Source: Candidatus Moranbacteria bacterium GW2011_GWC2_40_12 (GTDB lineage: Bacteria; Patescibacteriota; Minisyncoccia; Moranbacterales; UBA11712). From it: a stretch of 64,000 nt of DNA. Positions 1 to 64,000 of this stretch are shown in pieces. The position numbers were made by a program, and so were the translations under genes. How positions within the stretch are numbered: the stretch's first letter is position 1; each line of letters starts with the position of its first letter. The stretch lies in assembly GCA_000995965.1 (NCBI GenBank), contig LBYD01000003.1, forward strand, positions 17,713-81,712, in the 5' to 3' direction. Under the pieces are notes generated by a model. The model was given only the letters and a program-made list of their open reading frames with translations, made no database searches and was not told the DNA's origin.

Positions 1-39
1 ACTTGTATAGACTATTAAACTTTCGGCTAGCTGTCAAGA

Positions 40-185
40 AACAATGCAAAATGCAAATAGGCCACGCCACCCCTTTCTCTATAAGCGAAAGCCTAACAAA
101 AATCAAAATAACAGTTCAGAATAAAAAAATATTTTTGAATTTTACATTGTCATTTTTCATTTTGATTTTTGAATTTTAAATTTTA
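40..185. repeat. AT-rich heptad-periodic palindromic intergenic element (ATGNAAA/ATCAAAA variant), near window edge
   Basis: Tandem 7-nt units atgcaaa/atcaaaa on the left and complementary tttcatt/ttgattt units on the right. Same architecture as the elements at 18103 and 42757. Confidence 0.5.
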
Positions 186-190
186 TCTTG

Positions 191-1396
191 CTATTCAAGA
201 ACAACTGGAATAATCACTTCCTTGCTATCTCTTATTATTTTCAATTTGATCTCCTCTCCCGGCTTATATTTCGAAACAAGGCGCGCCAAATTATTTTCAG
301 AATTCACTTCTTCCCCGTTCACGGAAACGATAACGTCAAAAATCTTGAGCCCCGCTTTTTCCGCGGAGCTTCCCGCGATAACAGCAAGTCCCTGCTGTCC
401 GCTCGGCGAGTATACAAACGCTCCACGATCCAAATTGCCAAACAGCGCCGCTGATTCGCTGGAAAGAGGCAAATAATAAGCCCCCAGTGATCCCCGTTTT
501 ACTGAACCGATTGAAATATATTGGTTTACTAGCTCCAAAATGCAGTCCGATGGAATGATAAAATATTGCTTCCTGTCAGATACATTTCGCACACCCATAA
601 TCCCGATCACGTTTCCGCCATAATTTGCCACAGCTCCGCCCACTACTCTCTCGTCCCCCTCCTCGTTCATTTCAAAATCAGCCACATAAACTCCCTGAAG
701 TTTTTCCGAAAGCGGCAATGCGCCCGCCAGCGAAAAATCAGAGTCATACTGGCTCACCAGCCCTGATTTATAGATAAGTTGAAAATTATTCCCGCTTCTT
801 CCAATCGCGACAGCCTTCATTCCGGTTTTTATATCTTCGGAGGCGATAAACGAGGCAACAGGTAAATTCTCCACGCCATCAATTTTGAGAAGCGCAAGGT
901 TTGTGAAATTGTCTACTGCCACCAGACGGGCGTCAAAGGATTTGTTCGTTTGCACAAAGACGCGATATTTTGCCTGATTCTCAAAAACTGCATCTTTATA
1001 TGTCAAAATCAGTCCGTCAGCTGTGATGACTAATCCGCTTCCGTATTTTGCCAGACTCGTGTCTTTTGTTTTTCCGGGATTTTTGCTTTCCCCTCTGAGG
1101 GACAAAATTTCCACAACGCTCGAGGCCGACTCATTTGAATAGCGCGAAATCGTCTGATCTTCGGAAACAGTCACTTGCTCGGTTTTGTTCACTATCACCA
1201 CGTTCTCGGTGGCTTTTTTAAAAAAATCATATTTCCCAATCCATTTTACAGTCGCAAGATATGGAAATAAATAGCGGTCAATTATAATCAAGCTGGCTCC
1301 GGAAAGAATGAATATGGTCATCACAAAAAAAACGATCCTGACAATCTTACGGACCCAATTTTTCTTTATTCTATTTTTTTCTCCTTTGCTTTCCAT
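191..1396 (-). CDS. HtrA/DegP-like trypsin-fold protein with PDZ domain, membrane-anchored; catalytic triad apparently substituted (pseudoprotease?)
   Basis: The ORF track product has an N-terminal TM helix, a trypsin-like core and a C-terminal PDZ-like region. The DegP motifs read TYKD (His), NLALLK (Asp) and ANYGGN (GNSGG Ser). ATG at 1396; the track begins at an upstream TTG at 1456. Confidence 0.7.
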   Translation of the reverse strand: MESKGEKNRIKKNWVRKIVRIVFFVMTIFILSGASLIIIDRYLFPYLATVKWIGKYDFFKKATENVVIVNKTEQVTVSEDQTISRYSNESASSVVEILSLRGESKNPGKTKDTSLAKYGSGLVITADGLILTYKDAVFENQAKYRVFVQTNKSFDARLVAVDNFTNLALLKIDGVENLPVASFIASEDIKTGMKAVAIGRSGNNFQLIYKSGLVSQYDSDFSLAGALPLSEKLQGVYVADFEMNEEGDERVVGGAVANYGGNVIGIMGVRNVSDRKQYFIIPSDCILELVNQYISIGSVKRGSLGAYYLPLSSESAALFGNLDRGAFVYSPSGQQGLAVIAGSSAEKAGLKIFDVIVSVNGEEVNSENNLARLVSKYKPGEEIKLKIIRDSKEVIIPVVLE

Positions 1397-1400
1397 TAGG

Positions 1401-2144
1401 CTAAATAGCTGGATACCATTTCGCGCTGAGAAGTATAAGCGAAGCGCCTCCGACAAGAAATAGTATGCTGAATGTCAGCCGCTTTATCGTCATTTTATCC
1501 AAGAAATAATTTCGGATAATCTCCCATCCCGAATAAAAAATTATAAGGGCAACCGCCCCGGTTGTCAAGTATCCAAAAGGCCATGCGTTTTGAATCCAGG
1601 TAGATACCGCCATCAGATAGGAAAGGAAAACAGCATAAAGAACCCTCTGACTGCGATTTATTTTAAGCTCATTGAAAACCAACAAAGCGTATGAAACGGG
1701 AAATGTGACCAAAGCAAAGATGATCATGATTATCCACGAGGGTACTGCAATGTTCAGATACCATCCATAGATAGCCGTAAACCAGCAAAAAAGGGCGGAA
1801 ATAGACGCCAGGTTCAGCATTGCCTTGGCAGTGAGATCCTTTCCGTATCTTCCCAGCCGAAAAGAGCCGAGAACCGCCAAATAGAAAACACCCGTCGAAA
1901 GAGCCAGAAAAGATTTCGCTTCCGCCGGAGAATCAATGAGAGGCAAAAGAAGAACCGATCCCACAAAAAGAAAAGCGGGGACAATAAAGTGGAGATATTT
2001 GCGGGAAATCCATTTTGTAGCAATCAAAAGAACGAGGAGAAAAATGATGCCTTCCCAAAGAAAAGTTGCCGGACGGCTGAAAGCGATCCAGAGTGCCCCG
2101 AAATACATCAGAGTGAGAAAAAAAATGCTAAATTCCCAAATCAT
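1401..2144 (-). CDS. polytopic integral membrane protein, function unknown
   Basis: 247-aa ORF with about 7 hydrophobic helices. ATG start. Tightly packed between the htrA-like gene and clpB. Confidence 0.6.
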   Translation of the reverse strand: MIWEFSIFFLTLMYFGALWIAFSRPATFLWEGIIFLLVLLIATKWISRKYLHFIVPAFLFVGSVLLLPLIDSPAEAKSFLALSTGVFYLAVLGSFRLGRYGKDLTAKAMLNLASISALFCWFTAIYGWYLNIAVPSWIIMIIFALVTFPVSYALLVFNELKINRSQRVLYAVFLSYLMAVSTWIQNAWPFGYLTTGAVALIIFYSGWEIIRNYFLDKMTIKRLTFSILFLVGGASLILLSAKWYPAI

Positions 2145-2155
2145 ATTTATTTATT

Positions 2156-4765
2156 TCATGCTAACACGATTTTTCCGCCTTTCGCTCCCACTTTTACCCG
2201 ACCTCCTTCTTTTATTTTTCTTTCGATTATCCGAAGGGCTAATTCGTCCAGAACCATGTTTTGGATGGCGCGCTTCAGAGGCCGCGCTCCAAAAACTGGA
2301 TCGAAGCCGGATTTCGCCAGAAGTTCTTCTGCATCCTGATTCACTTCCAGTTTAATATTTTTTTGCAAAAGGCGCTTTCGCACCATTTCCATTTGAAGCT
2401 CGATTATTCTTTTTACCTGCTCGATTCCAAGAGGATGGAAAATAATGATTTCATCAAGCCGGTTCAAAAATTCCGGTTTGAATTTTTCCCGCAAAGAATG
2501 CATGACCTTCTCTTTCATCTCCTCCTCGCGAAGAACCGACTGTTCACTTTTTCCGTCTCGAAAGCCGAAATCCTGCATCTTGTAGATTATCTCCGATCCT
2601 ACATTCGAAGTCATCACGACGACCGCGTTCTTGAAATTTACCACCCGTCCCTTAGCATCGGTGAGGCGCCCTTCGTCAAGAATTTGCAAAAGGACGTTAA
2701 ACACATCATGATGGGCTTTTTCAATTTCGTCAAAGAGAATGAGGCTGTATGGCCGGCGCCGCACCTTTTCAGTCAGTTGTCCCCCTTCTTCATATCCTAT
2801 GTATCCCGGGGGTGAGCCGACAATTTTAGCAACCGAGTGCTGTTCCATGTATTCACTCATATCCACCCTGATCATGGCGTTTTCATCATTGAATAAAAAT
2901 TCGGCAAGGGCCTTGGCAAGCTCCGTCTTCCCGACGCCAGTCGGGCCAAGAAACATGAAGGATCCGATTGGCCGGTTCTCTTCGGAAATCCCGGCACGCG
3001 ATCGGCGAAGAGCATGAGCCACAGCCTGAATGGCTTCCTCCTGGCCAACCACCCGCTTTTTGAGGACCTCTTCTATTTTCACCAGCTTTTCCATTTCTCC
3101 CTCCATCATTTTGGCGACGGGGATTCCAGTCCAGCGGGAAACAACTTTGGCGATATCTTCCTCTGCCACCTCTTCTTTGAGGATCGGATTTTTCTTTTGA
3201 AGAACCACCAATTTTTTTTGCTCGGCTTTTATTTTTTTCTCCAGTTCCGGAATCCTTCCGTAGCGGATTTCCGCCACTCCAGCGAGCTCCCCTTTCTGTT
3301 CCATTATGTCCGAATCGCTTTTCAGGCGGTCGATTTCTCCTTTATGCGCCCTGATGTTCGCGATGAGATTTTTCTCGCTCTTCCACTGCAATTTCCAGCT
3401 GTCAACTTTCTCCTTGATGTCGGCCAGTTTTTTTTCAATTTCCTTGAGCCGGTTTCTTGAATTTCTGTCTTTTTCTTTCTTGATGGCTTCTTTTTCAATT
3501 TCCAGTTTTCTTTTCTGGTGCTCAAGATCGTCAATTTCAGCCGGCAGGCTGTCAATTTCCATCCGGAGCGCCGAAGCGGCCTCGTCGATGAGGTCAACCG
3601 CTTTGTCAGGAAGATTGCGGTCAGTGATATAGCGGCTTGAAAGTCGGGCGGCCGAAACAATGGCTCCATCCGTTATCCGGACTCCGTGATGAACTTCATA
3701 TTTTTCTTTGAGCCCTCGTAAAATGGCAATTGTATCTTCAACCGACGGTTCACTGACAAAGACAGGCTGAAAACGCCTCTCGAGAGCCGCGTCCCGCTCA
3801 ATATATCTCTGATATTCCTTGAGAGTAGTCGCTCCAATTGCCTTTATTTTTCCCCGGGCGAGAGCGGGTTTGAGCATATTCGAAGCGTCCATCGCCCCTT
3901 CCATCGCCCCGGCGCCAACCAGGGTATGGAGTTCGTCAATGAATAAAATATACCGGCCGGCCGATTTTTCAATTTCTTTTATAATCGCTTTGAATCTTTC
4001 TTCGAATTCCCCCCTGAATTTTGATCCAGCCAAAATAAGACCCAGATCCAGCATCAAAATTTCTTTTCCTTTGAGATTTTCCGGAACGTCACCGTTCACA
4101 ATCCTTTGAGCCAAGCCTTCGGCTATGGCTGTTTTCCCGGTTCCCGCTTCGCCGATCAGAACCGGATTGTTTTTCGTCCTGCGTGTCAGCACCTGCATGA
4201 TGCGCCGGATTTCTTCTTCGCGGCCAATCACCGGATCCAACTTTTTCTGAGACGCCTCTTGGGTGAGATTAATCGTGTATTTTTCAAGCACCTGATATTT
4301 CCCTTCCGGCATTGGGCTGTCAATTTTTTCGCTTCCCCGGACTTCTTTCATGATCTTGGAAACTTTTTCCCTTGAAATTCCCTGCTCTTCCAGGATTTTT
4401 TTGGCATTGCTCGCCACTTTGAAAAGTGACAAAAAGATATGCTCAGTGCTGACAAACTCATCCCCCATCGCCTGGGCCTGATTGAAAGCTTCTTGAAGAA
4501 CGCTCGCCATTTCTGATGAAAGATAAAATTGGGGCGCACCGGCCACTTTTGGAATTTTTTCAATCTCACTGAAAATTTTTTTCTTCAATTTTTCGCGCTC
4601 GATTTCCAGTTTGTCTATTATTGTCGGAACAATGCTTTCTTGCTGGCCGAGAAGGACATAGAGAAGGTGCAAAACATCCACCACGTTCTGCTGCCGGCTT
4701 TGAGACATCTGCTGGGCGCCCTGAAGGGCTTCTTGAGATTTGATAGTTAGTTTATTTAAATCCAT
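2156..4765 (-). CDS. clpB: ATP-dependent chaperone ClpB (AAA+ disaggregase)
   Basis: 869 aa with an N-domain and two Walker A motifs ([17 protein letters not shown]). A long coiled-coil M-domain sits between the NBDs. Ends with TGA. Confidence 0.95.
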
Positions 4766-4806
4766 ATTTATATAGTTTATTTATTAGCACTCGAATGATA
4801 TGAGTG

Positions 4807-5034
4807 CTAATTTATTATATATCTTCTATTTGCTTTGTCAACCTTTATTACGCCCCGAAATACTTTATCATTCAAAGCATTCTTCACTTTTATTTTGGTT
4901 TTTTCAGCCAGAGACTGGTCCGCCTTTGGCGGAGATTTTTGCACTTTGAATTTACTATAAAAAGCCCCCGCCGTCAAAAGGGGAGGAAAATTTAGACACA
5001 AAAAAAGCGCAATAAAGTCCATTTCTGCGCCCAA
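4807..5034 (-). CDS. small hypothetical ORF, doubtful
   Basis: 75-aa ORF in the 430-bp gap between pcm and clpB. No recognisable features. A competing plus-strand ORF (4804..4995) and a hairpin with a T-run lie at about 5125-5150. Confidence 0.2.
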   Translation of the reverse strand: MGAEMDFIALFLCLNFPPLLTAGAFYSKFKVQKSPPKADQSLAEKTKIKVKNALNDKVFRGVIKVDKANRRYIIN

Positions 5035-5191
5035 ACCGCCGATGACAAATCCGGCGAAGTTTGCACTAATCGAAGGGCCGGCTGATATTGAAAACGGACT
5101 GTTTATCCCTTTCGCTATTTTTTTGTCGATATCGGGGAATTATTCCCGTTTTATTATAGCAGAGGGGATAAAAAAATAGGATTTCCGCAGT

Positions 5192-5815
5192 TTATTTTTC
5201 TTCCCCAATCAGAGGCACAAAAGCAAATCCGGGATATTCTTCCTCGCGGAAATCTTTTTCGGAAATTTTTTCTACCGTCCAAATGCTGTTTTTCACCGGG
5301 ATCACGAGCCTTCCACCAACGGCCAGCTGTTTTTTCATCTCCCTGGGTATTTCTTTGGCTGAAGCAGAAACAAGAATGCGCTGGTAGGGCGCTTCGTTGA
5401 CATATCCCTTTGTTCCGTCAGTGCAGATTATTTTTACCCGCCCCCCTTCGATAAGGTTATATTTGCTCACATTATTCATTCCAAAATGGCAGAGATCCTT
5501 GATTCGTTCCATTCCGATCACTTTTCCTTTTTTTCCGACAATATGCGCAAGAAGTGCCGTCGTCCAGCCGGAACCCGATCCAACATCAAGAACCTTGTCT
5601 CCCGGAAGCGGACCAAGTTTTTCCATCATAAAAGCCACTGTGAGTGGCTGGGAAATAGTCTGCCCCTGCCCGATTGGAAGCGGAATATTGGCTTGAGACG
5701 CGCTCTCTAGCTCTTCCGGAACAAAATCTACCCGCCGAATTTTTGAGAAAGCGTCAATAATCCGATCGGTCTTCAGATAGCCCTGGTATACTAAATCGCG
5801 AATTAGCGAATCCAT
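5192..5815 (-). CDS. pcm: protein-L-isoaspartate O-methyltransferase
   Basis: 207 aa. Carries the SAM-MTase motif VLDVGSGSGW and the PIMT-like GQTISQPLTVAFMME motif. Confidence 0.9.
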   Translation of the reverse strand: MDSLIRDLVYQGYLKTDRIIDAFSKIRRVDFVPEELESASQANIPLPIGQGQTISQPLTVAFMMEKLGPLPGDKVLDVGSGSGWTTALLAHIVGKKGKVIGMERIKDLCHFGMNNVSKYNLIEGGRVKIICTDGTKGYVNEAPYQRILVSASAKEIPREMKKQLAVGGRLVIPVKNSIWTVEKISEKDFREEEYPGFAFVPLIGEEK

Positions 5816-5844
5816 GAAGCTGAACTAATTTAACTTATAACTTG

Positions 5845-6285
5845 TCATTCCCCCATTATCTGCACAATTATGGATCTTTTTCTTGCCCCGTCCATTTCAA
5901 CAAAAAAAATGCTTTGAAGACTGCCAAGCAGCATCTTCCCTTTTTCGATCGGGACTGTTTCGCTATTGCCTATCAGCATATTTTTACAATGGCTATGCCC
6001 GTTTGAACGTCCATCAGACCGGTTCATTCTTTTGAGTTCAAAGAGATCATGGGAATATCTTTCATCAATAGGAACCAGCCTATAAAGCATTCTCTGGAGG
6101 TCCTGAAGAAGCAGGGACTCGTTTTCATTGATGGCAATTCCGGCTGTCGTGTGCCCGGAAAAGACCAGTACCTGCCCATTTTCAATTTTCGATCCTTTGA
6201 CGGCCTCGTCAACTGCCGTGGTGATGTCGATGAATTCAATCTGGCTTCGGGATTCTTTTTCGATTGTTTTTTTGTATATTTTCAT
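5845..6285 (-). CDS. yjbQ: YjbQ/UPF0047 family protein (secondary thiamine-phosphate synthase-like)
   Basis: 146 aa. Carries the HTTAGIAINENE motif and a C-terminal GxxQxIxxxExDGxRxRxxxxQxMGE, as in E. coli YjbQ. Confidence 0.8.
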   Translation of the reverse strand: MKIYKKTIEKESRSQIEFIDITTAVDEAVKGSKIENGQVLVFSGHTTAGIAINENESLLLQDLQRMLYRLVPIDERYSHDLFELKRMNRSDGRSNGHSHCKNMLIGNSETVPIEKGKMLLGSLQSIFFVEMDGARKRSIIVQIMGE

Positions 6286-6291
6286 TTTGAC

Positions 6292-6361
6292 GTAATTTGT
6301 AATTAGTAAATGGTAATTGGGATTTTAGTGTCCAAATTACGAATTACAAATTACCAATTAC
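6292..6361. repeat. heptad-periodic palindromic element, GTAATTN variant
   Basis: gtaattt gtaatta gtaaatg gtaattg, then a loop, then aaattac gaattac aaattac caattac. Sits between yjbQ and the malic enzyme. Confidence 0.7.
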
Positions 6362-7488
6362 TTAAAAACTTTTGCGACAACTCGAGCAACCCTCCTATCC
6401 AGCACGTCTGGCACTATTTTATCACTTTTTGGATTTTTCACCAAACTGGCAATTGCAAGGGCGATTCCAATCTTGATCTTTTCGGAAATAATATTGGTTC
6501 TCGCATCAAGCGCCCCTCGAAAAAGACCTGGAAAAACAAGGGCATTGTTGATCTGATTGGGAAAATCGCTTCTTCCGGTCGCCATGACCGCTGCCCCGCC
6601 TTTTTTACCTTCCTTATAAGAAATTTCTGGAACCGGATTGCTCATGGCAAAGACAATCGCTCCTTTATTCATTCGGCGGATATCGCCGGCTGTCAGAAGC
6701 CTCCCCGTTGACACGCCAATGAACACGTCCGCCCCTTCGAGGGCTTCGCCGACGCTTGTGAAAAATTTTTCGTTTCCGGTTACGCAAGCGATTTCTTTTT
6801 TTGGACCATTTGTCTTTCGCAAGCAATTGCAGCAAAGAGATCCCTTGCTGTCAAAGACAACTATTTTTCGCGCTCCGTATTTTGACAATAGTTTTGTGAC
6901 AGCCGTTCCTGCTGCCCCCGCTCCCGAAATCACAATCCGGACATTTCTGATGTTCTTTTTCACGACTTTGAGCGCATTGACGAGTCCGGCCAGGACCGCA
7001 ATGGCCGTCCCGTGCTGATCATCGTGAAAAACGGGAATGTCCAGCTCGTTCACTAATCTTTTTTCTATCTCAAAACATCTCGGAGCAGAAATATCTTCGA
7101 GGTTTATTCCGCCGAAACCCGGTGCGATATTTTTCACGGTTTCAATGATTTTTTCCGTATCCTGCGTCGCAAGAATAATCGGAACTGCGTCCACATTCGC
7201 CAATTCTTTGAACAAAACGGACTTTCCTTCCATTACCGGAAGAGCCGCCTCCGGTCCCAGATTCCCCAAACCCAAAATGGCGCTGCCGTCTGAAACAATC
7301 GCAACGCTATTTTTTTTCCAAGTGAGTTCAAAAACTTTTTTTTTATTTTTCGCTATTTCCCGAGAAAGTTCGGCAACGCCGGGAGTATAGAGAATCGGTA
7401 AATTGCGTTTTGTAAGTCTGCGGCGACTTTTTATTTCTATCTTGCTGCCTTGAAAATTTTGAATTTTGAATTTTGAATTTTGAATCAA
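6358..7488 (-). CDS. NAD(P)-dependent malic enzyme (short form)
   Basis: Carries the LPILYTPGVA motif, a Rossmann GAGAAG motif and malic-enzyme-like length and order. There is no ATG: the track starts at TTG 7488 and the first ~12 codons are read from the repeat, so the start is uncertain. Confidence 0.85.
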   Translation of the reverse strand: MIQNSKFKIQNFQGSKIEIKSRRRLTKRNLPILYTPGVAELSREIAKNKKKVFELTWKKNSVAIVSDGSAILGLGNLGPEAALPVMEGKSVLFKELANVDAVPIILATQDTEKIIETVKNIAPGFGGINLEDISAPRCFEIEKRLVNELDIPVFHDDQHGTAIAVLAGLVNALKVVKKNIRNVRIVISGAGAAGTAVTKLLSKYGARKIVVFDSKGSLCCNCLRKTNGPKKEIACVTGNEKFFTSVGEALEGADVFIGVSTGRLLTAGDIRRMNKGAIVFAMSNPVPEISYKEGKKGGAAVMATGRSDFPNQINNALVFPGLFRGALDARTNIISEKIKIGIALAIASLVKNPKSDKIVPDVLDRRVARVVAKVFK

Positions 7489-7538
7489 ATTATGATGATT
7501 GAATTTTAATTTCGAAATTATTTAATTCAAAATTAAAG
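7452..7538. repeat. heptad/octad-periodic palindromic element (TTGAATTT variant)
   Basis: ttgaattt occurs four times in tandem, followed by complementary aattcaaaatt units. Confidence 0.65.
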
Positions 7539-7563
7539 TCAATGAATAAAGAAGTAGTCCAAA

Positions 7564-8484
7564 TCAAGCCGATATTTGCAATTTCTTATAAACAGAACCA
7601 GCAGCAACCGCTCCTTCCGCCGCCGCGGTGATAATCTGCCGCAATTTATTCGATCCGTTAGTCACGTCTCCCGCCGCCCAAACGCCGGAAATATTCGTGG
7701 TTTGGCCGCTGTCCACCTTGACATATCCCTGCTCGTCCGTTTCGATTCCCAATTGATTTGTTATTTCCACCCCAGGCTCGCTGCCAATTTCAATGAAAAC
7801 TCCTTGAACTGCCAATTCTCCGCTGCCAGCGTGCTGTTTGTCCAAAACAATTTTTTCAACCGCCTTATCCCCTTTTATCTCTTTGATATTCGTACTGAAG
7901 ATGACTTCGATTTTTCTCTCGGCCGAAATTTTTTCCATATAGGCAGGATCTATCTTGAGTTTTTCCCCCCGATAGATCAAATACACTTGGCTGGCATATC
8001 GAGAAAGAAGCAGTGCGGCCGACCCCGCGCTGTTTCCTCCACCGACTACCGCCACAACTTTTTCTTTGAAAAAAGCGGCATCGCAGGTCGGGCAATAGGA
8101 AACCCCCTTGCCTTTGAATTCAGCTTCACCCGGAATTTGAAGTTTCCGGTATTCCATTCCTGACGCCAAAATTATATTTTTTGCCTGATACTCACCGGAA
8201 TGAGTCGTGATTTTGAATATATCCCCCTCTTTCGAGACGCTGGACACCGAATCCATCAGGATCTCCCCACCCAATTTTTCAGCGTGTTCGCGCATTTTTT
8301 GCAAAAGCTCAAAACCGGGCATAGAAACAGTTCCCGGCCAATTTTCGATCTGGTGGGCTTCGTTGGCTTGCCCGCCGGGTTCCCTTCCAATCACAAGATG
8401 CTTCACCTTATAGCGCGAAGAATAGATAGAAGCCGTGAGGCCCGCTGGCCCGGCACCGATGATAATTAGATCGAAGATATCCAT
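7564..8484 (-). CDS. trxB: thioredoxin-disulfide reductase
   Basis: 306 aa. Carries the FAD motif IIGAGPAGLTA, the redox motif CPTCD and an NADPH-binding GGGNSA motif. Confidence 0.9.
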   Translation of the reverse strand: MDIFDLIIIGAGPAGLTASIYSSRYKVKHLVIGREPGGQANEAHQIENWPGTVSMPGFELLQKMREHAEKLGGEILMDSVSSVSKEGDIFKITTHSGEYQAKNIILASGMEYRKLQIPGEAEFKGKGVSYCPTCDAAFFKEKVVAVVGGGNSAGSAALLLSRYASQVYLIYRGEKLKIDPAYMEKISAERKIEVIFSTNIKEIKGDKAVEKIVLDKQHAGSGELAVQGVFIEIGSEPGVEITNQLGIETDEQGYVKVDSGQTTNISGVWAAGDVTNGSNKLRQIITAAAEGAVAAGSVYKKLQISA

Positions 8485-8490
8485 GACTAT

Positions 8491-8591
8491 AATTTTGAAT
8501 TCGGAATTGTGAATTGTGAATAGGAATATTGAATACGGAATTCAGAATTCTATATTCTTGATTCCTATTCTAAATTCGCAGTTCTCAATTC
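8491..8591. repeat. heptad-periodic palindromic element (GAATTNN type)
   Basis: gaattcg gaattgt gaattgt gaatagg ..., then a loop, then ..cctattc taaattc gcagttc tcaattc. Sits between trxB and trxA. Confidence 0.75.
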
Positions 8592-8621
8592 TTTTTCGTA
8601 TTTTTAGTTATAAAATACTTT

Positions 8622-8936
8622 CTATACTTTCCCCAATTCCTCTTTCAATCCTTCCTTATTCTGCACGCCCACCAATTGCTTCATTTCCTTTCCGTCTTTG
8701 AAGATGATCATTGTTGGGATGGACATTATTCCGTATTTCGAGGCAGTTTCGCGATTTTCATCCACATTCAGTTTCCCTATTTTAAAATTGTCCTTCAGCT
8801 CCTGCGCCAGTTCGTCAATAATCGGTCCCATCATCTGGCAGGGACCGCACCATGCCGCCCAAAAATCGACGAGAACAGGCTTTTCGCTTTTGAGAACTTC
8901 TGCTTCAAAATTTTGGTCTGTGAACTCATGCGCCAT
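8622..8936 (-). CDS. trxA: thioredoxin
   Basis: 104 aa with the WAAWCGPCQ active site. Confidence 0.95.
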   Translation of the reverse strand: MAHEFTDQNFEAEVLKSEKPVLVDFWAAWCGPCQMMGPIIDELAQELKDNFKIGKLNVDENRETASKYGIMSIPTMIIFKDGKEMKQLVGVQNKEGLKEELGKV

Positions 8937-8993
8937 AAATTTGACTCCAATATCCGATGTTAGGAGTGTCCCAATACCGGAAGTTGGAACATT

Positions 8994-9509
8994 TTAAGCT
9001 TTTTTACGATTTACATAAAGAAGCGCTGCTCCGCCGACAAGGATAAGCGCAATCAATACTACGGGAAAGATATTTTTTTTATTTCCGGTCGGATTCTGTT
9101 CCGGCTGGTTTTGTTGATTCATATTTTTTCCCGCTGCCTTTCCGTTTTTTTCCGGATCCGGTAGTTCCCTGGCTTCCACATTGGAGATCTCCTTTTCAAA
9201 ATTATCAATAATTGGCTGATCACCGACTAAAAACTTGTCGCCAAAAGCAATGGCCGGCACGCTCCCTTTATATTCACTGTCAAACGCTTCTCCGAACTTC
9301 ATCAGCAGCCGGGCGTTGAAAGGATTTGAAAATTCAAGCTTAGTGATTTCGTATTTGTCATAAATCCCGTTCTCGCTGAAATATTCGTCCACTTTTACGC
9401 AATGCGGGCAGGTATCACCGTAGAAATAGTAGGCCTTTTTCTTGCCGGCATCTTGAGCAGAGACCAAAAACGGAATTAGCAGAAATAAAGCAATAATTGA
9501 TTTTTTCAT
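8994..9509 (-). CDS. secreted thioredoxin-fold (glutaredoxin/DsbA-like) protein with C-terminal membrane anchor
   Basis: Signal peptide MKKSIIALFLLIPFLVSA and a CPHC motif. The C-terminus ends ..NPTGNKKNIFPVVLIALILVGGAALLYVNRKKA (hydrophobic stretch plus basic tail). ATG at 9509; the track starts at an upstream GTG at 9545. Confidence 0.7.
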   Translation of the reverse strand: MKKSIIALFLLIPFLVSAQDAGKKKAYYFYGDTCPHCVKVDEYFSENGIYDKYEITKLEFSNPFNARLLMKFGEAFDSEYKGSVPAIAFGDKFLVGDQPIIDNFEKEISNVEARELPDPEKNGKAAGKNMNQQNQPEQNPTGNKKNIFPVVLIALILVGGAALLYVNRKKA

Positions 9510-9545
9510 GGTTTTTTCTTTACAAGTAACAAATATGCTTCGCAC

Positions 9546-9613
9546 TGCGAATATACGAACGCAAGAACCTTTCCGAAATTCGTATATTCGTAAAAGATTC
9601 GTAATTCGTAAAG
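9546..9613. repeat. heptad-periodic palindromic element (ATTCGTA variant)
   Basis: gcgaatatacgaacg is the left arm. The right arm is ttcgtatattcgtaaaagattcgtaattcgtaaag. It abuts the uppS stop. Confidence 0.6.
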
Positions 9614-9614
9614 A

Positions 9615-10328
9615 TTATCCCCCAAACCGTCTCGCTCTCCTCGAATAATCCTCAATCGCCTCGTGCGCTTTTTTGTCGTCAAAATCCGGCCAAAGCACTT
9701 CCGAAAAATACAGCTGGGCGTTCCGAAGATCCCACATCATGAATCCGGCGCTAATATGCGGCTCGCCGCCGGTGCGAATCAGAAGATCCACCGGCGGAAG
9801 GTCTCGCGTCATAAGATTTTCTTTTATCATCTTTGAGGTGATACGCTTCACCTTGCCTTTGCATTTCTCGATGAGGCTGTTGGCCGCCTCGACCAATTCA
9901 TCATCGCCGGAATAAGCCAAAAGAAAATTCAAAAAAAACTTCTGGTATTTTTCGGTTCTTGTCATGCATTTTCTGATGATTTTTTTGACCGTTTCCGGAA
10001 ACTGGTCTTCCCATTTTCCGATCACATTCACCCGCACTTCATGACTGTGGATATCCTCATTGTCTATCAGTTTTAAAAAATATTTTCGATAAATATCCAG
10101 CAACGCTTTTTTTTCGCGAAGCGGCCTTTTCCGGAGATTATCGAGTGAAGATCCCCAAAAAGTGATATGTTTCACGCCCAAGTCAAGATTAGCCCGCAAC
10201 ACTTTTTCGAGGTTCTTTGCTCCCGCGTCGTGCCCTTCCCAGGGCTTGAGGCCTTTTTTCTTCGCCCATCGCCGGTTCCCGTCGGGAATAATGGCGACGT
10301 GATTGGGAATGTTTTCTAATTGAGACAT
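9615..10328 (-). CDS. uppS: undecaprenyl diphosphate synthase
   Basis: 237 aa. Carries the HVAIIPDGNRRWAKKKG motif and the conserved cis-prenyltransferase fold order. Confidence 0.95.
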   Translation of the reverse strand: MSQLENIPNHVAIIPDGNRRWAKKKGLKPWEGHDAGAKNLEKVLRANLDLGVKHITFWGSSLDNLRKRPLREKKALLDIYRKYFLKLIDNEDIHSHEVRVNVIGKWEDQFPETVKKIIRKCMTRTEKYQKFFLNFLLAYSGDDELVEAANSLIEKCKGKVKRITSKMIKENLMTRDLPPVDLLIRTGGEPHISAGFMMWDLRNAQLYFSEVLWPDFDDKKAHEAIEDYSRRARRFGG

Positions 10329-10487
10329 ATAAATAAACAGGGAATACTAATCCCGATCTTTATCTGTTATTTTTCTGTGCCGTTATTATATTAAAAGATT
10401 GAAAAATACACAAATGTATTTCATTTTTAATTTCATCGCGAAGCGACTACAAAATTATACACTTTGCGTTTTCGCTTTATATATTTT

Positions 10488-11555
10488 CTAAACTTCTCTC
10501 TTCACTATATAATCCGCGATCCCGATCAGAAACGCTTTGACCTCCCTGTTGAAATCCGACTTTTCAATGGCCGCTTTTCCTTCTTCGACATATTTCCTCG
10601 CCAAATTTTGGGAATATTCAAAAGAGCCGGTTTCACGTATCACTCGCCTGAAACTTTCTATATCGCTTTCAGAAACATTTTTATTCCCCAGAAGTTTTTT
10701 CACCAATTTTTTCTGCTTCACGTCACTATTTTCAAGGGCCTTTACGATTAGGAGAGTTTGTTTCCCTTCCCGAAGATCGGAGCAAACCGGTTTTCCCAAT
10801 TTTTTTTCGTTCCCGAACGCCCCCAAAATGTCATCCTGAATTTGAAAAGCGATTCCGACCGGAACGGCATATTCGCTCAAAACTTTGAGTATCTTTTCGT
10901 CTGCGCCGGCGAGAAGCGCCCCGAGATGAAGCGGGCCTTCGACTGTATATTTGGCCGTTTTATTTCGATGCACTTCGATAATTTCTTTTTCAGTCGCCCG
11001 GCCTTTCGCTTCGAGCATCACATCCAGAATCTCGCCGGAAACGGTATTTACGACAATTTCCTGAAGTTTCAAAAGGGCTTTTTGCTTTCTCTCCGGAGAG
11101 AAACGGGAATTGAATATTATTTCATTTCCGAATGCCGCCGCCATATCACCCGCCACAATCGCCATTGAATCGCCAAAGTGTTTCGGTTCGGCTTTTTTAT
11201 AAAATTTCTTTGCCAAACCTTCATACCTCTTGTGGATCGTCTGGACACCGTGGCGAAAATCATCCCGGTCAATGATGTCGTCGTGAATGAGAAGAAAAAT
11301 ATGCGTGAGTTCTATACTCATCGAAGCCTCGATGATTTTTTCAAAATCATTGCCACCGGCCGCCCGATATCCCCAATACATGAAACCGGCCCGCACCCGT
11401 TTTCCGCCGGCGAGAATCAGATCGCGGATGCATTTCACGGCGTCCTTCGCCGACGGCCCGACCTCCCGCATCTCACGGAGCTTTTTGGCAAAATATTGGG
11501 CCAGACTACGATCAAGCGTTTTTTTGTAATTTTGCAGTTCTATTTTCGCGTCCAT
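10488..11555 (-). CDS. polyprenyl diphosphate synthase (trans-isoprenyl diphosphate synthase family)
   Basis: First DDxxD at LLIHDDIIDRDD and second at FQIQDDILG. Confidence 0.9.
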   Translation of the reverse strand: MDAKIELQNYKKTLDRSLAQYFAKKLREMREVGPSAKDAVKCIRDLILAGGKRVRAGFMYWGYRAAGGNDFEKIIEASMSIELTHIFLLIHDDIIDRDDFRHGVQTIHKRYEGLAKKFYKKAEPKHFGDSMAIVAGDMAAAFGNEIIFNSRFSPERKQKALLKLQEIVVNTVSGEILDVMLEAKGRATEKEIIEVHRNKTAKYTVEGPLHLGALLAGADEKILKVLSEYAVPVGIAFQIQDDILGAFGNEKKLGKPVCSDLREGKQTLLIVKALENSDVKQKKLVKKLLGNKNVSESDIESFRRVIRETGSFEYSQNLARKYVEEGKAAIEKSDFNREVKAFLIGIADYIVKREV

Positions 11556-11599
11556 ATAACTCTATTTTGGCTTATATAAGGAAAAATAGCAAATTTTGA

Positions 11600-11628
11600 T
11601 TGACAAAGTTGGATAATTTATATATAAT
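11600..11628 (+). promoter_or_regulatory. sigma70-type promoter (TTGACA-17-TATAAT)
   Basis: ttgaca at 11600-11605, a 17-nt spacer, then tataat at 11623-11628. Confidence 0.55.
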
Positions 11629-11659
11629 AACAGCAATAAAAAAACGAGTGGAGGTTAAC

Positions 11660-11869
11660 ATGCAACAGGCGACGTCGCAGCACACAGTGGATCTAGGAGG
11701 GGATATCAAACGGATTTTGATGGTCAGCCATAGCATTGGAGGAAAACGGCATATCGCCGAAGTCCGCGCTACTGGCAGTATGGATTTCGTGAGGCCTGCG
11801 CTCCACGAAATGTTCGTGGCCCCGGTCATCGAATCTGAGAAGTTCCTGAAGAGGAAACGCTTCTCCTAA
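11660..11869 (+). CDS. small GC-rich ORF (69 aa) with GGAGG SD; alternatively a structured ncRNA
   Basis: GGAGG sits 6 nt before the ATG. The SD-containing stretch gagtggaggtt is complementary to aaccacctccac immediately after the stop. GC is about 55% versus about 40% for the genome. Promoter upstream and terminator downstream. Confidence 0.35.
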   Translation: MQQATSQHTVDLGGDIKRILMVSHSIGGKRHIAEVRATGSMDFVRPALHEMFVAPVIESEKFLKRKRFS

Positions 11870-11931
11870 CCACCTCCACCGTGCAACACCGCCTCGCGGC
11901 ACTAGGACGCCATCGCGCGTATCATTACCTA

Positions 11932-11951
11932 GTGCCCGGGGCACCTTTTTT
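11932..11951 (+). terminator. rho-independent terminator
   Basis: gtgcccggggcac hairpin followed by ctttttt. Confidence 0.6.
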
Positions 11952-12010
11952 ATAAGGACAATTCACGAAAATTATAATTCGCCTAACTCGGGTGTTTTTT
12001 TATTGAAAAA

Positions 12011-12412
12011 TCAGGCGTGATATTTTTTTCTCACAATTCTCAATATTGGCCGGTTTCGCTCTTTTATTCTTGCCTGTGCGATCTTATCCTGTAATTCTCT
12101 TTGAATATCCCTGTTGCTCGAAATATGGCTCCATCGGTGAGCTTCCAGAAGGACGCTGTCTGTCCGATCCAGCACTGACTGCCGTTCTTCTTTTGATAAC
12201 TCATCGAAATGTTCAAGGATGGCGTCAAGGCTTTTGACAATGCCAAGAAATGAACTCGCCCTCAACGCTTCATCTCTTTTTTCCTTTCCCTGAAATAAGT
12301 CTTCACCAACCGGAACGCTTGCGAAGAAATCCTTCAAGACATTCGGATTGAGTCTTTCCGTCGGCGCGTTTATTTTTGGAATATGTTCTTCATTTTTCGC
12401 TGTCTCAAGCAT
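12011..12412 (-). CDS. hypothetical protein
   Basis: 133-aa ORF with an ATG start and a charged helical composition. No motif recognised. Confidence 0.45.
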   Translation of the reverse strand: MLETAKNEEHIPKINAPTERLNPNVLKDFFASVPVGEDLFQGKEKRDEALRASSFLGIVKSLDAILEHFDELSKEERQSVLDRTDSVLLEAHRWSHISSNRDIQRELQDKIAQARIKERNRPILRIVRKKYHA

Positions 12413-12432
12413 AATATTTCAAAATCCTTTGT

Positions 12433-12504
12433 AGCCTCTAGGGGAATCGAACCCCTCTTACTAGGATGAGAACCTAGCGTCCTAGCCGATAGACGAAGAG
12501 GCCA
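12433..12504 (-). tRNA. tRNA-Glu (anticodon CUC)
   Basis: Cloverleaf: acceptor GGCCUCU/AGAGGCU, D-arm GUCU..GGAC, anticodon loop UUCUCAU, T-arm AGGGGUUCGAUUCCCCU, discriminator A. No encoded CCA. Confidence 0.8.
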
Positions 12505-12655
12505 CGATAACTTATACATTACTAAAAATTTTTCAAATTGTCCATAATTTTCAAAAAAGAAAAGGGCCCGTGCTGGATGCGCCTGCGATGCAGACGCCAC
12601 GGACCCCCTCGGGTCGAATTTTGGTTTCGCAATTATTAGCTCCCTCCTTCGCCTC

Positions 12656-12874
12656 TTAGGCTTTGCCAACAGGATTGTAGGCGTAGTTGCACCCAAGTCT
12701 AGAGGTGCAAGGCATGGGCCCATTTCCATAGAAGATACAGGATGGGCATTGCTCTGAAAAATGTCGCTCGGGTTCTTTTATGGTGATGAATCCCATTTTT
12801 GAAAAGCGGCTTTCCCTTACAATTTCCTGGAAAGCCTCAGCCGCTGCCATTAAACTTCCTTCAGATGAATTCAT
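12656..12874 (-). CDS. small Cys-rich ORF (72 aa) with GGAGG SD, embedded in a structured GC-rich RNA region
   Basis: ggagg sits 4-5 nt before the ATG. The C-terminus reads CPSCIFYGNGPMPCTSRLGCNY. The 3' end lies inside a GGGCCC...GGGCCC-closed helix domain followed by a U-tract. Confidence 0.3.
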   Translation of the reverse strand: MNSSEGSLMAAAEAFQEIVRESRFSKMGFITIKEPERHFSEQCPSCIFYGNGPMPCTSRLGCNYAYNPVGKA

Positions 12875-12907
12875 TGTTCCTCCGAAAATCTCGGAAAATA
12901 TTTAGTG

Positions 12908-12978
12908 AAAAAATGGTTAGTCTTGCGCCCAACTTAAGAATCAAATTTACGTTTAATTATTAAATCGGGCACAAGACT
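12908..12978 (-). terminator. long hairpin plus U-tract (minus strand), likely murF operon terminator
   Basis: agtcttgcgccc pairs with gggcacaagact. On the minus strand this is followed by uuuuuu (plus-strand aaaaaa at 12908-12913). Confidence 0.45.
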
Positions 12979-13218
12979 TTTTGTGTTTTCTTCCAAAAAA
13001 CACAAAACGACCCAGCGTATCGCGTGGATCGTTTGTTAAAGAGCTGACGGTTGTCCCCTATTTCATCCCGCCGCAACTTTGGCGAAGGCGGATTTATTTC
13101 TACAGCCGTGAGCTCTCTTAGATATTCAATTTTGCCGAATTTTATTTTCCCCTTTTTATTTCAACGCCTCTTTATTCTACTCCACTGAAAATATCGGTCA
13201 AGCCGGAGTTATCCACAA

Positions 13219-14529
13219 CTATTTTTTCCATTCGGACGTCTGCCTAGGCAGCAGCTTTTCCGATTGTTCGGGAAAACGCATAATTTCCTCTGATATAAGC
13301 TCCATTCGGGCTCCCTGGGAACCTTTTATCAAAATAATATCGCCTTCTTGAAGCATATTTTGAATAGGGATTTTAGCTTCAATCGAATCATTATAGCAGA
13401 ATATTCTTTTTTTGTCAAGTCCAGCCTTCTCTGCCTCGTCGGCGATGAATTTCGCCTTTTCTCCCACCGCGAAAAGCATATCCGCCGTTTCGGCCACTTT
13501 TCTCCCGACTTCCCGATGGCCCGATTCGGTCTCGGCACCGAGTTCCAGCATATTGCCAAGGGCCGCGAGACGACGACGCGCTTTTATCTTTCCTAGAACT
13601 TCAAGTGCTGCCAGTGTGGACTGCGGAGCAGCGTTGTAGCTGTCCTCGATAATGATCGTATTTTTGATACCGTCAATGATATTGAGTCTTCCCGCGGGAG
13701 ATTGAAAATTCTTGAGGGCGTCGGCAATTTCTAGGAGGTTCATCCCAAAATGAGTTCCTACCGCAGCGGCGGCCAACACTGAATAAATCTGCGGCCGGCC
13801 AACTGATTGCATGAGCCTCACTGGAATGGACACCCCGTTGAAATTCAACTTGAAACTGATTCCTCTTATTTTTTCAAGATCCCCGCCATAAAAATCCTCT
13901 GTTTTTTCATATCCGAAAAAAATATCAGACGCCCGCACGTTTGCCTTTTCCAAAAATCCGTAAAATATCTTTTCCGCCTTTATTTCTTCCGCCATCTTTC
14001 GCGCTGCTTCGTCATCAAAATTGAGAACTGCCAGTCCGTTTTTCGCGAGATATCTCACAAGCGTGCTTTTTTCTTTGGCAATTTGTTTTATGTCTTTGAA
14101 AAACTCAAGGTGGCTGATGCCGACTGCTGTCACCACACCCACCTCCGGTTTCAAAAAATTGACGAGATACTTGATATCGCCCGGCCGGTCGGCGCCCATT
14201 TCAAGGACCAAAATTTCCGGATATCTTTTTTTGCTTTCCAGCGTGACAATGAGAACAGCTTTCAAAAGGACAGCCAGCCATCTCCAAATGTTTCCTTCTC
14301 CGCTTTCAAGCCCGAGAACTGTGAGGGGAAGGCCTATTTCATTATTATAATTTTTCTCATTTTTCCGCACCCGGTATTTTGCCGACAGCACAGCGAAAAT
14401 CGCCTCTTTAGTCGAAGTTTTTCCCACTGATCCCGTCACGCCGACAACGCGGGGCTTGAAACGGCGCAGAGCTTTGGTTGCGAAATATCGCAATATTTTT
14501 TCTAATAATTGGATTTTTCTGGATTTCAT
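13219..14529 (-). CDS. murF: Mur ligase, UDP-MurNAc-tripeptide--D-alanyl-D-alanine ligase-like (MurF; MurE not excluded); short N-terminus
   Basis: P-loop GVTGSVGKTSTKE sits at residue ~30, so the N-terminal domain is short. C-terminal DSYNAAPQS motif. Sits in the dcw context after ftsI. Confidence 0.8.
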   Translation of the reverse strand: MKSRKIQLLEKILRYFATKALRRFKPRVVGVTGSVGKTSTKEAIFAVLSAKYRVRKNEKNYNNEIGLPLTVLGLESGEGNIWRWLAVLLKAVLIVTLESKKRYPEILVLEMGADRPGDIKYLVNFLKPEVGVVTAVGISHLEFFKDIKQIAKEKSTLVRYLAKNGLAVLNFDDEAARKMAEEIKAEKIFYGFLEKANVRASDIFFGYEKTEDFYGGDLEKIRGISFKLNFNGVSIPVRLMQSVGRPQIYSVLAAAAVGTHFGMNLLEIADALKNFQSPAGRLNIIDGIKNTIIIEDSYNAAPQSTLAALEVLGKIKARRRLAALGNMLELGAETESGHREVGRKVAETADMLFAVGEKAKFIADEAEKAGLDKKRIFCYNDSIEAKIPIQNMLQEGDIILIKGSQGARMELISEEIMRFPEQSEKLLPRQTSEWKK

Positions 14530-14532
14530 AAA

Positions 14533-14645
14533 CAGAATTTTGAATTGAGAATTGCGAATTTAGAATGGGAATGTTTGAATTTAGAATCCTGAATTCTTTA
14601 TTATTTATTCCCATTCGCAATTCTAAATTCTGAATTCTCAATTCT
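14533..14645. repeat. heptad-periodic palindromic element (GAATTNN type)
   Basis: gaatttt gaattga gaattgc gaattta gaatggg ..., then a ttattatttattc loop, then ccattcg caattct aaattct gaattct caattct. Overlaps the ftsI stop. Confidence 0.8.
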
Positions 14646-16521
14646 TATTTTTTTTCTTCTTCTCCTTCTTTTCTTCCACCGTCGATGTTGGCTGCGCCGG
14701 AGCCGTTTCTTCCGGTTTTGGCGCCTGATATATCGAAATGTCGTGCGTGGCGTTGAAAAGGTCTATGTCTTTTTCAGTATATTCTTCGGTTGGTTCGACA
14801 CCAAAATAATCTAGCATGAATTTCGCCATTTCACCAAACGTCGGTGCGGCGCTTGATTCGGCCCACTCGACATTCTTGGGATTATCGAGCTTCACAAGCA
14901 TCACGAACTTCGGGTCATATGCTGGCGCGAACCCGGCGAACGATCCGACATGCGCATTTTCATCGTATCCACCGCCTTCTTTCTTGGGAATTTGGGCTGT
15001 TCCGGTTTTTCCGGCCACGAGATAGCCGGGAACTCCCGCCCTTTTTCCGTGACCGTTTTGGACAACGCTAACCAGCATTCGAGCCAAATCCAGACTGGCT
15101 TCCCTTGACATAACTCGCCGTTCTTCCCGGGGCTGGGTTTTGATCTCTTCCTCATTGCCTTTCACGATTTTTTCCACCAAGTATGGCTTCAAGAGTTCGC
15201 CTCCGTTGGCAATCACAGTAAAAGCATTCACGAGTTGAAGCGGCGTCATCGAAATCCCCTGTCCGAATGATGCCGTAAAAGAATTTATGCTTCGAAGTTC
15301 CGCCACACCCGAAATATTGCCCGGAACTTCCCCTATTGTTTCAATTCCAGTTTTTTCTCCGAATCCGAAATTTTTGACATATTCATAAAAGCGCAGGTTT
15401 CCGAGAAGTTTTTCAACAAAAATGACTCCGGTATTCAAAGATTTTTCAAGAACCTGAGTCATGGTTTGGACGCCATTAGCTTTTCCGTCAGAATTTTTGA
15501 TGGTGTAGCCGGCTTCGCTGACCGCGCCTGTGTCCGTATAGGTCGTGTCCGGCATCACTACTTTCGCGTCAATCCCGGCAGCCATCGTGATTGGCTTGAA
15601 AACGGACCCGCATTCGTACGTTCCGCTCACTGCCGGATTGGAAAAAACTGACATATCTTCCACTTTGGAAAAATCATTGGCGTTGAAAGTCGGCCAGGAC
15701 GCCATGGCTAAAACCGCTCCCGTGCGTGGTTCCTGCACAACTATTGTCCCGCCGTCCGCGCTGAATTTTTCAACCGATTTTTTGATCGCCATTTCGGCGC
15801 GGTATTGAATCGTATGATCAATGGTCAGATAGATATCAGCGCCATTTTCGGCCGGCACAACGGTTCTGTCGCCAATCGAAATCCAGCGCCCTCCCGTATC
15901 CCGTTCCTGCTCAAGGCTCCCCTCACGTCCAGTCAGTTCTTTTTCCCAATAGGCTTCAAGACCATAGCGTCCTTTTGTTTGGTTGCCGTCAGACCCGACA
16001 AAACCCACGATCTGGGAGGCAAAAGTTCCGCCGGGATAAAATCGCTCGTTTTCAGGGGAAAAATATATACCCTTGAGTCCCTTTTCCCTAATTTCTTCGG
16101 CTTTTCGTTCGTCCACTTTATGCTTGAGAACCGCATACCAGACACCGGGCTGATCCAGCTTGTCCTCTATTTCCCACTCATCAAGTTCCAGAATCGGCGC
16201 TATTTGCCGAGCGGTCTCTTCCGGATTTTCCACTTCCCGCGGCACGGCAAAGACGAGATTTAGTTCCTTGTTCACCGCCACGGGATAGTATCCGTCAGTA
16301 TCTTTCACTAATATCTCCCCTCTCCTGGGGACAAGATCGTCAAAAACTTTGTGCTGGTCGGAAGCCAGCTCTTGATAATAACTATGGGCGAGAACCTGAA
16401 GAGTATATAGGCGGAACACAACTATGCCGGCGGTCGCAAAAATAAAAACAACCAGAACATATATCCGGAAGTTTGTTTTTAGAGAACCGGTTTTTTGTGC
16501 GGCAAAATTTTTTTTGGTCAT
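14638..16521 (-). CDS. ftsI: peptidoglycan D,D-transpeptidase FtsI (class B PBP)
   Basis: N-terminal TM helix and a dimerisation domain. Carries the SVFKP (SxxK) and KTGTAQ motifs. ATG at 16521; the track starts at TTG 16524. Confidence 0.9.
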   Translation of the reverse strand: MTKKNFAAQKTGSLKTNFRIYVLVVFIFATAGIVVFRLYTLQVLAHSYYQELASDQHKVFDDLVPRRGEILVKDTDGYYPVAVNKELNLVFAVPREVENPEETARQIAPILELDEWEIEDKLDQPGVWYAVLKHKVDERKAEEIREKGLKGIYFSPENERFYPGGTFASQIVGFVGSDGNQTKGRYGLEAYWEKELTGREGSLEQERDTGGRWISIGDRTVVPAENGADIYLTIDHTIQYRAEMAIKKSVEKFSADGGTIVVQEPRTGAVLAMASWPTFNANDFSKVEDMSVFSNPAVSGTYECGSVFKPITMAAGIDAKVVMPDTTYTDTGAVSEAGYTIKNSDGKANGVQTMTQVLEKSLNTGVIFVEKLLGNLRFYEYVKNFGFGEKTGIETIGEVPGNISGVAELRSINSFTASFGQGISMTPLQLVNAFTVIANGGELLKPYLVEKIVKGNEEEIKTQPREERRVMSREASLDLARMLVSVVQNGHGKRAGVPGYLVAGKTGTAQIPKKEGGGYDENAHVGSFAGFAPAYDPKFVMLVKLDNPKNVEWAESSAAPTFGEMAKFMLDYFGVEPTEEYTEKDIDLFNATHDISIYQAPKPEETAPAQPTSTVEEKKEKKKKNKN

Positions 16522-16533
16522 CAATTTTTGTAT

Positions 16534-16893
16534 CTATTTCATCGCCACGTCGCCCGGCAAATTGAGATAACTCACGTCCTTCGGCGCGACCATATTGAGA
16601 TCTTTGGTCTTTTCTTCAATTTTATACATCGATTTGAGTTCCGCTTCCTGAATGCGAAGCGCCTCATTTTCTTTCCGCGATTTATTGAGCTGATTCTCTA
16701 AATTTCTTATTTCATAGCCCTTTGTCGCCAAATTATTCACTTCGAAAATATAAAAGACTCCCGCCGCGCAAACAAGCGCGACTAAAATAAAACTCAAGGT
16801 CACCCGGCCCATTTGAGGCCCGGCATTCAGTGATTTTTTCCTTTCACCGAACCGGACGGAACTGGAATTGGTGATGGTAAGATAACGGCTCAT
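16534..16893 (-). CDS. ftsL: cell division protein FtsL-like (septum formation initiator)
   Basis: 119 aa with a single TM helix and a coiled-coil periplasmic part. Sits between rsmH and ftsI. Confidence 0.6.
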   Translation of the reverse strand: MSRYLTITNSSSVRFGERKKSLNAGPQMGRVTLSFILVALVCAAGVFYIFEVNNLATKGYEIRNLENQLNKSRKENEALRIQEAELKSMYKIEEKTKDLNMVAPKDVSYLNLPGDVAMK

Positions 16894-16928
16894 TGGACTT
16901 TCGTCCCCCTGATTTTCTTTTTTATTTT

Positions 16929-17037
16929 TGAATTATGAATTGTGAATTGCGAATTAGAATGGGAATGCGGAATCCCGAACTCTGAATTCTTTGTTCTAAA
17001 TTCCCATTCGCAATTCTTAATTCCAAATTCTCAATTC
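16929..17037. repeat. heptad-periodic palindromic element (GAATTNN type)
   Basis: gaattat gaattgt gaattgc gaattag aatggga ..., then a loop, then cccattc gcaattc ttaattc caaattc tcaattc. Confidence 0.8.
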
Positions 17038-17039
17038 TT

Positions 17040-18092
17040 TCACATCTTCTCCACTACTCTCATTTTCGCGCTCCTGGCTCTCGAATTTTCACGGATTTCT
17101 TTCTCGCTTGGCTGAATCGGTTTTTTGGTAATAATTTTCAGGATTCTTCTGTGGTTGCAAACGCATTTGGGAAATTTCGGCGGACAAACGCAGTCTCGCG
17201 CTTCTTTTCGGAAAAAATTTTTAACAATACGGTCCTCTAGTGAATGGAAACTGATGACTGCCAGCCTCCCTCCATTAGCCAATCCATTCACCGCCTTTTC
17301 CAGAAATATCTTCAAATTTTCGAGTTCCTGGTTAACTTCAATCCGTAAGGCCTGAAACACCCTCGTTGCTGGATGAATTTTCCCCATTTTATAATTTTTT
17401 GGAACTGATCTGAAAATAATTTCAACTAATTTTCCAACTTCGCCTATTTTTTCCCGCCGGCCGGCGGATATTCTCACCCTTGCTATTTCTCTGGCAATTC
17501 TTCGAGCGTATTTCTCTTCTCCGTATTTCCAAAAAATATCAGCCAGATCTTTTTCCGAATATTTGTTGACAACATCCGCCGCCGTTACTTTCTGAGTTTC
17601 AGGAGAATATCTCATGTCGAGGGGACCGTCGAGGAGAAAACTAAACCCTCTCCTTTTATCTTCAATCTGGTCAGAGCTGAATCCAAGGTCAATCAAAATT
17701 GCATCTGCCGCGTTCAGATCCAACTCTTCAAAGATTTTATCCAAATTCGCGTAATTTTCACTTACCCCGCACCAATACCCGACGATTTTATCCCCTGAAA
17801 ATAGAGGCATGAATGCCAGAGGAGAAGCATTCTCGTCATTAGCATTACTCGCTACTGGTGCGGGGAAGGCCCTATTCCGAATATCGTAACCTTCCTTTTT
17901 TAATCTTTGTTGAAAATTTTGAATCGCCCCTTCGTCCCAGTCAATTGAAATGAGCTTTCCGCCCGGCAATATTTTTTTGAGCATTTCGATTGAATGACCG
18001 CCGGCTCCAAGAGTTCCATCAACGACCGTCATTCCTGGTTTCAAATTCAGATTTTCAATTAACTCTTTTGCTAAAACCGCTTTGTGAACCAT
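17040..18092 (-). CDS. rsmH: 16S rRNA (cytosine1402-N4)-methyltransferase RsmH/MraW
   Basis: Carries VVDGTLGAGGHS and the conserved RsmH fold order, with a ~40-aa insertion. ATG at 18092; the track starts at TTG 18110. Confidence 0.9.
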   Translation of the reverse strand: MVHKAVLAKELIENLNLKPGMTVVDGTLGAGGHSIEMLKKILPGGKLISIDWDEGAIQNFQQRLKKEGYDIRNRAFPAPVASNANDENASPLAFMPLFSGDKIVGYWCGVSENYANLDKIFEELDLNAADAILIDLGFSSDQIEDKRRGFSFLLDGPLDMRYSPETQKVTAADVVNKYSEKDLADIFWKYGEEKYARRIAREIARVRISAGRREKIGEVGKLVEIIFRSVPKNYKMGKIHPATRVFQALRIEVNQELENLKIFLEKAVNGLANGGRLAVISFHSLEDRIVKNFFRKEARDCVCPPKFPKCVCNHRRILKIITKKPIQPSEKEIRENSRARSAKMRVVEKM

Positions 18093-18102
18093 ATCTAATG
18101 CA

Positions 18103-18190
18103 AAATGCAAAAATCAAAATGAAAAATGACAGTGTAAAATTCAAAATATTTTTTCATTTTGAATTGTCATTTTGACTTTTGATTTTTAAT
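18103..18190. repeat. heptad-periodic palindromic element (ATGNAAA/CAAAATG variant)
   Basis: atgcaaa atgcaaa aatcaaa atgaaaa atgacag ..., then complementary ttttcat tttgaat tgtcatt ttgactt ttgattt units. Confidence 0.7.
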
Positions 18191-18620
18191 ATATTCCGAG
18201 TTTACCAAGCTGTTCCGCAATTTCATCTGTGTTTTTTTCAGCTTCCTTCTTATACTTGCCCCATTTTTCTCCATCCCAGATTTCAAGGCGGTTATAGAGC
18301 CCCGCAATCACCACTTCTTTTTTGAGTCCGGCATACTCCTTGAGATAGTCGGGGATAAGAACCCGGCCAAGCTTGTCGATGTCGACATCCACCGCGCCCG
18401 CCAGCATGAGCCTCACGAAACTTCGCGTTCCCGACTCCCCCATCGGTAGACTTCCAAGTTTCGAAGACAGATCCTCCCAAGTTTTCATTGGATATACGAA
18501 AAGGCATTTATCAAGTCCGCGCGTGACAACTGCCCGTCCGGAAAAAACCTCCCTGAATTTTGACGGAATAGCTACGCGCTTTTTCGGATCTATGTTGTGA
18601 GAATATTCACCAATAAACAT
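18186..18620 (-). CDS. mraZ: transcriptional regulator MraZ
   Basis: Begins MFIGEYSHNIDPKKRVAIPSKFRE and has duplicated MraZ domains. ATG at 18620; the track extends upstream to TTG 18677 across the DnaA boxes. Confidence 0.9.
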   Translation of the reverse strand: MFIGEYSHNIDPKKRVAIPSKFREVFSGRAVVTRGLDKCLFVYPMKTWEDLSSKLGSLPMGESGTRSFVRLMLAGAVDVDIDKLGRVLIPDYLKEYAGLKKEVVIAGLYNRLEIWDGEKWGKYKKEAEKNTDEIAEQLGKLGIY

Positions 18621-18667
18621 TTTTTCAAGACGACAAAGAAAAATACAAACCGTGTTCCCCCGTTTGT

Positions 18668-18826
18668 TTATCCACAAAGTGGCCTAGTTATCCCCACTTC
18701 TATCCACTTTGCAACACTATGAATACATTTTAATCCACTACTAAACATCAGTCAACACTTCATTCCAAAATAATAAATCGCTTATATAAGCAACGAGGAA
18801 GAGAATCTACGCACAAGTTATCCCCA
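18668..18826 (+). promoter_or_regulatory. cluster of five DnaA-box-like 9-mers in the mraZ / 19007 divergent intergenic region
   Basis: TTATCCACA at 18668-76 is a perfect match. TTATCCCCA at 18688-96, TATCCACT at ~18700, TAATCCACT at ~18730 and TTATCCCCA at 18818-26 follow. All are in the same orientation and an AT-rich stretch follows at 18840-18960. Confidence 0.45.
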
Positions 18827-19006
18827 TTTCGCACAAAGAATGAACCAAAATAGAAAAACGATAGGAAGTTTATTATTATCTTTTATTTTCTGATGATAAA
18901 AAATCTTGGAGAATTTTTCTATTCATGATTCGCGCCTTTTGATCCGCCCTTGCGCAGTTTTGAAAGCGATTGTATAATTCAAGTGTAATATAAAAACAGA
19001 AACAAA

Positions 19007-19798
19007 ATGCGAGCGGCTGATGGGGGTTTTTTCTTTGCCAGCTCTTCGCAAAATTTTAGAATGCCAAAAAAGAAAAAAAGTGAAAAAGACAACGGTCAGG
19101 AACTCCAAAAAATCGCCGCTATTCGCGAAATGATTGCGAATGCCGAGCGCACAATCGTGTCCGCGCGGGCGATGCTTTCCCAGCTTGAAGGAAAGCCTAT
19201 GAAAAGATCCGCACCGATAATTTCCTCCGACGAAGAGGGAGAAATTGTGGAAGGAGTTTTTGACGGCCAAGTAATGATGGGAACCGACGGAAAGCAATAT
19301 CCCGTCCCGGCTAATTACGCTTCGAAATCGAAATTAGTCGAGGGAGATATGCTGAAACTAACAATCACTCCGGACGGTTCTTTTGTTTATAAACAAATCG
19401 GCCCGGTGGAGCGCAAGCGCCTTATCGGAATCGTGAGTCAGGATGACTTGGGAAATTATGTCGTCCTCGCCGAAGGGAAGGCGTATCGCGTGCTTCTCGC
19501 TTCCGTCACCTACTTCAAGGCCGAGCCGGCCGATGAAGTCACCGTGGTCGTCCCAAGGGACAGCGATTCTGTTTGGGGAGCGATTGAAAATTTGGTGAGA
19601 AAAGGAGTTGGCGGGACGGATTTCTCAGCGGAAGATTTTGGGAAAGAAGAAAATCCAGAAGAGGAAAAGGAGGATAAAATCATCAAAAGCACCAAAGACA
19701 AGCTCGGCCAGGATGGCAAATTGGAAGGTGATTTCATAGATGAGTGGACGCCGGAACTGGAAAAATTGAGAGAAGAAGCCAGTAGGCCTGTGGTTTAA
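19007..19798 (+). CDS. hypothetical protein with acidic C-terminal tail
   Basis: 263-aa ORF with an alternative ATG at 19061 (MPKKKK). Basic N-terminus and E/D-rich C-terminus. No motif recognised. Confidence 0.55.
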   Translation: MRAADGGFFFASSSQNFRMPKKKKSEKDNGQELQKIAAIREMIANAERTIVSARAMLSQLEGKPMKRSAPIISSDEEGEIVEGVFDGQVMMGTDGKQYPVPANYASKSKLVEGDMLKLTITPDGSFVYKQIGPVERKRLIGIVSQDDLGNYVVLAEGKAYRVLLASVTYFKAEPADEVTVVVPRDSDSVWGAIENLVRKGVGGTDFSAEDFGKEENPEEEKEDKIIKSTKDKLGQDGKLEGDFIDEWTPELEKLREEASRPVV

Positions 19799-19808
19799 TT
19801 ATAAGCTC

Positions 19809-20249
19809 ATGGAAGCGAAGAATAAAAAAGGTTTCACCCTCATTGAGCTGTTGGTGGCTATTGGTATTGTGTCAGTCTTGACCGCTGTTGTTTTTGTTTC
19901 GATTAATGGTTATCGAAGAGATGCTCGACAAGCAAAGATATTCGGATCGCTTAATTCAATAGTCACTAGTATATATAGCTGCTTTGGATTTAATGGTAAG
20001 GTTAACGCACCTTCTTCAAATGTTGACATTTGCTCTCTGTCTCCAACATATGGAAAATGGCTGGACTTGTCGATTGAACCAGGCAATTTTGAGTATCTAT
20101 TCGACCCTGCTGTTCTTGTTGAGAATCAATATCTGCCAAAGAAAGATTGGTCTTTTTTGGTCCAAAGCACAAAAGACCAAATAAAGATTTGCTGTAATGA
20201 CCGAATGAAAGGATGTGAAGCAATCGAATACGGCGGCATTTGTGATTAA
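19809..20249 (+). CDS. type IV pilin / pseudopilin (prepilin N-terminal methylation motif)
   Basis: N-terminus KKGFTLIELLVAIGIVSVLTAV (class III signal plus hydrophobic helix). Cys-rich C-terminal domain. Confidence 0.8.
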   Translation: MEAKNKKGFTLIELLVAIGIVSVLTAVVFVSINGYRRDARQAKIFGSLNSIVTSIYSCFGFNGKVNAPSSNVDICSLSPTYGKWLDLSIEPGNFEYLFDPAVLVENQYLPKKDWSFLVQSTKDQIKICCNDRMKGCEAIEYGGICD

Positions 20250-20272
20250 TAATTTAAACAAAAACAAAAATT

Positions 20273-20728
20273 ATGTGCCAAAAAATTTTTTGGAACCTAT
20301 GCAAGAAGTATCCTGTTATTCAGCAATTTTCTAAATTTGTCGTGATCGGAGTAGTTAATACCGGCGTTGATTTTCTCATTCTGAACTTGGAAATGTTTTT
20401 GACCGGCATATCAAAAGGCCCGTATATGCTGGTGCAAAATGCTGTTTCTTTTTCCATAGCGACAGTAAACAGTTATTTTTTCAACAAATATTGGACCTTT
20501 CAGGACAAATCAAATAAAGACAAGGGGAAAAAATTCTCGCAATTTATCGGCGTCAGTATTGTCGGCGTAGCCATCAACAGCTTGATTGTTTTCTCGATAA
20601 CGACATATGTTCCGCCAATGTTTGGCATCAGCAGCGTTCTTTGGGCCAATCTCGCCAAAGTCGCCGCTACCGGAATTTCCCTTATCTGGAATTTTGTCGG
20701 CTACAAATTTTGGGTGTTCAAGAAATAG
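20273..20728 (+). CDS. GtrA-family membrane protein (polysaccharide-synthesis associated)
   Basis: 151 aa with four TM helices. Carries VVIGVVNTGVDFLILNL and a C-terminal NFVGYKFWVFKK motif. Confidence 0.85.
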   Translation: MCQKIFWNLCKKYPVIQQFSKFVVIGVVNTGVDFLILNLEMFLTGISKGPYMLVQNAVSFSIATVNSYFFNKYWTFQDKSNKDKGKKFSQFIGVSIVGVAINSLIVFSITTYVPPMFGISSVLWANLAKVAATGISLIWNFVGYKFWVFKK

Positions 20729-20732
20729 CTAA

Positions 20733-20826
20733 AAGTTCGACTTTAAAGCTTGGCTTTGAGAAATTCCAAAAGGTTCGACCTTGAGGAATTTAAAGCGACA
20801 GCGAAAAAGGGAAAGGTCGAACCTTG
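20733..20826. repeat. three copies of a 13-nt palindrome AAGGTTCGACCTT (third copy inverted) at ~38-bp spacing
   Basis: aagttcgactt at ~20735, aaggttcgacctt at ~20772, aaggtcgaacctt at ~20809. They lie in a convergent 3' intergenic region. Confidence 0.4.
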
Positions 20827-20953
20827 AAAGATAATTGGAATTTGTAAAAAAATTGATTTAACAAGAATCAAGCGCCAAACGCTTTTTTTGTTGTGCAAAG
20901 CAGAATACACCAGTAATCTAGTTTACTGGTGTGAAATATTCTTGCAAGTATAG

Positions 20954-20981
20954 AAAAAGGGGCAATTCGCGAATCGCCCCT
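20954..20981 (-). terminator. rho-independent terminator for the 21017..21355 gene
   Basis: Hairpin ggggcaattcgcgaatcgcccc. On the minus strand it is followed by uuuuucu. Confidence 0.5.
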
Positions 20982-21016
20982 GGTTAAAATTAAGTTCTAA
21001 TTGTAGCCGACTAACA

Positions 21017-21355
21017 CTATTGGTGTAAGTCTTTGACATACAGCCGGAATCCGCCTCCCCATGCCGACCATTGCTCGAGGCTGATAGTATTCTTGGGATT
21101 TATGACCTCCTTGAGTTCCTCGAGTTCTTGGGGATCAAGCTCAAAGCTAGCTTCGCCAAGAAAACCACATTTGGGGTGCTTGAACACGATTTTGCCGTTT
21201 TCAAACACGATATCAGCCGTTCCGTCCGTAAACAGCGCCTTGGGAAAAGTCGCACAAAATTCTATCGATTCTGTGTGCGGCTTGGCGCTTAACTTCACGC
21301 CGTCAATCCTGCCGTCGCCATTCTTTGTCACTTCAAAGACAATTTCGTAGTTCAC
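21017..21355 (-). CDS. hypothetical protein
   Basis: 112-aa ORF with a GTG start and its own terminator. No motif recognised. Confidence 0.5.
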   Translation of the reverse strand: MNYEIVFEVTKNGDGRIDGVKLSAKPHTESIEFCATFPKALFTDGTADIVFENGKIVFKHPKCGFLGEASFELDPQELEELKEVINPKNTISLEQWSAWGGGFRLYVKDLHQ

Positions 21356-21422
21356 AGCCTTCCTCCTTCCTCGATTTTTGCTTCAAAACAAATTATCATC
21401 TAATAGAGATTGTGTCAATATT

Positions 21423-21471
21423 TTTGAATTTTGAATTGTGATTTTGATTTTTGACTTTTGAGTTTTGAATT
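21423..21471. repeat. short heptad-repeat element (TTGAATT/TTGATTT variant) upstream of dnaX
   Basis: tttgaat tttgaat tgtgatt ttgattt ttgactt ttgagtt ttgaatt. Confidence 0.5.
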
Positions 21472-21487
21472 CATATAATGAATCAGT

Positions 21488-23104
21488 ATGAGCACCACCC
21501 TTTACCGAAAATACCGCCCGGCGACTTTTTCTGAAGTTATCGGGCAAAAGCACGTTGTGCAAACTTTGAAAAATTCCATAAAATCCGGCCGCATCGGGCA
21601 GGCTTATCTTTTTGCGGGCCCGCGGGGAACCGGAAAGACTTCGATTGCCCGAATTTTCGCAAAAACCATCAACTGCGCCGCTGACTTGGAAACTAAGTTT
21701 CCAAGTGGCGAACCCTGTCTCAAATGCATCCCATGCAAAAATATTCTTGACGGACGCGCGCTGGACATCATCGAAATTGACGCCGCTTCCCACACGGGAG
21801 TGGATAATATTCGGGAACTCAAAGAAACGGTTCAGCTCCCGCCATCCGCGCTGAAATACAAAGTATACATCATTGATGAAGTCCACATGCTCTCCGGTGG
21901 AGCATTCAATGCGCTTTTGAAAACTTTGGAAGAACCGCCGGCACACGTTATTTTCATTTTGGCGACGACCGAAGTCCACAAAATTCCGGAAACAATTCTT
22001 TCCCGCGTCCAACGGTTTAATTTCACCCGGCTCACCGTTGAAGAAATAACCAGCCGGCTCGAGGATCTGGCAAAACTCGAAAAAGTCAAAGTGGACCGCG
22101 AAGCACTCGAAATCATCGCCACGAGCTCCGAAGGCGGAATGCGGAACGCCGAAAGCCTTCTCGGACAAATCATCGCTCTCGAAGACAAAAAAATCACCAC
22201 CAAAGAAGTGGAGTTTCTTCTCGGGACAATTTCCGAGAAAGAACTGTCTGATTTTGTCGGCGCGATCATTGAAAAAAACATTCCTGAATCTTTTTCAAAA
22301 ATCAGTAAATTGCGGGAATCAGGAATCGATTTCAAAAATTTCGGAAAGTCACTCTTAAACTATCTTCGCCAAATGCTTGTTCTCAAAATAAACCCGGAAC
22401 TTGGAAAAAAATTGTCCTATGAACTGACAAAAGAGAGACTCAAACAGATAAATGACCAGATCAATAATATTGAACTTTCCGAAATTTTGGATCTGATAAA
22501 CACGCTTCAGGAAAATACTGAAAAATTCCGCAACAGTCCCATTCCCCAGTTATTCTTGGAAGTAAGCCTCGCGAAAACGGTTTGCAGACGTCCAGCGCCT
22601 GCAAATACGGCTGCAACACCTGCTAGCTCCAAAAATGAAACTGCTTTGGCCGCGCTTTTGCAAGTTGAGCTTTCAGCCAAGAAAAAAGAAATTGCTTCAA
22701 AAAATGACAAGCCGGAAGAGACAGATGCGAAATTCAGAAATAAGAACGTCAATAATCCCGATGAAGACTTCGGCCTCATTCTTTCCCGTTGGCTGGATAT
22801 CATCGAATCTCTGAAAATTTACAATCATTCCCTCTCTTCAGTGCTTAAAATGTCCCAACCGATGCTGATTGACGGAAAATATCTGATTCTCCGGACAAAA
22901 TATTCTTTCTACAATGACAAAATCTCCGAAACCCAGAACCGGTTGACAATTGAAAAAGCGATTGATAAGATAACCGGCGTTGTTTTGCGGCTAAAAGCCA
23001 TCACGGAAAAAGATTTTTCTTCGCAGTTTCCGGATTTCAAGGAGAAGAAAAGTTTGATCCAAGAAGCGGTCGACATATTCGGCGGCAAGATAGTAAAGGA
23101 ATAG
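21488..23104 (+). CDS. dnaX: DNA polymerase III subunit gamma/tau
   Basis: Carries AGPRGTGKTSIARIFAK (Walker A), the Zn module CxxC...C, a DEVHML Walker B and SRVQRF. Confidence 0.95.
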   Translation: MSTTLYRKYRPATFSEVIGQKHVVQTLKNSIKSGRIGQAYLFAGPRGTGKTSIARIFAKTINCAADLETKFPSGEPCLKCIPCKNILDGRALDIIEIDAASHTGVDNIRELKETVQLPPSALKYKVYIIDEVHMLSGGAFNALLKTLEEPPAHVIFILATTEVHKIPETILSRVQRFNFTRLTVEEITSRLEDLAKLEKVKVDREALEIIATSSEGGMRNAESLLGQIIALEDKKITTKEVEFLLGTISEKELSDFVGAIIEKNIPESFSKISKLRESGIDFKNFGKSLLNYLRQMLVLKINPELGKKLSYELTKERLKQINDQINNIELSEILDLINTLQENTEKFRNSPIPQLFLEVSLAKTVCRRPAPANTAATPASSKNETALAALLQVELSAKKKEIASKNDKPEETDAKFRNKNVNNPDEDFGLILSRWLDIIESLKIYNHSLSSVLKMSQPMLIDGKYLILRTKYSFYNDKISETQNRLTIEKAIDKITGVVLRLKAITEKDFSSQFPDFKEKKSLIQEAVDIFGGKIVKE

Positions 23105-23111
23105 ACACTGG

Positions 23112-23218
23112 AGCGTAATCCCGATTGCATCGGGATAAGGCATCCCGATTTTATCGGGACATTCGTGGGTTCGTCAGGTCATTCGACCTGACGCCCGGTC
23201 GGATGACCGGGCGAATCC
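23112..23218. repeat. array of four consecutive GC-rich hairpins; contains a 14-nt copy of the tRNA-Gln variable-loop/T-arm segment
   Basis: atcccgattgcatcgggat, tcccgattttatcggga, cgtcaggtcattcgacctgacg, cccggtcggatgaccggg. The segment cattcgtgggttcg at 23166-79 is identical to tRNA-Gln positions 44-57. A related hairpin pair lies at 31925-31978. Confidence 0.5.
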
Positions 23219-23233
23219 AAAAATACAATTAAT

Positions 23234-23501
23234 ATGCACTATATATATTCTGTTTCTTTTAAACAGGGATTTATACAAAGGGCGAACTGATGACCTTAGA
23301 AGACGCATCGAGGAACATAGACGAGGCAAAGTTAAATCAACGAGAAATTATTTACCAGTCAAGCTTATTCACTATGAAGCCTATCTCGATAGGAAGGACG
23401 CCGAAAGAAGAGAAACATTTCTAAAAACAACGGAAGGAAGAAGGTTGTTAAAGCAACAGTTAAAAGAATCATTAATAAAATTGAACATCATTAAAAACTA
23501 G
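23234..23501 (+). pseudogene. GIY-YIG nuclease family protein, frameshifted (about 88 aa if restored)
   Basis: Frame A reads MHYIYSVSFKQGF, then frame B reads LYKGRTDDLRRRIEEHRRGKVKSTRNYLPVKLIHYEAYLDRKDAERRETFLK... . Joining across a 1-nt slip in a T-run near 23270 gives the canonical GIY..YxGxTxDLxxRxxxH...E motif order. Confidence 0.6.
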
Positions 23502-23515
23502 TTTTTTCGTAAAGC

Positions 23516-23587
23516 TGGGGCGTCGCCAAGTGGTAAGGCAGGGGCCTTTGAAGCCCCCATTCGTGGGTTCGAATCCTACCGCCCCAG
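23516..23587 (+). tRNA. tRNA-Gln (anticodon UUG)
   Basis: U1-A72 first pair and G73 discriminator. D-arm UCGCCAAGUGGUAAGGCA and anticodon loop CUUUGAA. Near-identical in arm sequences to E. coli tRNA-Gln. No encoded CCA. Confidence 0.85.
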
Positions 23588-23595
23588 CTTTGCGC

Positions 23596-23657
23596 GAAAT
23601 GACTTCTGGGACAGTCCCGATGAAATCGGGATTTATCGGGGTTCGAATCCCTGTCCC
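23596..23657 (+). other. tRNA-like element with intact acceptor/T-arm and genomically encoded CCA but aberrant D/anticodon region
   Basis: Acceptor UGCGCGA/UCCCGCA with one mismatch, again U1-A72 and G73. T-arm CGGGGUUCGAAUCCCUG, then GCAGCCA. The internal region folds as the hairpin cccgatgaaatcggg instead of an anticodon arm. Confidence 0.4.
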
Positions 23658-23737
23658 GCAGCCAAATATTGACAAAAACCCTTCCATTCGCTAGGATTCT
23701 CCTAGCTTTTTATTTTATAGACAGGAGGTTTGGGAGG

Positions 23738-23920
23738 ATGAGCGCACAAAAAAAAGGATATCTGATTAGTGGAGAAAAGACGGAACAAGCCAAGCAGGAA
23801 ATTGCCGCAATCCTACAGAATCTCAAAAACGACACTGGCCTGGCCGTCGAAGCCATCACTGTGAAACATCGCGAGGGCAAAGTGGACCGCATCCACTTCC
23901 AACCCCTCGGCGCCGCTTAG
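23738..23920 (+). CDS. small hypothetical protein (60 aa) with strong SD
   Basis: aggaggtttgggagg immediately precedes the ATG. Followed by the terminator at 23947. The track ORF 23669 is an N-terminal over-extension. Confidence 0.5.
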   Translation: MSAQKKGYLISGEKTEQAKQEIAAILQNLKNDTGLAVEAITVKHREGKVDRIHFQPLGAA

Positions 23921-23946
23921 CCTGCGCCCCTGCCACTATCATTTCC

Positions 23947-23980
23947 CCACCGGCTTGCAGCTAGCCGGTGGCTTTTTTTA
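23947..23980 (+). terminator. rho-independent terminator
   Basis: ccaccggcttgcagctagccggtgg hairpin followed by cttttttta. Confidence 0.6.
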
Positions 23981-24093
23981 TCCAAAATAAAAAGTGGTCA
24001 ATTGCATCCACGTGGACAAATTTGACTACCTCGAAAAAATGGCTAAAAAAATATTTAAAAAACACCCCTCGGCGGTTTTCCGCTTTGGGGTGC

Positions 24094-24666
24094 TCATTTT
24101 TCGCAGGAATTGTGCTTGGCTAAAATTTCTGCGAAAGTGTGAATTTGATGGATGTCTCCATCGAGATGCAGCGTCAGAAATTCTGTATCTGGCCTGACCT
24201 CGGGCATGGCCGAAAGAAATGTTCGGCAATTGCCTCAGGGAAGCAGGGTTGGGTGCAGAAGACCGCTCTTGTGATCCTCTTGCGGCTGGCCGACAATCAC
24301 AACGCCGACAATCAATTCATACCCGGCATGACGCGCAGCTTGAGCAGCAACGGTTTCAGCGCACAAATTTGGCCCATCAGCCACCGGTTTCATATTCGAT
24401 CCCCTGAATATCTTATAAAAATCTTCGATATAATAGGGCTGCGAATTGAAAGCATAAAGCGCGCATCCTACGCAAAAATTCCTGTAGGACATAGCGCAAG
24501 TAGCCGCCATTCTTCTGGCCTCATCGATCAGATACTCGGCAATTTGCCAAAATGCGGGAAGATGAAGATTCTGCATTTCAAAAGCTTTCTCTTCTTCAGA
24601 TAATTCCCTCCAGCGTCTGCGCCGCTCAATGAGTTTTTTATAAGCTTCGACATCCGGTCCGTACAT
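24094..24666 (-). CDS. cytidine deaminase-like protein interrupted by an in-frame TGA at the second zinc-ligand Cys position (pseudogene or recoding)
   Basis: The track ORF 24235..24666 contains AMSYRNFCVGCAL (cf. Cdd APYSKFKVGAAL) and CAETVAAQAA (cf. CAERTAL). Immediately after the TGA the same frame continues GNCRTFLSAM...EFLTLHLDGDIHQIHTFAEIL, matching the Cdd PCGACRQ...VLTNL...ELLP tail. Together that is 190 aa. Confidence 0.55.
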
Positions 24667-24883
24667 CTTCCCTCCTCACCTCCTTTTTTTGTTGATTTTT
24701 CGGACTTCGCAATTTATAATACGTCGCCGGATTTGTCAATAGGCGTAAAAAAACCGAAAATAAATCTTTGGAAAAATAATTAATCCGGTCAATCCGATTT
24801 AAGGACTATCCTTGACTATAATCATAAAAAGAATTACGTAGCTAGTTACGTAATTCTTGAATACTTGAAAATAGTTGCCAGCC

Positions 24884-25813
24884 TTACAGCCCGTATTTCT
24901 TGATCAGTTTTTTGTAAGCCTTGGCCTGTTTTTTTGTGTAGGTCCCGTCTTCAATGCTGTTCATTATTTCCCAATATTTCCGCGAATCTTTCCAGTCGCT
25001 TTTCGCTTTCAAGGTTTTTCCATCGGAAAGGACCGTGATAAGATAAGGATCTTCGTCTTTTTGAGAGCCCTCGAAAGTAATCATCTTCCTGTAGTTCGGC
25101 TGAATGATGCAATAACCGGTGTCGCGAAAATCGTATTCCGGGGCGCATTTCACTCCAGCGACTTCGTGATTCGGCGAAAGAAAAACAATTTTCGCCGTGC
25201 CATATCCGAGCTCTTTCAAAAGGTAAACAATCAAGGACGATTTTTCGCTGCAGATTCCTGAATTTTCAAAAAGCGTTTCGTATGGATAGCGGGATCCGTG
25301 TCCCCGTCCGCTGTCGATGATCTCCGTGCCGGTTGATTTGTTGTAATCATAATCGATATTTTGGACAAGACTTGCAGCCGCCCGCACCCGGTCGCCGGAT
25401 TTTTTGATTTTCTTGTTGAGCCATCGCACCAGCGGCGCCAAAGCCTCCCTCTGATCGGAACGCCCCAATAAGCGGTCATTGTAGCAATCGGCCAGAGTCG
25501 GATATCCCTGGCAGTTGTAATCGGGAAGTGCGAAAATTGTCTGATAGACCGAAGAATCAGTCGGCACTTTATAATTTTTCTTTTTCCCGTTGACCACCGC
25601 TTTCACCTGCTGCTTGCCGTCAAAGGCGGCGCCGGCAGGAAGAGCAAACGATAAAACAAGACCAATCGCGACAATTTTTGTTTTGAGCCTGCCCGAAATG
25701 CTTTGATTGCTTTCTTTTCTTGGCATATCTTTGTTTTTTTGATTTATTTTTTTGTGCCCGGATATTTTCCCGCATTTCAAAGCAGGCGGGCATATTTTTA
25801 TTTTAGTTTTCAT
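24884..25813 (-). CDS. exported transglutaminase-like cysteine protease-fold protein
   Basis: N-terminal hydrophobic segment IVAIGLVLSFALPAGAA. Cys/His pair: ...ENSGICSEKSSLIVYLLKELGY and ...SPNHEVAGVKC, with Cys-His in the order of the transglutaminase-like core. Confidence 0.5.
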   Translation of the reverse strand: MKTKIKICPPALKCGKISGHKKINQKNKDMPRKESNQSISGRLKTKIVAIGLVLSFALPAGAAFDGKQQVKAVVNGKKKNYKVPTDSSVYQTIFALPDYNCQGYPTLADCYNDRLLGRSDQREALAPLVRWLNKKIKKSGDRVRAAASLVQNIDYDYNKSTGTEIIDSGRGHGSRYPYETLFENSGICSEKSSLIVYLLKELGYGTAKIVFLSPNHEVAGVKCAPEYDFRDTGYCIIQPNYRKMITFEGSQKDEDPYLITVLSDGKTLKAKSDWKDSRKYWEIMNSIEDGTYTKKQAKAYKKLIKKYGL

Positions 25814-25866
25814 TATTATACCATGAATGGTATAATTCAGCCACTAAGAGGAACCTGAGAAAAATA

Positions 25867-26130
25867 GTGAAAAGAAATAATTCGTCCGGCTATATCCTTG
25901 TTGTTCTTCTGGTGACAGTTCTTCTTGTCGCTGTTTTTTCTGTTTATCTTATGAATAAGCTCTATTTCAAACAGTCCGATCGGTTGGAAGAAAACGGCCT
26001 TCCCCAAAGCGATATCAACCAGCCTGCCAACGTTCCCAACGCCCAAAACCAGGTTGATGCTGTCAGAAGACAAATGAATGAAATTCAGAAAGATCAAAGC
26101 AAGAAATTGAACGACTCAATGCTTAAATAA
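25867..26130 (+). CDS. small membrane-anchored hypothetical protein
   Basis: 87 aa with a GTG start, a single N-terminal TM helix and a Q/N-rich tail. Confidence 0.45.
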   Translation: MKRNNSSGYILVVLLVTVLLVAVFSVYLMNKLYFKQSDRLEENGLPQSDINQPANVPNAQNQVDAVRRQMNEIQKDQSKKLNDSMLK

Positions 26131-26143
26131 TAACCAAAACAAA

Positions 26144-27364
26144 ATGAGGGAAGAAAAAAAAGAGAAAACGAACGAGCCGGAGAAAAGTGAAGCGACGACA
26201 ATCACTTTCACTGTGATAACAACACTTCTGGCCGTCGCTTTTATCGGCGGGCTGATTTTCGTCGGAAAAATATACAACGACCGAAAAAAAGAATTGCAAT
26301 CTCTCAAGCGTCAGATGGAAAATTTTCAAAAAAGCTCCGGCACTTCAAGCGGCGAAACGACCGTCACGGGCGAAATCGGCGATATCGAAAACTCGCTGGA
26401 ACAAACAGCGCCCATCGAGAATTATGCCGGCTGGAAAACATACACTAACGGCGAAATCGGATACACATTGAAATACCCCGTCGATTGGGCGGTGCAAGAA
26501 ACAGACGAGTTTAGCCCGCTTTATGGCGAGACAGTAAAATATATTGCTATTTATGCACCGGAAAACAAATATTTTCTCCATTGGGGACTCAAGGAAAAGG
26601 GCGCCGGCTATTATATTTCTGACCGGACCGGAATGGGGGCGGGTGAGGAAAGAAAATCGGGAAAAATCAAAATTCTCGGAACAGAATTTGACATCACCAA
26701 CTATATTTTCCAGGGAAAAGCCAAAGAAATTTTTTATCCGACGGCCGGACGCTCCCTGACCGGAGACGGAAAATATGAATTCACTGCCGCTTTGAGCGGC
26801 GGCTCCGGATCCAACTGGGACAATATCGACCTCTCAAGCGCTCCGGAAAAAGCGCTCGCTGAAAAAATTCTGAAATCAGTCGCACTCGCCGGGAAAACAA
26901 CTTCTCCGGCCGATTGCGAGCAGAATTTCACGAATGAGGAAAATCTCAACAAGACCGGCTGGAAGACTTTTTCCAATGAAAAATACGGATATTATTTCGA
27001 GCATCCGAAAAGTTTGACGGTCGGCGAAAAACAAGATGATTACACCGGCCTGGGAAGCGGAGCCGATCAGCAATCCTTTGAATGGCGCTCCGGATCGATG
27101 ACAGGGACGGATTATTATGGCTATAAGGAAGACCGCCAAATAAATAGGAAAGTCGGCTGCGCGAATGCTAAAATAACTTATCTTTCCGGAGATCCGACAG
27201 CCGATCCGCCCGGCGACGTTCAAGACCGGCTCATCCTGGTCCAATTTGAAAAAAGCGGGATTCCGCATGTTATTTTGTTCAGCTATCAATATGTCGGCGC
27301 CTCAATCTCCGGTGATGTTGCGGAAATGTTCGAATTGATGCTGAAAACAGTGGCGTTTAGATAA
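26144..27364 (+). CDS. membrane-anchored extracellular hypothetical protein
   Basis: 406 aa. N-terminal TM ITFTVITTLLAVAFIGGLIFVG, then a coiled-coil, then a large domain. No motif recognised. Confidence 0.65.
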   Translation: MREEKKEKTNEPEKSEATTITFTVITTLLAVAFIGGLIFVGKIYNDRKKELQSLKRQMENFQKSSGTSSGETTVTGEIGDIENSLEQTAPIENYAGWKTYTNGEIGYTLKYPVDWAVQETDEFSPLYGETVKYIAIYAPENKYFLHWGLKEKGAGYYISDRTGMGAGEERKSGKIKILGTEFDITNYIFQGKAKEIFYPTAGRSLTGDGKYEFTAALSGGSGSNWDNIDLSSAPEKALAEKILKSVALAGKTTSPADCEQNFTNEENLNKTGWKTFSNEKYGYYFEHPKSLTVGEKQDDYTGLGSGADQQSFEWRSGSMTGTDYYGYKEDRQINRKVGCANAKITYLSGDPTADPPGDVQDRLILVQFEKSGIPHVILFSYQYVGASISGDVAEMFELMLKTVAFR

Positions 27365-27404
27365 ATAAACCACTCCCAAGGCTTGGCTTTGGGAGTAAAT
27401 AATT

Positions 27405-27632
27405 ATGGAACAAGAATTATTGGAAAATCAGCCCAAAGAAGATTCTCCTCAAACCAAATTGGATGCCATGGACAAAAAGATTGATGAGATCCACAAGCTG
27501 GCGAACAAAACATACAAACTTTTTCTCTGGACAATGATCGCGACTGCGGTAATGTTCATTTTGCCGCTTATTGCTCTAGCTTTTGTCATCCCCTTCTTTA
27601 TGCGAACAATGACATCCGGTTTGGGAATATGA
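27405..27632 (+). CDS. small membrane protein, hypothetical
   Basis: 75 aa with a C-terminal TM helix. ATG start preceded by a weak hairpin. Confidence 0.5.
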   Translation: MEQELLENQPKEDSPQTKLDAMDKKIDEIHKLANKTYKLFLWTMIATAVMFILPLIALAFVIPFFMRTMTSGLGI

Positions 27633-27693
27633 TCAAAAAATACTCGCCGAAAAAATATCTCAGCATACTAATATACTTATGCTGAGATATTTC

Positions 27694-27730
27694 AGAAAAA
27701 AAGTTTCCGTTCGAATGGAAACTTTTTTAT
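27694..27730. terminator. bidirectional rho-independent terminator between convergent genes
   Basis: aaaaaaa gtttccgttcgaatggaaac tttttta: hairpin flanked by an A-run and a T-run. A second hairpin atatctcagcata/tatgctgagatat lies upstream. Confidence 0.6.
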
Positions 27731-27760
27731 ACGCAAGATACTAGCACCAGCCACAAAATA

Positions 27761-29224
27761 CTAACTAATTTGATAATTCGGTGATTCCTTGGTGATAGTC
27801 ACATCGTGAACATGGCTTTCCTTGAGACCCGCATTGGAAATACGGACGAATTTCGCTTTTTCGCGCAGCTCTTTGAGATTGGGCGCCCCGCAGTATCCCA
27901 TTCCCGACCTGATTCCCCCGACCAGCTGGTGAAGACTGCCTGCCAGCGGACCTTTGGCGGGAACACGCCCCTCAATTCCTTCCGGAATGAGTTTTGAGGC
28001 TTCTACTTTGCCCTGCCCATACCGGTCAGCCGATCCGTCAAGCATCGCTCCTAGCGATCCCATACCACGGTATAGCTTATAATTTCTTCCCTGATACAAA
28101 ATAGTTTCTCCCGGCGCCTCATCTGTTCCGGCGAAAAGACTCCCGATCATCACCGCGCTCGCTCCGGCCGCGAGGGCTTTCACGATATCGCCCGAAAATT
28201 TGATGCCTCCGTCCGCAATCACCGGAATTTTATGTTTTTCTGCCGCTTTTACAACATCAAAAACGGCTGTGAGTTGAGGCATACCGGCTCCGGAAACAAT
28301 CCGCGTGGTGCAAATCGAACCGGGACCGACTCCCACCTTGAGCGCGTCCGCGCCGGCTTTGATCAAATCCTCTGCTCCTTCGGCGGTGACGATATTTCCG
28401 GCTGTCACTGGAATGTCAAAATTTTTCTTGACTTCGCGCAAAGTTTTGAGAACTGCCTCTGAATGGCCATGAGCCCGGTCAATGGAAACCAGATCTGCTC
28501 CGGCTTTTACCAGCAAATCCACTCTTTCCAGGACATCTGTGCTTGTCCCAATCGCCCCCCCGACCCGCAACCGGCCGAGACTATCTTTGGCGGCATTCGG
28601 ATATTTTCTCTTTTTTTCAATATCTTTTATGGTAATCAATCCTTTGAGAGTGTTTTGCTTGTCCACAATCGGCAGTTTTTCTATTTTGTATTTATGCAGC
28701 ATTTTTTTTGCCTGCTCAAGCGTTGTTTTTTCCGGCGCCGTCACCAGGTTATTCTTCGTCATAACACTGCGGACCAGCCTTTTCATATCGGTTTCAAAAC
28801 GCATATCGCGATTGGTGATGATACCGATTAATTTGTTTTTCCTGTCCGTCACCGGAATTCCGGAAATGCGATAATCCTCCATTAGTTTTCTCACCTCACC
28901 AATTGTCGCTCCCGGTTCGACTGTCACTGGATCAATAATCATACCGCTTTCTGATTTCTTCACTTTTTCCACTTCAGCCGCTTGCCGCACTGGCGACATA
29001 TTTCGGTGGATGATTCCGATTCCGCCTTCCTGCGCGAGAGTGATGGCGAGCCGCGATTCAGTCACCGTGTCCATCGCCGCTGAAAGGATGGGAATGTTCA
29101 GTTTGATGTTTTCCGTGATATACGTGCCGACATCCGTGTTCCTCGCCGAAACCCCCGATTTCTGCGGCACCAGAAGAACGTCGTCGAAGGTGAGTCCTGT
29201 CCTAATATTTTTTTCTTGAGGCAT
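27761..29224 (-). CDS. guaB: inosine-5'-monophosphate dehydrogenase
   Basis: 487 aa. Carries [11 protein letters not shown], tandem CBS domains and the catalytic loop [11 protein letters not shown]. Confidence 0.95.
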
Positions 29225-29323
29225 AATTATATAAATTTTAACAAAAGAAGCCCCAAAAAAGAGCTTGCTTGCCTTTTTTAAAATATAGCACTTTTTGGAA
29301 ATTGTGTCAAAAAAATAATCGGA

Positions 29324-29351
29324 TTGACATACCTGAATTTTTGTCTATATT
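29324..29351 (+). promoter_or_regulatory. sigma70-type promoter (TTGACA-16-TATATT)
   Basis: ttgaca at 29324-29, then tatatt at 29346-51. The SD aaggaga follows at 29358. Confidence 0.5.
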
Positions 29352-29373
29352 AAGAGCTAAGGAGACGATCATA

Positions 29374-29484
29374 ATGAGAACATCAATACGCCGAATGTTG
29401 TTTATTCTGGAAGAAGCAATTAACCGAGTATTGGCAAGAATTCTGCCGGAAAGTATTATCCGGATACTGTCACGTATCGGTTAA
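29374..29484 (+). CDS. 36-aa small ORF with own promoter, SD and terminator (leader peptide or small protein)
   Basis: MRTSIRRMLFILEEAINRVLARILPESIIRILSRIG is amphipathic. The terminator hairpin begins 12 nt after the stop and tsaC begins right after it. Confidence 0.4.
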   Translation: MRTSIRRMLFILEEAINRVLARILPESIIRILSRIG

Positions 29485-29495
29485 CTCTCCGCCAC

Positions 29496-29537
29496 GCTGC
29501 TGTTTCCTTCTCACGGGGAACAGCAGCCAATTTTTTT
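29496..29537 (+). terminator. rho-independent terminator / possible attenuator upstream of tsaC
   Basis: gctgctgtttcc ttctcacgg ggaacagcagc, followed by caattttttta. Confidence 0.55.
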
Positions 29538-30131
29538 ATGACAAGCAAAGAGTTAAATAATATTTCAAAGTTAATCACTTCTCATAATATCGGCGTCATC
29601 CCCACCGACACAATCTATGGCGTCGCGGCTTCGGCGTGGTCGAAAAAAGCGGTTGCGCGGGCGTATAAAATAATGAAGCGTAATTCGAAAAAGCCTTTTA
29701 TCATTCTCATCAGATCGATCAAGGATTTGGATAAATTTCATGTTACGCTGGATAAAAAAACCAAAAATATCCTCAAGCAAATCTGGCCGGGAAAAGTGAG
29801 CGCGGTTCTTCCCGTAAAATCGGCAAAATTTCACTATCTCCACCGAGGAACAAAAACTTTGTCTTTTCGGATACCGAAAAAACCAAGCCTCGCGAAACTT
29901 CTCAAAAAAACTGGCCCGCTGATTTCTTCGAGCGCCAATCCGGAAGGAAAAAAACCGGCACAAACAATTTCCGAAGCCAGAAAATATTTTGGGGACAGGG
30001 TTGATTTCTATGTCAGCGGTGGTAAAATGAATTTACTCCCGTCAACGCTGATCGGAATAAAAAATGGGAAGATAAGCGTAATAAGGAAGGGAGCCGGGAA
30101 AATCCCGAGTGGTTTAAAAAATAATCAATAA
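29538..30131 (+). CDS. tsaC: L-threonylcarbamoyladenylate synthase (YrdC/Sua5 family)
   Basis: Carries VIPTDTIYGVAASAWSKKAVARAYKIMKRNSKKPFIIL and is YrdC-domain length. Confidence 0.85.
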   Translation: MTSKELNNISKLITSHNIGVIPTDTIYGVAASAWSKKAVARAYKIMKRNSKKPFIILIRSIKDLDKFHVTLDKKTKNILKQIWPGKVSAVLPVKSAKFHYLHRGTKTLSFRIPKKPSLAKLLKKTGPLISSSANPEGKKPAQTISEARKYFGDRVDFYVSGGKMNLLPSTLIGIKNGKISVIRKGAGKIPSGLKNNQ

Positions 30132-30143
30132 TATACCGATAAA

Positions 30144-30254
30144 ATGAGAAAAATTTCAAACTGCGGAAGGCCGCACGACGATGAGAAAGATGAGTCAAAA
30201 GAAGAAGAAATAGGCAGTTGTTCCTGTTCCGAATGCGGACATTCTTGCGGATAA
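30144..30254 (+). CDS. Cys-rich 36-aa peptide, hypothetical
   Basis: MRKISNCGRPHDDEKDESKEEEIGSCSCSECGHSCG. The terminator at 30284-30310 follows. No SD. Confidence 0.3.
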   Translation: MRKISNCGRPHDDEKDESKEEEIGSCSCSECGHSCG

Positions 30255-30283
30255 TGGTAAAACGAATATTTTTTCTTTCCAAA

Positions 30284-30310
30284 TAAACGCTCTTTAAGGA
30301 GCGTTTATTT
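30284..30310 (+). terminator. rho-independent terminator
   Basis: aaacgctc tttaagg agcgttt followed by atttt. Confidence 0.5.
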
Positions 30311-30348
30311 TATGTTAGTATAATTTCAGAGAAAGGAGGTGAAAAAAA

Positions 30349-30567
30349 ATGATGAAAAAAGGGCCTTTGGGTATGGTTGCCTTTATTCTGCTGATCATCG
30401 GGGGACTGAATTGGGGATTGGTCGGATTTTTCAACTTCGACCTGGTAGCCGCTATTTTTGGCGATATGACGACTCTTTCCCGGATTGTTTATGATCTTGT
30501 CGGACTCGCCGCCCTCTTTATGGTTGTGAAGAAATTCATGATGATGGGAGAAGAAAAGGCTGATTAA
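30349..30567 (+). CDS. DUF378 family small membrane protein
   Basis: 72 aa with two TM helices and the GGLNWGLVGFF motif. Strong SD aaggaggtg. Confidence 0.8.
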   Translation: MMKKGPLGMVAFILLIIGGLNWGLVGFFNFDLVAAIFGDMTTLSRIVYDLVGLAALFMVVKKFMMMGEEKAD

Positions 30568-30630
30568 TCACAAAAATTTCACATCACTTCCCCAAGCCTT
30601 ATCGACAACTAAGGCATTGGTTTTGTTTTT

Positions 30631-31101
30631 ATGAGAAAACCAAAGAAAAAAGTTACCACCCTCTGTATGGTCCACCAGCACCCGCGAATTCTTCTCGGGA
30701 TGAAAAAACGCGGCTTTGGTGCCGGGCGCTGGAACGGGTTCGGCGGAAAAGTGAATCACGGAGAGACGCTCGAAGAAAATGTTGTTCGGGAACTCAAGGA
30801 AGAGTGCGGAATCATTGCCAAAAATATCCAAAAAAAGGCTGTTCTAAATTTTTTCTTTGAGCATGATCCTGATGAGTATATCGAGGTTAATGTATTTGGT
30901 ATATACGATTTTGAAGGCGAACCGGCCGAATCCGAAGAGATGAGGCCGCAGTGGTTCCATGTTGATGAAATTCCCTACGACCTGATGTGGCCGGACGACA
31001 TCCACTGGCATAATTTGTTTTTCGCCGGAAAGAAATTCGAGGGAAATTTCTTTTTCAAAGACTACGATACTATCATCCGCCATGAAATAACCGTATTATA
31101 A
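30631..31101 (+). CDS. NUDIX hydrolase (MutT-like)
   Basis: Nudix box GGKVNHGETLEENVVRELKEECGI. Confidence 0.85.
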   Translation: MRKPKKKVTTLCMVHQHPRILLGMKKRGFGAGRWNGFGGKVNHGETLEENVVRELKEECGIIAKNIQKKAVLNFFFEHDPDEYIEVNVFGIYDFEGEPAESEEMRPQWFHVDEIPYDLMWPDDIHWHNLFFAGKKFEGNFFFKDYDTIIRHEITVL

Positions 31102-31145
31102 AATCCTACAGAATACTGTGATACTGTAGGATTTTTATTAGGAGT

Positions 31146-31868
31146 ATGGGTATGTTTTCTATTTTCAAAAAATATCCCGGTTTATTCGTCGCTTTTTCGA
31201 AAAAAAATGACGGGTCAATGAAATTGACAGGCAGTCCCCTTCTATCGGATAAGATATTTCTAAACCGCGGGAAATATCTCAAAAATATTAGCATCAACCC
31301 AGAAACGGTTGTTTCGGCTGAAATCGTTCATGGAAATAAAATCAGTGTTGTTTCCAATACCGATGGCAGGAAAATGATCGCTGGCGCCGACGGGTTGATT
31401 GCCCAATCGAAAAATATATATTTATCCGTGACTTCGGCTGATTGTTTGCCGATTTTTTTGTTTGATCCGGAGAAAAAAGTTGTCGGGATGGTTCATGCCG
31501 GCTGGCGAAGCCTGGAAAAAGATATTTTATCTAATGCTGTCGGCAAAATAAAAGAGCTTGGCGGAAAGCCGGAAAATATTCTCGTAGGCATCGGTCCGGC
31601 CATTTGCCAAAAGCACTATGAAGTCGGCCCGGAAGTGGCCGAAAAATTCGCAAAATATGCGGAAGATATAAAGAGGGTTAAAGATAAAATATATCTGAAC
31701 ATCAAAAATATCGCCAGACTTCAGCTTTTGAAATTAGGCTTAAGCAAAGATAATATCGAAATCAGCCCCGAATGCACTTTCGAACTCCCTGAAAAATACT
31801 TCTCGGCTCGGCGAGACAAACCCGAAAAAATCAAAGCAATGATCGCATTGATTGGAATGAGAACATAA
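31146..31868 (+). CDS. pgeF: YfiH/PgeF (DUF152, laccase-domain) family purine nucleoside phosphorylase / peptidoglycan editing factor
   Basis: Carries VTSADCLPIFLFDPEKKVVGMVHAGWRS and has conserved His/Cys/His positions. Confidence 0.8.
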   Translation: MGMFSIFKKYPGLFVAFSKKNDGSMKLTGSPLLSDKIFLNRGKYLKNISINPETVVSAEIVHGNKISVVSNTDGRKMIAGADGLIAQSKNIYLSVTSADCLPIFLFDPEKKVVGMVHAGWRSLEKDILSNAVGKIKELGGKPENILVGIGPAICQKHYEVGPEVAEKFAKYAEDIKRVKDKIYLNIKNIARLQLLKLGLSKDNIEISPECTFELPEKYFSARRDKPEKIKAMIALIGMRT

Positions 31869-31924
31869 AAAAAGCTCACTCCAGCATACGAGTATACCGA
31901 AAGCCAATATTTTGTATCCTTAAC

Positions 31925-31978
31925 AGGAATCGCCCGGTCATCCGACCGGGCGTCCCATCGGATGACGGGACGAACCTA
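31925..31978. repeat. pair of GC-rich hairpins related to the 23112-23218 array
   Basis: cccggtcatccgaccggg is the reverse complement of the 23190 copy. tcccatcggatgacggga follows. Confidence 0.5.
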
Positions 31979-31990
31979 ATAATAAAAATT

Positions 31991-32016
31991 GCATCCTCGG
32001 CAGGATTCGAACCTGT
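31991..32016 (-). other. tRNA 3' half (T-arm + acceptor 3' strand + discriminator G), Arg-like
   Basis: ACAGGUUCGAAUCCUGCCGAGGAUG. The T-arm is identical to E. coli tRNA-Arg(CCG). It would pair with the 5' half at 32130-32172. Confidence 0.45.
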
Positions 32017-32045
32017 ATTTTAATTTCCCTGCCCGAATTTGCTTG

Positions 32046-32117
32046 TGCCCTCGATAGGAATCGAACCTATATCACGAGATCCGGAATCTCGCGTCCTATC
32101 CATTGAACGACGAGGGC
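32046..32117 (-). tRNA. tRNA-Arg (anticodon CCG)
   Basis: Cloverleaf: GCCCUCG/CGAGGGC acceptor, D-arm GUUC..GGAC, anticodon loop UUCCGGA, T-arm AUAGGUUCGAUUCCUAU, discriminator A. Confidence 0.9.
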
Positions 32118-32129
32118 AAATTCACAAGC

Positions 32130-32172
32130 AGGCTGGCGGAAACCAACGCTCTATCCAACTGAGCTACAAGGA
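32130..32172 (-). other. tRNA 5' half (acceptor 5' strand, D-arm, anticodon stem/loop with CCG), Arg-like
   Basis: GUCCUUG UA GCUCAGUUGGAUAGAGCG UUGGU UUCCG... The D-arm is identical to E. coli tRNA-Arg(CCG). The sequence diverges after the anticodon and is followed 13 nt later by the intact tRNA-Arg. Confidence 0.45.
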
Positions 32173-32249
32173 CATATCCACAGCCTGCCCCGAAGCTAAA
32201 TGTGAAGCATTTATACTTCGGGGGACGACGAGGACTCAATTAAAAAAAT

Positions 32250-32285
32250 TATTCGTATATTCGTATTTGATTCGTAATTCGTAAA
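32250..32285. repeat. tandem ATTCGTA heptads
   Basis: attcgta tattcgt atttgat tcgtaat tcgtaaa. Confidence 0.5.
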
Positions 32286-32291
32286 AATTAT

Positions 32292-33587
32292 CTATTTTTC
32301 CTTCCAGTCGCGGCTCCGCAGCTTCTTGTGATAGCTTATGGCAAAGCGATGCGCTTCATTGCGGATTCTTTCGATAAGCTTTTCATCGCCTAAGATAAAA
32401 TTGTATTTCTTCCTTATTTCCTCATTTCTCCCGAGATATGTCAAGAGGAATTTTGATTGGTATATATCCAGCTTTTTTCGGGTCTGGCCTTTGGCTACGG
32501 CAATGACCGGAAAATCATGCCCCAAATCGCCTAAAACGCTTTGCGCCATATTGAGATGCCCTTTTCCTCCATCAAGAAGAATTAGATCCGGTTTCGGCCA
32601 ATTATTCCGAAAACGCCGGACTAAAACCTCTTTCATCATACCAACGTCGTCAATTCCAAAAACGGTTTTTATCTTGAACTTTCTATATTCTTTTTTGTCC
32701 GCTTTTCCGTTTGTGAAAACAACCATCGACCCGACTGCAAAATCACCGGCAATATTAGAGATATCATAAGCTTCGATTCGGACTTTTTCCTTAAGTTTAA
32801 CTTTAGGAACATTTCCTAAAGTTAAACTTAAGGAAGTCATATCTCCGGATATAAGCGCCACATCCCGGATATGCTCCAGCGCGAAAATTCTATTGCGAGC
32901 CTCGGCCGCTTTTTCGAATTCATGATTTCTGGCACAGGCTTTCATTTGTTTTTTGAGCTCAACCAGAAGATTTTTCTTTTTCCCTCGAAGAATCATCTCG
33001 ATGCCGTGAATATTTTTGAGATAATCCGGCCGAGTTATTGCCCCCGCGTGCGGTCCCGGACACTTCCCTATTTGGAAATCAAGGCAGCCTTTTTCGGTTT
33101 GCTGCTTCAACGAGTGAAACGGAAAAATTCGACGGATGAGTTTCAGGGCGATATTCATTTGATGTTTTGAAAGATACGGCCCGTATATTTTTTTCGCCGG
33201 CACTTTCCCGAGCTCTGTTTTCCAAAGAATAATAATTCTCGGGAATTTTTCTTTCGTCACAACAAAATAGCCGAAACTCTTGTCGTCTTTGGACATCACG
33301 TTATATTTCGGCTGGTGTTTTTTGATGAGATTGGACTCCAAAATCAAGGCTTCGAGCACGGAGTCGGTAACGCGCACTTTGATATCAGAAACTTGTGAAA
33401 TCATCGGCTCAATATTCGGCCGGTCAAGATGCGCGTTTTTGAGAAAATAACTCCCTACTCGATCCTTGAGACTCGTCGCTTTCCCAATATAAAGAATCTT
33501 CCCTTGCTTATCACAAAATTCATAAACGCCGGGGGATTTGGGGAGAGATTTAAACTTATTGTATTTTCTTGACATTATTGCAATCAT
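32292..33587 (-). CDS. uvrC: excinuclease ABC subunit C, short form (GIY-YIG + UVR + RNase H-like; no C-terminal HhH pair)
   Basis: N-terminal PGVYEFCDKQGKILYIGKATSLKDRVGSYF, UVR-domain FEKAAEARNRIFALE, then ...NEAHRFAISYHKK. 431 aa. Confidence 0.8.
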   Translation of the reverse strand: MIAIMSRKYNKFKSLPKSPGVYEFCDKQGKILYIGKATSLKDRVGSYFLKNAHLDRPNIEPMISQVSDIKVRVTDSVLEALILESNLIKKHQPKYNVMSKDDKSFGYFVVTKEKFPRIIILWKTELGKVPAKKIYGPYLSKHQMNIALKLIRRIFPFHSLKQQTEKGCLDFQIGKCPGPHAGAITRPDYLKNIHGIEMILRGKKKNLLVELKKQMKACARNHEFEKAAEARNRIFALEHIRDVALISGDMTSLSLTLGNVPKVKLKEKVRIEAYDISNIAGDFAVGSMVVFTNGKADKKEYRKFKIKTVFGIDDVGMMKEVLVRRFRNNWPKPDLILLDGGKGHLNMAQSVLGDLGHDFPVIAVAKGQTRKKLDIYQSKFLLTYLGRNEEIRKKYNFILGDEKLIERIRNEAHRFAISYHKKLRSRDWKEK

Positions 33588-33634
33588 TTGATTGGATATA
33601 TTTAGTTCACTATCACACGAGAGGAGAGTCGGCT

Positions 33635-33973
33635 ATGAAGAGAAAGGCCTTGTACTTTTTCATTGTCGCTATGCTATTTCCTTTAGCGACCGGCGGCAAT
33701 GCGTCGGCCAAGGAATCTTTCCGGGAAATCAAGGGTTTCTGGATTGAAAAAGTTGATTTCACACAGCCGGGAATGCGAGTCGACAACAACCGCGGTTTCA
33801 CGGTTCTCCTTCTGAGAGGGATCGAGCCAATCGCCAATCAAGGCAAACGTGTAGTCAAAGCCTTTCGGGGTGTCTATGAGGAAGAGATCCCGCTGGGCAA
33901 GGAGGTAATCATAAAATTTCGTCCGACTGAGGGTATATCCGAAATAGTGGAGAAATCCCCATCCGGAAAATGA
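33635..33973 (+). CDS. small secreted hypothetical protein
   Basis: Signal peptide MKRKALYFFIVAMLFPLATGGNASA. SD gaggagag. 112 aa. Confidence 0.6.
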   Translation: MKRKALYFFIVAMLFPLATGGNASAKESFREIKGFWIEKVDFTQPGMRVDNNRGFTVLLLRGIEPIANQGKRVVKAFRGVYEEEIPLGKEVIIKFRPTEGISEIVEKSPSGK

Positions 33974-34054
33974 ACATCAATTCTTCGCTTCATTGAGACC
34001 GGGTCCATTTGTGACTCGGTCCTATTTATTTTTCGAAATACAAAATACCAATTA

Positions 34055-36982
34055 CTATTTCAACACTTCCCTCAAAAACTTCCCCGTATAACTTTCCTTG
34101 TGATACTTCACCACTTCTTCCGGCGGGCCGGTGACCACCACGCGTCCGCCGTTGTCCCCGCCTTCCGGTCCGAGGTCAATGATCCAATCGGCCGTTTTGA
34201 TAACATCCATATTATGCTCTATCACAATGACAGTATTTCCCGCCTCCACCAAACGGTGCAAAACGTGCAAGAGTTTTTTTACGTCGTCGAAATGGAGTCC
34301 GGTTGTCGGCTCGTCCAAAATGTATAATGTATTTCCCGTCATCCGCCGCGAAAGTTCCGAAGCCAGCTTGATCCTCTGTGCTTCCCCGCCGGAAAGCGTC
34401 GTCGCCGCTTGCCCCAAATTGATATATCCGAGCCCCACTTCTTCAAGGACTTTCAGCGGATCATATATTCGCGGAAAGTTTTCAAAAAAATTCCTTCCTT
34501 CCGAAACCGTCATCGCGAGCACATCGGCGATATTTTTCCCTTTATATTTCACTTCCAGCGTCTCGCGGTTGTATCTTTTTCCCCGGCAAACATCGCAAGG
34601 AAGGAATACATCCGGCATAAACTGCATCTCAACTTTCAAAAATCCTTCTCCCCGGCAATTGTCGCATCGTCCGCCGTTCACGTTGAAGGAAAATCTCCCC
34701 GGGCCATAGCCGTGACGTTTGGCGTCTTTTGTCATCGCGAAAAGCTCCCGGATCAGCGTGAAAAAACCCACATATGTTGCCGGATTTGACCGCGGCGTGC
34801 GTCCGATCGGCGACTGGTCAATGTGAATCACTTTGTCAACGTATTGCGTTCCAAGAATTTCTTTGTGTCTGCCCGGCCTTTCAAGGCTTCTCATAATTTT
34901 TGCCGACAAACCTTTCCCCAAAATGTCTTCCACGAGTGTTGATTTTCCGGATCCGGAAACACCCGTCACGCAAGTCAATGTTTTCAGGGGAAATTCGACG
35001 CTAATATTCTTCAGATTATGTTCTGTCGCCCCTTTCACCGTCAGCCATTTTTTGTTTTTCACCGGCCGGCGGAATTTTGGTATTTCTATCTCGAGCTCCC
35101 CCCGCAAATATTTTCCTGTTATAGATTTTTTTTCTTTTTCAATATCTTTGACGGACCCTTCAGCCACAATTTCCCCGCCAAGTCTCCCCGCCCCCGGTCC
35201 AATATCCACCAAATGATCCGCGCTCCGAATCGTCTCTTCGTCGTGTTCAATCACGATGACCGTGTTGCCGATATCTCTCAATTTGAGCAGTGTTTCAAGT
35301 AATTTCGCATTATCCCGAGCATGAAGACCGACCGACGGTTCGTCAAGAATGTATAATACGCCGACCAGTTGAGAACCAATTTGCGACGCGAGGCGTATTC
35401 TTTGCGTCTCCCCTCCTGCCAGAGTGTTGGCCGAACGAGCTAGCGTCAAATATCCGAGTCCCACATCATCCAAAAATTTCAGGCGGTTTTTCACTTCTTT
35501 CAAAATTTTGTCCGCGATTATTTTTTCCCGCTCACTTAACTTTATACCCTCAAAAAATTTCAGCGTATCAGCAACGCTCACGCTGGAAATTTCTGAAATA
35601 TTTTTTCCTCCCACGGTGATGAGTAATGCCTCCGGTTTGTATCGCGATCCTTTGCAGGCCGGACATTTGCTCCGCGACATATATTTTTCAATGTCCTGCC
35701 GCACGCTTTCGGATTCGGTTTTGAAATAGCGATCCCGCATAAATCCCAAAATACCGTTCCACTCCACATTGAATTTCCAAATCGCTCCAGTCTTTGTTTT
35801 GAGACGAACTTCAATGTCATCCGGTTCTTCATCCCCAAAAAGCAAAATATTTTGTTGTTTTTCGCCGAGATCGCGAAAGCGGACATTGTCGGGAATGCGA
35901 TAATAGTTTGTGACAGCACGCAAAATCGAACCTTGATAGTTGTTCGGCTTGTAGCTCCAGGGCATGATTGCACCCTCAGTAATGGTCCGCGTTTTGTCGG
36001 GAATCACAAGATTCGGGTCGATCTCTTTTTTTGTGCCGAGTCCTTCGCATTCCAAACACGCTCCCTGCGGGCTATTGAATGAAAACAACCGCGGCTCGAT
36101 TTCCGGGAAAACGGCCTCTTCATGCTCCGGACAAGCCATATTCTGGTTGAAGATAATTTCTTCTGGATTCAACTTTGAGGAATTTGGCAAGGTTTGGCCT
36201 TGGGGAATTCCGAGAGCTCTGCTCGAGGAAGGAAAAGGCCGAACCTTAGCCAAGATTGATTTTGTTTTCATCTTAACTAACCCTTGCGAAAGTTTAAGCG
36301 CACTCTCCACACTTTCAAATATTCTCGACAAATTTTTGTCATTCACCTCAACCTCATCGATCTTCACGTCAATGCTGTGTTTTTTGTACCGCGCAAGGAT
36401 CAAGCCAAGCTTTGCTTTTTCCGTGAGATCGATCCTTTGGCTGTCGACAATAGCCTCCGAAAAACCGCGCTTGAACATTTCCCCCAAAAGCGTCGAATAT
36501 TCCCCTTTTCTTTCCCGCACCACCGGCGCAAGAATTTCAATTTTCGATCCTGTTCCGGCTTCCAGAATCCGATCCACAATCTCATCAATCGAAAGTTTTG
36601 AAATCACTTTTTTGCAAACGGGACAATGCGGAATGCCAATTTTGGCATAAAGCAGCCGCAAATAGTCGTGAATTTCCGTCACCGTCCCCACGGTCGAGCG
36701 CGGATTGTGGGATGATGCTTTTTGGTCAATTGAAATTGCCGGACTCAAGCCCTCGATGGAATCAACATCCGGTTTTTCCATCTGTCCCAAAAACTGCCGG
36801 GCATAGCTCGACAAACTCTCGAGATATCGCCTCTGCCCTTCGGCAAAAATAGTATCAAAAGCCAGCGTTGACTTCCCCGACCCGCTGATTCCAGTAAACA
36901 CAATAAACTTCCCCCGTGGCAGTTCAAGATTTATGTTCTTCAAATTATGCTCGCGCGCTCCGCGAATTATGATTTTATCCAT
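34055..36982 (-). CDS. uvrA: excinuclease ABC subunit A
   Basis: Two ABC ATPase modules (GISGSGKSTL, GVSGSGKSTL) and Zn-finger CxxC pairs. ~975 aa from ATG 36982; the track starts at TTG 36997. Confidence 0.95.
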   Translation of the reverse strand: MDKIIIRGAREHNLKNINLELPRGKFIVFTGISGSGKSTLAFDTIFAEGQRRYLESLSSYARQFLGQMEKPDVDSIEGLSPAISIDQKASSHNPRSTVGTVTEIHDYLRLLYAKIGIPHCPVCKKVISKLSIDEIVDRILEAGTGSKIEILAPVVRERKGEYSTLLGEMFKRGFSEAIVDSQRIDLTEKAKLGLILARYKKHSIDVKIDEVEVNDKNLSRIFESVESALKLSQGLVKMKTKSILAKVRPFPSSSRALGIPQGQTLPNSSKLNPEEIIFNQNMACPEHEEAVFPEIEPRLFSFNSPQGACLECEGLGTKKEIDPNLVIPDKTRTITEGAIMPWSYKPNNYQGSILRAVTNYYRIPDNVRFRDLGEKQQNILLFGDEEPDDIEVRLKTKTGAIWKFNVEWNGILGFMRDRYFKTESESVRQDIEKYMSRSKCPACKGSRYKPEALLITVGGKNISEISSVSVADTLKFFEGIKLSEREKIIADKILKEVKNRLKFLDDVGLGYLTLARSANTLAGGETQRIRLASQIGSQLVGVLYILDEPSVGLHARDNAKLLETLLKLRDIGNTVIVIEHDEETIRSADHLVDIGPGAGRLGGEIVAEGSVKDIEKEKKSITGKYLRGELEIEIPKFRRPVKNKKWLTVKGATEHNLKNISVEFPLKTLTCVTGVSGSGKSTLVEDILGKGLSAKIMRSLERPGRHKEILGTQYVDKVIHIDQSPIGRTPRSNPATYVGFFTLIRELFAMTKDAKRHGYGPGRFSFNVNGGRCDNCRGEGFLKVEMQFMPDVFLPCDVCRGKRYNRETLEVKYKGKNIADVLAMTVSEGRNFFENFPRIYDPLKVLEEVGLGYINLGQAATTLSGGEAQRIKLASELSRRMTGNTLYILDEPTTGLHFDDVKKLLHVLHRLVEAGNTVIVIEHNMDVIKTADWIIDLGPEGGDNGGRVVVTGPPEEVVKYHKESYTGKFLREVLK

Positions 36983-37185
36983 AACAATAACTCGCAAATA
37001 TAGAACGAATTTTTAACGAATGAGAGCGAACTTGCTAACACGTTTAGGTATTCGCTCCAATTCGCTTTTTTATTCGTTCCCCATTGGTGAGATTCTTGAA
37101 ATACAAAAACTTACCCCAAATTGGCATCTATACACCAGCCTATTTTGGTGCGGGGGTTTCACTAATATAATACTATTGAGTTAAT

Positions 37186-37218
37186 AAATCAATTTCAAAA
37201 AAGGGTGCACAATCATCT
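37186..37218 (-). terminator. rho-independent terminator of the 37263..37697 gene
   Basis: gggtgcacaatcatcttgtgtgcaccc hairpin with a U-run on the minus strand (plus-strand aaaaaa at 37186). Confidence 0.55.
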
Positions 37219-37262
37219 TGTGTGCACCCGCCTTCAGGTAAATATGCATCAACGTATTCGGT

Positions 37263-37697
37263 TTAAACCACAACCGGCAGCATCCGGTTGAATGCGTCAC
37301 TGCACATGCCGTCCCATTCCTCCTTTTCTCGATGCCCGATTTTACTCCAAGGCGGAAAATTAAGAGTGTCAAACGACGTCCACACTCTTCTCTCCCAGGG
37401 GGTTGCCGGAATAAACTCCGGCGTTGGCATTCCGAACGATGCATACATGGCCTGACCCGGTCCGCCATTTCTATTCATACCCGCGAGGATATAAATCCGT
37501 TTGGATATATAGATCAGATCACCCACAACTACATCGCCATTTTTCCACGCTTTAAGTAGTCGGTTATACCCGGAGCCACTTGTAATGGGCTCTACGTATC
37601 CGCTCCTTAAAGCCACATCCCTGAGCCATGTGAAAAATTTTACCTTTAAATATGCAATTCTTTCCCTAACCGATATTCTCCTTTTCCTCGCCCCCAT
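37263..37697 (-). CDS. hypothetical protein, GC-atypical (about 48% GC), inserted between uvrA and uvrB
   Basis: 144-aa ORF with a strong SD aaggagg 6 nt before the ATG and its own terminator. Composition is distinct from the flanking genes. Confidence 0.55.
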   Translation of the reverse strand: MGARKRRISVRERIAYLKVKFFTWLRDVALRSGYVEPITSGSGYNRLLKAWKNGDVVVGDLIYISKRIYILAGMNRNGGPGQAMYASFGMPTPEFIPATPWERRVWTSFDTLNFPPWSKIGHREKEEWDGMCSDAFNRMLPVVV

Positions 37698-37772
37698 ATT
37701 GGGCCTCCTTAATGGGATTGTTTTGCAAATTCATTAATTAAAAAATAACAGAGTTTGATAAAAATTACAATC

Positions 37773-39776
37773 TCACCCCATCTGCAATTTCCGGAGCTGG
37801 ATTATCTCATCTCGAATCACCGCCGCTTTTTCGAATTCCATGTTTCGGGCGGCGGTTTTCATTTCCGCTTCTTTTTGCTTGATATATCCGGCGATGTCTT
37901 CGAGCGATTCCAGTTTCACGAATTCGCGCGGAATTTCGGGCTTGAGTTCGTGGTCAACGATGGATTCGATTTTTTTCTTGATCGTTTTAGGAGTGATGCG
38001 ATGTTTTTTGTTGTATTTTGTCTGCGTCGCGCGACGGCGGTTGGTTTCATCGATCGCCCGTTTCATCGAACCGGTAACATGGTCAGCGTATAAGATTACC
38101 CGTCCGGAAATATTCCTCGCCGCGCGGCCAATTGTTTGGACAAGTGAAGTTTCGGATCTCAAAAAGCCTTCTTTGTCGGCGTCGAGTATCGCGACAAGTG
38201 ACACTTCCGGAAGATCAAGACCTTCCCGCAGAAGATTCACCCCGACAAGCACATCGAATTTTCCACGCCGTAAATTTTCCAAAATACGAACCCGGTCCAT
38301 CGTGTCCACACCCGAATGCAAGTATTCTGACTTTATCTCGTTTTCTTTCAAAAATTCCGCGAGGTCTTCGGCCATTTTTTTCGTCAAAGTTGTAACCAAC
38401 ACTCTCTCTTTTTTATCTACCACTTTTGTAATTTCCGCTATAACATCTTTAACCTGGCCTTTTGCGGATTTAATAACCAATTCCGGATCGATAAGGCCCG
38501 TCGGCCTGATAATTTGCTCGACAACGCCGCTCTTTTTGGAAACTAAGTTTCCACTTGGAAACTTAGTTTCCAAGTTTTTTGCCAACTCATATTTTCCCGG
38601 TGTGGCTGATGTAAATATTACTTGGTTTATCTTTTCCTCAAACTCTGAAAATTTCAGCGGCCGGTTGTCATAAGCGCTCGGGAGCCGGAAACCATTATCA
38701 ATCAATGTTTTTTTCCGGGCGTGATCTCCGTTATACATCGCGTTGAGCTGGGGTACTGTCACGTGCGATTCATCGATAACGATCAGAAAATCTTTGCTGA
38801 AATAATCAACGAGAGTATACGGCGGCTCCCCCGCTTTTCGTCCCGTGAGATAGCGGGAATAATTTTCTATTCCATTGCAATATCCAATTTCCCTCATCAT
38901 CTCAAGATCCTGCTTTGTCCGGCGATATATTCTCTCCGCTTCGAGCAATTTTTTGTGTTTTTTGAAATATGCCACTCGCTCATTCAGTTCTTTTTCAATT
39001 TCCGAAAGCGCTTCTTCCATCACCGGTTCCGGCACGACAAAATGCTTGGCGGGATAGATCAAAACTTTTTCCAAATTTCCCAGCGCCTCGCCCGTCAAAA
39101 AGTCATATTCGCTGATTTTTCCAATTTTATCCTCTTTCAACTCTATACGCGTCACGATTTCTCTGGATGGCGACATGATTTCAATCGTGTCCCCGTGAGC
39201 ACGAAATCTTCCGCGGGACAAATATTCCGAGCGAAGAAAATGCATCTCCGCCAGATCAGAAATCAATTTTTCCCGGTCGATTGCCTCTCCCATCTTGAGA
39301 CTCAACGAAATATCCTCATAGAATTCGGGCGACCCGAGACCGTATATGCACGAAACGGAGGCGACAATGACCACGTCCTTCCGCGACATCACCGCCATCG
39401 TCGCCGCGTGACGCAAGCGGTCAATCTCGTCATTTATCTGGGATTCTTTTTCGATATAGGTGTCGGATGCGGCAATATAGGCTTCCGGTTGGTAGTAGTC
39501 ATAGTAGGAAACGAAATATTCCACCGCGTTTTTGGGAAAAAAAGTTCGAAATTCCTGAGCGAGTTGCGCCGCGAGCGTCTTGTTCGGCGCAATGACGAGC
39601 GTGGGTTTTTGGATATTCTCAATCACATTCGCCATCGTGAAAGTCTTTCCCGACCCCGTCACGCCGAGAAGAGTTTGGAATTTATTTCCCTGCTTCAAAC
39701 CAGCGGTCAACTCTTTGATTGCTTTGGGCTGGTCGCCATCGGGTTTGAACTTGGCACTTATCTTAAATTTACCCAT
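37773..39776 (-). CDS. uvrB: excinuclease ABC subunit B
   Basis: 667 aa. Helicase motifs GVTGSGKT and DESH, and a C-terminal UVR domain. Confidence 0.95.
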   Translation of the reverse strand: MGKFKISAKFKPDGDQPKAIKELTAGLKQGNKFQTLLGVTGSGKTFTMANVIENIQKPTLVIAPNKTLAAQLAQEFRTFFPKNAVEYFVSYYDYYQPEAYIAASDTYIEKESQINDEIDRLRHAATMAVMSRKDVVIVASVSCIYGLGSPEFYEDISLSLKMGEAIDREKLISDLAEMHFLRSEYLSRGRFRAHGDTIEIMSPSREIVTRIELKEDKIGKISEYDFLTGEALGNLEKVLIYPAKHFVVPEPVMEEALSEIEKELNERVAYFKKHKKLLEAERIYRRTKQDLEMMREIGYCNGIENYSRYLTGRKAGEPPYTLVDYFSKDFLIVIDESHVTVPQLNAMYNGDHARKKTLIDNGFRLPSAYDNRPLKFSEFEEKINQVIFTSATPGKYELAKNLETKFPSGNLVSKKSGVVEQIIRPTGLIDPELVIKSAKGQVKDVIAEITKVVDKKERVLVTTLTKKMAEDLAEFLKENEIKSEYLHSGVDTMDRVRILENLRRGKFDVLVGVNLLREGLDLPEVSLVAILDADKEGFLRSETSLVQTIGRAARNISGRVILYADHVTGSMKRAIDETNRRRATQTKYNKKHRITPKTIKKKIESIVDHELKPEIPREFVKLESLEDIAGYIKQKEAEMKTAARNMEFEKAAVIRDEIIQLRKLQMG

Positions 39777-39835
39777 TATTTTTTTATAGTAAACTAGATT
39801 ACTTTTACAGAGCTAACATATCAATCAACTTTCAG

Positions 39836-39871
39836 TATACTAGTATAATGAAAGTTGATATTTTATTGCTT
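39836..39871. promoter_or_regulatory. 36-bp perfect-arm palindrome upstream of uvrB (candidate operator)
   Basis: atcaactttca gtatactagtataa tgaaagttgat: 11-bp inverted arms around an internally palindromic spacer, about 60 bp upstream of the uvrB ATG. Confidence 0.4.
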
Positions 39872-40000
39872 GGCAAGACTGTTTTTTGGTTTGATAAGCA
39901 AAATCAATGTTCAATAATTATATACGCAAAAAATGAAATAGTCCACCATTGAAAAGAAGCGCAGTATTTCACCGCGCCTCTTCGAAATTCGCTGCAAAGG

Positions 40001-40564
40001 TTAAGGACCAAATAGTCCCATATCCTTTAGTTTTCGGATTTGAGCCGCAACCTCAAATACATCGAGGCCTTCTTTTTGAAGATACTTCTTCACCTCCTCC
40101 TCTGATTCGAAGAAGTATCTTTTCCAATTAAAGGACCAGTATACGGCTACACAGCCCAGCATCCATACCCACGCCAGAGTAAAGGCACGCAGATTGTGGA
40201 TAGTCTGAGGCAATAATCCGGCATCGGCTTTGAAGCTCTCATAAATGAGTTCAAAGAGCAAGAAAGCCACCAATCCTGGAACCAGCAGAAGACGAGCACG
40301 CACTTTGAAGACTTTCAGGGCGCACAATGAGATATAGTATGAAAGCCCTTGTTTCTTGCTCAATTGCAAATATCCCCAGGTTCCCTGTCCTTGAATCACG
40401 CTCAAACTTAGCATGACGCTTTTGTAAATCAGCAGGGATGAGATTGTGACGCTGCAAACAGCCAATTCCAAATCGCAGTTGTAGAAAAAGAATATCGCAA
40501 AACCTCCGATTACCATTGACGGCAGCAGCAAAAACTTGCCCCGATCCTCATTCTTAGCTGACAT
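40001..40564 (-). CDS. integral membrane protein, hypothetical
   Basis: 187 aa with about 5 TM helices and an ATG start. Confidence 0.55.
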   Translation of the reverse strand: MSAKNEDRGKFLLLPSMVIGGFAIFFFYNCDLELAVCSVTISSLLIYKSVMLSLSVIQGQGTWGYLQLSKKQGLSYYISLCALKVFKVRARLLLVPGLVAFLLFELIYESFKADAGLLPQTIHNLRAFTLAWVWMLGCVAVYWSFNWKRYFFESEEEVKKYLQKEGLDVFEVAAQIRKLKDMGLFGP

Positions 40565-40702
40565 ATTTCCTCCTATAAATTGATGTCATGGAAATCACGA
40601 TAAAAAGAGACACTTAAGAGTAGTAGATATCAACGGAAATGTCAATAATAATCTAATCAGGAGACAATTTACATAAGTTACAAATAGTGATATAGTGATA
40701 GT

Positions 40703-41848
40703 ATGTTCAAACGCGGAATTGCCACATTTACCCTCGATTATGGCAAATGTCCCAAATGGCTTTTTGAGCGTATGGTGAAATTGGGACGGGAGATGGCGCG
40801 GGTGATCATTGCAGAATATGGGCCGGATGAATTTGTGAAGCGGATTGCCGATCCGGTCTGGTTTCAGGCGCTCGGAACGGTGCTCGCTTTTGACTGGAAC
40901 GCTTCGGGATTGACGACCATTCTCACCGCCGCCCTCAAGGAAGCCATCCGCGGCGAAGAGAGAGATCTTGGAATTTATATTTGCGGAGGGAAAGGAAAAA
41001 CATCCCTCAAAACTCCGGAGCAAATTTCCCTTTTTGGCGCACGGGCCGAGCTGCCGCAGGAAAAAATAAATTCGCTCGAATATAACTCGCGAATGGCGGC
41101 GAAAGTTGATTCTTCCCTTGTCCAGGATGGATTCCAGATTTATCATCACTCATTCTTCTTTTCCCGCAACGGCGTTTGGGCGGTTGTTCAGCAAGGCATG
41201 AACGAAAGAGAAGTCACGGCGCGAAGATATCACTGGTTTTCGGACACCGCCAAGAATCTTATCATGGAGCCGCACAGTGGAATCATCTCCGACGGACAGC
41301 ACACAGGCCTCAATATGGCCGCCAAAGAAAGCGCTAACACGCAAAAAATTTCGACGGAGCTCGTGCAAGGAAGCTATTCGACCTTGCTTAAGGATCTTAA
41401 GTTGCTTAGGAAATATAGTACGCCGCAAAGCGAAGTCGTTGCCATCGGCGACAAACACAACGAATCAGTGAATCTCAAATTGCACGATCGTGATTTCAAA
41501 GTTCTGCCCGTTGTCACGGAAGATTTCGCGAAAAGCAAATACTTGCAAAAAATTTTATACGAAGTTTCTGAAATAAAACCGAAAAATTACGAGCAATTAC
41601 TTTCGCTAAAAGGCGTCGGGCCAAAAACAATTCGGGCGCTGGCTCTCACCGCCGAAGTGATTTACGGCGCGAAAGCGTCATATGAGGATCCCGCCCGCTA
41701 TTCTTTTGCCCACGGCGGAAAGGACTTTGTCCCCTACCCCGTTGACCGGCTGACCTACGATCAGACCATCCAAACCATGCAAAAACTTGTGGAAAAAATG
41801 AAAATTGGCTATTCTGAAAGAAATAAGATAATGGATCGCATAATATGA
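40703..41848 (+). CDS. DUF763-like protein with C-terminal helix-hairpin-helix motif
   Basis: N-terminal FTLDYGKCPKWLFERMVKLGREMA resembles DUF763 N-termini. HhH LLSLKGVGPKTIRALAL. Confidence 0.5.
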   Translation: MFKRGIATFTLDYGKCPKWLFERMVKLGREMARVIIAEYGPDEFVKRIADPVWFQALGTVLAFDWNASGLTTILTAALKEAIRGEERDLGIYICGGKGKTSLKTPEQISLFGARAELPQEKINSLEYNSRMAAKVDSSLVQDGFQIYHHSFFFSRNGVWAVVQQGMNEREVTARRYHWFSDTAKNLIMEPHSGIISDGQHTGLNMAAKESANTQKISTELVQGSYSTLLKDLKLLRKYSTPQSEVVAIGDKHNESVNLKLHDRDFKVLPVVTEDFAKSKYLQKILYEVSEIKPKNYEQLLSLKGVGPKTIRALALTAEVIYGAKASYEDPARYSFAHGGKDFVPYPVDRLTYDQTIQTMQKLVEKMKIGYSERNKIMDRII

Positions 41849-42474
41849 GCCAGGGAGACATTGAAAACCCATTCCGGAAAAAAGGAGGAGACCCGCAAAT
41901 GGGAAAGAAAAAGGATAGGATTTTCACCGACGAGGATGTTTCACTCTTAAACGAAATGGTAAAAATAGCCGTGCGTATTCTAAGAAACAAGGGGGTCAGC
42001 GTTGAACACCCCGAATTTCAAGAACGCAAGAAAGAAGTTATCGGTATTGTTTTTGGAATCACGGAAATAAGCTCCAAGGAGGAACAGGACCGTTTCTGGG
42101 GAAGTTTGGCCAGACGTATCGAAAATACGATTTCAATTTCCCCGGAAGAGCACTTCCGCCGGAAGCGTGCAAGGGAGCTAAAAGATTCTTTCGACCAGCC
42201 GGAAAACGAAAGGACCCGAGAACAGTTGGACAAGGCAAGAAGTATCGTCCTTGAAAAAAGAGGCAAAGGAAGAAAAAAGGCAAAAGTTGACGCGGCCATG
42301 ATTCGGGACGCGGTACATTTAGCGCTGAAGGATTACAAATTTTCCGGAGCAAAGATGAGAGAGGCCGCTGCCAACGTTCTGAAATATTATTTGTGCGCCG
42401 ATTATATGATTCAAACTGACGATCCTAATCTAAAAAGATTATCGGATCCGTCTCGACAAAGAGACCTCTTCTGA
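41845..42474 (+). CDS. hypothetical protein, translationally coupled to the DUF763-like gene
   Basis: ATGA start/stop overlap. 209 aa, charged. Confidence 0.55.
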   Translation: MSQGDIENPFRKKGGDPQMGKKKDRIFTDEDVSLLNEMVKIAVRILRNKGVSVEHPEFQERKKEVIGIVFGITEISSKEEQDRFWGSLARRIENTISISPEEHFRRKRARELKDSFDQPENERTREQLDKARSIVLEKRGKGRKKAKVDAAMIRDAVHLALKDYKFSGAKMREAAANVLKYYLCADYMIQTDDPNLKRLSDPSRQRDLF

Positions 42475-42493
42475 AGACTAAATTGCTGAATAA

Positions 42494-42531
42494 TCAGCCG
42501 CCTTGGCGTTGCCCAGGCGGTTTTCTTTTTT
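42494..42531 (+). terminator. rho-independent terminator
   Basis: ccgccttggcgttgcccaggcgg hairpin followed by ttttctttttt. A second hairpin with a T-run follows at ~42545-42580. Confidence 0.55.
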
Positions 42532-42756
42532 CAAACGACAAAAAACCAGCCAATTCAATAGGCCGGTTTTTTGATTATAAATAGCCATTTTTGCTATTTA
42601 CCCTGCCACTAAACCGTTGGAGAAGTCTCCACCGGAGGAACTTCCGGAGTCGGTTCCGCTGGAGGAGCCATTGGAGCTTCCGGAGCAGCCGGAGCTTCAG
42701 TTGTTTCTTCTCCTCCCATCGGAGTTGTTGTTTCGTCAGTCATAACGATATAAGTT

Positions 42757-42885
42757 AAAAATTAAAAAATCAAAATGAAAAATGACAATGCAAAGTGTTA
42801 AAATCGACTGGCGCTAAAATAATTATAGCATTCAAAACACTTTTTTATTTTTAATTGTCACTTTTACTTTTGATATTTACGCTTT
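42757..42885. repeat. heptad-periodic palindromic element (ATGNAAA/CAAAATG variant)
   Basis: aaaatcaaaatgaaaaatgacaatg ... aattgtcacttttacttttgatattt. Sits downstream of the ATPase gene. Confidence 0.65.
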
Positions 42886-42889
42886 AAAT

Positions 42890-45427
42890 TTACAACGGTT
42901 TCTCTCCCATATCAAACGCGTCGGCTGTCGCGGCCGCAGCGACAAAACTGGCTTTTTTCTTGATCTCCTCATTCACTATATCACGATTCCTGCCATATTT
43001 CAACTTAGAAAGTTCTTTTATCGCTTCGGCCACTTTCGCATTGCCTTTTGTCGGCGGATAAGTTTTCAGATTGAATGGCGTCGCCACCTGGCTCGCGATA
43101 AGAAGTTTCACAAAAGCGTTGTGATTGTCCACGTTCATCAAATCATTGGCGTCAAAAGACGGCTCGAATTGTTTTTGGACAAATTCTGCGTCCTCGGCCC
43201 CGATACGAAACGAACAAAGTGAACCAACATTGCCGAAAACGGCCTTGGAGATTTCCTCTTTGAGCTGGGCAATGAATTGATGGGCGATTACAAGCGCCAG
43301 GCGGTATTTGCGGGCTTCTGAAAGTATCTGGGCGATGGAATCAGTGGTGAAATTCTGAAATTCATCGATATACAAGAAAAAATCTTTGCGCTCCTTTTCC
43401 GGCATATCCACTCGCGACAGAGCTGAAATCAAAATTTTTCCGACGATTATCATTCCAAGCAGATTGGCGTTGATTTCGCCTATTTTTCCTTTTGAAAGAT
43501 TGACGAGGATTATCCGCCGATCGTCCATCGCCTGGCGGAAGTTGATTGTTGATTTTTCCTGAGCGATGATCGGCCGCATCATGTCATTTGAAATAAATTG
43601 AGTAAGTTTTGACGTAATATAAGGAACCATATTGGCAAGAGCCGCTTCACCCCCCGCTTTTTCTGCTTCTTTTTCCCAGAAATTCTTGACAACCGGATTC
43701 TGGCAGTGCTGAAGTTTCATATGGCGGAATTCTTCGTCCGCCAAAACCCGCGGAATTTCCATAAGCGTCGAACCGGAATCCGGGTGCTCCATCACGAGAA
43801 GCGCCGCATTTCGCATATACTGTTCGAACATTGGTCCGCCAGTTTGGCGCAAGTCGTACAGTTTGTCAAAAATGTTTATCATTTCGTTTATAACGAACGT
43901 TTTTTGCTCCGGTTTTTTCTGGTCATATTCCAGCATATTGAGTCCGAAAGGCCTTTCCATATCGGCCGGATCGAAATAAATCACGTCTTCCGCCCGCTCC
44001 TTAGGGATAGATTCAATGACATCATCAACCAGGTCACCATGCGGGTCAATCACGCAGACTCCTTCGCCATTTTTGATATCCTGTTTAACCATTTCCTGAA
44101 TCATGGTCGATTTTCCGGTTCCGGTTTGCCCGATGATATAAAAGTGCCTCCGCCTGTCATCCTGGCTGTGGCGAACGACTGTTTCCACGCCCCGATAATC
44201 GTTGAAGCCGAGAATGATGCCTTCTTGGGAAATATTGCTGGGCGGCGCGGAAGTGCGAGACTTGAGCCAGGCGATTTTTGGAGTTTCAGTGGAAAGAAGC
44301 GGAAAGTGAAAAATACTCGCCACTTCCTCGGAAGAAAGGACGATTCCCTGATTTTCCTTGAAATTCCGGAAAATAAAATCAAAGGCGATATCTTTTTTGC
44401 GCATCCTGTCTTCTCTCATCACCCGAAACCGATTCAAGCCCGGATTTTCATATTGGATAAAGGCATTTTCAAGTTGAGCCAAAACTTGCTCTGACCGCTC
44501 TTGCGTGAGAGCCGAGGATACCAGTCGAATGTTGACCGAAAATCCCGGCTTGTTCGATTTTCCCTCGATTTTTTTTATGATTTCCTGCTCTTCAGGAGTA
44601 AGCTGAATGGGATCCTTGTCACTTTTCAAAATATCTTTTTTTTGGCTATCATCTTTCTTTACGGCCATTTTGAAAAATCCCCGAAAAAATTCACGGATGT
44701 AATTGTCTTTTTTCACATCCGAAAGACGCCTTCCCTGCTGCATCTTGTGAGCCACTTCCCGTCCCTTGCTCCTCCAGTCGCCCCGTGCCGGTTTCACCAA
44801 AAGCTGTATTGCGGCTCCTTCTTTTTTTTCTTCGAACTTTCCCAAAACGTTGGTTATATTGTTGAGCGGATCGGATTCCAAAAACTGATAAGTGCGAATG
44901 GGGAAATGGTTCTTCTCGCTTAGTTTCAGAAAGGACGCTGCCGTGAAACTCCCCGGTGAAAAAATATTATAATCCTTTACTCTTTCGACAGCCGCTTTGG
45001 GATAAAAGCTTTGGATTTGGCGCTCAATAATATTGATGAATTTTTTCGGCGCCCCGACATAAAAAGAAATTTCGTCTGAGTTTGACGGATTGGCCATTTC
45101 AAGGGCGATGACCGCGTCGCCATAGATCAACCGGTGGAAAATACCAGTTTTTTCCTTGATGTTACCGAGGCTGGCAAGAAGATGCTCCATCACGGATATG
45201 AGCTCTTTGTCATTTTTTGGCGGCTGTTGCTGCTGAGACTGCTGGCTTTGGGCTTTGAGCGGCCGGCTCACTTTCACAATATCTATGTCCATATTGAGCG
45301 AACGTGTCACCTGACCGCGGAAAGAGACAAAACTTCTGAATATCATCAAAAAAGCCGATCCGAAGCTTAGAGCGGCCAGAAGAAAAGCAATAGGATATAA
45401 AATTAGGTTTAGGTTGTAGATGTCCAT
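42890..45427 (-). CDS. membrane-anchored P-loop ATPase of the VirD4/TraG/TraD (type IV coupling protein) / VirB4 superfamily
   Basis: 845 aa with an N-terminal TM helix. Walker A IIGQTGTGKST, Walker B FFLYIDEFQNF, and RKYRLALVIAHQFIAQL (the RKxG...QSxxQL-type motif). Confidence 0.75.
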   Translation of the reverse strand: MDIYNLNLILYPIAFLLAALSFGSAFLMIFRSFVSFRGQVTRSLNMDIDIVKVSRPLKAQSQQSQQQQPPKNDKELISVMEHLLASLGNIKEKTGIFHRLIYGDAVIALEMANPSNSDEISFYVGAPKKFINIIERQIQSFYPKAAVERVKDYNIFSPGSFTAASFLKLSEKNHFPIRTYQFLESDPLNNITNVLGKFEEKKEGAAIQLLVKPARGDWRSKGREVAHKMQQGRRLSDVKKDNYIREFFRGFFKMAVKKDDSQKKDILKSDKDPIQLTPEEQEIIKKIEGKSNKPGFSVNIRLVSSALTQERSEQVLAQLENAFIQYENPGLNRFRVMREDRMRKKDIAFDFIFRNFKENQGIVLSSEEVASIFHFPLLSTETPKIAWLKSRTSAPPSNISQEGIILGFNDYRGVETVVRHSQDDRRRHFYIIGQTGTGKSTMIQEMVKQDIKNGEGVCVIDPHGDLVDDVIESIPKERAEDVIYFDPADMERPFGLNMLEYDQKKPEQKTFVINEMINIFDKLYDLRQTGGPMFEQYMRNAALLVMEHPDSGSTLMEIPRVLADEEFRHMKLQHCQNPVVKNFWEKEAEKAGGEAALANMVPYITSKLTQFISNDMMRPIIAQEKSTINFRQAMDDRRIILVNLSKGKIGEINANLLGMIIVGKILISALSRVDMPEKERKDFFLYIDEFQNFTTDSIAQILSEARKYRLALVIAHQFIAQLKEEISKAVFGNVGSLCSFRIGAEDAEFVQKQFEPSFDANDLMNVDNHNAFVKLLIASQVATPFNLKTYPPTKGNAKVAEAIKELSKLKYGRNRDIVNEEIKKKASFVAAAATADAFDMGEKPL

Positions 45428-45433
45428 TTTTAT

Positions 45434-45520
45434 TTTTGAATTGAGAATTGGGAATTCAGAATTGAGAATGAGAATATTGCCTGCCTACCGGCAGGCAGGA
45501 ATCTGGAATATTAATATTCC
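45434..45520. repeat. heptad-periodic element (GAATTNN) with embedded GC hairpin
   Basis: gaattga gaattgg gaattca gaattga gaatgag aatattg, then cctgcctaccggcaggcagg, then ggaatattaatattcc. Confidence 0.65.
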
Positions 45521-45534
45521 ACACTATATTTTTT

Positions 45535-45915
45535 TTATCTTTTCGCCCTTATAAGTCCAATTATAAGTTTATGACATACCACCGTTTGGTCAGCAATTTT
45601 CATAAATTCAGATTGACTAAGGTATCCAACGTCTTTAGCAATTAGAAGTTGATTTTGAACTTCTATCAGCGAGGTATGGGCAGTATTATAAAACTGATTT
45701 TTTTCCTTGGAAGATCTTTTCGCAAAGCCTTCAGCTATATTCGAAGTAAAAGAAACTATTGCTCTTCGAAGCTGGCTTTTCAAGCCATATTCCTCGCAAC
45801 CTGGAAAATCGTTAGTTGCTTTATAAATAATCAAAACCAATTTGTGCCCTTCTTGCCAAACGACTAAGTCCGTAAACCTAGTAATTTTCCTAAATTCATT
45901 ATTCTTTTTTCCCAT
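45535..45915 (-). CDS. four-helix-bundle protein (TIGR02436, '23S rRNA intervening sequence protein' family)
   Basis: DLVVWQEGHKLVLIIYKATNDFPGCEEYGLKSQLRRAIVSFTSNIAEGFAKRS...SLIEVQNQLLIAKDVGYL matches the family consensus. Confidence 0.85.
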   Translation of the reverse strand: MGKKNNEFRKITRFTDLVVWQEGHKLVLIIYKATNDFPGCEEYGLKSQLRRAIVSFTSNIAEGFAKRSSKEKNQFYNTAHTSLIEVQNQLLIAKDVGYLSQSEFMKIADQTVVCHKLIIGLIRAKR

Positions 45916-45950
45916 TCACAATTCTCAATTCTAAATTCATAATTCTTTCA
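45905..45950. repeat. half element of the GAATTNN family (NNAATTC arm only)
   Basis: cccattc acaattc tcaattc taaattc ataattc. Confidence 0.5.
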
Positions 45951-46446
45951 AAAGTCCTTTCTGAATAAGCTGCTTCCTCAATTCATCTTCCAGCAATCGG
46001 TCGTGGACTTCGTCGAGAGTATAATTGTCCGCTATGTCGGAGGTTTTTCCCTTGTCCATATGCCGGGCGACTTTTATCGCATGTTCCGGTCCCTTTTGAA
46101 GCGCCATTTCCACCAATTTATCCACTTTTTTCTCATATTCGGTGATTTGAGAAACCGTCCCGGCGTCATCGCTCACGCTCGCCCCGGCCGCCGGTTTTTG
46201 AGTTTGAATTGCTTTTCTGGCAGTTTCAATTTTCTCGGAGACTTCTTCAAACTTTTTTTCTCCTCCCGTTTCAGATTCGATTCCCGGCATTTTTTCAGCC
46301 GCCGGCACATCCGGCATTTCCGGTTTTTCCACTATCGTATTTTCGGAATTTTTCTGCGCATTGCCAACTGAAATATCCCCTTTCAGCTTTTTCGCCAAAT
46401 CCAAATCCTCCTTTTCGATAGGCTCCTGGTAGTTTGATTGAGGCAT
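45937..46446 (-). CDS. acidic hypothetical protein
   Basis: 169 aa, E/K/D-rich. No motif recognised. Confidence 0.5.
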   Translation of the reverse strand: MPQSNYQEPIEKEDLDLAKKLKGDISVGNAQKNSENTIVEKPEMPDVPAAEKMPGIESETGGEKKFEEVSEKIETARKAIQTQKPAAGASVSDDAGTVSQITEYEKKVDKLVEMALQKGPEHAIKVARHMDKGKTSDIADNYTLDEVHDRLLEDELRKQLIQKGLLKEL

Positions 46447-46495
46447 AATTATTTTCTACAACTTATAAGCAAATACGAGCATAGAAACTTCCTCG

Positions 46496-46606
46496 AAGAA
46501 TTGTGAAATTGGATTTTTGAATTGTGAATAGGAATAATAAATAGAGAGTTATAATTCAACATTCTTGATTCCCATTCCTAATTCTCAATTCACAATTCTA
46601 AATTCT
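46496..46606. repeat. heptad-periodic palindromic element (GAATTNN type)
   Basis: gaattgtgaaattggatttttgaattgtgaataggaat ..., then a loop, then attcttgattcccattcctaattctcaattcacaattctaaattc. Confidence 0.8.
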
Positions 46607-46613
46607 ATATTTT

Positions 46614-46952
46614 TCAACTTTTCGCCGCTTCGTCTACATTTCCAAAGCTGGCAATGTCTTCTTTTAGCTCGTCTTTGAGGTCGCTAACCACATTTTTCAC
46701 AAATTCTTCGTAATCAATAATTTTTTCTCGCAGAAACTTTTCAACTTGATCCGACTCTGTTTTTTCTTCAAGCATTTTCATGAGCTCTTGCTGATCTTCC
46801 TGCGTCAACTTGTCCATTGTCTCTATATAGAGCCTTTTCAGGACCAACTCCAAAAGATCGACCAGAACTTTGGCCTTTTGCTCTTCGGGCAAATCCGTGA
46901 GTCCCAATTCTTCAATGATCGTCTGCTTCAAGATTGTGTTTTGCGCGGTCAT
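46614..46952 (-). CDS. acidic helical hypothetical protein
   Basis: 112 aa with an ATG start. No motif recognised. Confidence 0.5.
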   Translation of the reverse strand: MTAQNTILKQTIIEELGLTDLPEEQKAKVLVDLLELVLKRLYIETMDKLTQEDQQELMKMLEEKTESDQVEKFLREKIIDYEEFVKNVVSDLKDELKEDIASFGNVDEAAKS

Positions 46953-46970
46953 AATTTTGATTTCAAAAAA

Positions 46971-49208
46971 TTAAAGTCTATTTTTAATACTCAAGTTTTT
47001 GAATAAATGGAAATTAGTCCTCGACATCCGCTCAAGATATTGCTGCATTGTTTCCCGTGCATTGAGAGGGGGAAATTTTTGAAAGGTTTCCTGGGTGAAC
47101 TTAGTCGCTTTTCCCATTTGAGTTATCTCACTATACGTCGATGGTAGCGGCGTATCGCTGGTAACCCCGGGACTCAATCTACTGATTGCCTCATGAACTT
47201 GAGAGGCAGGCGTGTTGAGTTTGAAGCCACCTAAGTTTTCAAGCCAGCTGTTCCAAAGCCGCGCGTTGGCGCTGGTGAGTCCCGCTATTGCCTGTTCATT
47301 CAAAGCTTGAGCTTCGACTCCAAGCCGCGCTATTTTTTCAGCGCTTGCGGCCGACGAAGTTCCCGGCCGGCCGCTTGTCACGTCTTCCCAACGGGCTTTT
47401 GCTTTAGCCTCCATTGCTTCAGCCGCTCTCATTTTTTGATCAGCAATGCTTTCCACCGCTCTTCCTCCACCCCGCACATGATGTTCTGCTGCCGCAGCCG
47501 CCTTTCCCGCACCGTGAGCCGGCTCGTGATGAACGGCTCCAGCCTTGATTTGTGAAGTGTCTCCCACAAACAATTTTCCTTTATCATCCAAAGTCACCAT
47601 ATAGCCCTCTCTGACTACTGACGGCAATTTTCCTCCATGGTGGCTCTTATACCATTCCATCGCATTGGCGGTTTTGTTTTCCGCGAGGATTTTTATTTTT
47701 TGGGCGTCTGACAAATCATTGAAATTATCAGCATTGATCCCCATTCGGCTCAAGAAACCCTGCTTTTTGAGAGAATGAAACAAATTTTGGATTTTTGGAT
47801 CATCAGGCTTAAGATTATATTCCTTCGCGTGTTCTATATACATATCTCTTGTCACCTTCCAGACATTTTCACCGGATTTGATCCTGTGCGAATCACCCAA
47901 AAACGGCTTGCTTGTTTTTTCCGGAGCAACCGATCCTCCAGCCTTGGGCTGCACTTCCGCGTCAGAAATCGGGCTGTGCGCCGGTTCATAGAAACCGGTT
48001 TTCCCGCCCCCGAAGGAATGGGTGATTTTATCCCAGGCCTGGCTAAAAAATCCTTTTATGCCCGCCGCATAATGGCTTACAATAGTGCCTGCGATAAATG
48101 TTCCGCCAGCTAGTCCAAGAGCGAGAAGCTTTTGTTTTCTGTCTTTTGAAGCAAATGTTTGTTCTTCCTCGCCGATCGATTTTCCACCCTCCATCCCTTC
48201 GACAAATTGTATCCATTCTTCCTCAGTTTTGCTCTTTATTGCCTCAATTTGTCTCAAAACATCTTGTTGCACTTCTTTCTTTTTGGCTTCAATGGTCCCT
48301 GCTTCCATTCTTTTTTTTGCCGCGTAACCGGCTCCCACAGCGCTGAAACCACGCCATATAGCGGCCGCTGATGCGCCCGCCGATCCAACAGCCACAACGC
48401 CCAAAGCGGGCAAACTGGCCGCAATCAGTGACGTCGCGGCAAAACCAATAGCTCCAGCCGTTGCAACTCCTTTTGCAACTCCTTTTGCGGTCAATTTTCC
48501 ATCCACGAGAAACTGTTTGGAGACAAAATCTCGATAATTTTTGCCAACATTCGCAAAGCCCACAAGAGCTTTGCCTGGCCACCATTTCGAATTTTCAGCT
48601 CGCAGTTTGTCTTCCTCTGCCCTTGACCTGATAGCGATCGCAGAAATATGGTATTCGGCTAAAAAAGTTTCAAGCTCCCGTTCATTTTCCCTGAATGCTC
48701 TATATCCAGCCATTTTCAATTTCCGAAGTAGTTCCTCTCTCTTTTCCAAAAATTCTTTTATCTCGTCATCCTTCGCCTTTCTTTTTGTAAGACCGACGGA
48801 TTCTAAAGCGCTTGATATAACCCGCCACTTCCTGCCCACTCCTTCTCTCCCTTTGAAAATTTTCTCCTCATTCCCGTCGAATTCCTGCTTTATTTTTTCA
48901 AATTCTTCATGATTTTTTCTTTCATTTTCCGCACTTAAAGCGTCAGATTTGGCTTTTGCTCCTTCAGAATCTTCCTCGCTTGGCCCGCTTTCTTTGTTTT
49001 CCGGATTTACGTCGTTTCTCCCTCCTGACAAATCTTGCGCGGCGGCCGGTTCTTCATCTGGGGGCATTTTATTCTCGCTCAAATCTGGCTCAGATGCGGC
49101 GCCTGTCTTTGCCTTTTTGTTTTCTTCAGAACTTTCCGGAGTTCCGGCGGCAGTTGCACCAGGAGCCTGGCCAGCTTCAGGAAACCTTCCTTTTTTTATT
49201 ATTCCCAT
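46971..49208 (-). CDS. large membrane protein with Gly/Ala-rich hydrophobic segments, function unknown
   Basis: 745 aa. The acidic N-terminal region is low-complexity. TM-like segments GVATAGAIGFAATSLIAASLPALGVVAVGSAGASAAAIW and LLALGLAGGTFIAGTIV. Locally elevated GC. Confidence 0.6.
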   Translation of the reverse strand: MGIIKKGRFPEAGQAPGATAAGTPESSEENKKAKTGAASEPDLSENKMPPDEEPAAAQDLSGGRNDVNPENKESGPSEEDSEGAKAKSDALSAENERKNHEEFEKIKQEFDGNEEKIFKGREGVGRKWRVISSALESVGLTKRKAKDDEIKEFLEKREELLRKLKMAGYRAFRENERELETFLAEYHISAIAIRSRAEEDKLRAENSKWWPGKALVGFANVGKNYRDFVSKQFLVDGKLTAKGVAKGVATAGAIGFAATSLIAASLPALGVVAVGSAGASAAAIWRGFSAVGAGYAAKKRMEAGTIEAKKKEVQQDVLRQIEAIKSKTEEEWIQFVEGMEGGKSIGEEEQTFASKDRKQKLLALGLAGGTFIAGTIVSHYAAGIKGFFSQAWDKITHSFGGGKTGFYEPAHSPISDAEVQPKAGGSVAPEKTSKPFLGDSHRIKSGENVWKVTRDMYIEHAKEYNLKPDDPKIQNLFHSLKKQGFLSRMGINADNFNDLSDAQKIKILAENKTANAMEWYKSHHGGKLPSVVREGYMVTLDDKGKLFVGDTSQIKAGAVHHEPAHGAGKAAAAAEHHVRGGGRAVESIADQKMRAAEAMEAKAKARWEDVTSGRPGTSSAASAEKIARLGVEAQALNEQAIAGLTSANARLWNSWLENLGGFKLNTPASQVHEAISRLSPGVTSDTPLPSTYSEITQMGKATKFTQETFQKFPPLNARETMQQYLERMSRTNFHLFKNLSIKNRL

Positions 49209-49224
49209 TATTATAAAGTTAATT

Positions 49225-50754
49225 TTATGATTTTTTTGCGCCTCGAATGAACTCTTCCAGCAAAATTCTGCTGTTATAATATCTGATAATCAGCTTGGCA
49301 TTTTCTTTGTCATAACCGGCTTTTCCGGCTTCACCTTCCAGCTCTCCCCGAAATTCATTCTTGAACTTTCCCGACTCTTCCGCTGTTGAAATCTTTCTTT
49401 CTTTTTTTTCCTCGAAATAATCATCCAATACTTCTGGATTCAGAAAATATCTTTGAAAAAAAGCGACATCGAAGTTTTCTTTCGAAACGATCTCCCTGAA
49501 AACTCTTTTCAGCGAATTGAGAATGCTCATGTTATCCTTGCGAGCCTTATCCGCGTCTTCTGGCTTCATTTCTTTGTATTTTTTCTCGACTTCTTTATTC
49601 AAATTTGTGATTCCCGCTCTATTCACCAATTCCACGTATTTTTTCTTTTGCTCTTCGTTTAGCTTGTCATATTCTCTTTCTTTCATGGCCTCTCCATTGC
49701 CCTTTTTTTGGTGCGCCTCCGATGCCAAAAGCGATGCCACTTCCCCTGGTTGAAGATTCGGCGCTGGTTCATCTGGTGCGGGTGATGATCCTTTTTTTTG
49801 TTCTGCATCGCCCGATATTTTTCCTTTCGGCAAAATTTTTATGATTTCCTGTCCCCTTGAAAAAGCATTTGTTGCTACCCGCCGGGCTTCGGTTATAATC
49901 AGCTGATCAGCTAATGGGCTTTCGTATTCATCTCCCAACAATTTGAGAATCAGACCCGCGTGTCCGTCAATATTTTCGAGGATTTTATGCCTGATTTTCC
50001 CTTTTTCATGCTCCAGCCTCCCGTAATCGACGCCCAAAATCTTCTTTTTTTCGACGAATGCGTCTATCCTCGCCACACTTTCAGCAATGGCTTGCCTAAT
50101 CGCCTCAACAATTTTTTTTCTCATTTCCTTCTGTTTCGAATTTTCGCCTGATTTGTCAATGGTCATTTCGCCAGCGTCCGGCACGTCCTCGCCCAGTAAA
50201 ATTTTTACCTTTTTTATTTGCTCTTCAATGATGCCGAGATTTTTTTCCGATCTAGTTTTTTCCGCAGCGGCTTCTAGCGCGTGCCTGTAATAGCCCAGAA
50301 TGGCTTTCGTAGTTTCATCCCTGATTTCAGGAATTTGATTCAGATTATTTTCCAAAATAACCTTTTCCAGCTCTTCTGTCCCATTTTGATATTTTTTGGA
50401 AAGGGCATCCAGGGTGTATCCCAAGCAACTTTTCGCAATTTCGTCCTCCTCCAGCAATTTTCGCGTTCTCTTCACCCAAGGCGCAAGGACTTTCAACCCG
50501 TTTTCATTCAGGATTTTGGTTAAATTGCTTTCGTTGGAAAATAATTTTTCATAGTATTCTTTTATTTTTTCGATGTAATCTTTTTTCGGACTATCCGGAC
50601 CTTTTTCTCCTTTTCCATCGACTGGCAAATCGGCTGGAGGCAAAGGAGAATCTTCAGCGCTTTGTCTCGCAGCAGTTTCCTGAGGTGAATCTTCCGGCAT
50701 CGCTCCTTCAGGCGGCTCTTCTATTCTCTTTCGATGTATATTTTCTTCAGCCAT
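49225..50754 (-). CDS. charged coiled-coil-rich hypothetical protein
   Basis: ~509 aa from ATG 50754; the track starts at GTG 50769. No TM helix. K/E-rich. Confidence 0.55.
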   Translation of the reverse strand: MAEENIHRKRIEEPPEGAMPEDSPQETAARQSAEDSPLPPADLPVDGKGEKGPDSPKKDYIEKIKEYYEKLFSNESNLTKILNENGLKVLAPWVKRTRKLLEEDEIAKSCLGYTLDALSKKYQNGTEELEKVILENNLNQIPEIRDETTKAILGYYRHALEAAAEKTRSEKNLGIIEEQIKKVKILLGEDVPDAGEMTIDKSGENSKQKEMRKKIVEAIRQAIAESVARIDAFVEKKKILGVDYGRLEHEKGKIRHKILENIDGHAGLILKLLGDEYESPLADQLIITEARRVATNAFSRGQEIIKILPKGKISGDAEQKKGSSPAPDEPAPNLQPGEVASLLASEAHQKKGNGEAMKEREYDKLNEEQKKKYVELVNRAGITNLNKEVEKKYKEMKPEDADKARKDNMSILNSLKRVFREIVSKENFDVAFFQRYFLNPEVLDDYFEEKKERKISTAEESGKFKNEFRGELEGEAGKAGYDKENAKLIIRYYNSRILLEEFIRGAKKS

Positions 50755-50978
50755 TTTTTTATATTTCACAAACCAAAACTAAACTTATCTTATAAGTCTC
50801 CAAAATTTTTGTTTTTATATTACGTTTAAATTATACCACAAAAACTTTCTGAAGTGAACAACTCTCGGCGGTGTGGATAAGTCCGAGCAATTTTCTCTCA
50901 AAAGAAAAAGCCCCAGCGCCGCCCTCGAGTGGAAATCCACATGGGTTTGGCGCCAGAGGCTTTGAAGTTTGGCGATCC

Positions 50979-51839
50979 CTATTCAGTTGCCCTCACTTTC
51001 AGTTCAAATGAGTGGAGCTGTCCATGATTGTATTCAACCGAAATTCGACTTTCTCCTTTTCGGTTGCCAATATAAACATTGGGCGTGATTATCTTGAGCG
51101 CTTCCCCCTCAATCCTGATTTTTTCACAGGTAGTGATTCTGTCGGTCCGGATCAGCATTATGCCTTTGTCCACGGGCATAGTTATAGTCGAACCGTTAGC
51201 AAGGACGCCCCGATCCACCGTGGTTGCTCTCTTTTTACGGCGCACGATTTCCCCCAAACGGGCAGATATTTTTCCATCACTCATATTGAAGGAAACGATA
51301 TATCCGCCCGCATAGAGAAGGAGATTTTTGCCCACAATTTCATCTTTGAAAATAACTTTGCCGCCTTCGAACTCTATGACCGATGATCTCAAGCTGGACC
51401 ATTCAATCAAGCGCCCGCCTTCGGCCGTGAGAGAGCCGCACTCCAGAAACCGTTCCGGAAAAACTTTTTCCAATTTCCTGGCATGCGGATAGAAACAGAA
51501 GAAAGAATAACTCAAATTTCCGGAACTGCCTTCTTTTTTGACAAAAACGATACCGTCATCGCCATTGAAGAAATTCTTGACAATGAGGATTGAATTGGCC
51601 TCAAGTTCTCCGGAGCAGAAAACCTCTTCTTTTTCTTCGTCGCCATCGAAGAAATACTTCGAAATTTCATACTTGGCTTTCCCGTTGTCAGCCCATTGGT
51701 GCCAAAGGGCATACTCCTGATACAATCGGTTAAAATACAAGATTTCCCACACACCCTGCCGGTTAGCGGCCAAGGCATTTGTGCCGATTATTAAAGAAAA
51801 AAAGAGAACAAACCGCAATATCCACAATTTTTTGGCCAT
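50979..51839 (-). CDS. secreted hypothetical protein
   Basis: Signal peptide MAKKLWILRFVLFFSLIIGTNALA at ATG 51839. Hairpin with U-tract terminator downstream at ~50918-50975. Confidence 0.55.
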   Translation of the reverse strand: MAKKLWILRFVLFFSLIIGTNALAANRQGVWEILYFNRLYQEYALWHQWADNGKAKYEISKYFFDGDEEKEEVFCSGELEANSILIVKNFFNGDDGIVFVKKEGSSGNLSYSFFCFYPHARKLEKVFPERFLECGSLTAEGGRLIEWSSLRSSVIEFEGGKVIFKDEIVGKNLLLYAGGYIVSFNMSDGKISARLGEIVRRKKRATTVDRGVLANGSTITMPVDKGIMLIRTDRITTCEKIRIEGEALKIITPNVYIGNRKGESRISVEYNHGQLHSFELKVRATE

Positions 51840-52056
51840 TTCCTTTCCCCTCCCACTGAAATTTTGAGCGCTTTGCCGCCTTGCCCCGCACCAAAAATGC
51901 GCTTTTCGCATTTTTTCGATGATTCTCGAATTTTGGTGCGGGGTGAAAAAACGCTTTGTTTCTTTGACTAATGCTTAGAACAGAAAAAAGATATTGTCAA
52001 GCCTCGCGGTTGTGCTGTATAATATGATCATCGGAATAACTTCTAAAACAGAAATG

Positions 52057-53742
52057 AAAAGGAAAACGAGAAATCAAAAAAAATCTGCCCTGAAGGACAG
52101 AATAGCTGTTTTTTGGAAAGATAAATCTTTTCTCCGGCATCGTTTTTTTTATTTGACAGTCGCGGCATCGATTTTTGCGATTGCTATTCTGGCAAGGACA
52201 TATCATATCACGACTTTGCCACCGGGAGTCTATCCGGACGAAGCCGTGAACGGGACAGACGCTATCAACGCTCTTGAAACTGGCCAATTTCAATGGTTCT
52301 ATCCTAATAACTACGGACGTGAAGGACTCTTTATGAATCTCATTGCTCTGGGATTCAAGATTTTCGGCGTGAGCGTCATAACTCTCAAAATGTGGTCCGT
52401 TCTTTTCGGCGTGCTGACCGTGGCCGGAATGATGCTTCTTGCCCGCGAGCTTTTCGGAACCTATCGCGCCGGCCTTGTCGCCGGATTCCTCTATGCCACT
52501 TCTTTTTGGGCTATCAATTTCAACCGCATTTCCTTCCGGGCCAATATGCTGCCGTTCGTCCTTGTTTTCACTTTCTATTTCCTCTTTAAGGGCCTTCGGG
52601 AGAAAAAAACCTATGATTATATCCTAGCCGGCGTCTTTTTTGGCCTTGGTGTCCATGGATATATCGCTTTCCGGATCGCGCCCGCAATTCTGGCCGCGCT
52701 GTTTCTCGCTTTTCTCATTTCAAAGAAAAAATTTCTTCGCCAATACTGGAAATCAATTCTGTCTTTTTTGCTGGCCGCCTTTTTTATCGCCCTTCCGATG
52801 CTCCTCACTTTCTGGTTCCATCCTGAATATTTTGAAACCCGCTCCGAATCCGTGTCTGTTTTTTCACCGAAAGTCAATCAAGGCCATCTTGGAAAAGCTC
52901 TCTGGGAAAGCGTGACCAAAACCTTTGGGATGTTCAATTTTCAGGGGGACCAAAACTGGCGGCATAATTTTCCAAGCCAGCCCCAGCTTCAATCCTGGAC
53001 GGGCATTTTTTTCTTGATCGGAATAATCGTCTTGTTTTATCATTTCTTTTTCTGGCTCTATCAAAGGATCAAAAACGGAAAAAGGAGCCAGGAATTTGTG
53101 GTTTCCGTTTTGCTTCTCTCATGGCTCGCAGCAATGCTGCTCCCCGGACTTCTCACCTATGAAGGCCTTCCCCACGCCCTCCGCACCATTGGCGCCCTTC
53201 CAGCCGCGATCCTCATTGCCGCTTTCGCCGTGGAAATTATTTTCAGATTCCTGGATCATATGAAAGCAAAAAATTTCCGGCTTCCGATTGCCCAGCTCGG
53301 CCGCGGAGCGCTTATCTTTCTCATTGCCTGGTCCGGATTTGTCGCCATAAAAACATATTTCATCGACTGGGCGAGCGCTCCAGAGATTCACGCGGGCTTT
53401 TCCCAAAATTTCAAAAATATGGCTCTTTATCTCAATAATCTTCCGGTTAGCGTCAACAAATATGTCGTCGCCAATGCTGGCGGCCAAATCATGGATGACG
53501 GCCTGCCGGTTTCAGCCGAAGTAGTCAGACTTCTCACTCATTCTCCCACACCGGGAATAAATTATTCCCGGCCCGGCGACTTCGACCCAAAAAACATCAA
53601 GGTACCGGCCAAAGTTGTCCTCATGTATTATGACGGAGAAATCATTGCCAAGATAAAATCGATTTTCCCCGGCGCCCTCGTCCAAAAACTCGACCCTCAG
53701 CCGGGAAACGGGACCGATTATTATGTTATTAATGTTAACTAA
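52057..53742 (+). CDS. GT-C fold glycosyltransferase (family 39/83, PMT/ArnT-like)
   Basis: ~13 TM helices. N-terminal loop with YPDEAVNGTDA (the DE motif). The track starts at TTG 51994; ATG candidates are at 52024 and 52057. Confidence 0.7.
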   Translation, partial: KRKTRNQKKSALKDRIAVFWKDKSFLRHRFFYLTVAASIFAIAILARTYHITTLPPGVYPDEAVNGTDAINALETGQFQWFYPNNYGREGLFMNLIALGFKIFGVSVITLKMWSVLFGVLTVAGMMLLARELFGTYRAGLVAGFLYATSFWAINFNRISFRANMLPFVLVFTFYFLFKGLREKKTYDYILAGVFFGLGVHGYIAFRIAPAILAALFLAFLISKKKFLRQYWKSILSFLLAAFFIALPMLLTFWFHPEYFETRSESVSVFSPKVNQGHLGKALWESVTKTFGMFNFQGDQNWRHNFPSQPQLQSWTGIFFLIGIIVLFYHFFFWLYQRIKNGKRSQEFVVSVLLLSWLAAMLLPGLLTYEGLPHALRTIGALPAAILIAAFAVEIIFRFLDHMKAKNFRLPIAQLGRGALIFLIAWSGFVAIKTYFIDWASAPEIHAGFSQNFKNMALYLNNLPVSVNKYVVANAGGQIMDDGLPVSAEVVRLLTHSPTPGINYSRPGDFDPKNIKVPAKVVLMYYDGEIIAKIKSIFPGALVQKLDPQPGNGTDYYVINVN

Positions 53743-53747
53743 AATTT

Positions 53748-55544
53748 ATGCTCGAAAAATACCAGCATCATATCGTGGCGGCAATTCTTATTATAGTACT
53801 CGCCATCTCCATCGGCACGGCACTCGGCGATGCGGCCATAATGGATGAGGTAGCCCATATTCCGTCGGGTTATTCCTATGTGAAATATCATGACTTCCGC
53901 CTCAATCCGGAACACCCGCCGCTTCTCAAAGATTTGGCCGGAATCCCCCTGCAATTTTTGGATGTCAGCTTTCCGACCAACGAGCAATTTTGGACCACCG
54001 ACGCCAATGGCCAATGGAACGCCGGCTGGCGTTTTCTGTATCTCCCCGGAAATGACACGGAAAAAATCATTTTTTGGTCGCGTTTCCCGATTATTCTCCT
54101 TTCACTTCTTCTCGGATTTTTTATTTTCAAATGGGCCAAGGAACTCTTCGGCCTGAAAGCAGGGCTTCTGGCGCTGGCTTTCTACGCCTTTGATCCCAAT
54201 ATTCTCGGCCACAATCACTATGTCACAACCGATCTTGGCATTGCCGCTTTTCTCTTTTTTGCCTTTTATTTTTTCCTGAAGTATCTCAAAAATCCGAATT
54301 GGCAGACAATCGCACTGGCTGGAATTTTCATGGCATTGGCGCAGCTGGCCAAATTTTCGGCAGTTCTTATGTTCCCTGTTTTTGGCATTGTTCTCCTCGC
54401 CAACATATTCTTTCGAAAGAAAAAAATCAAGTTTTCCCTCCTGGGATCGGGAAAAATAAAAAAATTCTGGCTTCAGAAATTTTATCTATACTCGTCCAGC
54501 TTTGTCATTATTTTTCTCATCCATATTCTTCTTATCGGAGTTGTCTATCAGCTGAATATCTATCGCATGCCAACCGAAAAAATTCACGAGCTTGTTGACA
54601 CGCAGCTGTATGGCGGATCGAAGAACCTTACCGGCGACACTCTTCACAAAATGGCGGATAACCCCGTTCTCCGCCCCTATAGCCAGTATCTTACAGGCCT
54701 TTTTATGGTTTTTGGGCGGGTGGCCGGCGGAAACACGACATATTTCTTCGGCCAGGTAACAAACCAGAGTTTTCGGGAATATTTTCCCATGGTGTTTCTC
54801 ATCAAAGAGCCTATACCCATTCTCCTGTTTCTCCTTAGCGCTCTGGCCATTGCTCTTTATTTCATCCTCCGAAATAATTTGGCTGATTTCCCGAGGCATA
54901 TTTGGAAAAACGTGAAAAATTATCTGGACGGCCATATTGCCGAAACTGCCATGCTTCTCTTCGTTGCCCTTTATGCCTATGTGAGCATCACGGGCAATCT
55001 CAACATCGGTTTTCGTCATCTTTTTCCGATTCTTCCGTTCATGTATATTCTCGTTTCCAAAGAAATTGTTTTTCTCTGGGCAAAATTGAGAGGCAATGCC
55101 AGAAAAATCTATTCTGTTGCTGTCGCCGTTCTTTTGCTCTGGCTCGCCGCCGAGACGGCTCTGGCCTATCCCTATTATCTCGCCTACTTCAATGAAACCG
55201 TTGGCGGATCAAAAAACGGCTACAAGTATGTAACCGATTCTAATGTTGACTGGGGGCAGGAGCTCAAACGCCTTCAAACCTTCATCGAGAAGAATAATAT
55301 TGAAAAAATCCGAGTTGACTATTTCGGCGGCGGCGATGTGAAACATTACCTTGGTGAAAGAGCGGTTATTTGGCACGCGGATCTGGGGCAAGAACCCGGC
55401 TGGTATGCAATATCCGCGACTTTCATCCAAAATTCTCTTTACTATAAAATCACCGAAGGAAAACCCGACTACCAGTGGCTGCGGGAAAAAGAACCTTATG
55501 CCGCAATCGGGCACTCAATACTGATATATAGAATTGTGAATTAA
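53748..55544 (+). CDS. GT-C fold glycosyltransferase (family 39/83), tandem paralogue
   Basis: IMDEVAHIPSGYSY first-loop DE motif. Polytopic. 598 aa. Confidence 0.7.
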   Translation: MLEKYQHHIVAAILIIVLAISIGTALGDAAIMDEVAHIPSGYSYVKYHDFRLNPEHPPLLKDLAGIPLQFLDVSFPTNEQFWTTDANGQWNAGWRFLYLPGNDTEKIIFWSRFPIILLSLLLGFFIFKWAKELFGLKAGLLALAFYAFDPNILGHNHYVTTDLGIAAFLFFAFYFFLKYLKNPNWQTIALAGIFMALAQLAKFSAVLMFPVFGIVLLANIFFRKKKIKFSLLGSGKIKKFWLQKFYLYSSSFVIIFLIHILLIGVVYQLNIYRMPTEKIHELVDTQLYGGSKNLTGDTLHKMADNPVLRPYSQYLTGLFMVFGRVAGGNTTYFFGQVTNQSFREYFPMVFLIKEPIPILLFLLSALAIALYFILRNNLADFPRHIWKNVKNYLDGHIAETAMLLFVALYAYVSITGNLNIGFRHLFPILPFMYILVSKEIVFLWAKLRGNARKIYSVAVAVLLLWLAAETALAYPYYLAYFNETVGGSKNGYKYVTDSNVDWGQELKRLQTFIEKNNIEKIRVDYFGGGDVKHYLGERAVIWHADLGQEPGWYAISATFIQNSLYYKITEGKPDYQWLREKEPYAAIGHSILIYRIVN

Positions 55545-55640
55545 GAATTTTGAATTGAGAATAGGAATATCGAATATTGAATCCTGAATTCTTTATTTTT
55601 TCTTCCCATTCAAAATTCAAAATTCGCAATTCCAAACTCC
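55531..55640. repeat. heptad-periodic palindromic element (GAATTNN type)
   Basis: gaattgt gaattaa gaatttt gaattga gaatagg aatatcg ..., then a loop, then cccattc aaaattc aaaattc gcaattc. Its first units encode the last 4 codons of the upstream gene. Confidence 0.8.
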
Positions 55641-55646
55641 AAAAAC

Positions 55647-56525
55647 CTATCTCAACTTATAATACACCTTCCCTTTCACCCTTATGTCCAAGTATTCCAG
55701 CTGGGATTTTTTATCCCCGGCGAGGTCTTTCTCGAATACTGTTTCGAGTATTTTTTTTGTTTCTTGCGGCGGAATGGCGCTCAAAAGCTTCAATGTCCAG
55801 CTTCCGTCGCCTTCTTTGATTCTTGTTATGATCTCCTGCGAAGTAAGAGCCGGCGTGTGATAATTTCCGTCAATTGAAAGCCCCAAATCATCGACAATCA
55901 CTGCATCAATTTCTTTGAGATACCTGATAAAGTCCTCGCCAAGCGTTGTTTTTCCCGTTTCCACGGGACGGGCGTTATCGTCAATCGCAACCAGAAAACG
56001 GTTTTTGTTTATTTCTTCGTCAGTCGCATTTGCCCCGGAATAGATCAAGCCGCTCTTATCGGCCAAATAGCAAACTCCCCCGCTGCACCAGACGAGTTCC
56101 GGCTGGCGCTCCCTGACTTTTATAAGTATCGCTCGCGGGAATTTCTTTTCAATCGATGAAATTTCGAGACGGTTGAAATCATCTTTGAGCTGGCTGCTTA
56201 TCGCGCTTTTATTGACCAGAAAAAAATTTCTTTTTGAAAAATACCTGATATATTTCCCCTCCATCACTCCTTCAACTTTTTCGATTATTCGCTCCGATGT
56301 AATTTCTTTGTTTCCTTCGACGGAAACCGATTCAATCTCCAAAAACGGGGAGAATAAAAGAAGATACCCGCAAACCCCAAAAAATCCCAAAAACAATACC
56401 CAAAAAATAAAGCGGCTGAAGCGGCCCCTTTTTTCCCGATTGTCCCTTCTCGGAACGCCTGAATAGACTTTTGGATTTCTCCCCTTCCAGCTTTTGTTTT
56501 TTTCTTTTTTTTGGAAAAAAGACAT
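55647..56525 (-). CDS. ftsQ: cell division protein FtsQ/DivIB
   Basis: Single TM helix, then a POTRA-like and FtsQ beta domain. 292 aa. Confidence 0.7.
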   Translation of the reverse strand: MSFFQKKEKNKSWKGRNPKVYSGVPRRDNREKRGRFSRFIFWVLFLGFFGVCGYLLLFSPFLEIESVSVEGNKEITSERIIEKVEGVMEGKYIRYFSKRNFFLVNKSAISSQLKDDFNRLEISSIEKKFPRAILIKVRERQPELVWCSGGVCYLADKSGLIYSGANATDEEINKNRFLVAIDDNARPVETGKTTLGEDFIRYLKEIDAVIVDDLGLSIDGNYHTPALTSQEIITRIKEGDGSWTLKLLSAIPPQETKKILETVFEKDLAGDKKSQLEYLDIRVKGKVYYKLR

Positions 56526-56534
56526 GGATGAATT

Positions 56535-57278
56535 TTATAAAAAGCTTTTCACCACCTTTGCCGCCATCCAGGCGTATATGTTCGTCCGGCCGTATTTCTT
56601 GATTCGGACGGATTCTTGCTTTTCTTGAAAAATGAAATCGAAAGTCTGGCCTTGGGCGTCGGTCCTCAAGTTTTCCGCCCGTGCTTCAGCCTCTTCGGAA
56701 AAACCGAATGTCGTCACTTTCGCTTTAGTGAAATTTTTGAGTTCCTTCACTCGGCCATCGTCGCAGTTCAAAAAGAGATAACCGTCTTTCGGCAATTGCT
56801 GAACCAGCAATTTCAATTCACCAAAAACATTGTCGAGGCTCGAATTCGCGTAAGTATAGCTTCCCTCGATGTTTGTAACAATAACTGCATTGGGACGCAC
56901 CATTTCAAGAAGGGGCTTCATGTCGCCTTTTTCCTCAACGCCAAGTTCGAGGACCAGTTTCTTGGGAAATTTCCGGCCAAAAAGGGCCCGCATTTTAGCC
57001 TGGACAAGAATTTTGAGCCACCGAAGCGCCGAAGATTCTCCGGAATCGAGATAGAGAATGGCGAGTGGCAGGCCGATTTCGGTGTTATATGATTTCGGGT
57101 TTCCCCGCACTTCTTTTTCGCCGTATTTTTCCCGCAGAAATTTCAAGATATAATCTTTGGTCGTGGTCTTGTTCGTGCTTCCCGCCACGGCAATGATGAA
57201 AGGCCTGTGCCGCCAGAGGGTTATCTTTGTCAAAAGCTTGAGATGAAATTGGACAATTTTCTTAAATATTGATTTCAT
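56535..57278 (-). CDS. truncated paralogue of the MurF-like Mur ligase (N-terminal ~55% only); possible pseudogene
   Basis: P-loop AVAGSTNKTTTKD. Carries NTEIGLPLAILYLDSGE (cf. NNEIGLPLTVLGLESGE in the 13219 gene). Ends inside the central domain. The track N-terminus (TTG 57374) is read through the repeat. Confidence 0.6.
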   Translation of the reverse strand: MKSIFKKIVQFHLKLLTKITLWRHRPFIIAVAGSTNKTTTKDYILKFLREKYGEKEVRGNPKSYNTEIGLPLAILYLDSGESSALRWLKILVQAKMRALFGRKFPKKLVLELGVEEKGDMKPLLEMVRPNAVIVTNIEGSYTYANSSLDNVFGELKLLVQQLPKDGYLFLNCDDGRVKELKNFTKAKVTTFGFSEEAEARAENLRTDAQGQTFDFIFQEKQESVRIKKYGRTNIYAWMAAKVVKSFL

Positions 57279-57282
57279 CAAT

Positions 57283-57359
57283 ATGTAATTAGTAATTGGT
57301 AATTTGTAATTGGGATATTTGTTCTGATCCGAATTGCGAATTACTAATTGCAAATTACG
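57283..57359. repeat. heptad-periodic palindromic element (GTAATTN variant)
   Basis: atgtaatt agtaatt ggtaatt tgtaatt ggg ..., then a loop, then gaattgc gaattac taattgc aaattac. Confidence 0.7.
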
Positions 57360-58527
57360 AAAAATTCTTGCCAAAGAATTTTTCTAACCGGTCAAACGCC
57401 AAGTTAATATCTTTTTCCGATCGCCCAAAACACATTCGAATGTGATTTTCTCCTCTGGGGCCAAAAGCGGAACCTGGCACCGTCGCAACTTTCGCTTTCT
57501 CCAATAATTCTATCGCAAACTGCCACGAACCGCCACCGGGAGCAATTTTTTGAATTATCTCCCTCTTTATCCTTGGAAAAACAAAATAGGCGCTGTCGGG
57601 TTTCTGGTATTCAAAAACGTGATTCATTTTATCCAGCCTTTTGCATGTAAGATCTCTTCTTTTTTGGAAATAGTTTTTGAACGTCTCAACATCTTCGTCC
57701 GCCATCTCGAGCGCCGCCTGGGCCGCGAACTGGGAAACGACCGGCGCGCAAGTGACCAGCGCGTCGTGGACTGCCAGAATTTTTTTGGCGAGATCCTGAT
57801 GCGTCGCGAGATACGCGATCCGCCAGCCGGTCATGGCGTAGGCTTTGGAAAAAGAAAAGATATAAACAAGCCGATCCCGGATGCCGCGCAGTTCAGCCAA
57901 GGAATATAATTTTCCTTCGCCATTGAAAATAAAATCCTTATAAACCTCATCGCTTAAAATATACAAATTATGCTTGATGGCCAACTGCGCCAGCGCGTGA
58001 AGCTGGTTACGCTTGAACATTGTCCCGGTCGGATTGTTGGGATTGCAAAAAAGAAAAGCTTTTGTCCGGGGGGTGATGAGTTTTTCAAATTCCTGGATAT
58101 CAAGCGCCCAATGTTTTTCTTCCGAGAGTGGGACGAAAACGGGAACTCCGCGGGCTACCTTGATCGCCGCCTGATACGAGGTATATGTCGGATCGGGAAT
58201 CAAGACTTCGTCCCCAGGCCCAAGAATCGCGAGCAGAGTTGCCGTGATAGCCTCAATTGATCCGGCCGTGGCAATGATTTCGGTTTCAAAATCAAAAAAT
58301 TTGTTTTCCCGTTCGAGATGCTGGGCAATTGTTTCCCTGAATTCGAGTGTTCCCGGCGCGAGTGAATATTTCGCCACCTTGCCTTTTTCGATCGCTTCAA
58401 TCGCCGCGTTTTTTATCGCATCCGGCGTGTCAAAAGACGGCACGCCCTGCGCCAGCGAAACAACTCCGGGGATGCGAGACGCCCGGAGTTCCATTTCCTT
58501 GATTGGGGAAAGATTTATACTAGACAT
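57355..58527 (-). CDS. pyridoxal-phosphate-dependent aminotransferase, class I (AspC family)
   Basis: SFSKAYAMTGWRIAY (PLP lysine motif). 390 aa. Confidence 0.85.
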   Translation of the reverse strand: MSSINLSPIKEMELRASRIPGVVSLAQGVPSFDTPDAIKNAAIEAIEKGKVAKYSLAPGTLEFRETIAQHLERENKFFDFETEIIATAGSIEAITATLLAILGPGDEVLIPDPTYTSYQAAIKVARGVPVFVPLSEEKHWALDIQEFEKLITPRTKAFLFCNPNNPTGTMFKRNQLHALAQLAIKHNLYILSDEVYKDFIFNGEGKLYSLAELRGIRDRLVYIFSFSKAYAMTGWRIAYLATHQDLAKKILAVHDALVTCAPVVSQFAAQAALEMADEDVETFKNYFQKRRDLTCKRLDKMNHVFEYQKPDSAYFVFPRIKREIIQKIAPGGGSWQFAIELLEKAKVATVPGSAFGPRGENHIRMCFGRSEKDINLAFDRLEKFFGKNFS

Positions 58528-58846
58528 TGAAGTTGGCTTTGAAGGGCTGGTGGTATTTGCTGTCTCTTCTTTTCACGATCCTTTCATCGACAAAATTTAT
58601 CCTTCTTTTCAAATATCTGACTATTTCTTCAAATCTCTCACCTTCTTCTGAACCCAAATCCTTCTGTCTCAATAATTCTTGATACTGCTTTACAAAATCT
58701 CTTAAAATATGAGAATCCATCACATTTCTTATAATTCGCTTGAATTCAGCAAATGTCACATTCCTGACATCAATTTCCGAAACATCTGCGCCATTATCGC
58801 TGTCGCTTGCTGATTTTTTTATCTTATGAAGGTCTTCAAGAGTCAT
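58520..58846 (-). CDS. hypothetical protein
   Basis: 108 aa with an ATG start, charged. The stop overlaps the aminotransferase start. Confidence 0.5.
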   Translation of the reverse strand: MTLEDLHKIKKSASDSDNGADVSEIDVRNVTFAEFKRIIRNVMDSHILRDFVKQYQELLRQKDLGSEEGERFEEIVRYLKRRINFVDERIVKRRDSKYHQPFKANFNV

Positions 58847-58850
58847 AAAT

Positions 58851-60116
58851 TTATTTTCTTTTTATTGTCTCCAAATTCCCGGGCATATATTTGCGAAGAA
58901 TTTCCGGAATGACCACGCTGCCGTCTTTTTGCTGATAATTCTCGATAATTGCAATCAAAGCCCTTGATACCGCGATGGCGGTGCCGTTGAGCATGTGCAA
59001 AAATTCTTTTTTTCCGTCCGCGCGTTTCACCTTAATGTTCAGTCTTCGCGCTTGATAGCTCGTCGTGTCGGAAGTCGAGGTGACCTCCCCCCAATCGTTT
59101 CGACTAGTCATCCAGGCTTCGAGGTCGTATTTCCGGTAAGCCGGCCCGCCCAGATCCCCCGTGCAAATGTCCACCACCCGAAACGGAATACCCAAATTCT
59201 TGAATATTTCCACTTCTATATTTTTTAGTTCAGTATGCATGGATTCAGAATTTTCTGGAGTGGTATAGGCAAACATCTCCACCTTCGTAAACTGGTGCAC
59301 TCGGAAAAGTCCCGCGCTGTGCCGGCCATAAGAACCGGCTTCTGTGCGGAAACAGTGGGAAAGAGCCACGTATCTCAATGGCAATTTTTTTTCGTCTATC
59401 GCCTCATCCTTGTGATATCCTCCCATCGTAATTTCCGCCGTTCCGACCAGATTTAGATCCGTTTTTTCAACACTGTATATCTGTGACTCTTCCCCCCGAG
59501 GATTAAATCCTATTCCGAGCAAAATATCATCTTTGGCGAGATCCGGAGTAGAGAAAGGGATGAATCCTTCTTTCACGCACATATCAAGCGCATAATTCAC
59601 CAATGCCTGCTCCAAAAATACCGCTTCGTTTTTGAGAAAATAGAATTTCGCACCGGCAACTTTCGCCCCCCGCTCAAAATCAATGAGATCGAGATTTTTC
59701 ATCAATTCTTCGTGTCCCTTCGGCTCAAAATCAAACTTCGGCGGCTCGCCATACCTTTCAATCTCTTTGTTCCCGGTGTCGTCTTTCCCTGCTGGCGAAT
59801 CGGGATGCGACATATTCGGGATCCGAAGATAGATCTTTTTCCATTTCTTTTCGGCTTTTTCAAATTTTGGCTCCAATTCCGACAACTGGTCTTTGATCGC
59901 TTTTCCCTTGATGATTGCTTCATCTTTGCTTACCGCGGATTTCATTTCTTCATTCAGCCTGTTTTTCTCATTTTTCAGCTCTTCTATTTTTCGCATCAAA
60001 TCCTTGCGCTCATCATCCAATCGCAAAAAACTATCAATGCCGCATTTGATATTGCGCAATTTGCAATTCTTTTTCACAGCGTCCTTATTTTCCCGGATGA
60101 ATTTGATGTCGAGCAT
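58851..60116 (-). CDS. serS: serine--tRNA ligase
   Basis: MLDIKFIRENKDAV start, N-terminal coiled-coil arm and class II motifs. ATG at 60116; the track extends upstream to 60146. Confidence 0.95.
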   Translation of the reverse strand: MLDIKFIRENKDAVKKNCKLRNIKCGIDSFLRLDDERKDLMRKIEELKNEKNRLNEEMKSAVSKDEAIIKGKAIKDQLSELEPKFEKAEKKWKKIYLRIPNMSHPDSPAGKDDTGNKEIERYGEPPKFDFEPKGHEELMKNLDLIDFERGAKVAGAKFYFLKNEAVFLEQALVNYALDMCVKEGFIPFSTPDLAKDDILLGIGFNPRGEESQIYSVEKTDLNLVGTAEITMGGYHKDEAIDEKKLPLRYVALSHCFRTEAGSYGRHSAGLFRVHQFTKVEMFAYTTPENSESMHTELKNIEVEIFKNLGIPFRVVDICTGDLGGPAYRKYDLEAWMTSRNDWGEVTSTSDTTSYQARRLNIKVKRADGKKEFLHMLNGTAIAVSRALIAIIENYQQKDGSVVIPEILRKYMPGNLETIKRK

Positions 60117-60120
60117 GAAT

Positions 60121-60351
60121 TTATTTTTGTGAATTATTCTTCTCAAACATGACTTCGCCGATAGCTTTTAGCTCATTCTCGATATTTATCAGTTCTGCTG
60201 ACACTAAAGCACGCCTGGTTTGCAATTCTTCTTCCAGATTCGCTAATTGTTCTGCATCCAGATTATTTATTTTTTCGTTGATAAATCTCGATTTTTTGAG
60301 ATTATCCAGGGCATTCTCTTCTGTTTCGCGCGCTTTTTCCAGATTGTTCAT
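60121..60351 (-). CDS. small coiled-coil hypothetical protein
   Basis: 76 aa with heptad E/L/N pattern and an ATG start. Sits directly upstream of serS. Confidence 0.45.
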   Translation of the reverse strand: MNNLEKARETEENALDNLKKSRFINEKINNLDAEQLANLEEELQTRRALVSAELINIENELKAIGEVMFEKNNSQK

Positions 60352-60364
60352 ATTTTTATGATTA

Positions 60365-61813
60365 TTATTTCTCTTTCATCGGAGGAAAAAGAACCGTTTC
60401 CCGCACCGATTTATTCATTAAAAAAGCAAACAGCCTTTCTGAAAAGCCGAAACCGAAGGCCGGCGGCATGCCATATTCGAGTGCTTCGACATAATCTTCG
60501 TCAAGCATTTGAGCTTCTTTGTCCCCCGCTTCGCGAAGCTTCATCTGCTCCTCGAATCGGGATCTTTGGTCAATCGGGTCATTCAGCTCCGAAAAGCCGT
60601 TACCGAGCTCTGAAGCGCAGGCGATGACCTGTAACCGCAAAACTTTTCGCGAATCTTTCGGATCTTTTTTGGCAAGAGGAGAGACTTCAACCGGATGGCC
60701 GACGAGAAAACAAGGTTCTATCAGCTTCGGCCGGACAATTTTCTTGAAAAGAAGATCCGTCATCCTGCCTTTACCAAAATTTGGATCGTATTTGATTTTC
60801 AGTTCATCCGCTTTTTTTTGCAGCTCCTTGATGTCAACATCTTTCGCAAGGTCAATTCCCGTTTCATTTTTAAACAACTTGAAATAATCCAGCTTCGGCC
60901 ATTTCGCGCCCCAATTTATTTTATTTCCTTCAAATTCAGTTTCCAGGCCTCCCGCGACACTCTTGATCAATGCCTTGAAGAGTTTTTCCACAAATCTCAT
61001 TCCGCCGCGAAGGTCCTGAAAGGCTTCGTATGTTTCCAGCATGTCATATTCCTGAAGATGCTCGCGATCAATCCCCTCGTTGCGAAAAACCCGCCCGATT
61101 TCAAATACTTTTTCATAGCCGCCGACCAAAAGTCTTTTCAGCCCCAGCTCAAGCGATATTCTCAAATAATAATCACGGTTGAGCGCATTGTGATGCGTCG
61201 CAAAGGGTTCTGCTTCTGCCCCGCCCGGTATGTTTTCAAATACGGGCGTCTGCACTTCAAGAAAACCGCTTTTCGAAAGAAATTTCCGGGCCGTTTGCCA
61301 AAAAATATTTTTTTTGCGAAATATTTCGCGCGTTTCCGGATTCATCATGAGATCAAGATAACGGCGGCGCAAAAGCTCTTCCGTATCCTTGAGACCAAAA
61401 TATTCGGTCGGCACGGGAGCAAGGCTTTTCGAAAGCATTTTCCAATCAGAAATCTGGAGAGTCATTTCGCCTGTTTTAGTTTTGAAAAGTTTTCCCCGCA
61501 CTTCAACAAAGTCTCCTAAATCAACATTATCGATGAAAAGTTTGTGTTTCCCGCCGCTCATATATTGCTCATTCAAAAATATCTGGATTTTCGCCGATTC
61601 GTCTTCAATATGGGCAAAAGCCGAACCGCCCATGGGACGAAGCGACCGGACTCTCCCGGTGAGGTTCAATTCCTTTTCCTGAAGAGCTTCGAATTTATCA
61701 AGGGCTTCCCGATTTTCCATCGAGCGCTTCGTTTTTTCCGGATACGTCTCCATTCCCGCTGAGCGCAGGTTCTCAAGTTTTTTGAGTTTTATTTCTTTGA
61801 TTTCATTCAACAT
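60365..61813 (-). CDS. lysS: lysine--tRNA ligase (class II)
   Basis: N-terminal OB anticodon-binding domain. Class II motifs, including a motif-3-like GFSERLFAFL. Confidence 0.95.
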   Translation of the reverse strand: MLNEIKEIKLKKLENLRSAGMETYPEKTKRSMENREALDKFEALQEKELNLTGRVRSLRPMGGSAFAHIEDESAKIQIFLNEQYMSGGKHKLFIDNVDLGDFVEVRGKLFKTKTGEMTLQISDWKMLSKSLAPVPTEYFGLKDTEELLRRRYLDLMMNPETREIFRKKNIFWQTARKFLSKSGFLEVQTPVFENIPGGAEAEPFATHHNALNRDYYLRISLELGLKRLLVGGYEKVFEIGRVFRNEGIDREHLQEYDMLETYEAFQDLRGGMRFVEKLFKALIKSVAGGLETEFEGNKINWGAKWPKLDYFKLFKNETGIDLAKDVDIKELQKKADELKIKYDPNFGKGRMTDLLFKKIVRPKLIEPCFLVGHPVEVSPLAKKDPKDSRKVLRLQVIACASELGNGFSELNDPIDQRSRFEEQMKLREAGDKEAQMLDEDYVEALEYGMPPAFGFGFSERLFAFLMNKSVRETVLFPPMKEK

Positions 61814-61816
61814 ACA

Positions 61817-61922
61817 AATTGAATTGAGAATTTAGAATTGGGAATTGCGAATGGGAACAAAGAATCATGAATTCTGAATTCTATATTCCGGATTCCCGTT
61901 CCAAATTCAAAATTCGCAATTC
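61817..61922. repeat. heptad-periodic palindromic element (GAATTNN type)
   Basis: gaattga gaattta gaattgg gaattgc gaatggg ..., then a loop, then cccgttc caaattc aaaattc gcaattc. Confidence 0.8.
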
Positions 61923-62007
61923 AAAAATCTTCTTATAGTATACCTATTTACCAATAAAAAACAAGGCTGGATATGTTTCCAGCCTTGTCCGCGATTATCC
62001 TAAAAAT

Positions 62008-62463
62008 CTATTTCACTTCAATAATTTTATACTCTTTTTCGCCGCTCGGGGTGCCGGCTTTCACCTTATCGCCGGCTTTTTTGCCCAAAAGCACTTTTCC
62101 GATCGGCGATTCGTTGGAAATTTTCCAGATCAGCGGATCGGCTTCGTTCGAGCCGACAATTTCGAAAATTTGTTCGTCCCCGTTGAATTTCACCTTCACT
62201 TTGGAGCCCATCTGAACCACATTGGATCCCTTTACAAAACTGGCCACTTCCGAGGTGCGGATTGTGTTTTCAAGCTCCATTATCCGCCTTTCGTTGTCGG
62301 CTTGCTGGCGTTTGGCTTCAGTGTATTCGGCGTTTTCAGAAAGATCCCCCTGTTCCTTGGCTTCTTTGATGGTGGCGGCGATTTTCTGCCTCATCTCGGT
62401 TTTTCGCATACCAAGCTCATCTTCCAGTTTTTTGAGACCCTCGGGCGTGAGAAATTTAGTCAT
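62008..62463 (-). CDS. greA: transcription elongation factor GreA
   Basis: 151 aa. N-terminal coiled-coil with acidic tip and C-terminal FKBP-like domain (KISNESPIGKVLLGKKAGD). Confidence 0.9.
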   Translation of the reverse strand: MTKFLTPEGLKKLEDELGMRKTEMRQKIAATIKEAKEQGDLSENAEYTEAKRQQADNERRIMELENTIRTSEVASFVKGSNVVQMGSKVKVKFNGDEQIFEIVGSNEADPLIWKISNESPIGKVLLGKKAGDKVKAGTPSGEKEYKIIEVK

Positions 62464-62569
62464 AAAAAAGGCTTAATTTAAAAGCACTCGCTCGCGAGCA
62501 CTGAAAACATATTGTATCGAACAGCCTGTATTATATATAAAAGAAAAATTATGTCAACCCAGTATATTG

Positions 62570-64000
62570 TTATTCTCCACTATTCCTTTCTCCAAAATAC
62601 CAGTCATAAACTTCTTTCGTCACCGGCACAGCCGTTGAGTGCCCTTCCCCTCCCCCTTCAACCAAAACTGCGATGGCAATTTCCGGATCATCATAGGGAG
62701 CAAAAGAAACGAACCAGCCGTGCGTTTTGTTCTCGCTTCCAAACTGGGCTGTTCCCGTTTTTCCGGCCACCTCAACCGGAAGTTCCTTGAGGGACTGGGC
62801 CGTTCCGGAAAGAATTGTTTGCCGCATGCCTTCTTTCACCACAGAAATATTGGAAGCCGATATGAATTTGCTATTCAGAGCTTCCGGGTCAATATTTTCT
62901 TTCGTCCCGTCATTTTTTTTGACGTAGCTTGCAAGATGGGGGCGATATACCGTTCCTCCATTCGCAATCGCCGCGATATAGTTCGCAAGCTGCAGCGGCG
63001 TTGCGGTATCAAAACCTTGTCCGATGGCAGAGTGATAGTCATCTCCCAAATACCAGCGCTCCCCGATTTTATTTTCTTTCCATGATTTGTCCGGCATAAG
63101 CCCGCTGCTTTCTCCGGGAATATCAATCCCCAATACTTTCCCTAGTCCGAAAAGGTTGGCATATTTTTTCATCCGGTCGATTCCAAGCGCCGGAATATTC
63201 TGCCATCCTCCTCCGATGGAGTAGAAAAAGACATCACAACTTTCTGCAATGGCTTTTCGGACATCGGTCGAGCCGCCGTGCGTTTTCCAGTCCGGAAAAT
63301 TATAACTGCCGATTCTGATGCCGCCCCCGCAATCAATTGATGTGTCGGAAGAAATTATTTTTTCTTGGAGCGCGGCCGCAGCTACCAGAGGCTTGAGAGT
63401 CGAACCCGGAGGGTATTCCCCGGAAATGGCGCGGTTGAACATCGGCTTTTCCTCATCATTCAGAAGCATATTATAATCCTCAGGTTTGATGCCCTGCGAA
63501 AAAAGGTTATTGTCAAACCCAGGAAGGCTCACCAGCGCCAAGACCTCGCCATTTTTGGGATTCACTGCGACCGCTGCCGCCGTTTTGGTTTCAGTTTGCG
63601 AGAACATATTCTGGAGGCTTTCCTCGATTTTTTCCTGAAGTCCCGCGTCCAGGCCCAAATACAAATCGTTTCCATTGATCGGATTTTCCGTTCCCAGATT
63701 TTTTTTGATGTTTCCAGCCGAATCAACTTCGACCTTCTGCTTGCCGTTTATTCCACGGAGATATTTTTCGTAGCTCTCCTCCAATCCCATCTTCCCTATA
63801 TAGTCAGTGAGCAGATAATCCGAATTACTTTCGAGTTCCCCGGGATTTATTTTTCCCGTGTATCCGATAACCGGGGAAAAGACGGCCCCGTTCTCATACT
63901 GCCTCACAGCCGTTTTTTCCAGCTGAAAGCCTTCGAAATCGCTCTTTTTCTCAGAGAATACGAGCGCTTCTTCTTCGCTAATATTGCTTTTCACGAGAAC
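62570..64000 (-). CDS. class B penicillin-binding protein (PBP2/MrdA-like transpeptidase), N-terminus beyond window
   Basis: GSTLKPL (SxxK), SSD.. and KTGTAQF motifs. The ORF runs to the window edge. Confidence 0.85.
   Translation of the reverse strand, partial: VLVKSNISEEEALVFSEKKSDFEGFQLEKTAVRQYENGAVFSPVIGYTGKINPGELESNSDYLLTDYIGKMGLEESYEKYLRGINGKQKVEVDSAGNIKKNLGTENPINGNDLYLGLDAGLQEKIEESLQNMFSQTETKTAAAVAVNPKNGEVLALVSLPGFDNNLFSQGIKPEDYNMLLNDEEKPMFNRAISGEYPPGSTLKPLVAAAALQEKIISSDTSIDCGGGIRIGSYNFPDWKTHGGSTDVRKAIAESCDVFFYSIGGGWQNIPALGIDRMKKYANLFGLGKVLGIDIPGESSGLMPDKSWKENKIGERWYLGDDYHSAIGQGFDTATPLQLANYIAAIANGGTVYRPHLASYVKKNDGTKENIDPEALNSKFISASNISVVKEGMRQTILSGTAQSLKELPVEVAGKTGTAQFGSENKTHGWFVSFAPYDDPEIAIAVLVEGGGEGHSTAVPVTKEVYDWYFGERNSGE

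Follow-up and report, generated by a model that had tools for sequence, protein, structure and literature searches.

Related systems

The closest described relatives of the elements reported here are the 23S rRNA IVS with an S23p ORF (Coxiella burnetii, Leptospira, Brucella, Xanthomonas), in which a PF05635 gene lies in the loop of an inverted-repeat stem. In Coxiella, 3-4 tandem heptameric repeats, strain-variable in number, are found immediately upstream of the S23p ATG, and RNase III cuts the stem at the first repeat (PMC4990558). The rRNA genes of CPR bacteria contain 23S_rRNA_IVP ORFs as well as many short, ORF-less IVS-like inserts (PMC11270868).

Three further systems need to be compared. 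Firstly, the STRR heptanucleotide repeats of cyanobacteria were reportedly described by Mazel et al. in 1990. Among the long simple repeats of prokaryotes, those with a heptanucleotide unit are the commonest, and they have been reported from Beggiatoaceae, Cyanobacteria and Bacteroidetes (PMC4679880). Secondly, MITEs, REP/BIME with RAYT, Correia/CREE, RUP and Rickettsia RPE are short, dispersed, hairpin-forming, intergenic and co-transcribed. Thirdly, Avd, the accessory variability determinant of diversity-generating retroelements (DGR), is a homologous four-helix-bundle family and a pentameric, nucleic-acid-binding partner of reverse transcriptase. PF05635 is discussed in a DGR review (PMC10053308).

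We analysed a 64-kb stretch of DNA (the window) from a groundwater Moranbacteria (CPR) genome, in which the gene-to-gene spacers are packed with hairpins of about 100 bases made of 7-base units. A preliminary description of this DNA knew of no described equivalent, but both the Coxiella IVS (PMC4990558) and the heptanucleotide repeats (PMC4679880) are precedents. Like the rRNA IVS, the window elements are AT-rich relative to the host, have short ORF-less versions and are sporadically distributed, and one of them has PF05635 in the loop of an inverted-repeat stem with heptamers up to the ATG, as in Coxiella and Azospirillum. Unlike the rRNA IVS, they lie between protein-coding genes (including dcw genes), number many per 64 kb and for the most part lack a gene; excision by RNase III is a feature of the rRNA IVS that could apply to them by analogy. 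With the STRR and TAACTGA repeats (PMC4679880) they share the strict 7-nt unit, the intergenic position and the frequent ending a few nt from a start codon. The phyla are also those of our GAATTNN matches (see below), and Nostoc and Calothrix S23p genes are flanked by such heptamers. The literature open to search gave no link of these repeats to S23p. However, the STRR/TAACTGA repeats were reported in direct orientation (with one inverted case in 170 sets), whereas the window arrays are inverted pairs that form ~100-nt hairpins in dispersed homologous families. The window elements share the features listed above for MITE-type repeats and, like them, have gene-less copies that are more numerous than a longer relative which carries a gene between the same ends. 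But the arms are tandem heptads and not unique terminal inverted repeats, and the gene encodes a four-helix bundle in place of a DDE or Y1 transposase. The window has no gene for a transposase, RAYT or reverse transcriptase, nor did we see the template and variable repeats of the Avd/DGR systems.

Our reading, which we consider moderately probable, is that the elements are an IVS-type family of selfish palindromic elements, whose gene-less, MITE-like derivatives fill stop-to-start spacers, those of the dcw operon included.

Periodicity and distribution of the heptad arrays

The 7-nt periodicity claimed earlier was confirmed. TRF finds period-7 arrays at all sites named in the preliminary description, and a self-match scan yields 22 period-7 segments (892 nt), all but one intergenic, as opposed to 0-1 segments for each of the periods 5, 6, 8, 9, 10 and 11. 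The autocorrelation of non-coding DNA has peaks at lags 7, 13-14, 20-21 and 27, while coding DNA has the lag-3 signal alone. The sequence GAATTNNGAATT occurs 41 times (1.24 expected), a count reached in none of 100 shuffles.

The coordinates of the features are collected in Table 1. The statement that elements sit between nearly every gene pair was too strong, since about 17 of the 45 spacers of at least 20 nt contain one: 13 of 22 between minus-strand genes, none of 8 between plus-strand genes, 1 of 7 divergent and 2 of 8 convergent spacers. On the other hand, the placement within the dcw operon is borne out by Pfam calls on the neighbours (Mur ligase, FtsI, DivIC/FtsL, RsmH, MraZ, in this order), and the overlap with stop codons holds for ftsI, the malic enzyme gene and the aminotransferase gene.

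Since the elements come after stop codons, they could be transcription signals, i.e. AT-rich intrinsic terminators or attenuators, or outward promoters made of TTGAAT...TAnAAT hexamers; about 10 promoter-like hexamer pairs do lie within elements (37 found against 20.5 expected, 5.8-18.8 kb). We regard this as very unlikely, as none of the elements combines a G+C-rich stem with a T-run in the manner of a canonical terminator, they sit inside the normally co-transcribed dcw operon, and both orientations occur.

Table 1. Position, surroundings and supporting evidence of the heptad elements in the window
Feature	Position	Strand	Surroundings or content	Evidence
Type C2 (AAAATNA) hairpin	97-171		3' of htrA-like gene; within the earlier site 40-185	Alignment, z -1.9
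Type B (GTAATTN) hairpin	6292-6361		Malic enzyme stop TAA 6358-6360 in last heptad	Pair alignment, z -4.5
Type C1 (GAATTTT x4) element	7452-7538		trxB/malic enzyme spacer	Weak hairpin, z -1.5 (minus strand)
Type A (GAATTNN) gene-less hairpin	8491-8597		trxA/trxB spacer	Six-copy alignment; minus-strand RNA fold -31.7 kcal/mol, z -6.7
Type D (ATTCGTA, reverse complement of GAATTAC)	9546-9613		uppS/hypothetical spacer; hairpin and extra direct heptads	z -3.0
Type A hairpin	14533-14646		Fills ftsI/murF spacer; ftsI TGA 14638-14640 in outermost heptad	Alignment, z -5.9, Pfam neighbours
Type A hairpin	16929-17039		rsmH/ftsL spacer; begins right after rsmH stop 17040-17042; followed by conserved GGGGGA ribosome-binding region	Alignment, z -5.6
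Type C2 hairpin	18103-18190		mraZ/rsmH spacer	Alignment, z -5.3
Solo TTTTGAA-type array	21423-21471		One orientation; partner arm absent	TRF; no fold
Type D solo array	32250-32285		Between tRNA-Arg and uvrC	Homologous to 9578-9616; one orientation, not hairpin
Type C2 hairpin	42757-42885		Between convergent genes; ~40 nt additional loop sequence	Alignment, z -2.8
Left arm, gene-bearing element	45438-45479		GAATTNN x4, then GAATGAG AATATTG	Aligns with left halves of gene-less copies
Small G+C-rich stem-loop CCTGCCTACCGGCAGGCAGG	45480-45499	minus	Within element, downstream of S23p stop	Sequence reading and fold
S23p/four-helix-bundle gene	45535-45915	minus	126 aa, PF05635, in element loop	Pfam E 2.2e-32
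Right arm, gene-bearing element	45911-45945		CCCATTC, then NNAATTC x4; holds stop (45937-45939) of upstream 169-aa ORF	
Type A hairpin	46496-46608			Six-copy alignment, z -4.0
Type A hairpin	55530-55641		Between convergent PMT-type glycosyltransferase and FtsQ-like genes	Alignment, z -6.4
Type B hairpin	57283-57359		Aminotransferase stop TAA 57355-57357 to likely true Mur-ligase ATG (about 57277)	z -4.2
Type A hairpin	61820-61926		Between greA (62008-62463) and class II aminoacyl-tRNA synthetase gene (60365-61813)	Alignment, z -5.3

Families, folding and stem composition

Aligning the window copies recovered homologous families: six full GAATTNN copies, three AAAATNA copies, one GTAATTN pair and one ATTCGTA pair. 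Folds were calculated for the transcribed strand, with z-scores against dinucleotide shuffles. Most of the listed sites are long imperfect hairpins (z from -4.0 to -6.7 in the six GAATTNN elements, -4.2 and -4.5 in the two GTAATTN elements), and the elements at 97-171 and 7452 fold weakly, the latter better on the plus strand (z -3.3). The folding proposed for at least 17 sites of one shared hairpin architecture thus stands for most of them, but 21423-21471 and 32250-32285 are arrays in one orientation. No Rfam family matches the hairpins.

The heptads of the two arms had been called complementary, which is true of the 5-nt cores (GAATT with AATTC) but not of the 2-nt spacers, which pair in 8 of 47 cells, below the chance expectation of about 37%. 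Neither a G.U asymmetry toward the transcribed strand nor compensatory covariation in the stems was found in the elements. Selection on an RNA stem is thus undemonstrated, which counts against the IVS-type reading. An iteron-like protein-binding array had been suggested in the preliminary description. Nearly invariant cores with free spacers would suit arrays that are double- or single-stranded sites for a putative protein that recognises GAAT(T) cores at 7-nt intervals, with the inverted symmetry as a secondary feature. Candidate binders would be a pentameric S23p toroid, a nucleoid protein or an OB-fold RNA binder: the S23p homologue 2GSC was crystallised with five chains and is described as a homopentamer (PMC4990558), the median upstream array has 5 units, and Csp and S1 were proposed to bind TAACTGA heptamers (PMC4679880). 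However, the heptads are wholly different by lineage (GAATTNN, GTATCTN, GGGTGTA, GGACAGA, CTAAAAG) and arrays can be as short as 4 units or longer than 12, and we think such sites improbable, although they are compatible with the IVS-type reading and do not exclude it.

The number of units is variable. Two contigs of 99.5% identity differ by one 7-nt gap, their downstream heptad arrays being one unit apart, i.e. there is a 7-nt copy-number polymorphism. This lone gap, the many solo arrays in other phyla and the reported prevalence of heptanucleotide units, which lead the long simple repeats of most prokaryotic genomes and are explained by slippage (PMC4679880), could point to a neutral by-product of polymerase slippage in AT-rich spacers, without identity or function. 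But slippage gives no matched inverted arms, no conserved length of ~110 nt and no conserved centres in six dispersed copies, and it leaves unexplained the inverted arms across S23p (75% of loci as opposed to 6% of controls, see below). This possibility is largely refuted by the six-copy and the gene-bearing/gene-less alignments, and we give it hardly any credence.

The gene-bearing element

The sites 45434-45520 and 45905-45950, previously listed as two, are the two arms of one element of ~510 nt (45438-45945) that encloses an S23p gene, annotated in the source genome as 'S23 ribosomal protein' and similar to PDB 2GSC (E 6e-18). The preliminary description had suggested looking for a co-occurring protein family, and PF05635 (S23p) is that family. 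The flanks of the gene match each other in inverted orientation at 23 of 28 positions, the best value among 65 window genes. The ATG (45913-45915) falls in the heptad GAATGGG, which is the conserved inner heptad of both arms in every gene-less GAATTNN copy. When its ends are joined, the gene-bearing copy is colinear with the six gene-less GAATTNN hairpins (78% mean column identity, a single 11-column central gap), so the family has a gene-bearing relative that shares its ends, and the earlier suggestion of a MITE/REP-like family gains support from this relative and from the homologous dispersed families. Against the IVS-type reading, the window has one S23p gene and in one family only, we noticed no target-site duplications flanking the elements, and to our knowledge S23p has no catalytic or transposase activity, while the window, as noted, lacks genes for a transposase, RAYT or reverse transcriptase.

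S23p genes and heptads in other genomes

We retrieved 80 metagenomic S23p homologues, 71 with both flanks, in 60 non-redundant clusters. A period-7 array is present within 150 nt upstream in 55 of the 71 and within 200 nt downstream in 36, while periods 6 and 8 give 0-1. Among the 60 clusters there are 47 upstream arrays (78%, running into the start codon), 29 downstream arrays and 45 inverted flanks (75%). In 53 of 71 loci the upstream flank matches the downstream flank in inverted orientation (as reverse complement), and in 1 of 71 in direct orientation; among ordinary window genes, inverted matches were found in 4 of 65 (6%). The array density in S23p flanks (4.8 per kb) is little above that of CPR non-coding DNA overall (a derived figure of about 3-4 per kb of spacer), a point against the IVS-type reading; what marks out the S23p loci is that the arrays pair in inverted orientation across the gene, and not that arrays are present. 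The association is general: the arm-gene-arm layout also occurs in Bacteroidota and Planctomycetota genomes and in Nostoc punctiforme, Calothrix and Riemerella, and the same heptad layout is found at an Azospirillum S23p ORF with LSU rRNA flanks, a true 23S rRNA IVS (Azospirillum lipoferum AZO_p2). The Pseudanabaena S23p locus has direct arrays, which counts against the IVS-type reading.

The earlier proposal of a genome-specific family is not supported. A scan of species-representative genomes found GAATTNN x4 arrays at at least 120 loci, with Bacteroidota, Cyanobacteria, Ignavibacteria, Acidobacteriota, Chloroflexota, Planctomycetota, Verrucomicrobiota, Clostridia and Saccharibacteria among the matches listed. 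In other phyla these are mostly solo direct arrays, and 3 of 54 small ORFs adjoining GAATTNN arrays in other genomes belong to PF05635.

As gene-less arrays vastly outnumber S23p genes, the hairpins could be primary, i.e. intercistronic stems built and resized by slippage and maintained by the host for mRNA processing, stability or translation coupling, with S23p as a mobile guest homing into their loops and the gene-bearing copy derived from a gene-less one. The elements fit exactly from stop to start codon, GAATGGG in both gene-less arms could simply have provided the start codon, and in four related genomes the orthologous spacers almost always hold a hairpin, with differing heptads. Syntenic spacers of relatives (RsmH identity 65-74%) have hairpins of another heptad type or none, which we count among the array dynamics in favour of the IVS-type reading; in the relative L005, the trxB/malic enzyme spacer contains GAATTTN heptads. 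We hold primary hairpins with a guest S23p to be unlikely: the heptad type of the arms follows S23p similarity across contigs, the heptad phase runs on into both ORF ends, the same cassette lies inside rRNA genes, where there is no pre-existing host intercistronic hairpin, and the spacer dinucleotides are non-complementary and lack compensatory covariation.

Origin and possible effects of the elements

The IVS-type reading is favoured because gene-bearing and gene-less copies have common ends, with the S23p ATG within the conserved GAATGGG, because the S23p-heptad association spans metagenomes, other phyla and the Azospirillum rRNA IVS, and because of the Coxiella and CPR IVS literature, the 7-nt array dynamics and the lack of Rfam or terminator matches. 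The full-length form would consist of 4-5 or more tandem heptads, the S23p/PF05635 gene and the same heptads inverted. We infer that the ~105-115-nt GAATTNN hairpins derive from it by internal deletion and are MITE-like, with both ends retained, including the start-codon heptad GAATGGG; the GTAATTN, AAAATNA and ATTCGTA elements would be sister families of the same kind. Mobility, its mechanism and any role of S23p are likewise conjectural.

The occupied sites are stop-to-start spacers between co-directional genes. With a period of 7, a stop-containing heptad closes all three frames within three units, and an element may therefore adjoin or replace the last codons of a gene harmlessly. The number of units would shift through slippage. 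In the operon mRNA the arms are expected to fold into long stems, with 5-bp helices split by 2x2 mismatches, which, by analogy with the rRNA IVSs, would probably be RNase III targets or exonuclease barriers, so that the polycistronic transcripts of this bacterium may be punctuated by them.

Distribution and folding of the heptad arrays

The window has a G+C content of 44%, is 90% coding and carries the majority of its genes on the minus strand. Period-7 arrays were detected with TRF at all 17 sites of the preliminary description, and the 7-nt period was equally apparent by other methods: a self-match scan of the window gave 22 segments of period 7, which total 892 nt and are intergenic with one exception, compared to 0-1 for periods 5, 6 and 8-11, and the autocorrelation of the non-coding DNA peaks at lags 7, 13-14, 20-21 and 27. 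GAATTNNGAATT occurs 41 times, as opposed to an expected 1.24. The elements are 70-130 nt long, heptad-built and spread over 64 kb, and all of them lie between protein-coding or tRNA genes. The window contains no rRNA, three tRNAs being the only Rfam matches, and no Rfam family matched the hairpins. Pfam confirmed the dcw genes that had been named (see table). The elements are common, but they occupy about 17 of the 45 spacers of at least 20 nt, so that the earlier phrase "between nearly every gene pair" was too strong. By spacer type the fractions are 13/22 (minus-minus), 0/8 (plus-plus), 1/7 (divergent) and 2/8 (convergent). The contrast between the plus-plus spacers (window 19000-32000) and the minus-minus spacers (p ~0.004, an estimate by Fisher's exact test) is unexpected because the elements are near-palindromic; replication direction, operon type or spacer length may be the cause. 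Positions 1-18484 are 99.9-100% identical to groundwater metagenome contigs, one of them labelled groundwater (SRR1658473). Both RsmH and S23p of the window have 100% identical counterparts among the proteins of "Candidatus Moranbacteria bacterium GW2011_GWC1_45_18". Since the four contigs from other samples are 99.9-100% identical to the window, they are uninformative on population variation.

Coordinates of genes and of a non-heptad palindromic family
Feature	Position	Basis
Mur ligase	13219-14529	Pfam
FtsI	14638-16524	Pfam
DivIC/FtsL	16534-16893	Pfam
RsmH	17040-18092	Pfam
MraZ	18186-18677	Pfam
Non-heptad palindrome family	window 8937-8993; L006 16564-16620; L007 9962-10000, 18671-18715	

Folding of the transcribed strand agrees with most of the long hairpins that had been proposed. 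The six GAATTNN elements reach -28 to -36 kcal/mol, a level that none of 200 shuffles attained, with z-scores of -4.0 to -6.7; the two GTAATTN elements have z-scores of -4.2 and -4.5, and negative values were also obtained for sites 18103 (-5.3), 9546 (-3.0) and 42757 (-2.8). The folds are weak at sites 97-171 and 7452, and the proposal did not hold at 21423 and 32250, the only solo arrays without a partner arm. Thirteen of the approximately 16 elements are inverted pairs; that they are neutral slippage repeats seems to us very improbable. Two palindromes that are not heptad-built were seen inside excision-repair genes. One in uvrC (32787-32835) is perfect, with 23-nt arms that are 100% complementary and a 3-nt loop (TTCCTTAAGTTTAACTTTAGGAA / TTCCTAAAGTTAAACTTAAGGAA), and the other in uvrB (38536-38573) is equally perfect, with 18-nt arms (100% complementary) and a 2-nt loop.

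A role in transcription was considered as well. Some promoter-like hexamers are present inside elements, but no element is found among the terminator-like sites (G+C-rich stem plus T-run) in the 5.8-18.8 kb region, and we give very little credence to the idea that the elements are terminators or promoters. The class of intrinsic (Rho-independent) terminators was rejected, as the elements of this region are without a short G+C-rich stem followed by a T-run. Iterons, i.e. direct repeats of about 17-22 bp at an origin beside a rep gene, were rejected too: the arrays have a 7-nt unit, occur as inverted pairs and are scattered over the window, which contains no rep gene. The broader suggestion that the arrays are protein-binding sites is compatible with the explanation that we favour below, and as an account in its own right we regard it as improbable.

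Families and anatomy of the elements

The sites group into homologous families. Six full-length copies of type A (GAATTNN; positions 8491, 14533, 16929, 46496, 55530 and 61820) can be aligned over approximately 110 nt with a mean identity of about 73-78%. Their left half consists of GAATTNN x4 followed by GAATGGG AATATTG AAT..., there is a short centre around GAATTC, and the right half mirrors the left one, with ...ATTCCCATTC and then NNAATTC x4. The three AAAATNA copies (97, 18103 and 42757) can be aligned to one another as well as to spacers of related genomes, while the GTAATTN (type B) and ATTCGTA types have two mutually alignable copies each. The 5-nt cores are almost always paired in the stems and the 2-nt spacers are paired in 8 of 47 cells, meaning that 5-bp helices alternate with 2x2 internal loops along the hairpin, as in a ladder. 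Compensatory covariation between the arms was not detected, shuffles being equal or better, and thus covariation provides no structural argument; G.U asymmetry, used as a test of selection at the RNA level, showed no consistent bias to the transcribed strand. The orientation of the gene-less copies relative to transcription is mixed, both directions being found, and it is hard to call because the copies are near-palindromes.

The overlap with stop codons that had been noted earlier is real. Host stops lie within the outermost heptad at ftsI (TGA 14638-14640), the malic enzyme gene (TAA 6358-6360), an aminotransferase gene (TAA 57355-57357) and a 169-aa ORF (TGA 45937-45939). Since each 7-nt unit shifts the reading frame, three successive copies of a heptad with a stop codon would close all three frames. 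The downstream gene starts a few nucleotides from the last heptad, e.g. at the likely ATG (~57277) of a Mur-ligase-like ORF. This ORF (56535-57277, beside ftsQ) is short, about 247 aa from that ATG, and Pfam found the Mur_ligase_M domain only, without the C-terminal domain. From its mechanically assigned start (TTG 57374) it would run across the type B hairpin; this start is almost certainly too far upstream. No consistent target-site duplication was recognised at the aligned borders of the type A copies and of the gene-bearing ends, where the flanks are T/A-rich.

A gene-bearing element

The arrays at 45434-45520 and 45905-45950, listed as separate sites in the preliminary description, are heptad arrays indeed, but they are the two arms of a single element (45438-45945). 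Read on the minus strand, this begins with GAATTAT GAATTTA GAATTGA GAATTGT GA-ATG-GG and continues into a 126-aa ORF, which is followed on its 3' side by a small G+C-rich stem-loop, then CAATATTCTCATTC, then the inverted heptads. The ORF is a member of PF05635, "23S rRNA intervening sequence protein" (S23p), with full-length profile coverage (Pfam, E 2.2e-32); the nearest solved structure is that of a Xanthomonas protein (PDB 2GSC), which has been described as a homopentameric toroid (PMC4990558). S23p is the kind of co-occurring protein family that had been anticipated, its nucleic-acid binding being putative. This is the only element with such an ORF, the other ~15 sites being ORF-less. The flanks match each other in inverted orientation at 23 of 28 positions, which is the best value among 65 window genes. 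Joined to each other, the two ends of the gene-bearing copy can be aligned colinearly with all six type A hairpins that lack the gene; the mean column identity is 78%, and there is one gap of 11 columns. Every gene-less type A copy has, as its conserved inner heptad, the GAATGGG that contains the S23p start codon. As judged from this alignment, the gene-less type A copies relate to the gene-bearing one as MITEs to their parent.

Gene-bearing copies of the families B, C (AAAATNA, and GAATTTT at 7452) and D (ATTCGTA) were not found, a word-based protein search for S23p paralogues having returned close relatives only. One could also imagine the opposite order of events, in which the hairpins were built by the host first and S23p invaded them later; we consider this unlikely. 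We infer instead that the gene-less copies were derived from gene-bearing ones.

The S23p-bearing element adjoins a gene for an 845-aa VirD4/TraG-like type IV coupling protein (42890-45427; TrwB_AAD_bind, T4SS-DNA_transf), and several large ORFs downstream (46971-51911) gave no Pfam match. These surroundings may be mobile or of horizontal origin.

S23p genes between inverted heptads

A metagenome scan that started from a single S23p protein gave 80 loci with homologues at 52-79% identity, 71 of them with both flanks. A period-7 array is present within 150 nt upstream of S23p in 55 of the 71 loci and within 200 nt downstream in 36, whereas periods 6 and 8 give 0-1. Inverted flanks, scored as 20 or more matches out of 28 between the upstream flank and the reverse-complemented downstream flank, were found in 53/71 loci, as opposed to 1/71 for a direct match and 4/65 for ordinary window genes. 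In a non-redundant set (60 clusters at 95% identity) the respective numbers are 47 upstream, 29 downstream and 45 inverted. The arrays extend into the ATG and restart at the stop codon. The heptads vary by lineage (GAATTNN, GAATANN, GTATCTN, GAATCAN), tracking S23p similarity, and two contigs that are 99.5% identical differ in their downstream arrays by a single 7-nt gap, i.e. by one heptad unit. Three related contigs (L129, L133 and L150) carry the S23p cassette at an identical host site, where the upstream host gene ends in ...V-E-F-stop with the final codons GAATT(T/C); the array starts inside these codons in L150 and 26 nt apart in L129. A pre-existing host GAATT may be the target or the seed for an array.

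Outside the CPR, inverted heptads surround S23p in genomes of Bacteroidota and Planctomycetota. Further cases are Riemerella (AAGGTTN / AACCTTN) and, among the cyanobacteria, Nostoc punctiforme (GTCAGGA) and Calothrix (GGGTGTA / TACACCC). In Azospirillum lipoferum an LSU rRNA gene (flanks matching Rfam RF02541 at 402 bits) contains the S23p ORF between GGACAGA/GGACGGA heptads and the inverse of these. This locus is a canonical rRNA intervening sequence (IVS), and its layout is identical to that of the window element. The rule that S23p lies between inverted heptads held wherever it was sampled, i.e. in CPR metagenomes, Bacteroidota, Planctomycetota, Nostocales and the alphaproteobacterial rRNA IVS. 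A separate case is plasmid pPg_01 of Pseudanabaena galeata (45962-46915), in which S23p is situated between cas6 and cas4 with long arrays that are direct, not inverted (CTAAAAG x17 upstream, CCAAAAG x10 downstream). '23S rRNA IVP' appears among CRISPR-linked domains in a legend of a CRISPR-discovery paper (PMC10910872); heptad arrays might be mistaken for CRISPR-like repeats, or the link might be genuine.

Heptad arrays beyond S23p

The type A unit is not genome-specific, as had been supposed: in species-representative genomes GAATTNN x4 was found at at least 120 loci across at least 9 phyla, among the matches listed. Most of these listed matches are solo direct arrays beside genes, and some are hairpins, e.g. 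in Saccharibacteria (L010, L093, L102). PF05635 is the top Pfam family in the small ORFs adjacent to such arrays, yet it accounts for 3 of 54 only, which means that most arrays outside the CPR have no S23p nearby. A jackhmmer search with the window S23p as seed had no match in the ORFs near the 120 listed GAATTNN arrays of other genomes, and a Bacteroidota S23p seed gave five matches in the same ORFs. Heptad arrays are almost as dense in generic CPR spacers as they are beside S23p; what sets the S23p loci apart is thus that the arrays on the two sides of the gene form inverted pairs.

In relatives (65-74% RsmH identity) the corresponding spacers contain long hairpins that are often built from other heptads (CAATTTT, AATTTCG, ATGGAAC), and some spacers are empty. 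Judging by these sequences, the heptad system turns over fast. In two loci of relatives (L006, 16936-17048; L007, 19031-19143) the trxA/trxB spacer, in which the window has a type A hairpin, holds a conserved, G+C-richer structured stretch, roughly 95 nt in length and folding at -49 to -51 kcal/mol, with the motif GCGAGAGATT...AAGTAGGCT...CTCCGAT... It had no Rfam match and could represent a new RNA motif that precedes the thioredoxin reductase gene. A second, non-heptad palindromic family, centred around CCTAACAT(C/T)GA / TCGATGTTAGG, was seen in several spacers of relatives and in the hypothetical/trxA spacer of the window.

Comparison with known systems

The elements resemble the S23p-bearing rRNA IVSs in their gene family, their stem and the heptads before the ATG. 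They differ in lying outside rRNA, in having many copies and in being mostly gene-less; IVSs occupy helix 25 or 45 of 23S rRNA, or 16S rRNA in the CPR, whereas the window elements do not. Excision from the transcript by RNase III is a feature of rRNA IVSs and a putative one of the window elements. In the Coxiella IVS, GACAGAT heptamers (three plus one degenerate, or three or four) directly precede the S23p ATG, their number varies by strain, and RNase III cuts at the first repeat (PMC4990558). In the CPR, rRNA genes are reported to contain 23S_rRNA_IVP ORFs as well as numerous short inserts that resemble IVSs but lack an ORF (PMC11270868). Known since 1990, IVSs still pose the questions of where they come from, how they move and what the S23p ORF does (PMC4990558).

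Like MITEs, the elements are dispersed copies with a common consensus and share both ends with a longer gene-bearing copy, but the partner gene encodes a PF05635 four-helix bundle and not a transposase. The population structure is that of MITE/REP-type repeats in general; the arms differ, and the transposase is absent from the window. REP/BIME repeats with a RAYT are imperfect palindromes of 20-40 nt that have a conserved tetranucleotide on the 5' side and flank a Y1 gene, as opposed to heptad-built elements of 70-130 nt. The heptanucleotide repeats of cyanobacteria and Beggiatoaceae (STRR, TAACTGA) share the head-to-tail 7-nt unit and the intergenic position, but they are described as direct arrays, whereas the arrays of the window are mostly inverted pairs. 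The earlier statement that no equivalent has been described therefore needs qualification. Heptamers with an S23p ORF are published for Coxiella, but neither the S23p/inverted-heptad cassette as a general arrangement nor its dispersed derivatives without the gene were found described in the searchable literature, the coverage of which is incomplete, so that a prior description is possible.

Origin and possible function

Building on what is directly observed, i.e. the architecture, the family relationships, the S23p association, a layout identical to that of a genuine rRNA IVS and the difference of one 7-nt unit between near-identical contigs, we think that the elements are probably an IVS-type selfish palindromic family whose gene-less derivatives colonised stop-to-start spacers. 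The elements would then be mobile, the RNA stems may be RNase III substrates or exonuclease barriers by analogy with rRNA, and S23p would act on the heptads. Points that count against this reading or limit it are that, to our knowledge, S23p has no catalytic activity and that Pfam scans of the window revealed no genes for a transposase, a RAYT, a reverse transcriptase or RNase III; Y1_Tnp had no match among the ~50 window proteins scanned. The lack of a recognised target-site duplication, the density of arrays in generic CPR spacers and the direct arrays of Pseudanabaena belong here too.

More tentatively, S23p could be the protein that recognises the heptad arrays as its cognate nucleic acid, each subunit of the pentamer perhaps binding one heptad, and might mobilise, maintain or regulate a widespread class of heptad-stem elements. 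The rRNA IVSs, the cyanobacterial STRR-type arrays and the CPR hairpins would then be three faces of one system, the hairpins being its MITE-like non-autonomous members. This is a possibility that we regard as doubtful. The position of S23p between inverted heptads makes the heptad array a candidate ligand for a very large protein family without an assigned function, and S23p-heptad cassettes may partly explain the excess of heptanucleotide repeats in bacteria.

At the window locus the IVS element type is seen outside rRNA, densely spaced and both with and without the gene. The locus calls for caution in the annotation of CPR genomes, as start codons are readily over-extended into the elements, which parasitise the spacers of "compact" operons. 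Were the stems cut in the way of rRNA IVSs, the operon mRNAs of these organisms might be systematically fragmented.

What the first reader, a model, noticed from the sequence alone, without database searches (positions are those of the whole stretch)
11600..11951. GC-rich stand-alone transcription unit with a helix that sequesters its own Shine-Dalgarno
A canonical -35/-10 promoter, then GGAGG-ATG, a 69-aa ORF and an intrinsic terminator. The 11 nt containing the SD pair perfectly with the 12 nt immediately after the stop codon, so the ORF is enclosed by a long-range helix. GC is ~55%. This is either a horizontally acquired small gene under translational control or a structured ncRNA (terminal P1-like helix, internal GAAGUCCG-like stretch) whose ORF is incidental.
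Basis: seen in the sequence. Interest (0 to 1): 0.55.

Follow-up and report, generated by a model that had tools for sequence, protein, structure and literature searches.

The report
Small gene clamped by its own anti-Shine-Dalgarno
This is a real, lineage-restricted 69-amino-acid protein gene in a Moranbacteria (CPR) genome; its mRNA carries, just after the stop codon, a sequence that pairs with its own ribosome-binding site, and unrelated small genes at the same chromosomal position keep the same pairing through compensatory changes.

Summary
The SD/post-stop helix exists but is 8 perfect bp plus 3 bp across a bulge, not 11 perfect.

The ncRNA reading is rejected. There is no Rfam or tmRNA hit. 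The ORF keeps its frame and length in a 68%-identical homologue. Substitutions concentrate at third codon positions (dN/dS about 0.18 for the close pair). Codon usage matches the genome.

The translational-control reading is supported and extends beyond this gene. In the same slot (between polyprenyl synthase and tRNA-Glu), other Moranbacteria carry at least seven unrelated small ORFs behind the same TTGACA promoter. Six of ten ORF types have a post-stop sequence, CCUC core 1-6 nt after the stop, complementary to their own SD. The flanking base pairs covary, and own-versus-swapped pairing gives P=5e-4. Predicted folds leave the SD partly open in nascent RNA and closed once the post-stop 20 nt exist.

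Closest known are the icaR and hbs 5'/3'-UTR interactions and the fold-back of type I toxin mRNAs. The protein's function is unknown, and horizontal acquisition is not supported.

The parts
11600..11628 (+). sigma-70-type promoter: -35 TTGACA (11600-11605), 17-nt spacer, -10 TATAAT (11623-11628). The predicted transcription start is about 11636.
   Evidence: 12/12 consensus match. TTGACA is present at the equivalent position in all 13 other related loci examined.
11636..11659 (+). Short A-rich 5' UTR (about 24 nt) containing the Shine-Dalgarno sequence.
   Evidence: Sequence. The leader length is inferred from the promoter position.
11644..11655 (+). 5' strand of the clamp: ACG-(A)-GUGGAGGU, including SD GGAGG (11650-11654).
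   Evidence: MFE and base-pair probabilities of at least 0.9. Invariant core with covarying flanks across loci.
11660..11869 (+). Protein-coding ORF of 69 aa (MQQATSQHTVDLGG...KFLKRKRFS), basic, with no detectable family.
   Evidence: Frame and length are kept in L015 and L018. dN/dS is 0.18, and substitutions by codon position are [1,2,7] and [22,17,39]. Only the sense frame is open in both homologues. Codon usage is native and the other five frames score negative. No Pfam, PHROG, PADLOC or PDB match.
11694..11702 (+). Internal UAGGAGGGG (codons L12-G13-G14), the 5' strand of a second helix stacked under the clamp.
   Evidence: Pairs with 11860-11868 in the MFE. An equivalent 8-bp pairing, UAGGAGGC:GCCUUCUA, is kept in L018 although the 3' strand sequence differs.
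11860..11868 (+). CUUCUCCUA, the last codons plus the first two bases of the stop; 3' strand of the second helix.
11872..11882 (+). Anti-SD element ACCUCCAC-CGU in the 3' UTR, 3 nt after the stop codon; 3' strand of the clamp.
   Evidence: CCACCTCCACC is invariant in window, L015 and L018 while the flanks diverge. Analogous elements lie 1-6 nt after the stop in 9 loci. Covariation is shown.
11891..11951 (+). Terminator T1: an extended two-tier hairpin (11891-11942) followed by a U-tract (11946-11951).
   Evidence: Terminator scan and MFE. 97.8% of cells are paired, 8 of 19 pairs change on both sides, and 0/500 shuffles reach the covariation score. It is 96% identical in L003, whose ORF is unrelated.
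11980..12001 (+). Second, tandem terminator T2 (CGCCUAACUCGGGUG plus U7). It probably also ends the convergent 133-aa gene/tRNA-Glu unit.
   Evidence: Terminator scan. The stem is kept with G-U/G-C and U-G/U-A/C-G changes in L003, L004, L015 and L018.

Best explanation
The element is a monocistronic mRNA of about 316 nt for a small basic orphan protein. It is driven by a consensus promoter and insulated by two tandem terminators.

Its 3' UTR starts with an anti-Shine-Dalgarno element, placed 3 nt after the stop codon. Together with a second helix that includes the stop codon, this element pairs with the SD region and closes the whole ORF into a loop.

Shown here:
- The ORF is protein-coding and under purifying selection.
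- The SD/anti-SD helix is maintained by compensatory substitutions across loci whose ORFs are unrelated.
- In thermodynamic models the SD is partly accessible in the nascent chain and becomes sequestered only once the roughly 20 nt after the stop are transcribed.

Inferred:
- The first ribosomes load co-transcriptionally.
- The completed, ribosome-free mRNA then locks its own ribosome-binding site. This represses translation and probably alters decay, as in icaR.
- The anti-SD core lies within the stretch a terminating ribosome occupies and unwinds, so each termination event should transiently free the SD. Re-initiation would then be coupled to ongoing translation.

The biochemical role of the 69-aa protein is unknown.
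For: Coding:
- P0006/L018 is 68% identical with the same 69 codons.
- Window vs L015 has 6 synonymous and 4 non-synonymous changes, dN/dS 0.18. Window vs L018 has pS 0.75 and pN 0.27. Codon-position counts are [22,17,39], chi-square P=0.006.
- Codon-usage log-likelihood ratio (LLR) is 0.21 in frame, and the other five frames are negative.

Clamp:
- Duplex energy is -18.3 against a background of -7.4 +/- 2.7.
- Pairing probability is at least 0.9 in three homologues.
- The same architecture, with different sequences, occurs in L004 (AUGAGGG/CCCUCAU), L005 and L023 (GCGAGGG/CCCUCGC), L021 (GUGAGGGUC/GACCCUCAC), L020 (GGGAGGGA/UCCCUCCC) and L011 (GGGAGG/CCUCCC).
- The three positions flanking the invariant GAGG:CCUC are paired in 9/9, 9/9 and 8/9 loci with three pair types each. 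The covariation score is 0.296 against 0.126 +/- 0.035 in shuffles (0/500), and slid controls reach at most 0.105.
- Own-versus-swapped duplex energies give P=2e-4 for 12 loci and P=5e-4 with one locus per ORF family. Among the six clamp-bearing families, the own pairing is the best of all 720 permutations.

Timing:
- Mean P(unpaired) of the SD is 0.2-0.75 for 3' ends up to stop+3 in seven of eight loci. In L021 it is already 0.0 at stop+3.
- It falls to 0.12 or less in all eight loci once stop+20 is included.

Precedent:
- An icaR 3'-UTR motif pairs with the SD, blocks initiation and creates an RNase III site (PMC3868564).
- aSD-like 8-mers far downstream or in the 3' UTR pair with the RBS, inhibit translation and promote decay in B. 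subtilis, and are otherwise depleted from genes (PMC12697547).
Against: - There is no expression, structure-probing or proteomic data. All structures are thermodynamic predictions.
- The clamp is absent or unclear in 4 of 10 ORF types. In L003 the SD pairs with its own leader instead, in L009 the SD is open, and L006 and L024 are unclear.
- The core GAGG:CCUC cannot covary, so the evidence rests on three flanking pairs and on 9 loci chosen because they show the motif.
- The background set is small (29 genes) and its start codons were assigned by a crude rule.
- The termination-coupled reopening step is pure inference from ribosome footprint geometry (own knowledge).
- AlphaFold gave only pLDDT 55, so the protein's fold and role remain unknown.
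Confidence: 0.65

Rival explanations
1. The 5'/3' clamp mainly controls mRNA stability rather than translation. Pairing the two ends shields the transcript from 5'-end-dependent or endonucleolytic attack, as the 14-bp 5'/3'-UTR interaction does for B. subtilis hbs, another small, basic, highly expressed protein gene.
For: The hbs precedent (PMC5737220). The promoter is very strong and there are double terminators, suggesting a high-output unit. The whole transcript is strongly structured, z = -3.0. The encoded proteins in this slot are small and basic.
Against: The paired segment is centred exactly on the SD core in every clamp-bearing locus, and its partner sits within ribosome reach of the stop codon. 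End protection alone would not require this. The two roles are not exclusive.
Confidence: 0.15
2. It is the toxin mRNA of a type I toxin-antitoxin-like module. A fold-back between the 5' and 3' ends keeps the full-length transcript inert until 3' processing, as in hok or aapA1.
For: There is a long-distance 5'-3' interaction sequestering the SD, a small ORF, a strong promoter and rapid turnover of ORF content between relatives. The aapA1 description is in PMC5416894.
Against: No ORF in the slot has a hydrophobic or transmembrane stretch; the maximum Kyte-Doolittle 19-mer is at most 1.46, and 0.78 for the window protein, and all the small ORFs are basic and soluble-looking. No promoter-like site lies on the minus strand within 11600-11951. 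No antisense ORF or RNA is conserved. There is no PADLOC hit.
Confidence: 0.07
3. The transcript is a structured non-coding (or dual-function) RNA and the ORF is incidental. Its exposed or clamped CCUCC element acts in trans on other mRNAs' SD sequences.
For: Strong predicted structure. The promoter and 3' hairpin are more conserved than the middle. The ORF content of the slot is not conserved between subclades.
Against: No Rfam family matches at E<=10. Variation is codon-periodic and mostly synonymous, the frame and length are kept at 68% identity, and codon usage is native. Substitutions in L015 break predicted internal helices instead of compensating. The anti-SD is predicted to be occupied in cis.
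Confidence: 0.04
4. The SD/post-stop complementarity is a chance by-product, for example of G+C-rich terminator-proximal sequence, and has no function.
For: The helix is short (7-9 bp). CCUC-type motifs are simple. A scan of all SD-bearing ORFs of 30 or more codons in the window finds spurious ORFs with equal or better energies.
Against: The element is beyond all 29 control genes and conserved amid diverged flanks. It recurs in six unrelated ORF types at 1-6 nt from the stop. It covaries, and own pairing beats swapped pairing.
Confidence: 0.04

Closest known systems
icaR mRNA 5'-UTR/3'-UTR interaction, Staphylococcus aureus (Ruiz de los Mozos et al. 2013, PMC3868564)
   Same: A pyrimidine-rich anti-SD motif in the 3' UTR of the same mRNA base-pairs with the SD region. 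The expected consequence is blocked initiation.
   Different: The icaR motif (UCCCCUG) lies in the mRNA's long 3' UTR. Here the 3' UTR is about 82 nt and the anti-SD starts 1-6 nt after the stop codon, within reach of a terminating ribosome. A second helix includes the stop codon. The gene is an orphan small protein in a CPR bacterium. The architecture is shared by unrelated ORFs at one locus. RNase III involvement is untested.
hbs mRNA 5'/3'-UTR pairing, Bacillus subtilis (Braun, Durand & Condon 2017, PMC5737220)
   Same: A long-range helix of about a dozen bp joins the two UTRs of a short, highly expressed mRNA for a small basic protein, and mRNA fate is linked to translation initiation.
   Different: In hbs the helix overlaps an RNase Y site in the leader rather than the SD core, and it stabilises the RNA. 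Here the helix is centred on the SD.
Fold-back / long-distance interaction of type I toxin mRNAs (hok fbi; aapA1, PMC5416894; PMC6733600)
   Same: The full-length transcript is closed by 5'-3' pairing that hides the SD. The SD is available only in a different RNA state.
   Different: There is no hydrophobic toxin-like peptide, no antisense antitoxin promoter and no evidence of 3' processing.
Distal aSD-like sequences repressing the RBS by long-range folding (Gill et al. 2025 preprint, PMC12697547); ORF-centric mRNA structure (Burkhardt et al. 2017, PMC5318159, title and abstract only seen)
   Same: It has been shown experimentally that an aSD-like 8-mer hundreds of nt downstream, including in a 3' UTR, can pair with the SD, lower translation and promote decay.
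   Different: Those sequences are synthetic and are reported to be depleted from natural genes. Here a natural one is positively maintained by covariation at a fixed position.

Membership tests
Known structured ncRNA families (RNase P, 6S, SRP, tmRNA and all of Rfam 15) | Covariance-model match at or near the family's gathering score | tested here: not met
   No hit over 11500-12050 even at E<=10 apart from chance-level snoRNA, lncRNA and sRNA matches (13.5-14.6 bits against thresholds of 60-102). Nothing at the gathering score in the whole window except 3 tRNAs. Nothing in 7 related loci. ARAGORN finds no tmRNA.
Protein-coding gene | Reading frame and length conserved among homologues; dN/dS < 1; codon-periodic substitutions | tested here: met
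   69 codons in window, L015 and L018. dN/dS is 0.18 for the close pair, and pN is 0.27 against pS 0.75 for the distant pair. Position counts are [22,17,39], P=0.006. The other five frames contain stops.
Protein-coding gene | Codon usage like that of the host genome | tested here: met
   The log-likelihood ratio (LLR) is 0.213 per codon, against 0.277 +/- 0.104 for 69-codon chunks of 26 long genes. The other five frames are negative.
Protein-coding gene | Detected peptide or ribosome footprints | not testable with these tools
   No expression data are available.
icaR-type 3'-UTR/SD cis-interaction | 3'-UTR motif complementary to the SD of the same mRNA | tested here: met
   ACCUCCAC (11872-11879) pairs with GUGGAGGU (11648-11655). 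P is at least 0.9, and the pairing is supported by covariation.
icaR-type 3'-UTR/SD cis-interaction | The interaction lowers translation and creates an RNase III substrate | not testable with these tools
   This requires reporter assays and RNase III mapping.
icaR-type 3'-UTR/SD cis-interaction | Long 3' UTR (>100 nt) carrying the motif far from the stop codon | tested here: not met
   The 3' UTR is about 82 nt, and the motif starts 3 nt after the stop (1-6 nt in the 9 loci).
Type I toxin-antitoxin (hok/aapA1-like) | Small hydrophobic, membrane-active peptide | tested here: not met
   The maximum 19-residue Kyte-Doolittle mean is 0.78 for the window protein and at most 1.46 for any slot ORF. 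Net charge of the small ORFs is +2 to +10.
Type I toxin-antitoxin (hok/aapA1-like) | Antisense RNA antitoxin with its own promoter overlapping the toxin mRNA | tested here: not met
   No promoter-like site on the minus strand within 11600-11951. This is a consensus scan only, so a weak or non-sigma-70 promoter cannot be excluded.
Type I toxin-antitoxin (hok/aapA1-like) | 5'-3' long-distance interaction that sequesters the SD in the primary transcript | tested here: met
Intrinsic (Rho-independent) terminator | G+C-rich hairpin directly followed by a U-tract | tested here: met
   T1 is 11891-11942 plus U6, and T2 is 11980-11994 plus U7. The T1 stem is supported by 8 of 19 covarying pairs.
Integron gene cassette (considered because unrelated ORFs are followed by a conserved imperfect palindrome) | Adjacent intI integrase and attC with R''/R' core sites at the cassette 3' end | tested here: not met
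   The neighbours are housekeeping genes (uppS, polyprenyl synthase, murF, ftsI, tRNA-Glu) and no integrase was called in the 12 kb of L001. The element is single-copy in the window. GCCTAAC in T2 matches RYYYAAC only by eye, and no paired GTTRRRY site was sought.

The most novel reading that the evidence does not exclude
The slot between polyprenyl synthase and tRNA-Glu in Moranbacteria is a conserved 'expression shell'. The shell consists of a consensus promoter, an SD/stop-adjacent anti-SD clamp and a structured terminator. Unrelated small basic ORFs are exchanged into it or arise there de novo.

Because the anti-SD sits under the terminating ribosome, the clamp would work as a bacterial closed-loop mRNA device. 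Each termination would license the next initiation, while idle transcripts lock themselves.

A second stand-alone gene in the window (24235-24666) shows a similar start/stop complementarity. The device may therefore be a general feature of monocistronic genes in these reduced genomes.
Probability: 0.25. Interest if true: 0.75.

Novelty: new variant of a known kind. Interest (0 to 1): 0.58.

Why it matters
[quoted passage not shown] Recent work suggests that anti-SD-like sequences are generally selected against inside genes.

Here a natural anti-SD is positively maintained at a fixed position just after the stop codon. It is kept by compensatory evolution across unrelated ORFs, in an uncultivated CPR lineage where almost nothing is known about post-transcriptional control.

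If the termination-coupled reading is right, it gives a simple, testable device for coupling re-initiation to ongoing translation. It also gives a sequence signature (own-SD complement within about 10 nt of the stop) that can be searched genome-wide. Finally, it marks a hotspot of small-protein turnover next to a tRNA gene.

Tried and rejected
- Rfam at the gathering score on the whole window and at E<=10 on 11500-12050 gave only chance-level hits, and there were none in related loci. ARAGORN found no tmRNA.
- Pfam, PADLOC, PHROGs and PDB-sequence searches of the 69-aa protein found nothing. Pfam on ten other slot ORFs gave only sub-threshold zinc-ribbon-like hints.
- AlphaFold2 on a 3-sequence alignment gave pLDDT 55, with a beta-beta-beta-alpha topology. 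No fold search was run because the model is unreliable.
- The word-indexed protein search found only the protein itself. The exhaustive search added one 68% homologue.
- The window ORF was tested as a possible truncated relative of the 151/177-aa ORFs of L011 and L006, which have similar N-termini (MxQA...). No similarity was found.
- tblastn of every slot ORF against every slot transcript tested for frame-shifted homology between slot ORFs. Only window-L018, L004-L023 and L011-L006 are related.
- An antisense gene was considered. The minus-strand ORFs at 11572-11829 and 11693-11944 are not conserved, being interrupted by stops in L018, and have no Pfam hits.
- The integron-cassette idea was rejected on context (see the membership test).
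- The element and the L003-type leader were sought elsewhere in the window. Both are absent, so the element is single-copy.
- A more distant relative, L025 (54% neighbour identity), lacks the slot. No DNA was available for P0054.
- Folding the predicted internal helices across homologues gave mixed kept and broken pairs. There is no convincing structure inside the ORF beyond the two closing helices.

Full report
**What is at the coordinates**

The window is a contig of an uncultivated Candidatus Moranbacteria (Patescibacteria/CPR) genome. The same sequence occurs in JGI metagenome 3300009031 and in many Moranbacteria MAGs.

Between the divergently transcribed polyprenyl synthase gene (10488-11555, minus) and a convergent unit on the minus strand lies a stand-alone unit on the plus strand. 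The convergent unit is a 133-aa ORF at 12011-12412 followed by tRNA-Glu at 12431-12503. The plus-strand unit consists of:
- a perfect TTGACA-17-TATAAT promoter at 11600-11628;
- a 5' UTR of about 24 nt with GGAGG at 11650-11654;
- ATG at 11660 and a 69-codon ORF ending at 11869;
- a long hairpin with a U-tract (11891-11951) and a second terminator (11980-12001).

The SD-sequestering helix is real but was described too generously:
- it is 8 perfect base pairs, 11648-11655 with 11872-11879;
- 3 more pairs lie across a one-base bulge;
- it starts 3 nt after the stop codon;
- a second helix, 11694-11702 with 11860-11868, stacks beneath it and includes two bases of the stop codon.

**RNA gene or protein gene?**

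Rfam gives nothing at the gathering score in the window except three tRNAs. It gives nothing but chance-level matches at E<=10 over 11500-12050. ARAGORN finds no tmRNA.

The word-indexed protein search found only the ORF itself. The exhaustive HMMER scan of 1.84 billion representatives found one more cluster, P0006, which is 68% identical and also exactly 69 residues. A near-identical variant, P0005, exists as well. All are encoded at the same position next to polyprenyl synthase.

At the DNA level:
- Window vs L015 shows 6 synonymous and 4 non-synonymous changes (dN/dS 0.18), and 7 of 10 changed bases are at third positions.
- Window vs L018 has saturated synonymous sites (pS 0.75) but pN 0.27. 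Differences by codon position are [22,17,39], chi-square P=0.006.
- Only the sense frame is open in both homologues.
- Codon usage in frame scores 0.21 per codon, inside the range of the window's long genes (0.28 +/- 0.10). The other five frames are negative.
- Substitutions in L015 break rather than compensate the predicted internal helices.

The protein has no Pfam, PHROG, PADLOC or PDB relative. AlphaFold2 gives only pLDDT 55. Its function is unknown. It is basic and has no hydrophobic segment.

**The clamp is conserved, and not only in this gene**

In L018 the C-terminal codons and the spacer have diverged strongly. Even so, CCACCTCCACC after the stop and GUGGAGG before the start are invariant. 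The SD is predicted to pair with the post-stop element at P>=0.9 in all three homologues.

Loci from other Moranbacteria were retrieved through the polyprenyl synthase neighbour. They show the same TTGACA promoter and, in the closest ones, the same 3' hairpin (96% identical in L003). The sequence in between is not alignable. It encodes at least seven unrelated small ORFs of 46-177 aa; only window-L018, L004-L023 and L011-L006 are related.

In six of ten ORF types, a sequence whose CCUC core starts 1-6 nt after the stop codon is the exact complement of that gene's own SD region:

| Locus | SD side | Post-stop side |
|---|---|---|
| window | GUGGAGGU | ACCUCCAC |
| L004 | AUGAGGG | CCCUCAU |
| L005, L023 | GCGAGGG | CCCUCGC |
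| L021 | GUGAGGGUC | GACCCUCAC |
| L020 | GGGAGGGA | UCCCUCCC |
| L011 | GGGAGG | CCUCCC |

In full-length folds the SD pairs with this element at P of about 0.8-1.0 in nine loci.

I anchored the alignment on the invariant GAGG:CCUC core. The three flanking pairs are then formed in 9/9, 9/9 and 8/9 loci with three pair types each. The covariation score is 0.296 against 0.126 +/- 0.035 in shuffles (0/500), and at most 0.105 when partners are slid.

Further statistics:
- Duplex energies of each SD with its own post-stop region beat swapped combinations: P=2e-4 for 12 loci and P=5e-4 with one locus per ORF family. Among the six clamp-bearing families, the own pairing is the best of all 720 permutations.
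- Twenty-nine other genes of the window give -7.4 +/- 2.7 kcal/mol (best -14.9), against -18.3 here.

The clamp is absent or different in the remaining types. In L003 the SD pairs with its own leader, in L009 the SD is open, and L006 and L024 are unclear.

**The 3' hairpin**

The extended hairpin 11891-11942 is a genuine conserved structure:
- 97.8% of cells are paired;
- 8 of 19 pairs change on both sides;
- 0/500 shuffles reach the observed covariation, and slid controls collapse.

With its U-tract it is most simply an intrinsic terminator. T2 backs it up and probably also serves the convergent unit.

**How it most likely works**

Folding 5' fragments of increasing length shows when the SD closes:
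- For 3' ends up to stop+3 the SD is partly accessible, with mean P(unpaired) 0.2-0.75, in seven of eight loci. In L021 it is already fully paired at stop+3.
- P(unpaired) falls to 0.12 or less in all eight loci once the 20 nt after the stop are present.

I infer the following. Ribosomes can load while the RNA is being made. The finished, ribosome-free transcript then hides its own ribosome-binding site.

Experimental precedent makes repression of translation and faster decay the expected outcome. The icaR 3'-UTR motif does exactly this (PMC3868564). Synthetic anti-SD-like 8-mers placed far downstream or in a 3' UTR pair with the RBS, block initiation and destabilise mRNA in B. subtilis. Such sequences are otherwise depleted from genes (PMC12697547).

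A further inference rests on general knowledge of ribosome footprints, not on data here. The anti-SD core lies within roughly 10 nt of the stop, so a terminating ribosome must unwind it. That would free the SD and couple re-initiation to ongoing translation.

A stability role like that of the hbs 5'/3'-UTR helix (PMC5737220) is a serious alternative or an additional function.

A type I toxin reading is unlikely. There is no hydrophobic peptide, no antisense promoter and no PADLOC hit.

**Novelty and verdict**

The gene itself is an ordinary-looking orphan. The mechanism class, 3'-UTR/SD pairing in cis, is known. Three things are new:
- the fixed stop-adjacent position of the anti-SD;
- its maintenance by compensatory change across unrelated ORFs in one syntenic slot;
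- its occurrence in a CPR lineage.

Horizontal acquisition is not supported, since codon usage is native and no homologue exists outside the clade.

I rate this a new variant of a known kind, with moderate-to-good interest. All functional statements remain predictions until reporter, probing or meta-omic data are obtained.

Noticed in passing
L003:3900-3960(-), L004:2130-2190(-), L005:3850-3910(-), L023:1830-1900(-) (the leader just downstream of the promoter): Four loci share a conserved 5' leader of about 60 nt that the window lacks. It has two hairpins (CCUUUGC-AACG-GCAAGGG, then GGCGG-9 nt-CCGCC) preceded by GGAGG. It can also be read as a short uORF (MQRQG...), but a 5-nt indel in L003 shifts the frame while keeping the hairpins. 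There is no Rfam match.
   Followed up: partly
window 24235-24666 (-): A second stand-alone gene (143 aa, with its own -10-like box). The AGGGAAG between its SD and AUG is the perfect complement of CUUCCCU at its stop codon. Predicted pairing probability is 0.6-0.9. The start/stop clamp may be more general in this genome.
   Followed up: partly
window 23590-23666 (+): A degenerate tRNA-like remnant (T-arm GGGGTTCGAATCCC and acceptor end ...CCGCAGCCA) lies directly after tRNA-Gln (23516-23588). It scores only 15.7 bits against the tRNA-Sec model, E 0.65. It may be a pseudo-tRNA or an integration scar.
   Followed up: partly
window 23660-23970 (+): Another compact stand-alone unit: a TTGACA-17-TAGGAT promoter, a double GGAGG, a 60-aa ORF (23738-23920) and a clean terminator (CCACCGGC...GCCGGTGG plus U-run). 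Its SD is predicted to be paired, but not with its post-stop region.
   Followed up: partly
window 12011-12412 (-): A 133-aa hypothetical gene lies between the element and tRNA-Glu. It has weak similarity to phrog_25509 (E 3e-4) and DUF6674 (E 0.02). A 133-aa gene is called at the corresponding position in L023, whereas in L003 tRNA-Glu follows the terminators directly. L015 has a GIY-YIG gene beyond the tRNA. The tRNA-Glu neighbourhood therefore looks like a plasticity zone.
   Followed up: no
L006 (DATGZC010000004.1): This contig is labelled Candidatus Bathyarchaeia archaeon but carries a Moranbacteria-type polyprenyl synthase (67% identity) and the same promoter/slot layout. It is probably mis-binned.
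   Followed up: no
L004, L005, L009, L023, L024 slot ORFs: Several slot ORFs are Cys-rich, zinc-ribbon-like small basic proteins (e.g. MSC..C..CG.KL in L004 and L023; CxC...CxCxxC in L005 and the second ORF of L024). They reach only sub-threshold Pfam zinc-ribbon hits.
   Followed up: partly
window 11949-11978 (+): A promoter-like site (TTTATA-18-TATAAT, 10/12) sits between the two terminators. It would give only a tiny transcript ending at T2 and is probably fortuitous A+T-rich sequence.
   Followed up: no

Follow-up and report, generated by a model that had tools for sequence, protein, structure and literature searches.

Published MraZ operators are built from GTG(G/T) boxes, which are present in three to four copies with 6-nt spacers and in which the transcription start site lies inside box 1. 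The E. coli repeats are said to read TGGGN, as reportedly described by Eraso in 2014; the B. subtilis operator contains GTGG[A/T]G three times with 4-nt spacers, and the repeats of the Mollicutes have the form AAAGTG[T/G]. Cryo-EM work indicates that MraZ makes base contacts with essentially only TG(T/G), using residues K13, R15 and R86, which are held by D11 and D82. An MraZ octamer is able to engage a single box. We have used the MraZ operators of E. coli, B. subtilis and Mycoplasma (Fisunov 2016, White 2022 preprint, Sanchez-Alba 2026, PMC12957436) as a reference for the region upstream of mraZ in a genome of Candidatus Moranbacteria, a group of the Patescibacteria/CPR.

A second system to which this region can be compared is the replication initiator DnaA. 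In Caulobacter, DnaA controls division genes (ftsZ and others), and DnaA can also serve as a transcriptional roadblock. The DnaA-box consensus is TTWTNCACA. A ChIP-seq study in E. coli revealed that DnaA binds double boxes, that is two direct 9-mers 2-3 bp apart, one of which is near the consensus, typically with flanks of the form g-TTATCCACA-g, and that DnaA binds isolated boxes only poorly in vivo (PMC11317965).

The window, by which we mean the whole 64-kb stretch of DNA that was analysed, was assigned to contig DNMH01000001.1 of GCA_003489455.1 and has a GC content of 44% and not the ~40% that an earlier note on this sequence had given for the genome. In the window, mraZ is the first gene of a minus-strand mraZ-rsmH-ftsL-ftsI(PBP)-Mur ligase order, and the genes behind it were identified as rsmH (Methyltransf_5), ftsL/DivIC-like, PBP and Mur ligase, all on the minus strand. 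The true start of mraZ is the ATG at 18620; a TTG at 18677 is a mechanical call of the ORF listing and was rejected as start codon. The sequence of the 144-aa product, MFIGEYSHNID11PK13KR15 ... D82KLGR86, retains all five DNA-contact residues, D11, K13 and R15 within D11-P-K13-K-R15 and D82 and R86 within D82-K-L-G-R86. The divergent neighbour is a conserved gene of 246-263 aa without known function, which starts at 19007 or 19058. By scanning a genome collection for MraZ, we obtained 80 species-level Moranbacteria loci, each of up to 12 kb and 821 kb in total. These loci are phylogenetically related, and the counts reported for them therefore exceed the number of independent events. The clade of the window comprises 14 species-level genomes, whose MraZ proteins are 88-100% identical. 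Among the related loci, the gene upstream of mraZ is co-directional in 52 and divergent in 20, and the upstream gap is often 150-250 bp long. The earlier note had described five DnaA-box-like 9-mers in a single orientation within 160 bp upstream of mraZ. All five are present and span 159 bp; mismatches are counted against the DnaA box, and the Moranbacteria lineage may use a consensus other than TTATNCACA:

18186-18620, minus strand: mraZ coding sequence, 144 aa (PF02381 match and 100%-identical 144-aa Candidatus Moranbacteria proteins named MraZ)
18668-18676, plus strand: box 1, TTATCCACA, no mismatch to the DnaA box
18688-18696, plus strand: box 2, TTATCCCCA, one mismatch, at position 7
18700-18708, plus strand: box 3, CTATCCACT, two mismatches
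18731-18739, plus strand: box 4, TAATCCACT, two mismatches
18818-18826, plus strand: box 5, TTATCCCCA, one mismatch, at position 7

This cluster is the densest of the 64-kb window, both for boxes with two or fewer mismatches and for boxes with one or none. In 300 dinucleotide-preserving shuffles, which served as the null model, five same-strand boxes with up to two mismatches within 160 bp were reached in 1.7% of cases. Three boxes with up to one mismatch in 160 bp did not occur in any shuffle, and hence both criteria together were reached in 0/300. In addition, 13 species-level relatives keep all five boxes almost unchanged between variable flanks. Shuffles and conservation together bear out the earlier suggestion that the cluster is improbable by chance. 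The main point was missed in the earlier note: four of the five boxes lie on phased GTG(G/T) repeats of an MraZ operator. This overlap arises because DnaA-type boxes and MraZ boxes are both built around GTGG. Read on the mraZ-sense strand, where the boxes appear as (A)AGTGG, boxes 1 to 5 are TGTGGATAA, (AAG)TGGGGATAA, AGTGGATAG, AGTGGATTA and TGGGGATAA. The minus-strand GTG(G/T) cores start at 18758, 18738, 18717, 18707, 18697 and 18675, which corresponds to spacings of 20, 21, 10, 10 and 22 bp, and they accompany a predicted promoter, PmraZ:

18766-18794, minus strand: hairpin GTTGCTTATATAAGCGAT with a T-rich tract behind it, located between PmraZ and the distal element described below
18735-18758, minus strand: two GTG(G/T) cores two helical turns apart, GTGT at 18758-18755 and GTGG at 18738-18735
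18727-18755, minus strand: PmraZ, predicted, sigma-70-type, with -35 TTGACT (18755-18750), a 17-nt spacer and -10 TAAAAT (18732-18727)
18694-18717, minus strand: MraZ-box triple GTGT-N6-GTGG-N6-GTGG with cores at 18717-18714, 18707-18704 and 18697-18694

PmraZ is the best promoter match in the region (10/12), and its predicted transcription start near 18720 would give a 5' UTR of ~100 nt. The predicted promoter places the cores at -35, at -10 and at about +4 to +27. The GTGT at 18758-18755 abuts the -35 (AAGTGTTGAC), the GTGG at 18738-18735, which is part of box 4, adjoins the -10 (GTGGATTAAAAT). Box 3 and the 5' part of box 2 belong to the triple. The pattern GTG[GT]-N6-GTGG-N6-GTGG has a single occurrence in the window and was found in 23 of the 80 related loci and nowhere else in their 821 kb. 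The shorter GTGG-N6-GTGG is present in sense orientation within 400 nt of the ATG in 74/80 loci, and its density is 2.34 per kb upstream of mraZ versus 0.0087 per kb elsewhere (~270-fold). The cores at -35 and -10 are invariant in the 14-genome clade and present in 79/81 loci. An arrangement of GTGTTGAC ... GTGGnnTAnAAT is likewise seen in 79/81 mraZ upstream regions, for which the layout, anchored on the -10, can be written as (A)AGTGTTGAC, 11 nt, GTGGnnTA(A/G)AAT, ~10-20 nt and AAGTGG-N4-AAGTGG. The other promoter-like sites of the window lack GTG(G/T) cores, save for a window-specific GTGG after the Mur ligase gene. We also considered GTGGnnTAnAAT as a general promoter class and discarded this idea, as the sequence is confined to PmraZ and one window-specific copy. 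The stem of the hairpin upstream of PmraZ covaries in the clade (TCGCTT..AAGCGA, TGGCTT..AAGCCA, TAGCTT..AAGCTA); it falls under the threshold of the terminator scan, which is three G-C pairs, and it looks like a weak intrinsic terminator or an insulator.

The cluster shares several features with known MraZ operators: it lies directly upstream of mraZ, it contains three contiguous GTG(G/T) direct repeats with 6-nt spacers, the repeats would begin at or beside the predicted transcription start and overlap the predicted core promoter, and the cognate MraZ carries D11, K13, R15, D82 and R86. In contrast to the known operators, two extra conserved cores, two helical turns apart, are located at -35 and -10, a longer TGTGNATAAC(TT) element, which is often doubled, is found 31-90 bp upstream of the -10 core, and the repeats of the window's clade carry an invariant GATAA extension. 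None of these, extra cores, upstream element or extension, is reported for the known MraZ operators. Since architecture and conservation match the published MraZ operator, we propose with high confidence that the main function of the cluster is the autorepression of PmraZ by MraZ. By analogy, oligomeric MraZ would bind the GTG(G/T) cores cooperatively and shut off its own operon. The cores would lie on one helix face over the predicted PmraZ, with mraZ beginning 100 nt downstream, and MraZ oligomers covering the phased cores from ~-38 to ~+27 would block RNA polymerase, a step for which the analogy is strong. As an MraZ operator, the element is of a known kind and a new member from the CPR; the locus thus provides a clear MraZ-operator example in a group in which almost no regulation has been described.

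A second motif, of the DnaA-box type, is superimposed on this operator:

18807-18826, plus strand: distal element, consisting of box 5 and a partner, CTACGCACA (18807-18815)-AG-TTATCCCCA (18818-18826), with a 2-bp spacer
18688-18708, plus strand: boxes 2 and 3 as a double DnaA-type box, TTATCCCCA-ctt-CTATCCACT, with a 3-bp spacer

The distal element is located ~60 bp upstream of the -35. Its form in the relatives, TTACnCACA-AG-TTATCCACT, is nearly invariant in the clade, and the related loci give an extended consensus of C-TGTGGATAA-CTT (C-TGTG-N-ATAA-CTT), in which, in the TGTGGATAA orientation, a C precedes the 9-mer and C-T follow it. The 5-mer in front of ATAA[CG]T was TGTGG in 23, TGTGT in 6 and TGTGC in 1 of 42 cases, which indicates that the varying position is the N of the DnaA consensus TTWTNCACA. 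A sense-strand box with up to one mismatch is present upstream of the promoter in 58/79 loci, and 39 perfect sense 9-mers were counted in 32 kb of upstream sequence, versus ~0.12 expected. The distances from the element to the -10 core fall into discrete groups of 31-32, 71-77 and 84-90 bp. A partner box at 2-3 bp with a score of at least 7/9 accompanies 36% of the mraZ-upstream boxes, versus 0.7% in the background, and perfect double boxes are found in three loci (L064, L068, L073). The distal double boxes have an 11-bp period and not the 10-bp period of MraZ. In co-directional loci, the DnaA-type box follows a stop codon and precedes a terminator. We also examined the distal box as the promoter of a short transcript and rejected it, since a -10 is missing at the right distance.

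In the window's clade, the second motif is not confined to the distal position. The bases 18688-18708, which are invariant in the clade, hold two MraZ cores with a 10-bp period (AAGTGGATAG AAGTGG-GG-ATAAC) in addition to boxes 2 and 3, whose partner score is 7/9 in the window and 8/9 in the relatives (background for at least 7: 0.7%). The proximal pair of the clade can be written as AAGTGGATAG-AAGTGGGGATAA(C/G)T; its GTGG cores are 10 bp and its GGATA cores 12 bp apart, and it is the extra GG that reconciles the MraZ and the DnaA-type registers. Box 1 lies within the 5' UTR, where it covers about +45 to +53 and is separated from box 2 by 20 bp. In the clade, it keeps GGATAA in 13/14 genomes at the fixed 20-bp distance, with an otherwise variable sequence, and GTG(G/T) in only ~6/14 (variants TGGGG, TGCGG, AGGGG); it is therefore a box-type (GGATAA) element and not a conserved MraZ box. 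The proximal repeats outside the clade are AAGTGG[G/T]GnA, unlike DnaA boxes and distinct from the distal element. L123, a more distant locus outside the clade whose MraZ is 59% identical, also has perfect TGTGGATAAC copies within its operator. That five 'DnaA boxes' are visible in the window is thus due to the overlap of MraZ and DnaA-type motifs in this clade. Only one or two such boxes would show in most Moranbacteria, and the mraZ upstream region of most relatives consists of one or two boxes, a terminator and a promoter.

The motif recurs at the other end of the operon:

13174-13217, minus strand: second conserved perfect box, TGTGGATAAC (13217-13209), 7 nt upstream of the -35 of TTGACC-16-TAGAAT

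This box, referred to as site 2, lies at 13209-13217, just past the end of the Mur ligase coding sequence (13219). In ~20 related loci, the same perfect box likewise lies 4.8-5.8 kb downstream of the mraZ ATG, past the Mur ligase gene and mostly 6-8 nt upstream of a TTGAC -35; it is inverted in five of them (L020, L022, L024, L040, L049). The site-2 boxes are single, without a double-box partner. A third perfect box of the window, at 50872, is ~10 nt upstream of a -35-like hexamer, and the single perfect boxes after the Mur ligase gene and at 50872 thus adjoin the -35 of two other promoters. As to the density of boxes in general, the earlier note had pointed out that a similar density throughout would indicate chance. 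Boxes with up to one mismatch are indeed enriched over the whole window (22 observed versus 11.6 +/- 3.3 expected). Perfect boxes outside the two hot spots, upstream of mraZ and at site 2, occur at chance level in the 821 kb (~10 versus ~6 expected), suggesting that any DnaA regulon near dcw is very small.

Because MraZ contacts only GTG(G/T), the second motif is probably the site of another protein, most plausibly DnaA; contacts of this kind cannot explain 9-12 conserved positions or isolated and inverted copies. From the sequence pattern, we regard binding of the box-type elements by DnaA as somewhat better than an even proposition. The idea of the earlier note that DnaA controls the mraZ/dcw promoter is therefore plausible for part of the cluster, namely the conserved element with the DnaA consensus. 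The closest parallel is provided by the double DnaA boxes of E. coli at nrdA, purH, polA, mioC, rpoH and dnaA (Stringer et al. 2024, PMC11317965). As in E. coli, the Moranbacteria elements are direct 9-mers 2-3 bp apart in promoter regions, one of them near TTATCCACA, with a degenerate partner that keeps CACA and with g...g flanks. The distal pair of the window, CTACGCACA-AG-TTATCCCCA, resembles the E. coli purH pair TTACGCACA-gag-TTATCCACA, and TTATCCCCA resembles the mioC box TTAATCCCA. The two systems differ in that the Moranbacteria target is a division and cell-wall operon and not nucleotide or replication genes, that the Moranbacteria elements overlap the operator of another repressor, and that the site-2 boxes are single. 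The proposal would also resemble the situation in Caulobacter, where replication is tied to division by an initiator that doubles as a transcription factor, whereas lineage and target promoter are different. Several observations count against DnaA: boxes 2 and 5 (TTATCCCCA) break the normally invariant CACA, the boxes of site 2 are single, and the box-type elements contain the MraZ core and share with the MraZ boxes their orientation (39/40 perfect copies) and apparently their phasing. In a metagenome scan for TGTGGATAAC-N4-34-TGTGGATAAC, we obtained 120 loci from mixed phyla, none of them recognisably Moranbacteria; about a dozen adjoin dnaA, and several are tandem arrays in phage-like contigs.

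The core and the orientation shared with the MraZ boxes, the discrete distances and the positions within operators would also fit an MraZ with an extended sequence preference. One might therefore speculate that MraZ alone reads all five boxes as well as the distal and site-2 elements, with the conserved ATAAC extension reflecting either a lineage-specific preference or a high-affinity site where the oligomer would nucleate and then spread, or loop, to the promoter. Each box-type element contains or abuts a GTGG-like core, the distances from the -10 core number three, TGTGGATAAC-type sequences stand where canonical MraZ boxes would lie in the operators of the window's clade and of L123, and a single box can be engaged by an MraZ octamer. 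Nevertheless, we consider MraZ as the only reader unlikely, though worth serious thought. The base contacts seen by cryo-EM, nearly restricted to TG(T/G), have to be set against 9-12 invariant positions, and the proximal boxes outside the clade prefer GTGG[G/T]G and not GTGGAT. The 11-bp period of the distal doubles does not agree with the 10-bp period of MraZ, clade box 1 and box 5 of the window (ATGGGG) have no GTG(G/T) and yet keep GGATAA, and the boxes at site 2 are single and sometimes inverted.

Alternatively, a third transcription factor other than DnaA could read TGTGNATAAC(TT) at three sites, namely PmraZ, the promoter that follows the Mur ligase gene, and 50872. Such a factor would account for a motif that is conserved, clearly distinct from the MraZ repeats, limited to a few promoters and extended by a CTT flank beyond the classical 9-mer. 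On the other hand, the element equals the universal DnaA box at 9/9 positions, the one place where it varies is precisely the N of the DnaA consensus, and double-box geometry and flanks match the sites bound by DnaA in E. coli. CPR genomes also encode few transcription factors. We consider this explanation improbable. Ter, parS, NrdR, LacI-type and Fur-type sites were also considered and dismissed, as their sequences do not fit.

The earlier note had also raised the possibility of an oriC-like region away from dnaA. Several DnaA-box-like 9-mers in one orientation near AT-rich DNA are indeed reminiscent of a bacterial oriC, and the spacer between the divergent promoters had been considered to be AT-rich over ~120 bp:

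18840-18960, no strand assigned: AT-rich spacer between the divergent promoters, 68.6% AT, not conserved in relatives

The AT content itself was confirmed, but it is unremarkable, as intergenic gaps have a mean of 61.8% and 5% of 120-bp windows are equally AT-rich. With an ordinary AT content and a sequence that varies among relatives, 18840-18960 was rejected as a DNA-unwinding element. Expressed on the plus strand, genes to the left of the site have a GC3 skew of -0.111, and to the right the values are -0.102 for plus-strand and -0.105 for minus-strand genes; the sign is the same on either side, from which it follows that the replication-associated bias does not switch at the site. The cumulative GC skew, which had been proposed as a check, runs from 0 to -6.1 across the window without a turning point at 18.8 kb, and GC skew in the window follows gene orientation. 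oriC linkage to dnaA and dnaN is usual, not obligatory. We found dnaA neither in the window nor among the genes called on the contig extensions, which reach ~10 kb beyond the window's first and ~8 kb beyond its last base, nor in the 80 related loci: a DnaA signature was absent from the six-frame translations of the window and the 821 kb, and neither dnaA (within 6 kb) nor dnaN was found near mraZ in the 80 related species. Thus, the region 18660-18830 is almost certainly not a replication origin. In favour of an origin upstream of mraZ, or of a locus there that titrates DnaA as datA or DnaA-box clusters do, one could cite the AT-rich stretch with five box-like 9-mers beside it in 159 bp, and the TGTGGATAAC pair clusters that often adjoin dnaA in metagenome contigs. 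Unlike an oriC, however, the window has no skew switch, no dnaA or dnaN found nearby, including the extended contig, and no conserved or unusually AT-rich unwinding element. Its boxes coincide with a promoter and an operator, four of the five with MraZ cores, and in relatives the region is mostly 150-250 bp with one or two boxes, a terminator and a promoter. We therefore give origin or titration very little credence. In the searched literature on CPR oriC, nothing informative was found. Had the oriC reading been accepted, an origin would have been put in the wrong place; the data presented here dispose of that reading. As a general caution, GTGG-based MraZ boxes can mimic DnaA boxes and lead to false origin predictions upstream of mraZ. 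A functionless chance cluster is next to inconceivable, for although GTGG- and GGATAA-like words are short and the window holds twice the expected number of 1-mismatch boxes, the cluster was reproduced by 0/300 shuffles, its five boxes are nearly invariant between variable flanks in 14 species-level genomes, and its architecture is common to 79/81 loci.

Taken together, an MraZ operator at PmraZ with superimposed DnaA-type elements, and not an origin, is the overall explanation that we favour, with a moderate degree of confidence. In this model, a second protein, probably DnaA, would bind to the distal double box and, in the window's clade, also to the pair of boxes 3 and 2 and to box 1. DnaA would feed the replication status into the expression of division and cell-wall genes, and this input could be of either sign: the box positions downstream of the promoter suggest co-repression or a roadblock, and the position of site 2 beside the -35 would also allow for activation. 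Going further, and only tentatively, as we incline slightly to doubt the model in its full form, the Moranbacteria dcw operon might have a composite operator read by MraZ (GTG(G/T), 10-bp period) and by DnaA (TGTGNATAA double boxes, 11-12-bp period). Both registers would be written into the same bases in the window's clade (AAGTGGATAG-AAGTGG-GG-ATAAC), and DnaA-type boxes would bracket the mraZ-to-Mur-ligase operon at both ends, the second of which would drive a new structured RNA leader. In the searched literature, we found no description of a DnaA box at mraZ, such as the conserved DnaA-type element of PmraZ, or of a dual-register operator. The point of interest is a class-wide second motif that cannot be told apart from a double DnaA box. 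Should DnaA bind this motif, these minimal cells would couple the initiation of replication directly to their division and cell-wall operon, by way of an operator that DnaA has in common with MraZ. The composite model, if true, would give organisms with very few regulators a direct and conserved route by which the replication initiator acts on genes for division and the cell wall.

As a separate observation, a conserved leader of ~190 nt (13170-12985) would be expressed from the promoter behind the Mur ligase gene; it is followed by a terminator, and no Rfam family match was obtained for it. The leader contains a 15-bp stem that is 98% paired in a trimmed alignment, versus 34-54% in slid controls, and six of its pairs show compensatory changes.

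A mechanical listing of open reading frames starts mraZ at TTG 18677, which would place box 1, the perfect copy of the DnaA-box consensus at 18668-18676, within the coding sequence. This start (region 18621-18677) was rejected, as the homologues are all 144 amino acids long and begin with MFIGEY; the true mraZ start is therefore ATG 18620, which puts box 1 into the 5' UTR. At the other end of the mraZ-rsmH-ftsL-PBP-Mur ligase operon, past the Mur ligase coding sequence (end 13219), the window contains the following features:

13174-13217, minus strand: perfect box TGTGGATAAC, directly past the Mur ligase gene, and promoter TTGACC-16-TAGAAT
12985-13170, minus strand: conserved leader or ncRNA of ~190 nt, downstream of this promoter
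12656-12874, minus strand: 72-aa cysteine-rich ORF without a Pfam match, 3' of the structured leader
12432-12503: tRNA

Here, 7 nt separate the box from the promoter downstream of it. The layout with a box beside the -35 element is kept past the Mur ligase gene in ~20 species, 4.8-5.8 kb downstream of the mraZ start codon, with the box being inverted in five of them (loci L020, L022, L024, L040 and L049). This conserved position indicates that the operon from mraZ to the Mur ligase gene is bracketed by box-type elements. A third perfect box is found elsewhere in the window:

50872-50880: TTATCCACA on the minus strand

It is enclosed by a short inverted repeat, CTCGG...CCGAG, and is located ~10 nt upstream of a promoter-like TTGTTC-17-TGGTATAAT, downstream of which a 514-aa protein without a Pfam match is encoded. 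Thus, all three perfect boxes of the window are intergenic and all three adjoin promoter-like sites.

The stem of the ~190-nt leader is formed by GAGAGCT..ACGGTTG / YAACCGT..AGCTCTT, replaced in the related loci L011-L013 by GAGGTAC / GTACCTT. AATAGGGGA constitutes an invariant loop or junction; the leader also has an optional inserted hairpin, and a covarying terminator comes last. In the trimmed alignment, pairing is retained in 98% of cells, compared with 34-54% in slid controls, and double changes are seen in six pairs. No Rfam family matched the leader at E<=1. It is a candidate for a new riboswitch or attenuator.

Box-type elements also occur in metagenome contigs:

L123 3800-3990, minus strand: operator
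L138 1399-1452: TGTGGATAAC tandem array
L208 565-654: TGTGGATAAC tandem array
L152 18-126: TGTGGATAAC tandem array
L209 2642-2977: TGTGGATAAC tandem array
L114 3299-3473: TGTGGATAAC tandem array

The L123 operator, on a contig whose MraZ is only 59% identical to that of the window, reads CTGTGGATAAC-TGTGGGAAAAC-TGGCAGGATC-TGTGGATAAC with an 11-bp period and lies downstream of GGTGTTGAC, with an additional CTGTGGATAAAG upstream. Box-type and MraZ-type repeats therefore overlap outside the window's clade as well. The five tandem arrays likewise have an 11-bp period, and the ORFs beside them appear phage-like by inspection only, coding for structural-protein-like and small basic DNA-binding-like proteins.

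Two further features lie upstream of mraZ:

18766-18794, minus strand: hairpin and T tract between the distal element (18807-18826) and the predicted mraZ promoter (18727-18755)
19007/19058-19798, plus strand: divergent gene for a 246-263-aa protein without a Pfam domain

The hairpin stem covaries among the 14 genomes of the window's clade; in the window, though, the gene upstream of it is divergent, which leaves no obvious transcript for the hairpin to terminate. The divergently encoded protein is basic and possibly coiled in its N-terminal region and carries an acidic tail at the C-terminus. In 32 of the 80 species-level Moranbacteria loci, its gene is conserved upstream of mraZ and on the strand opposite to it, as the immediate neighbour in 15, and in other genomes inserted genes separate the two.
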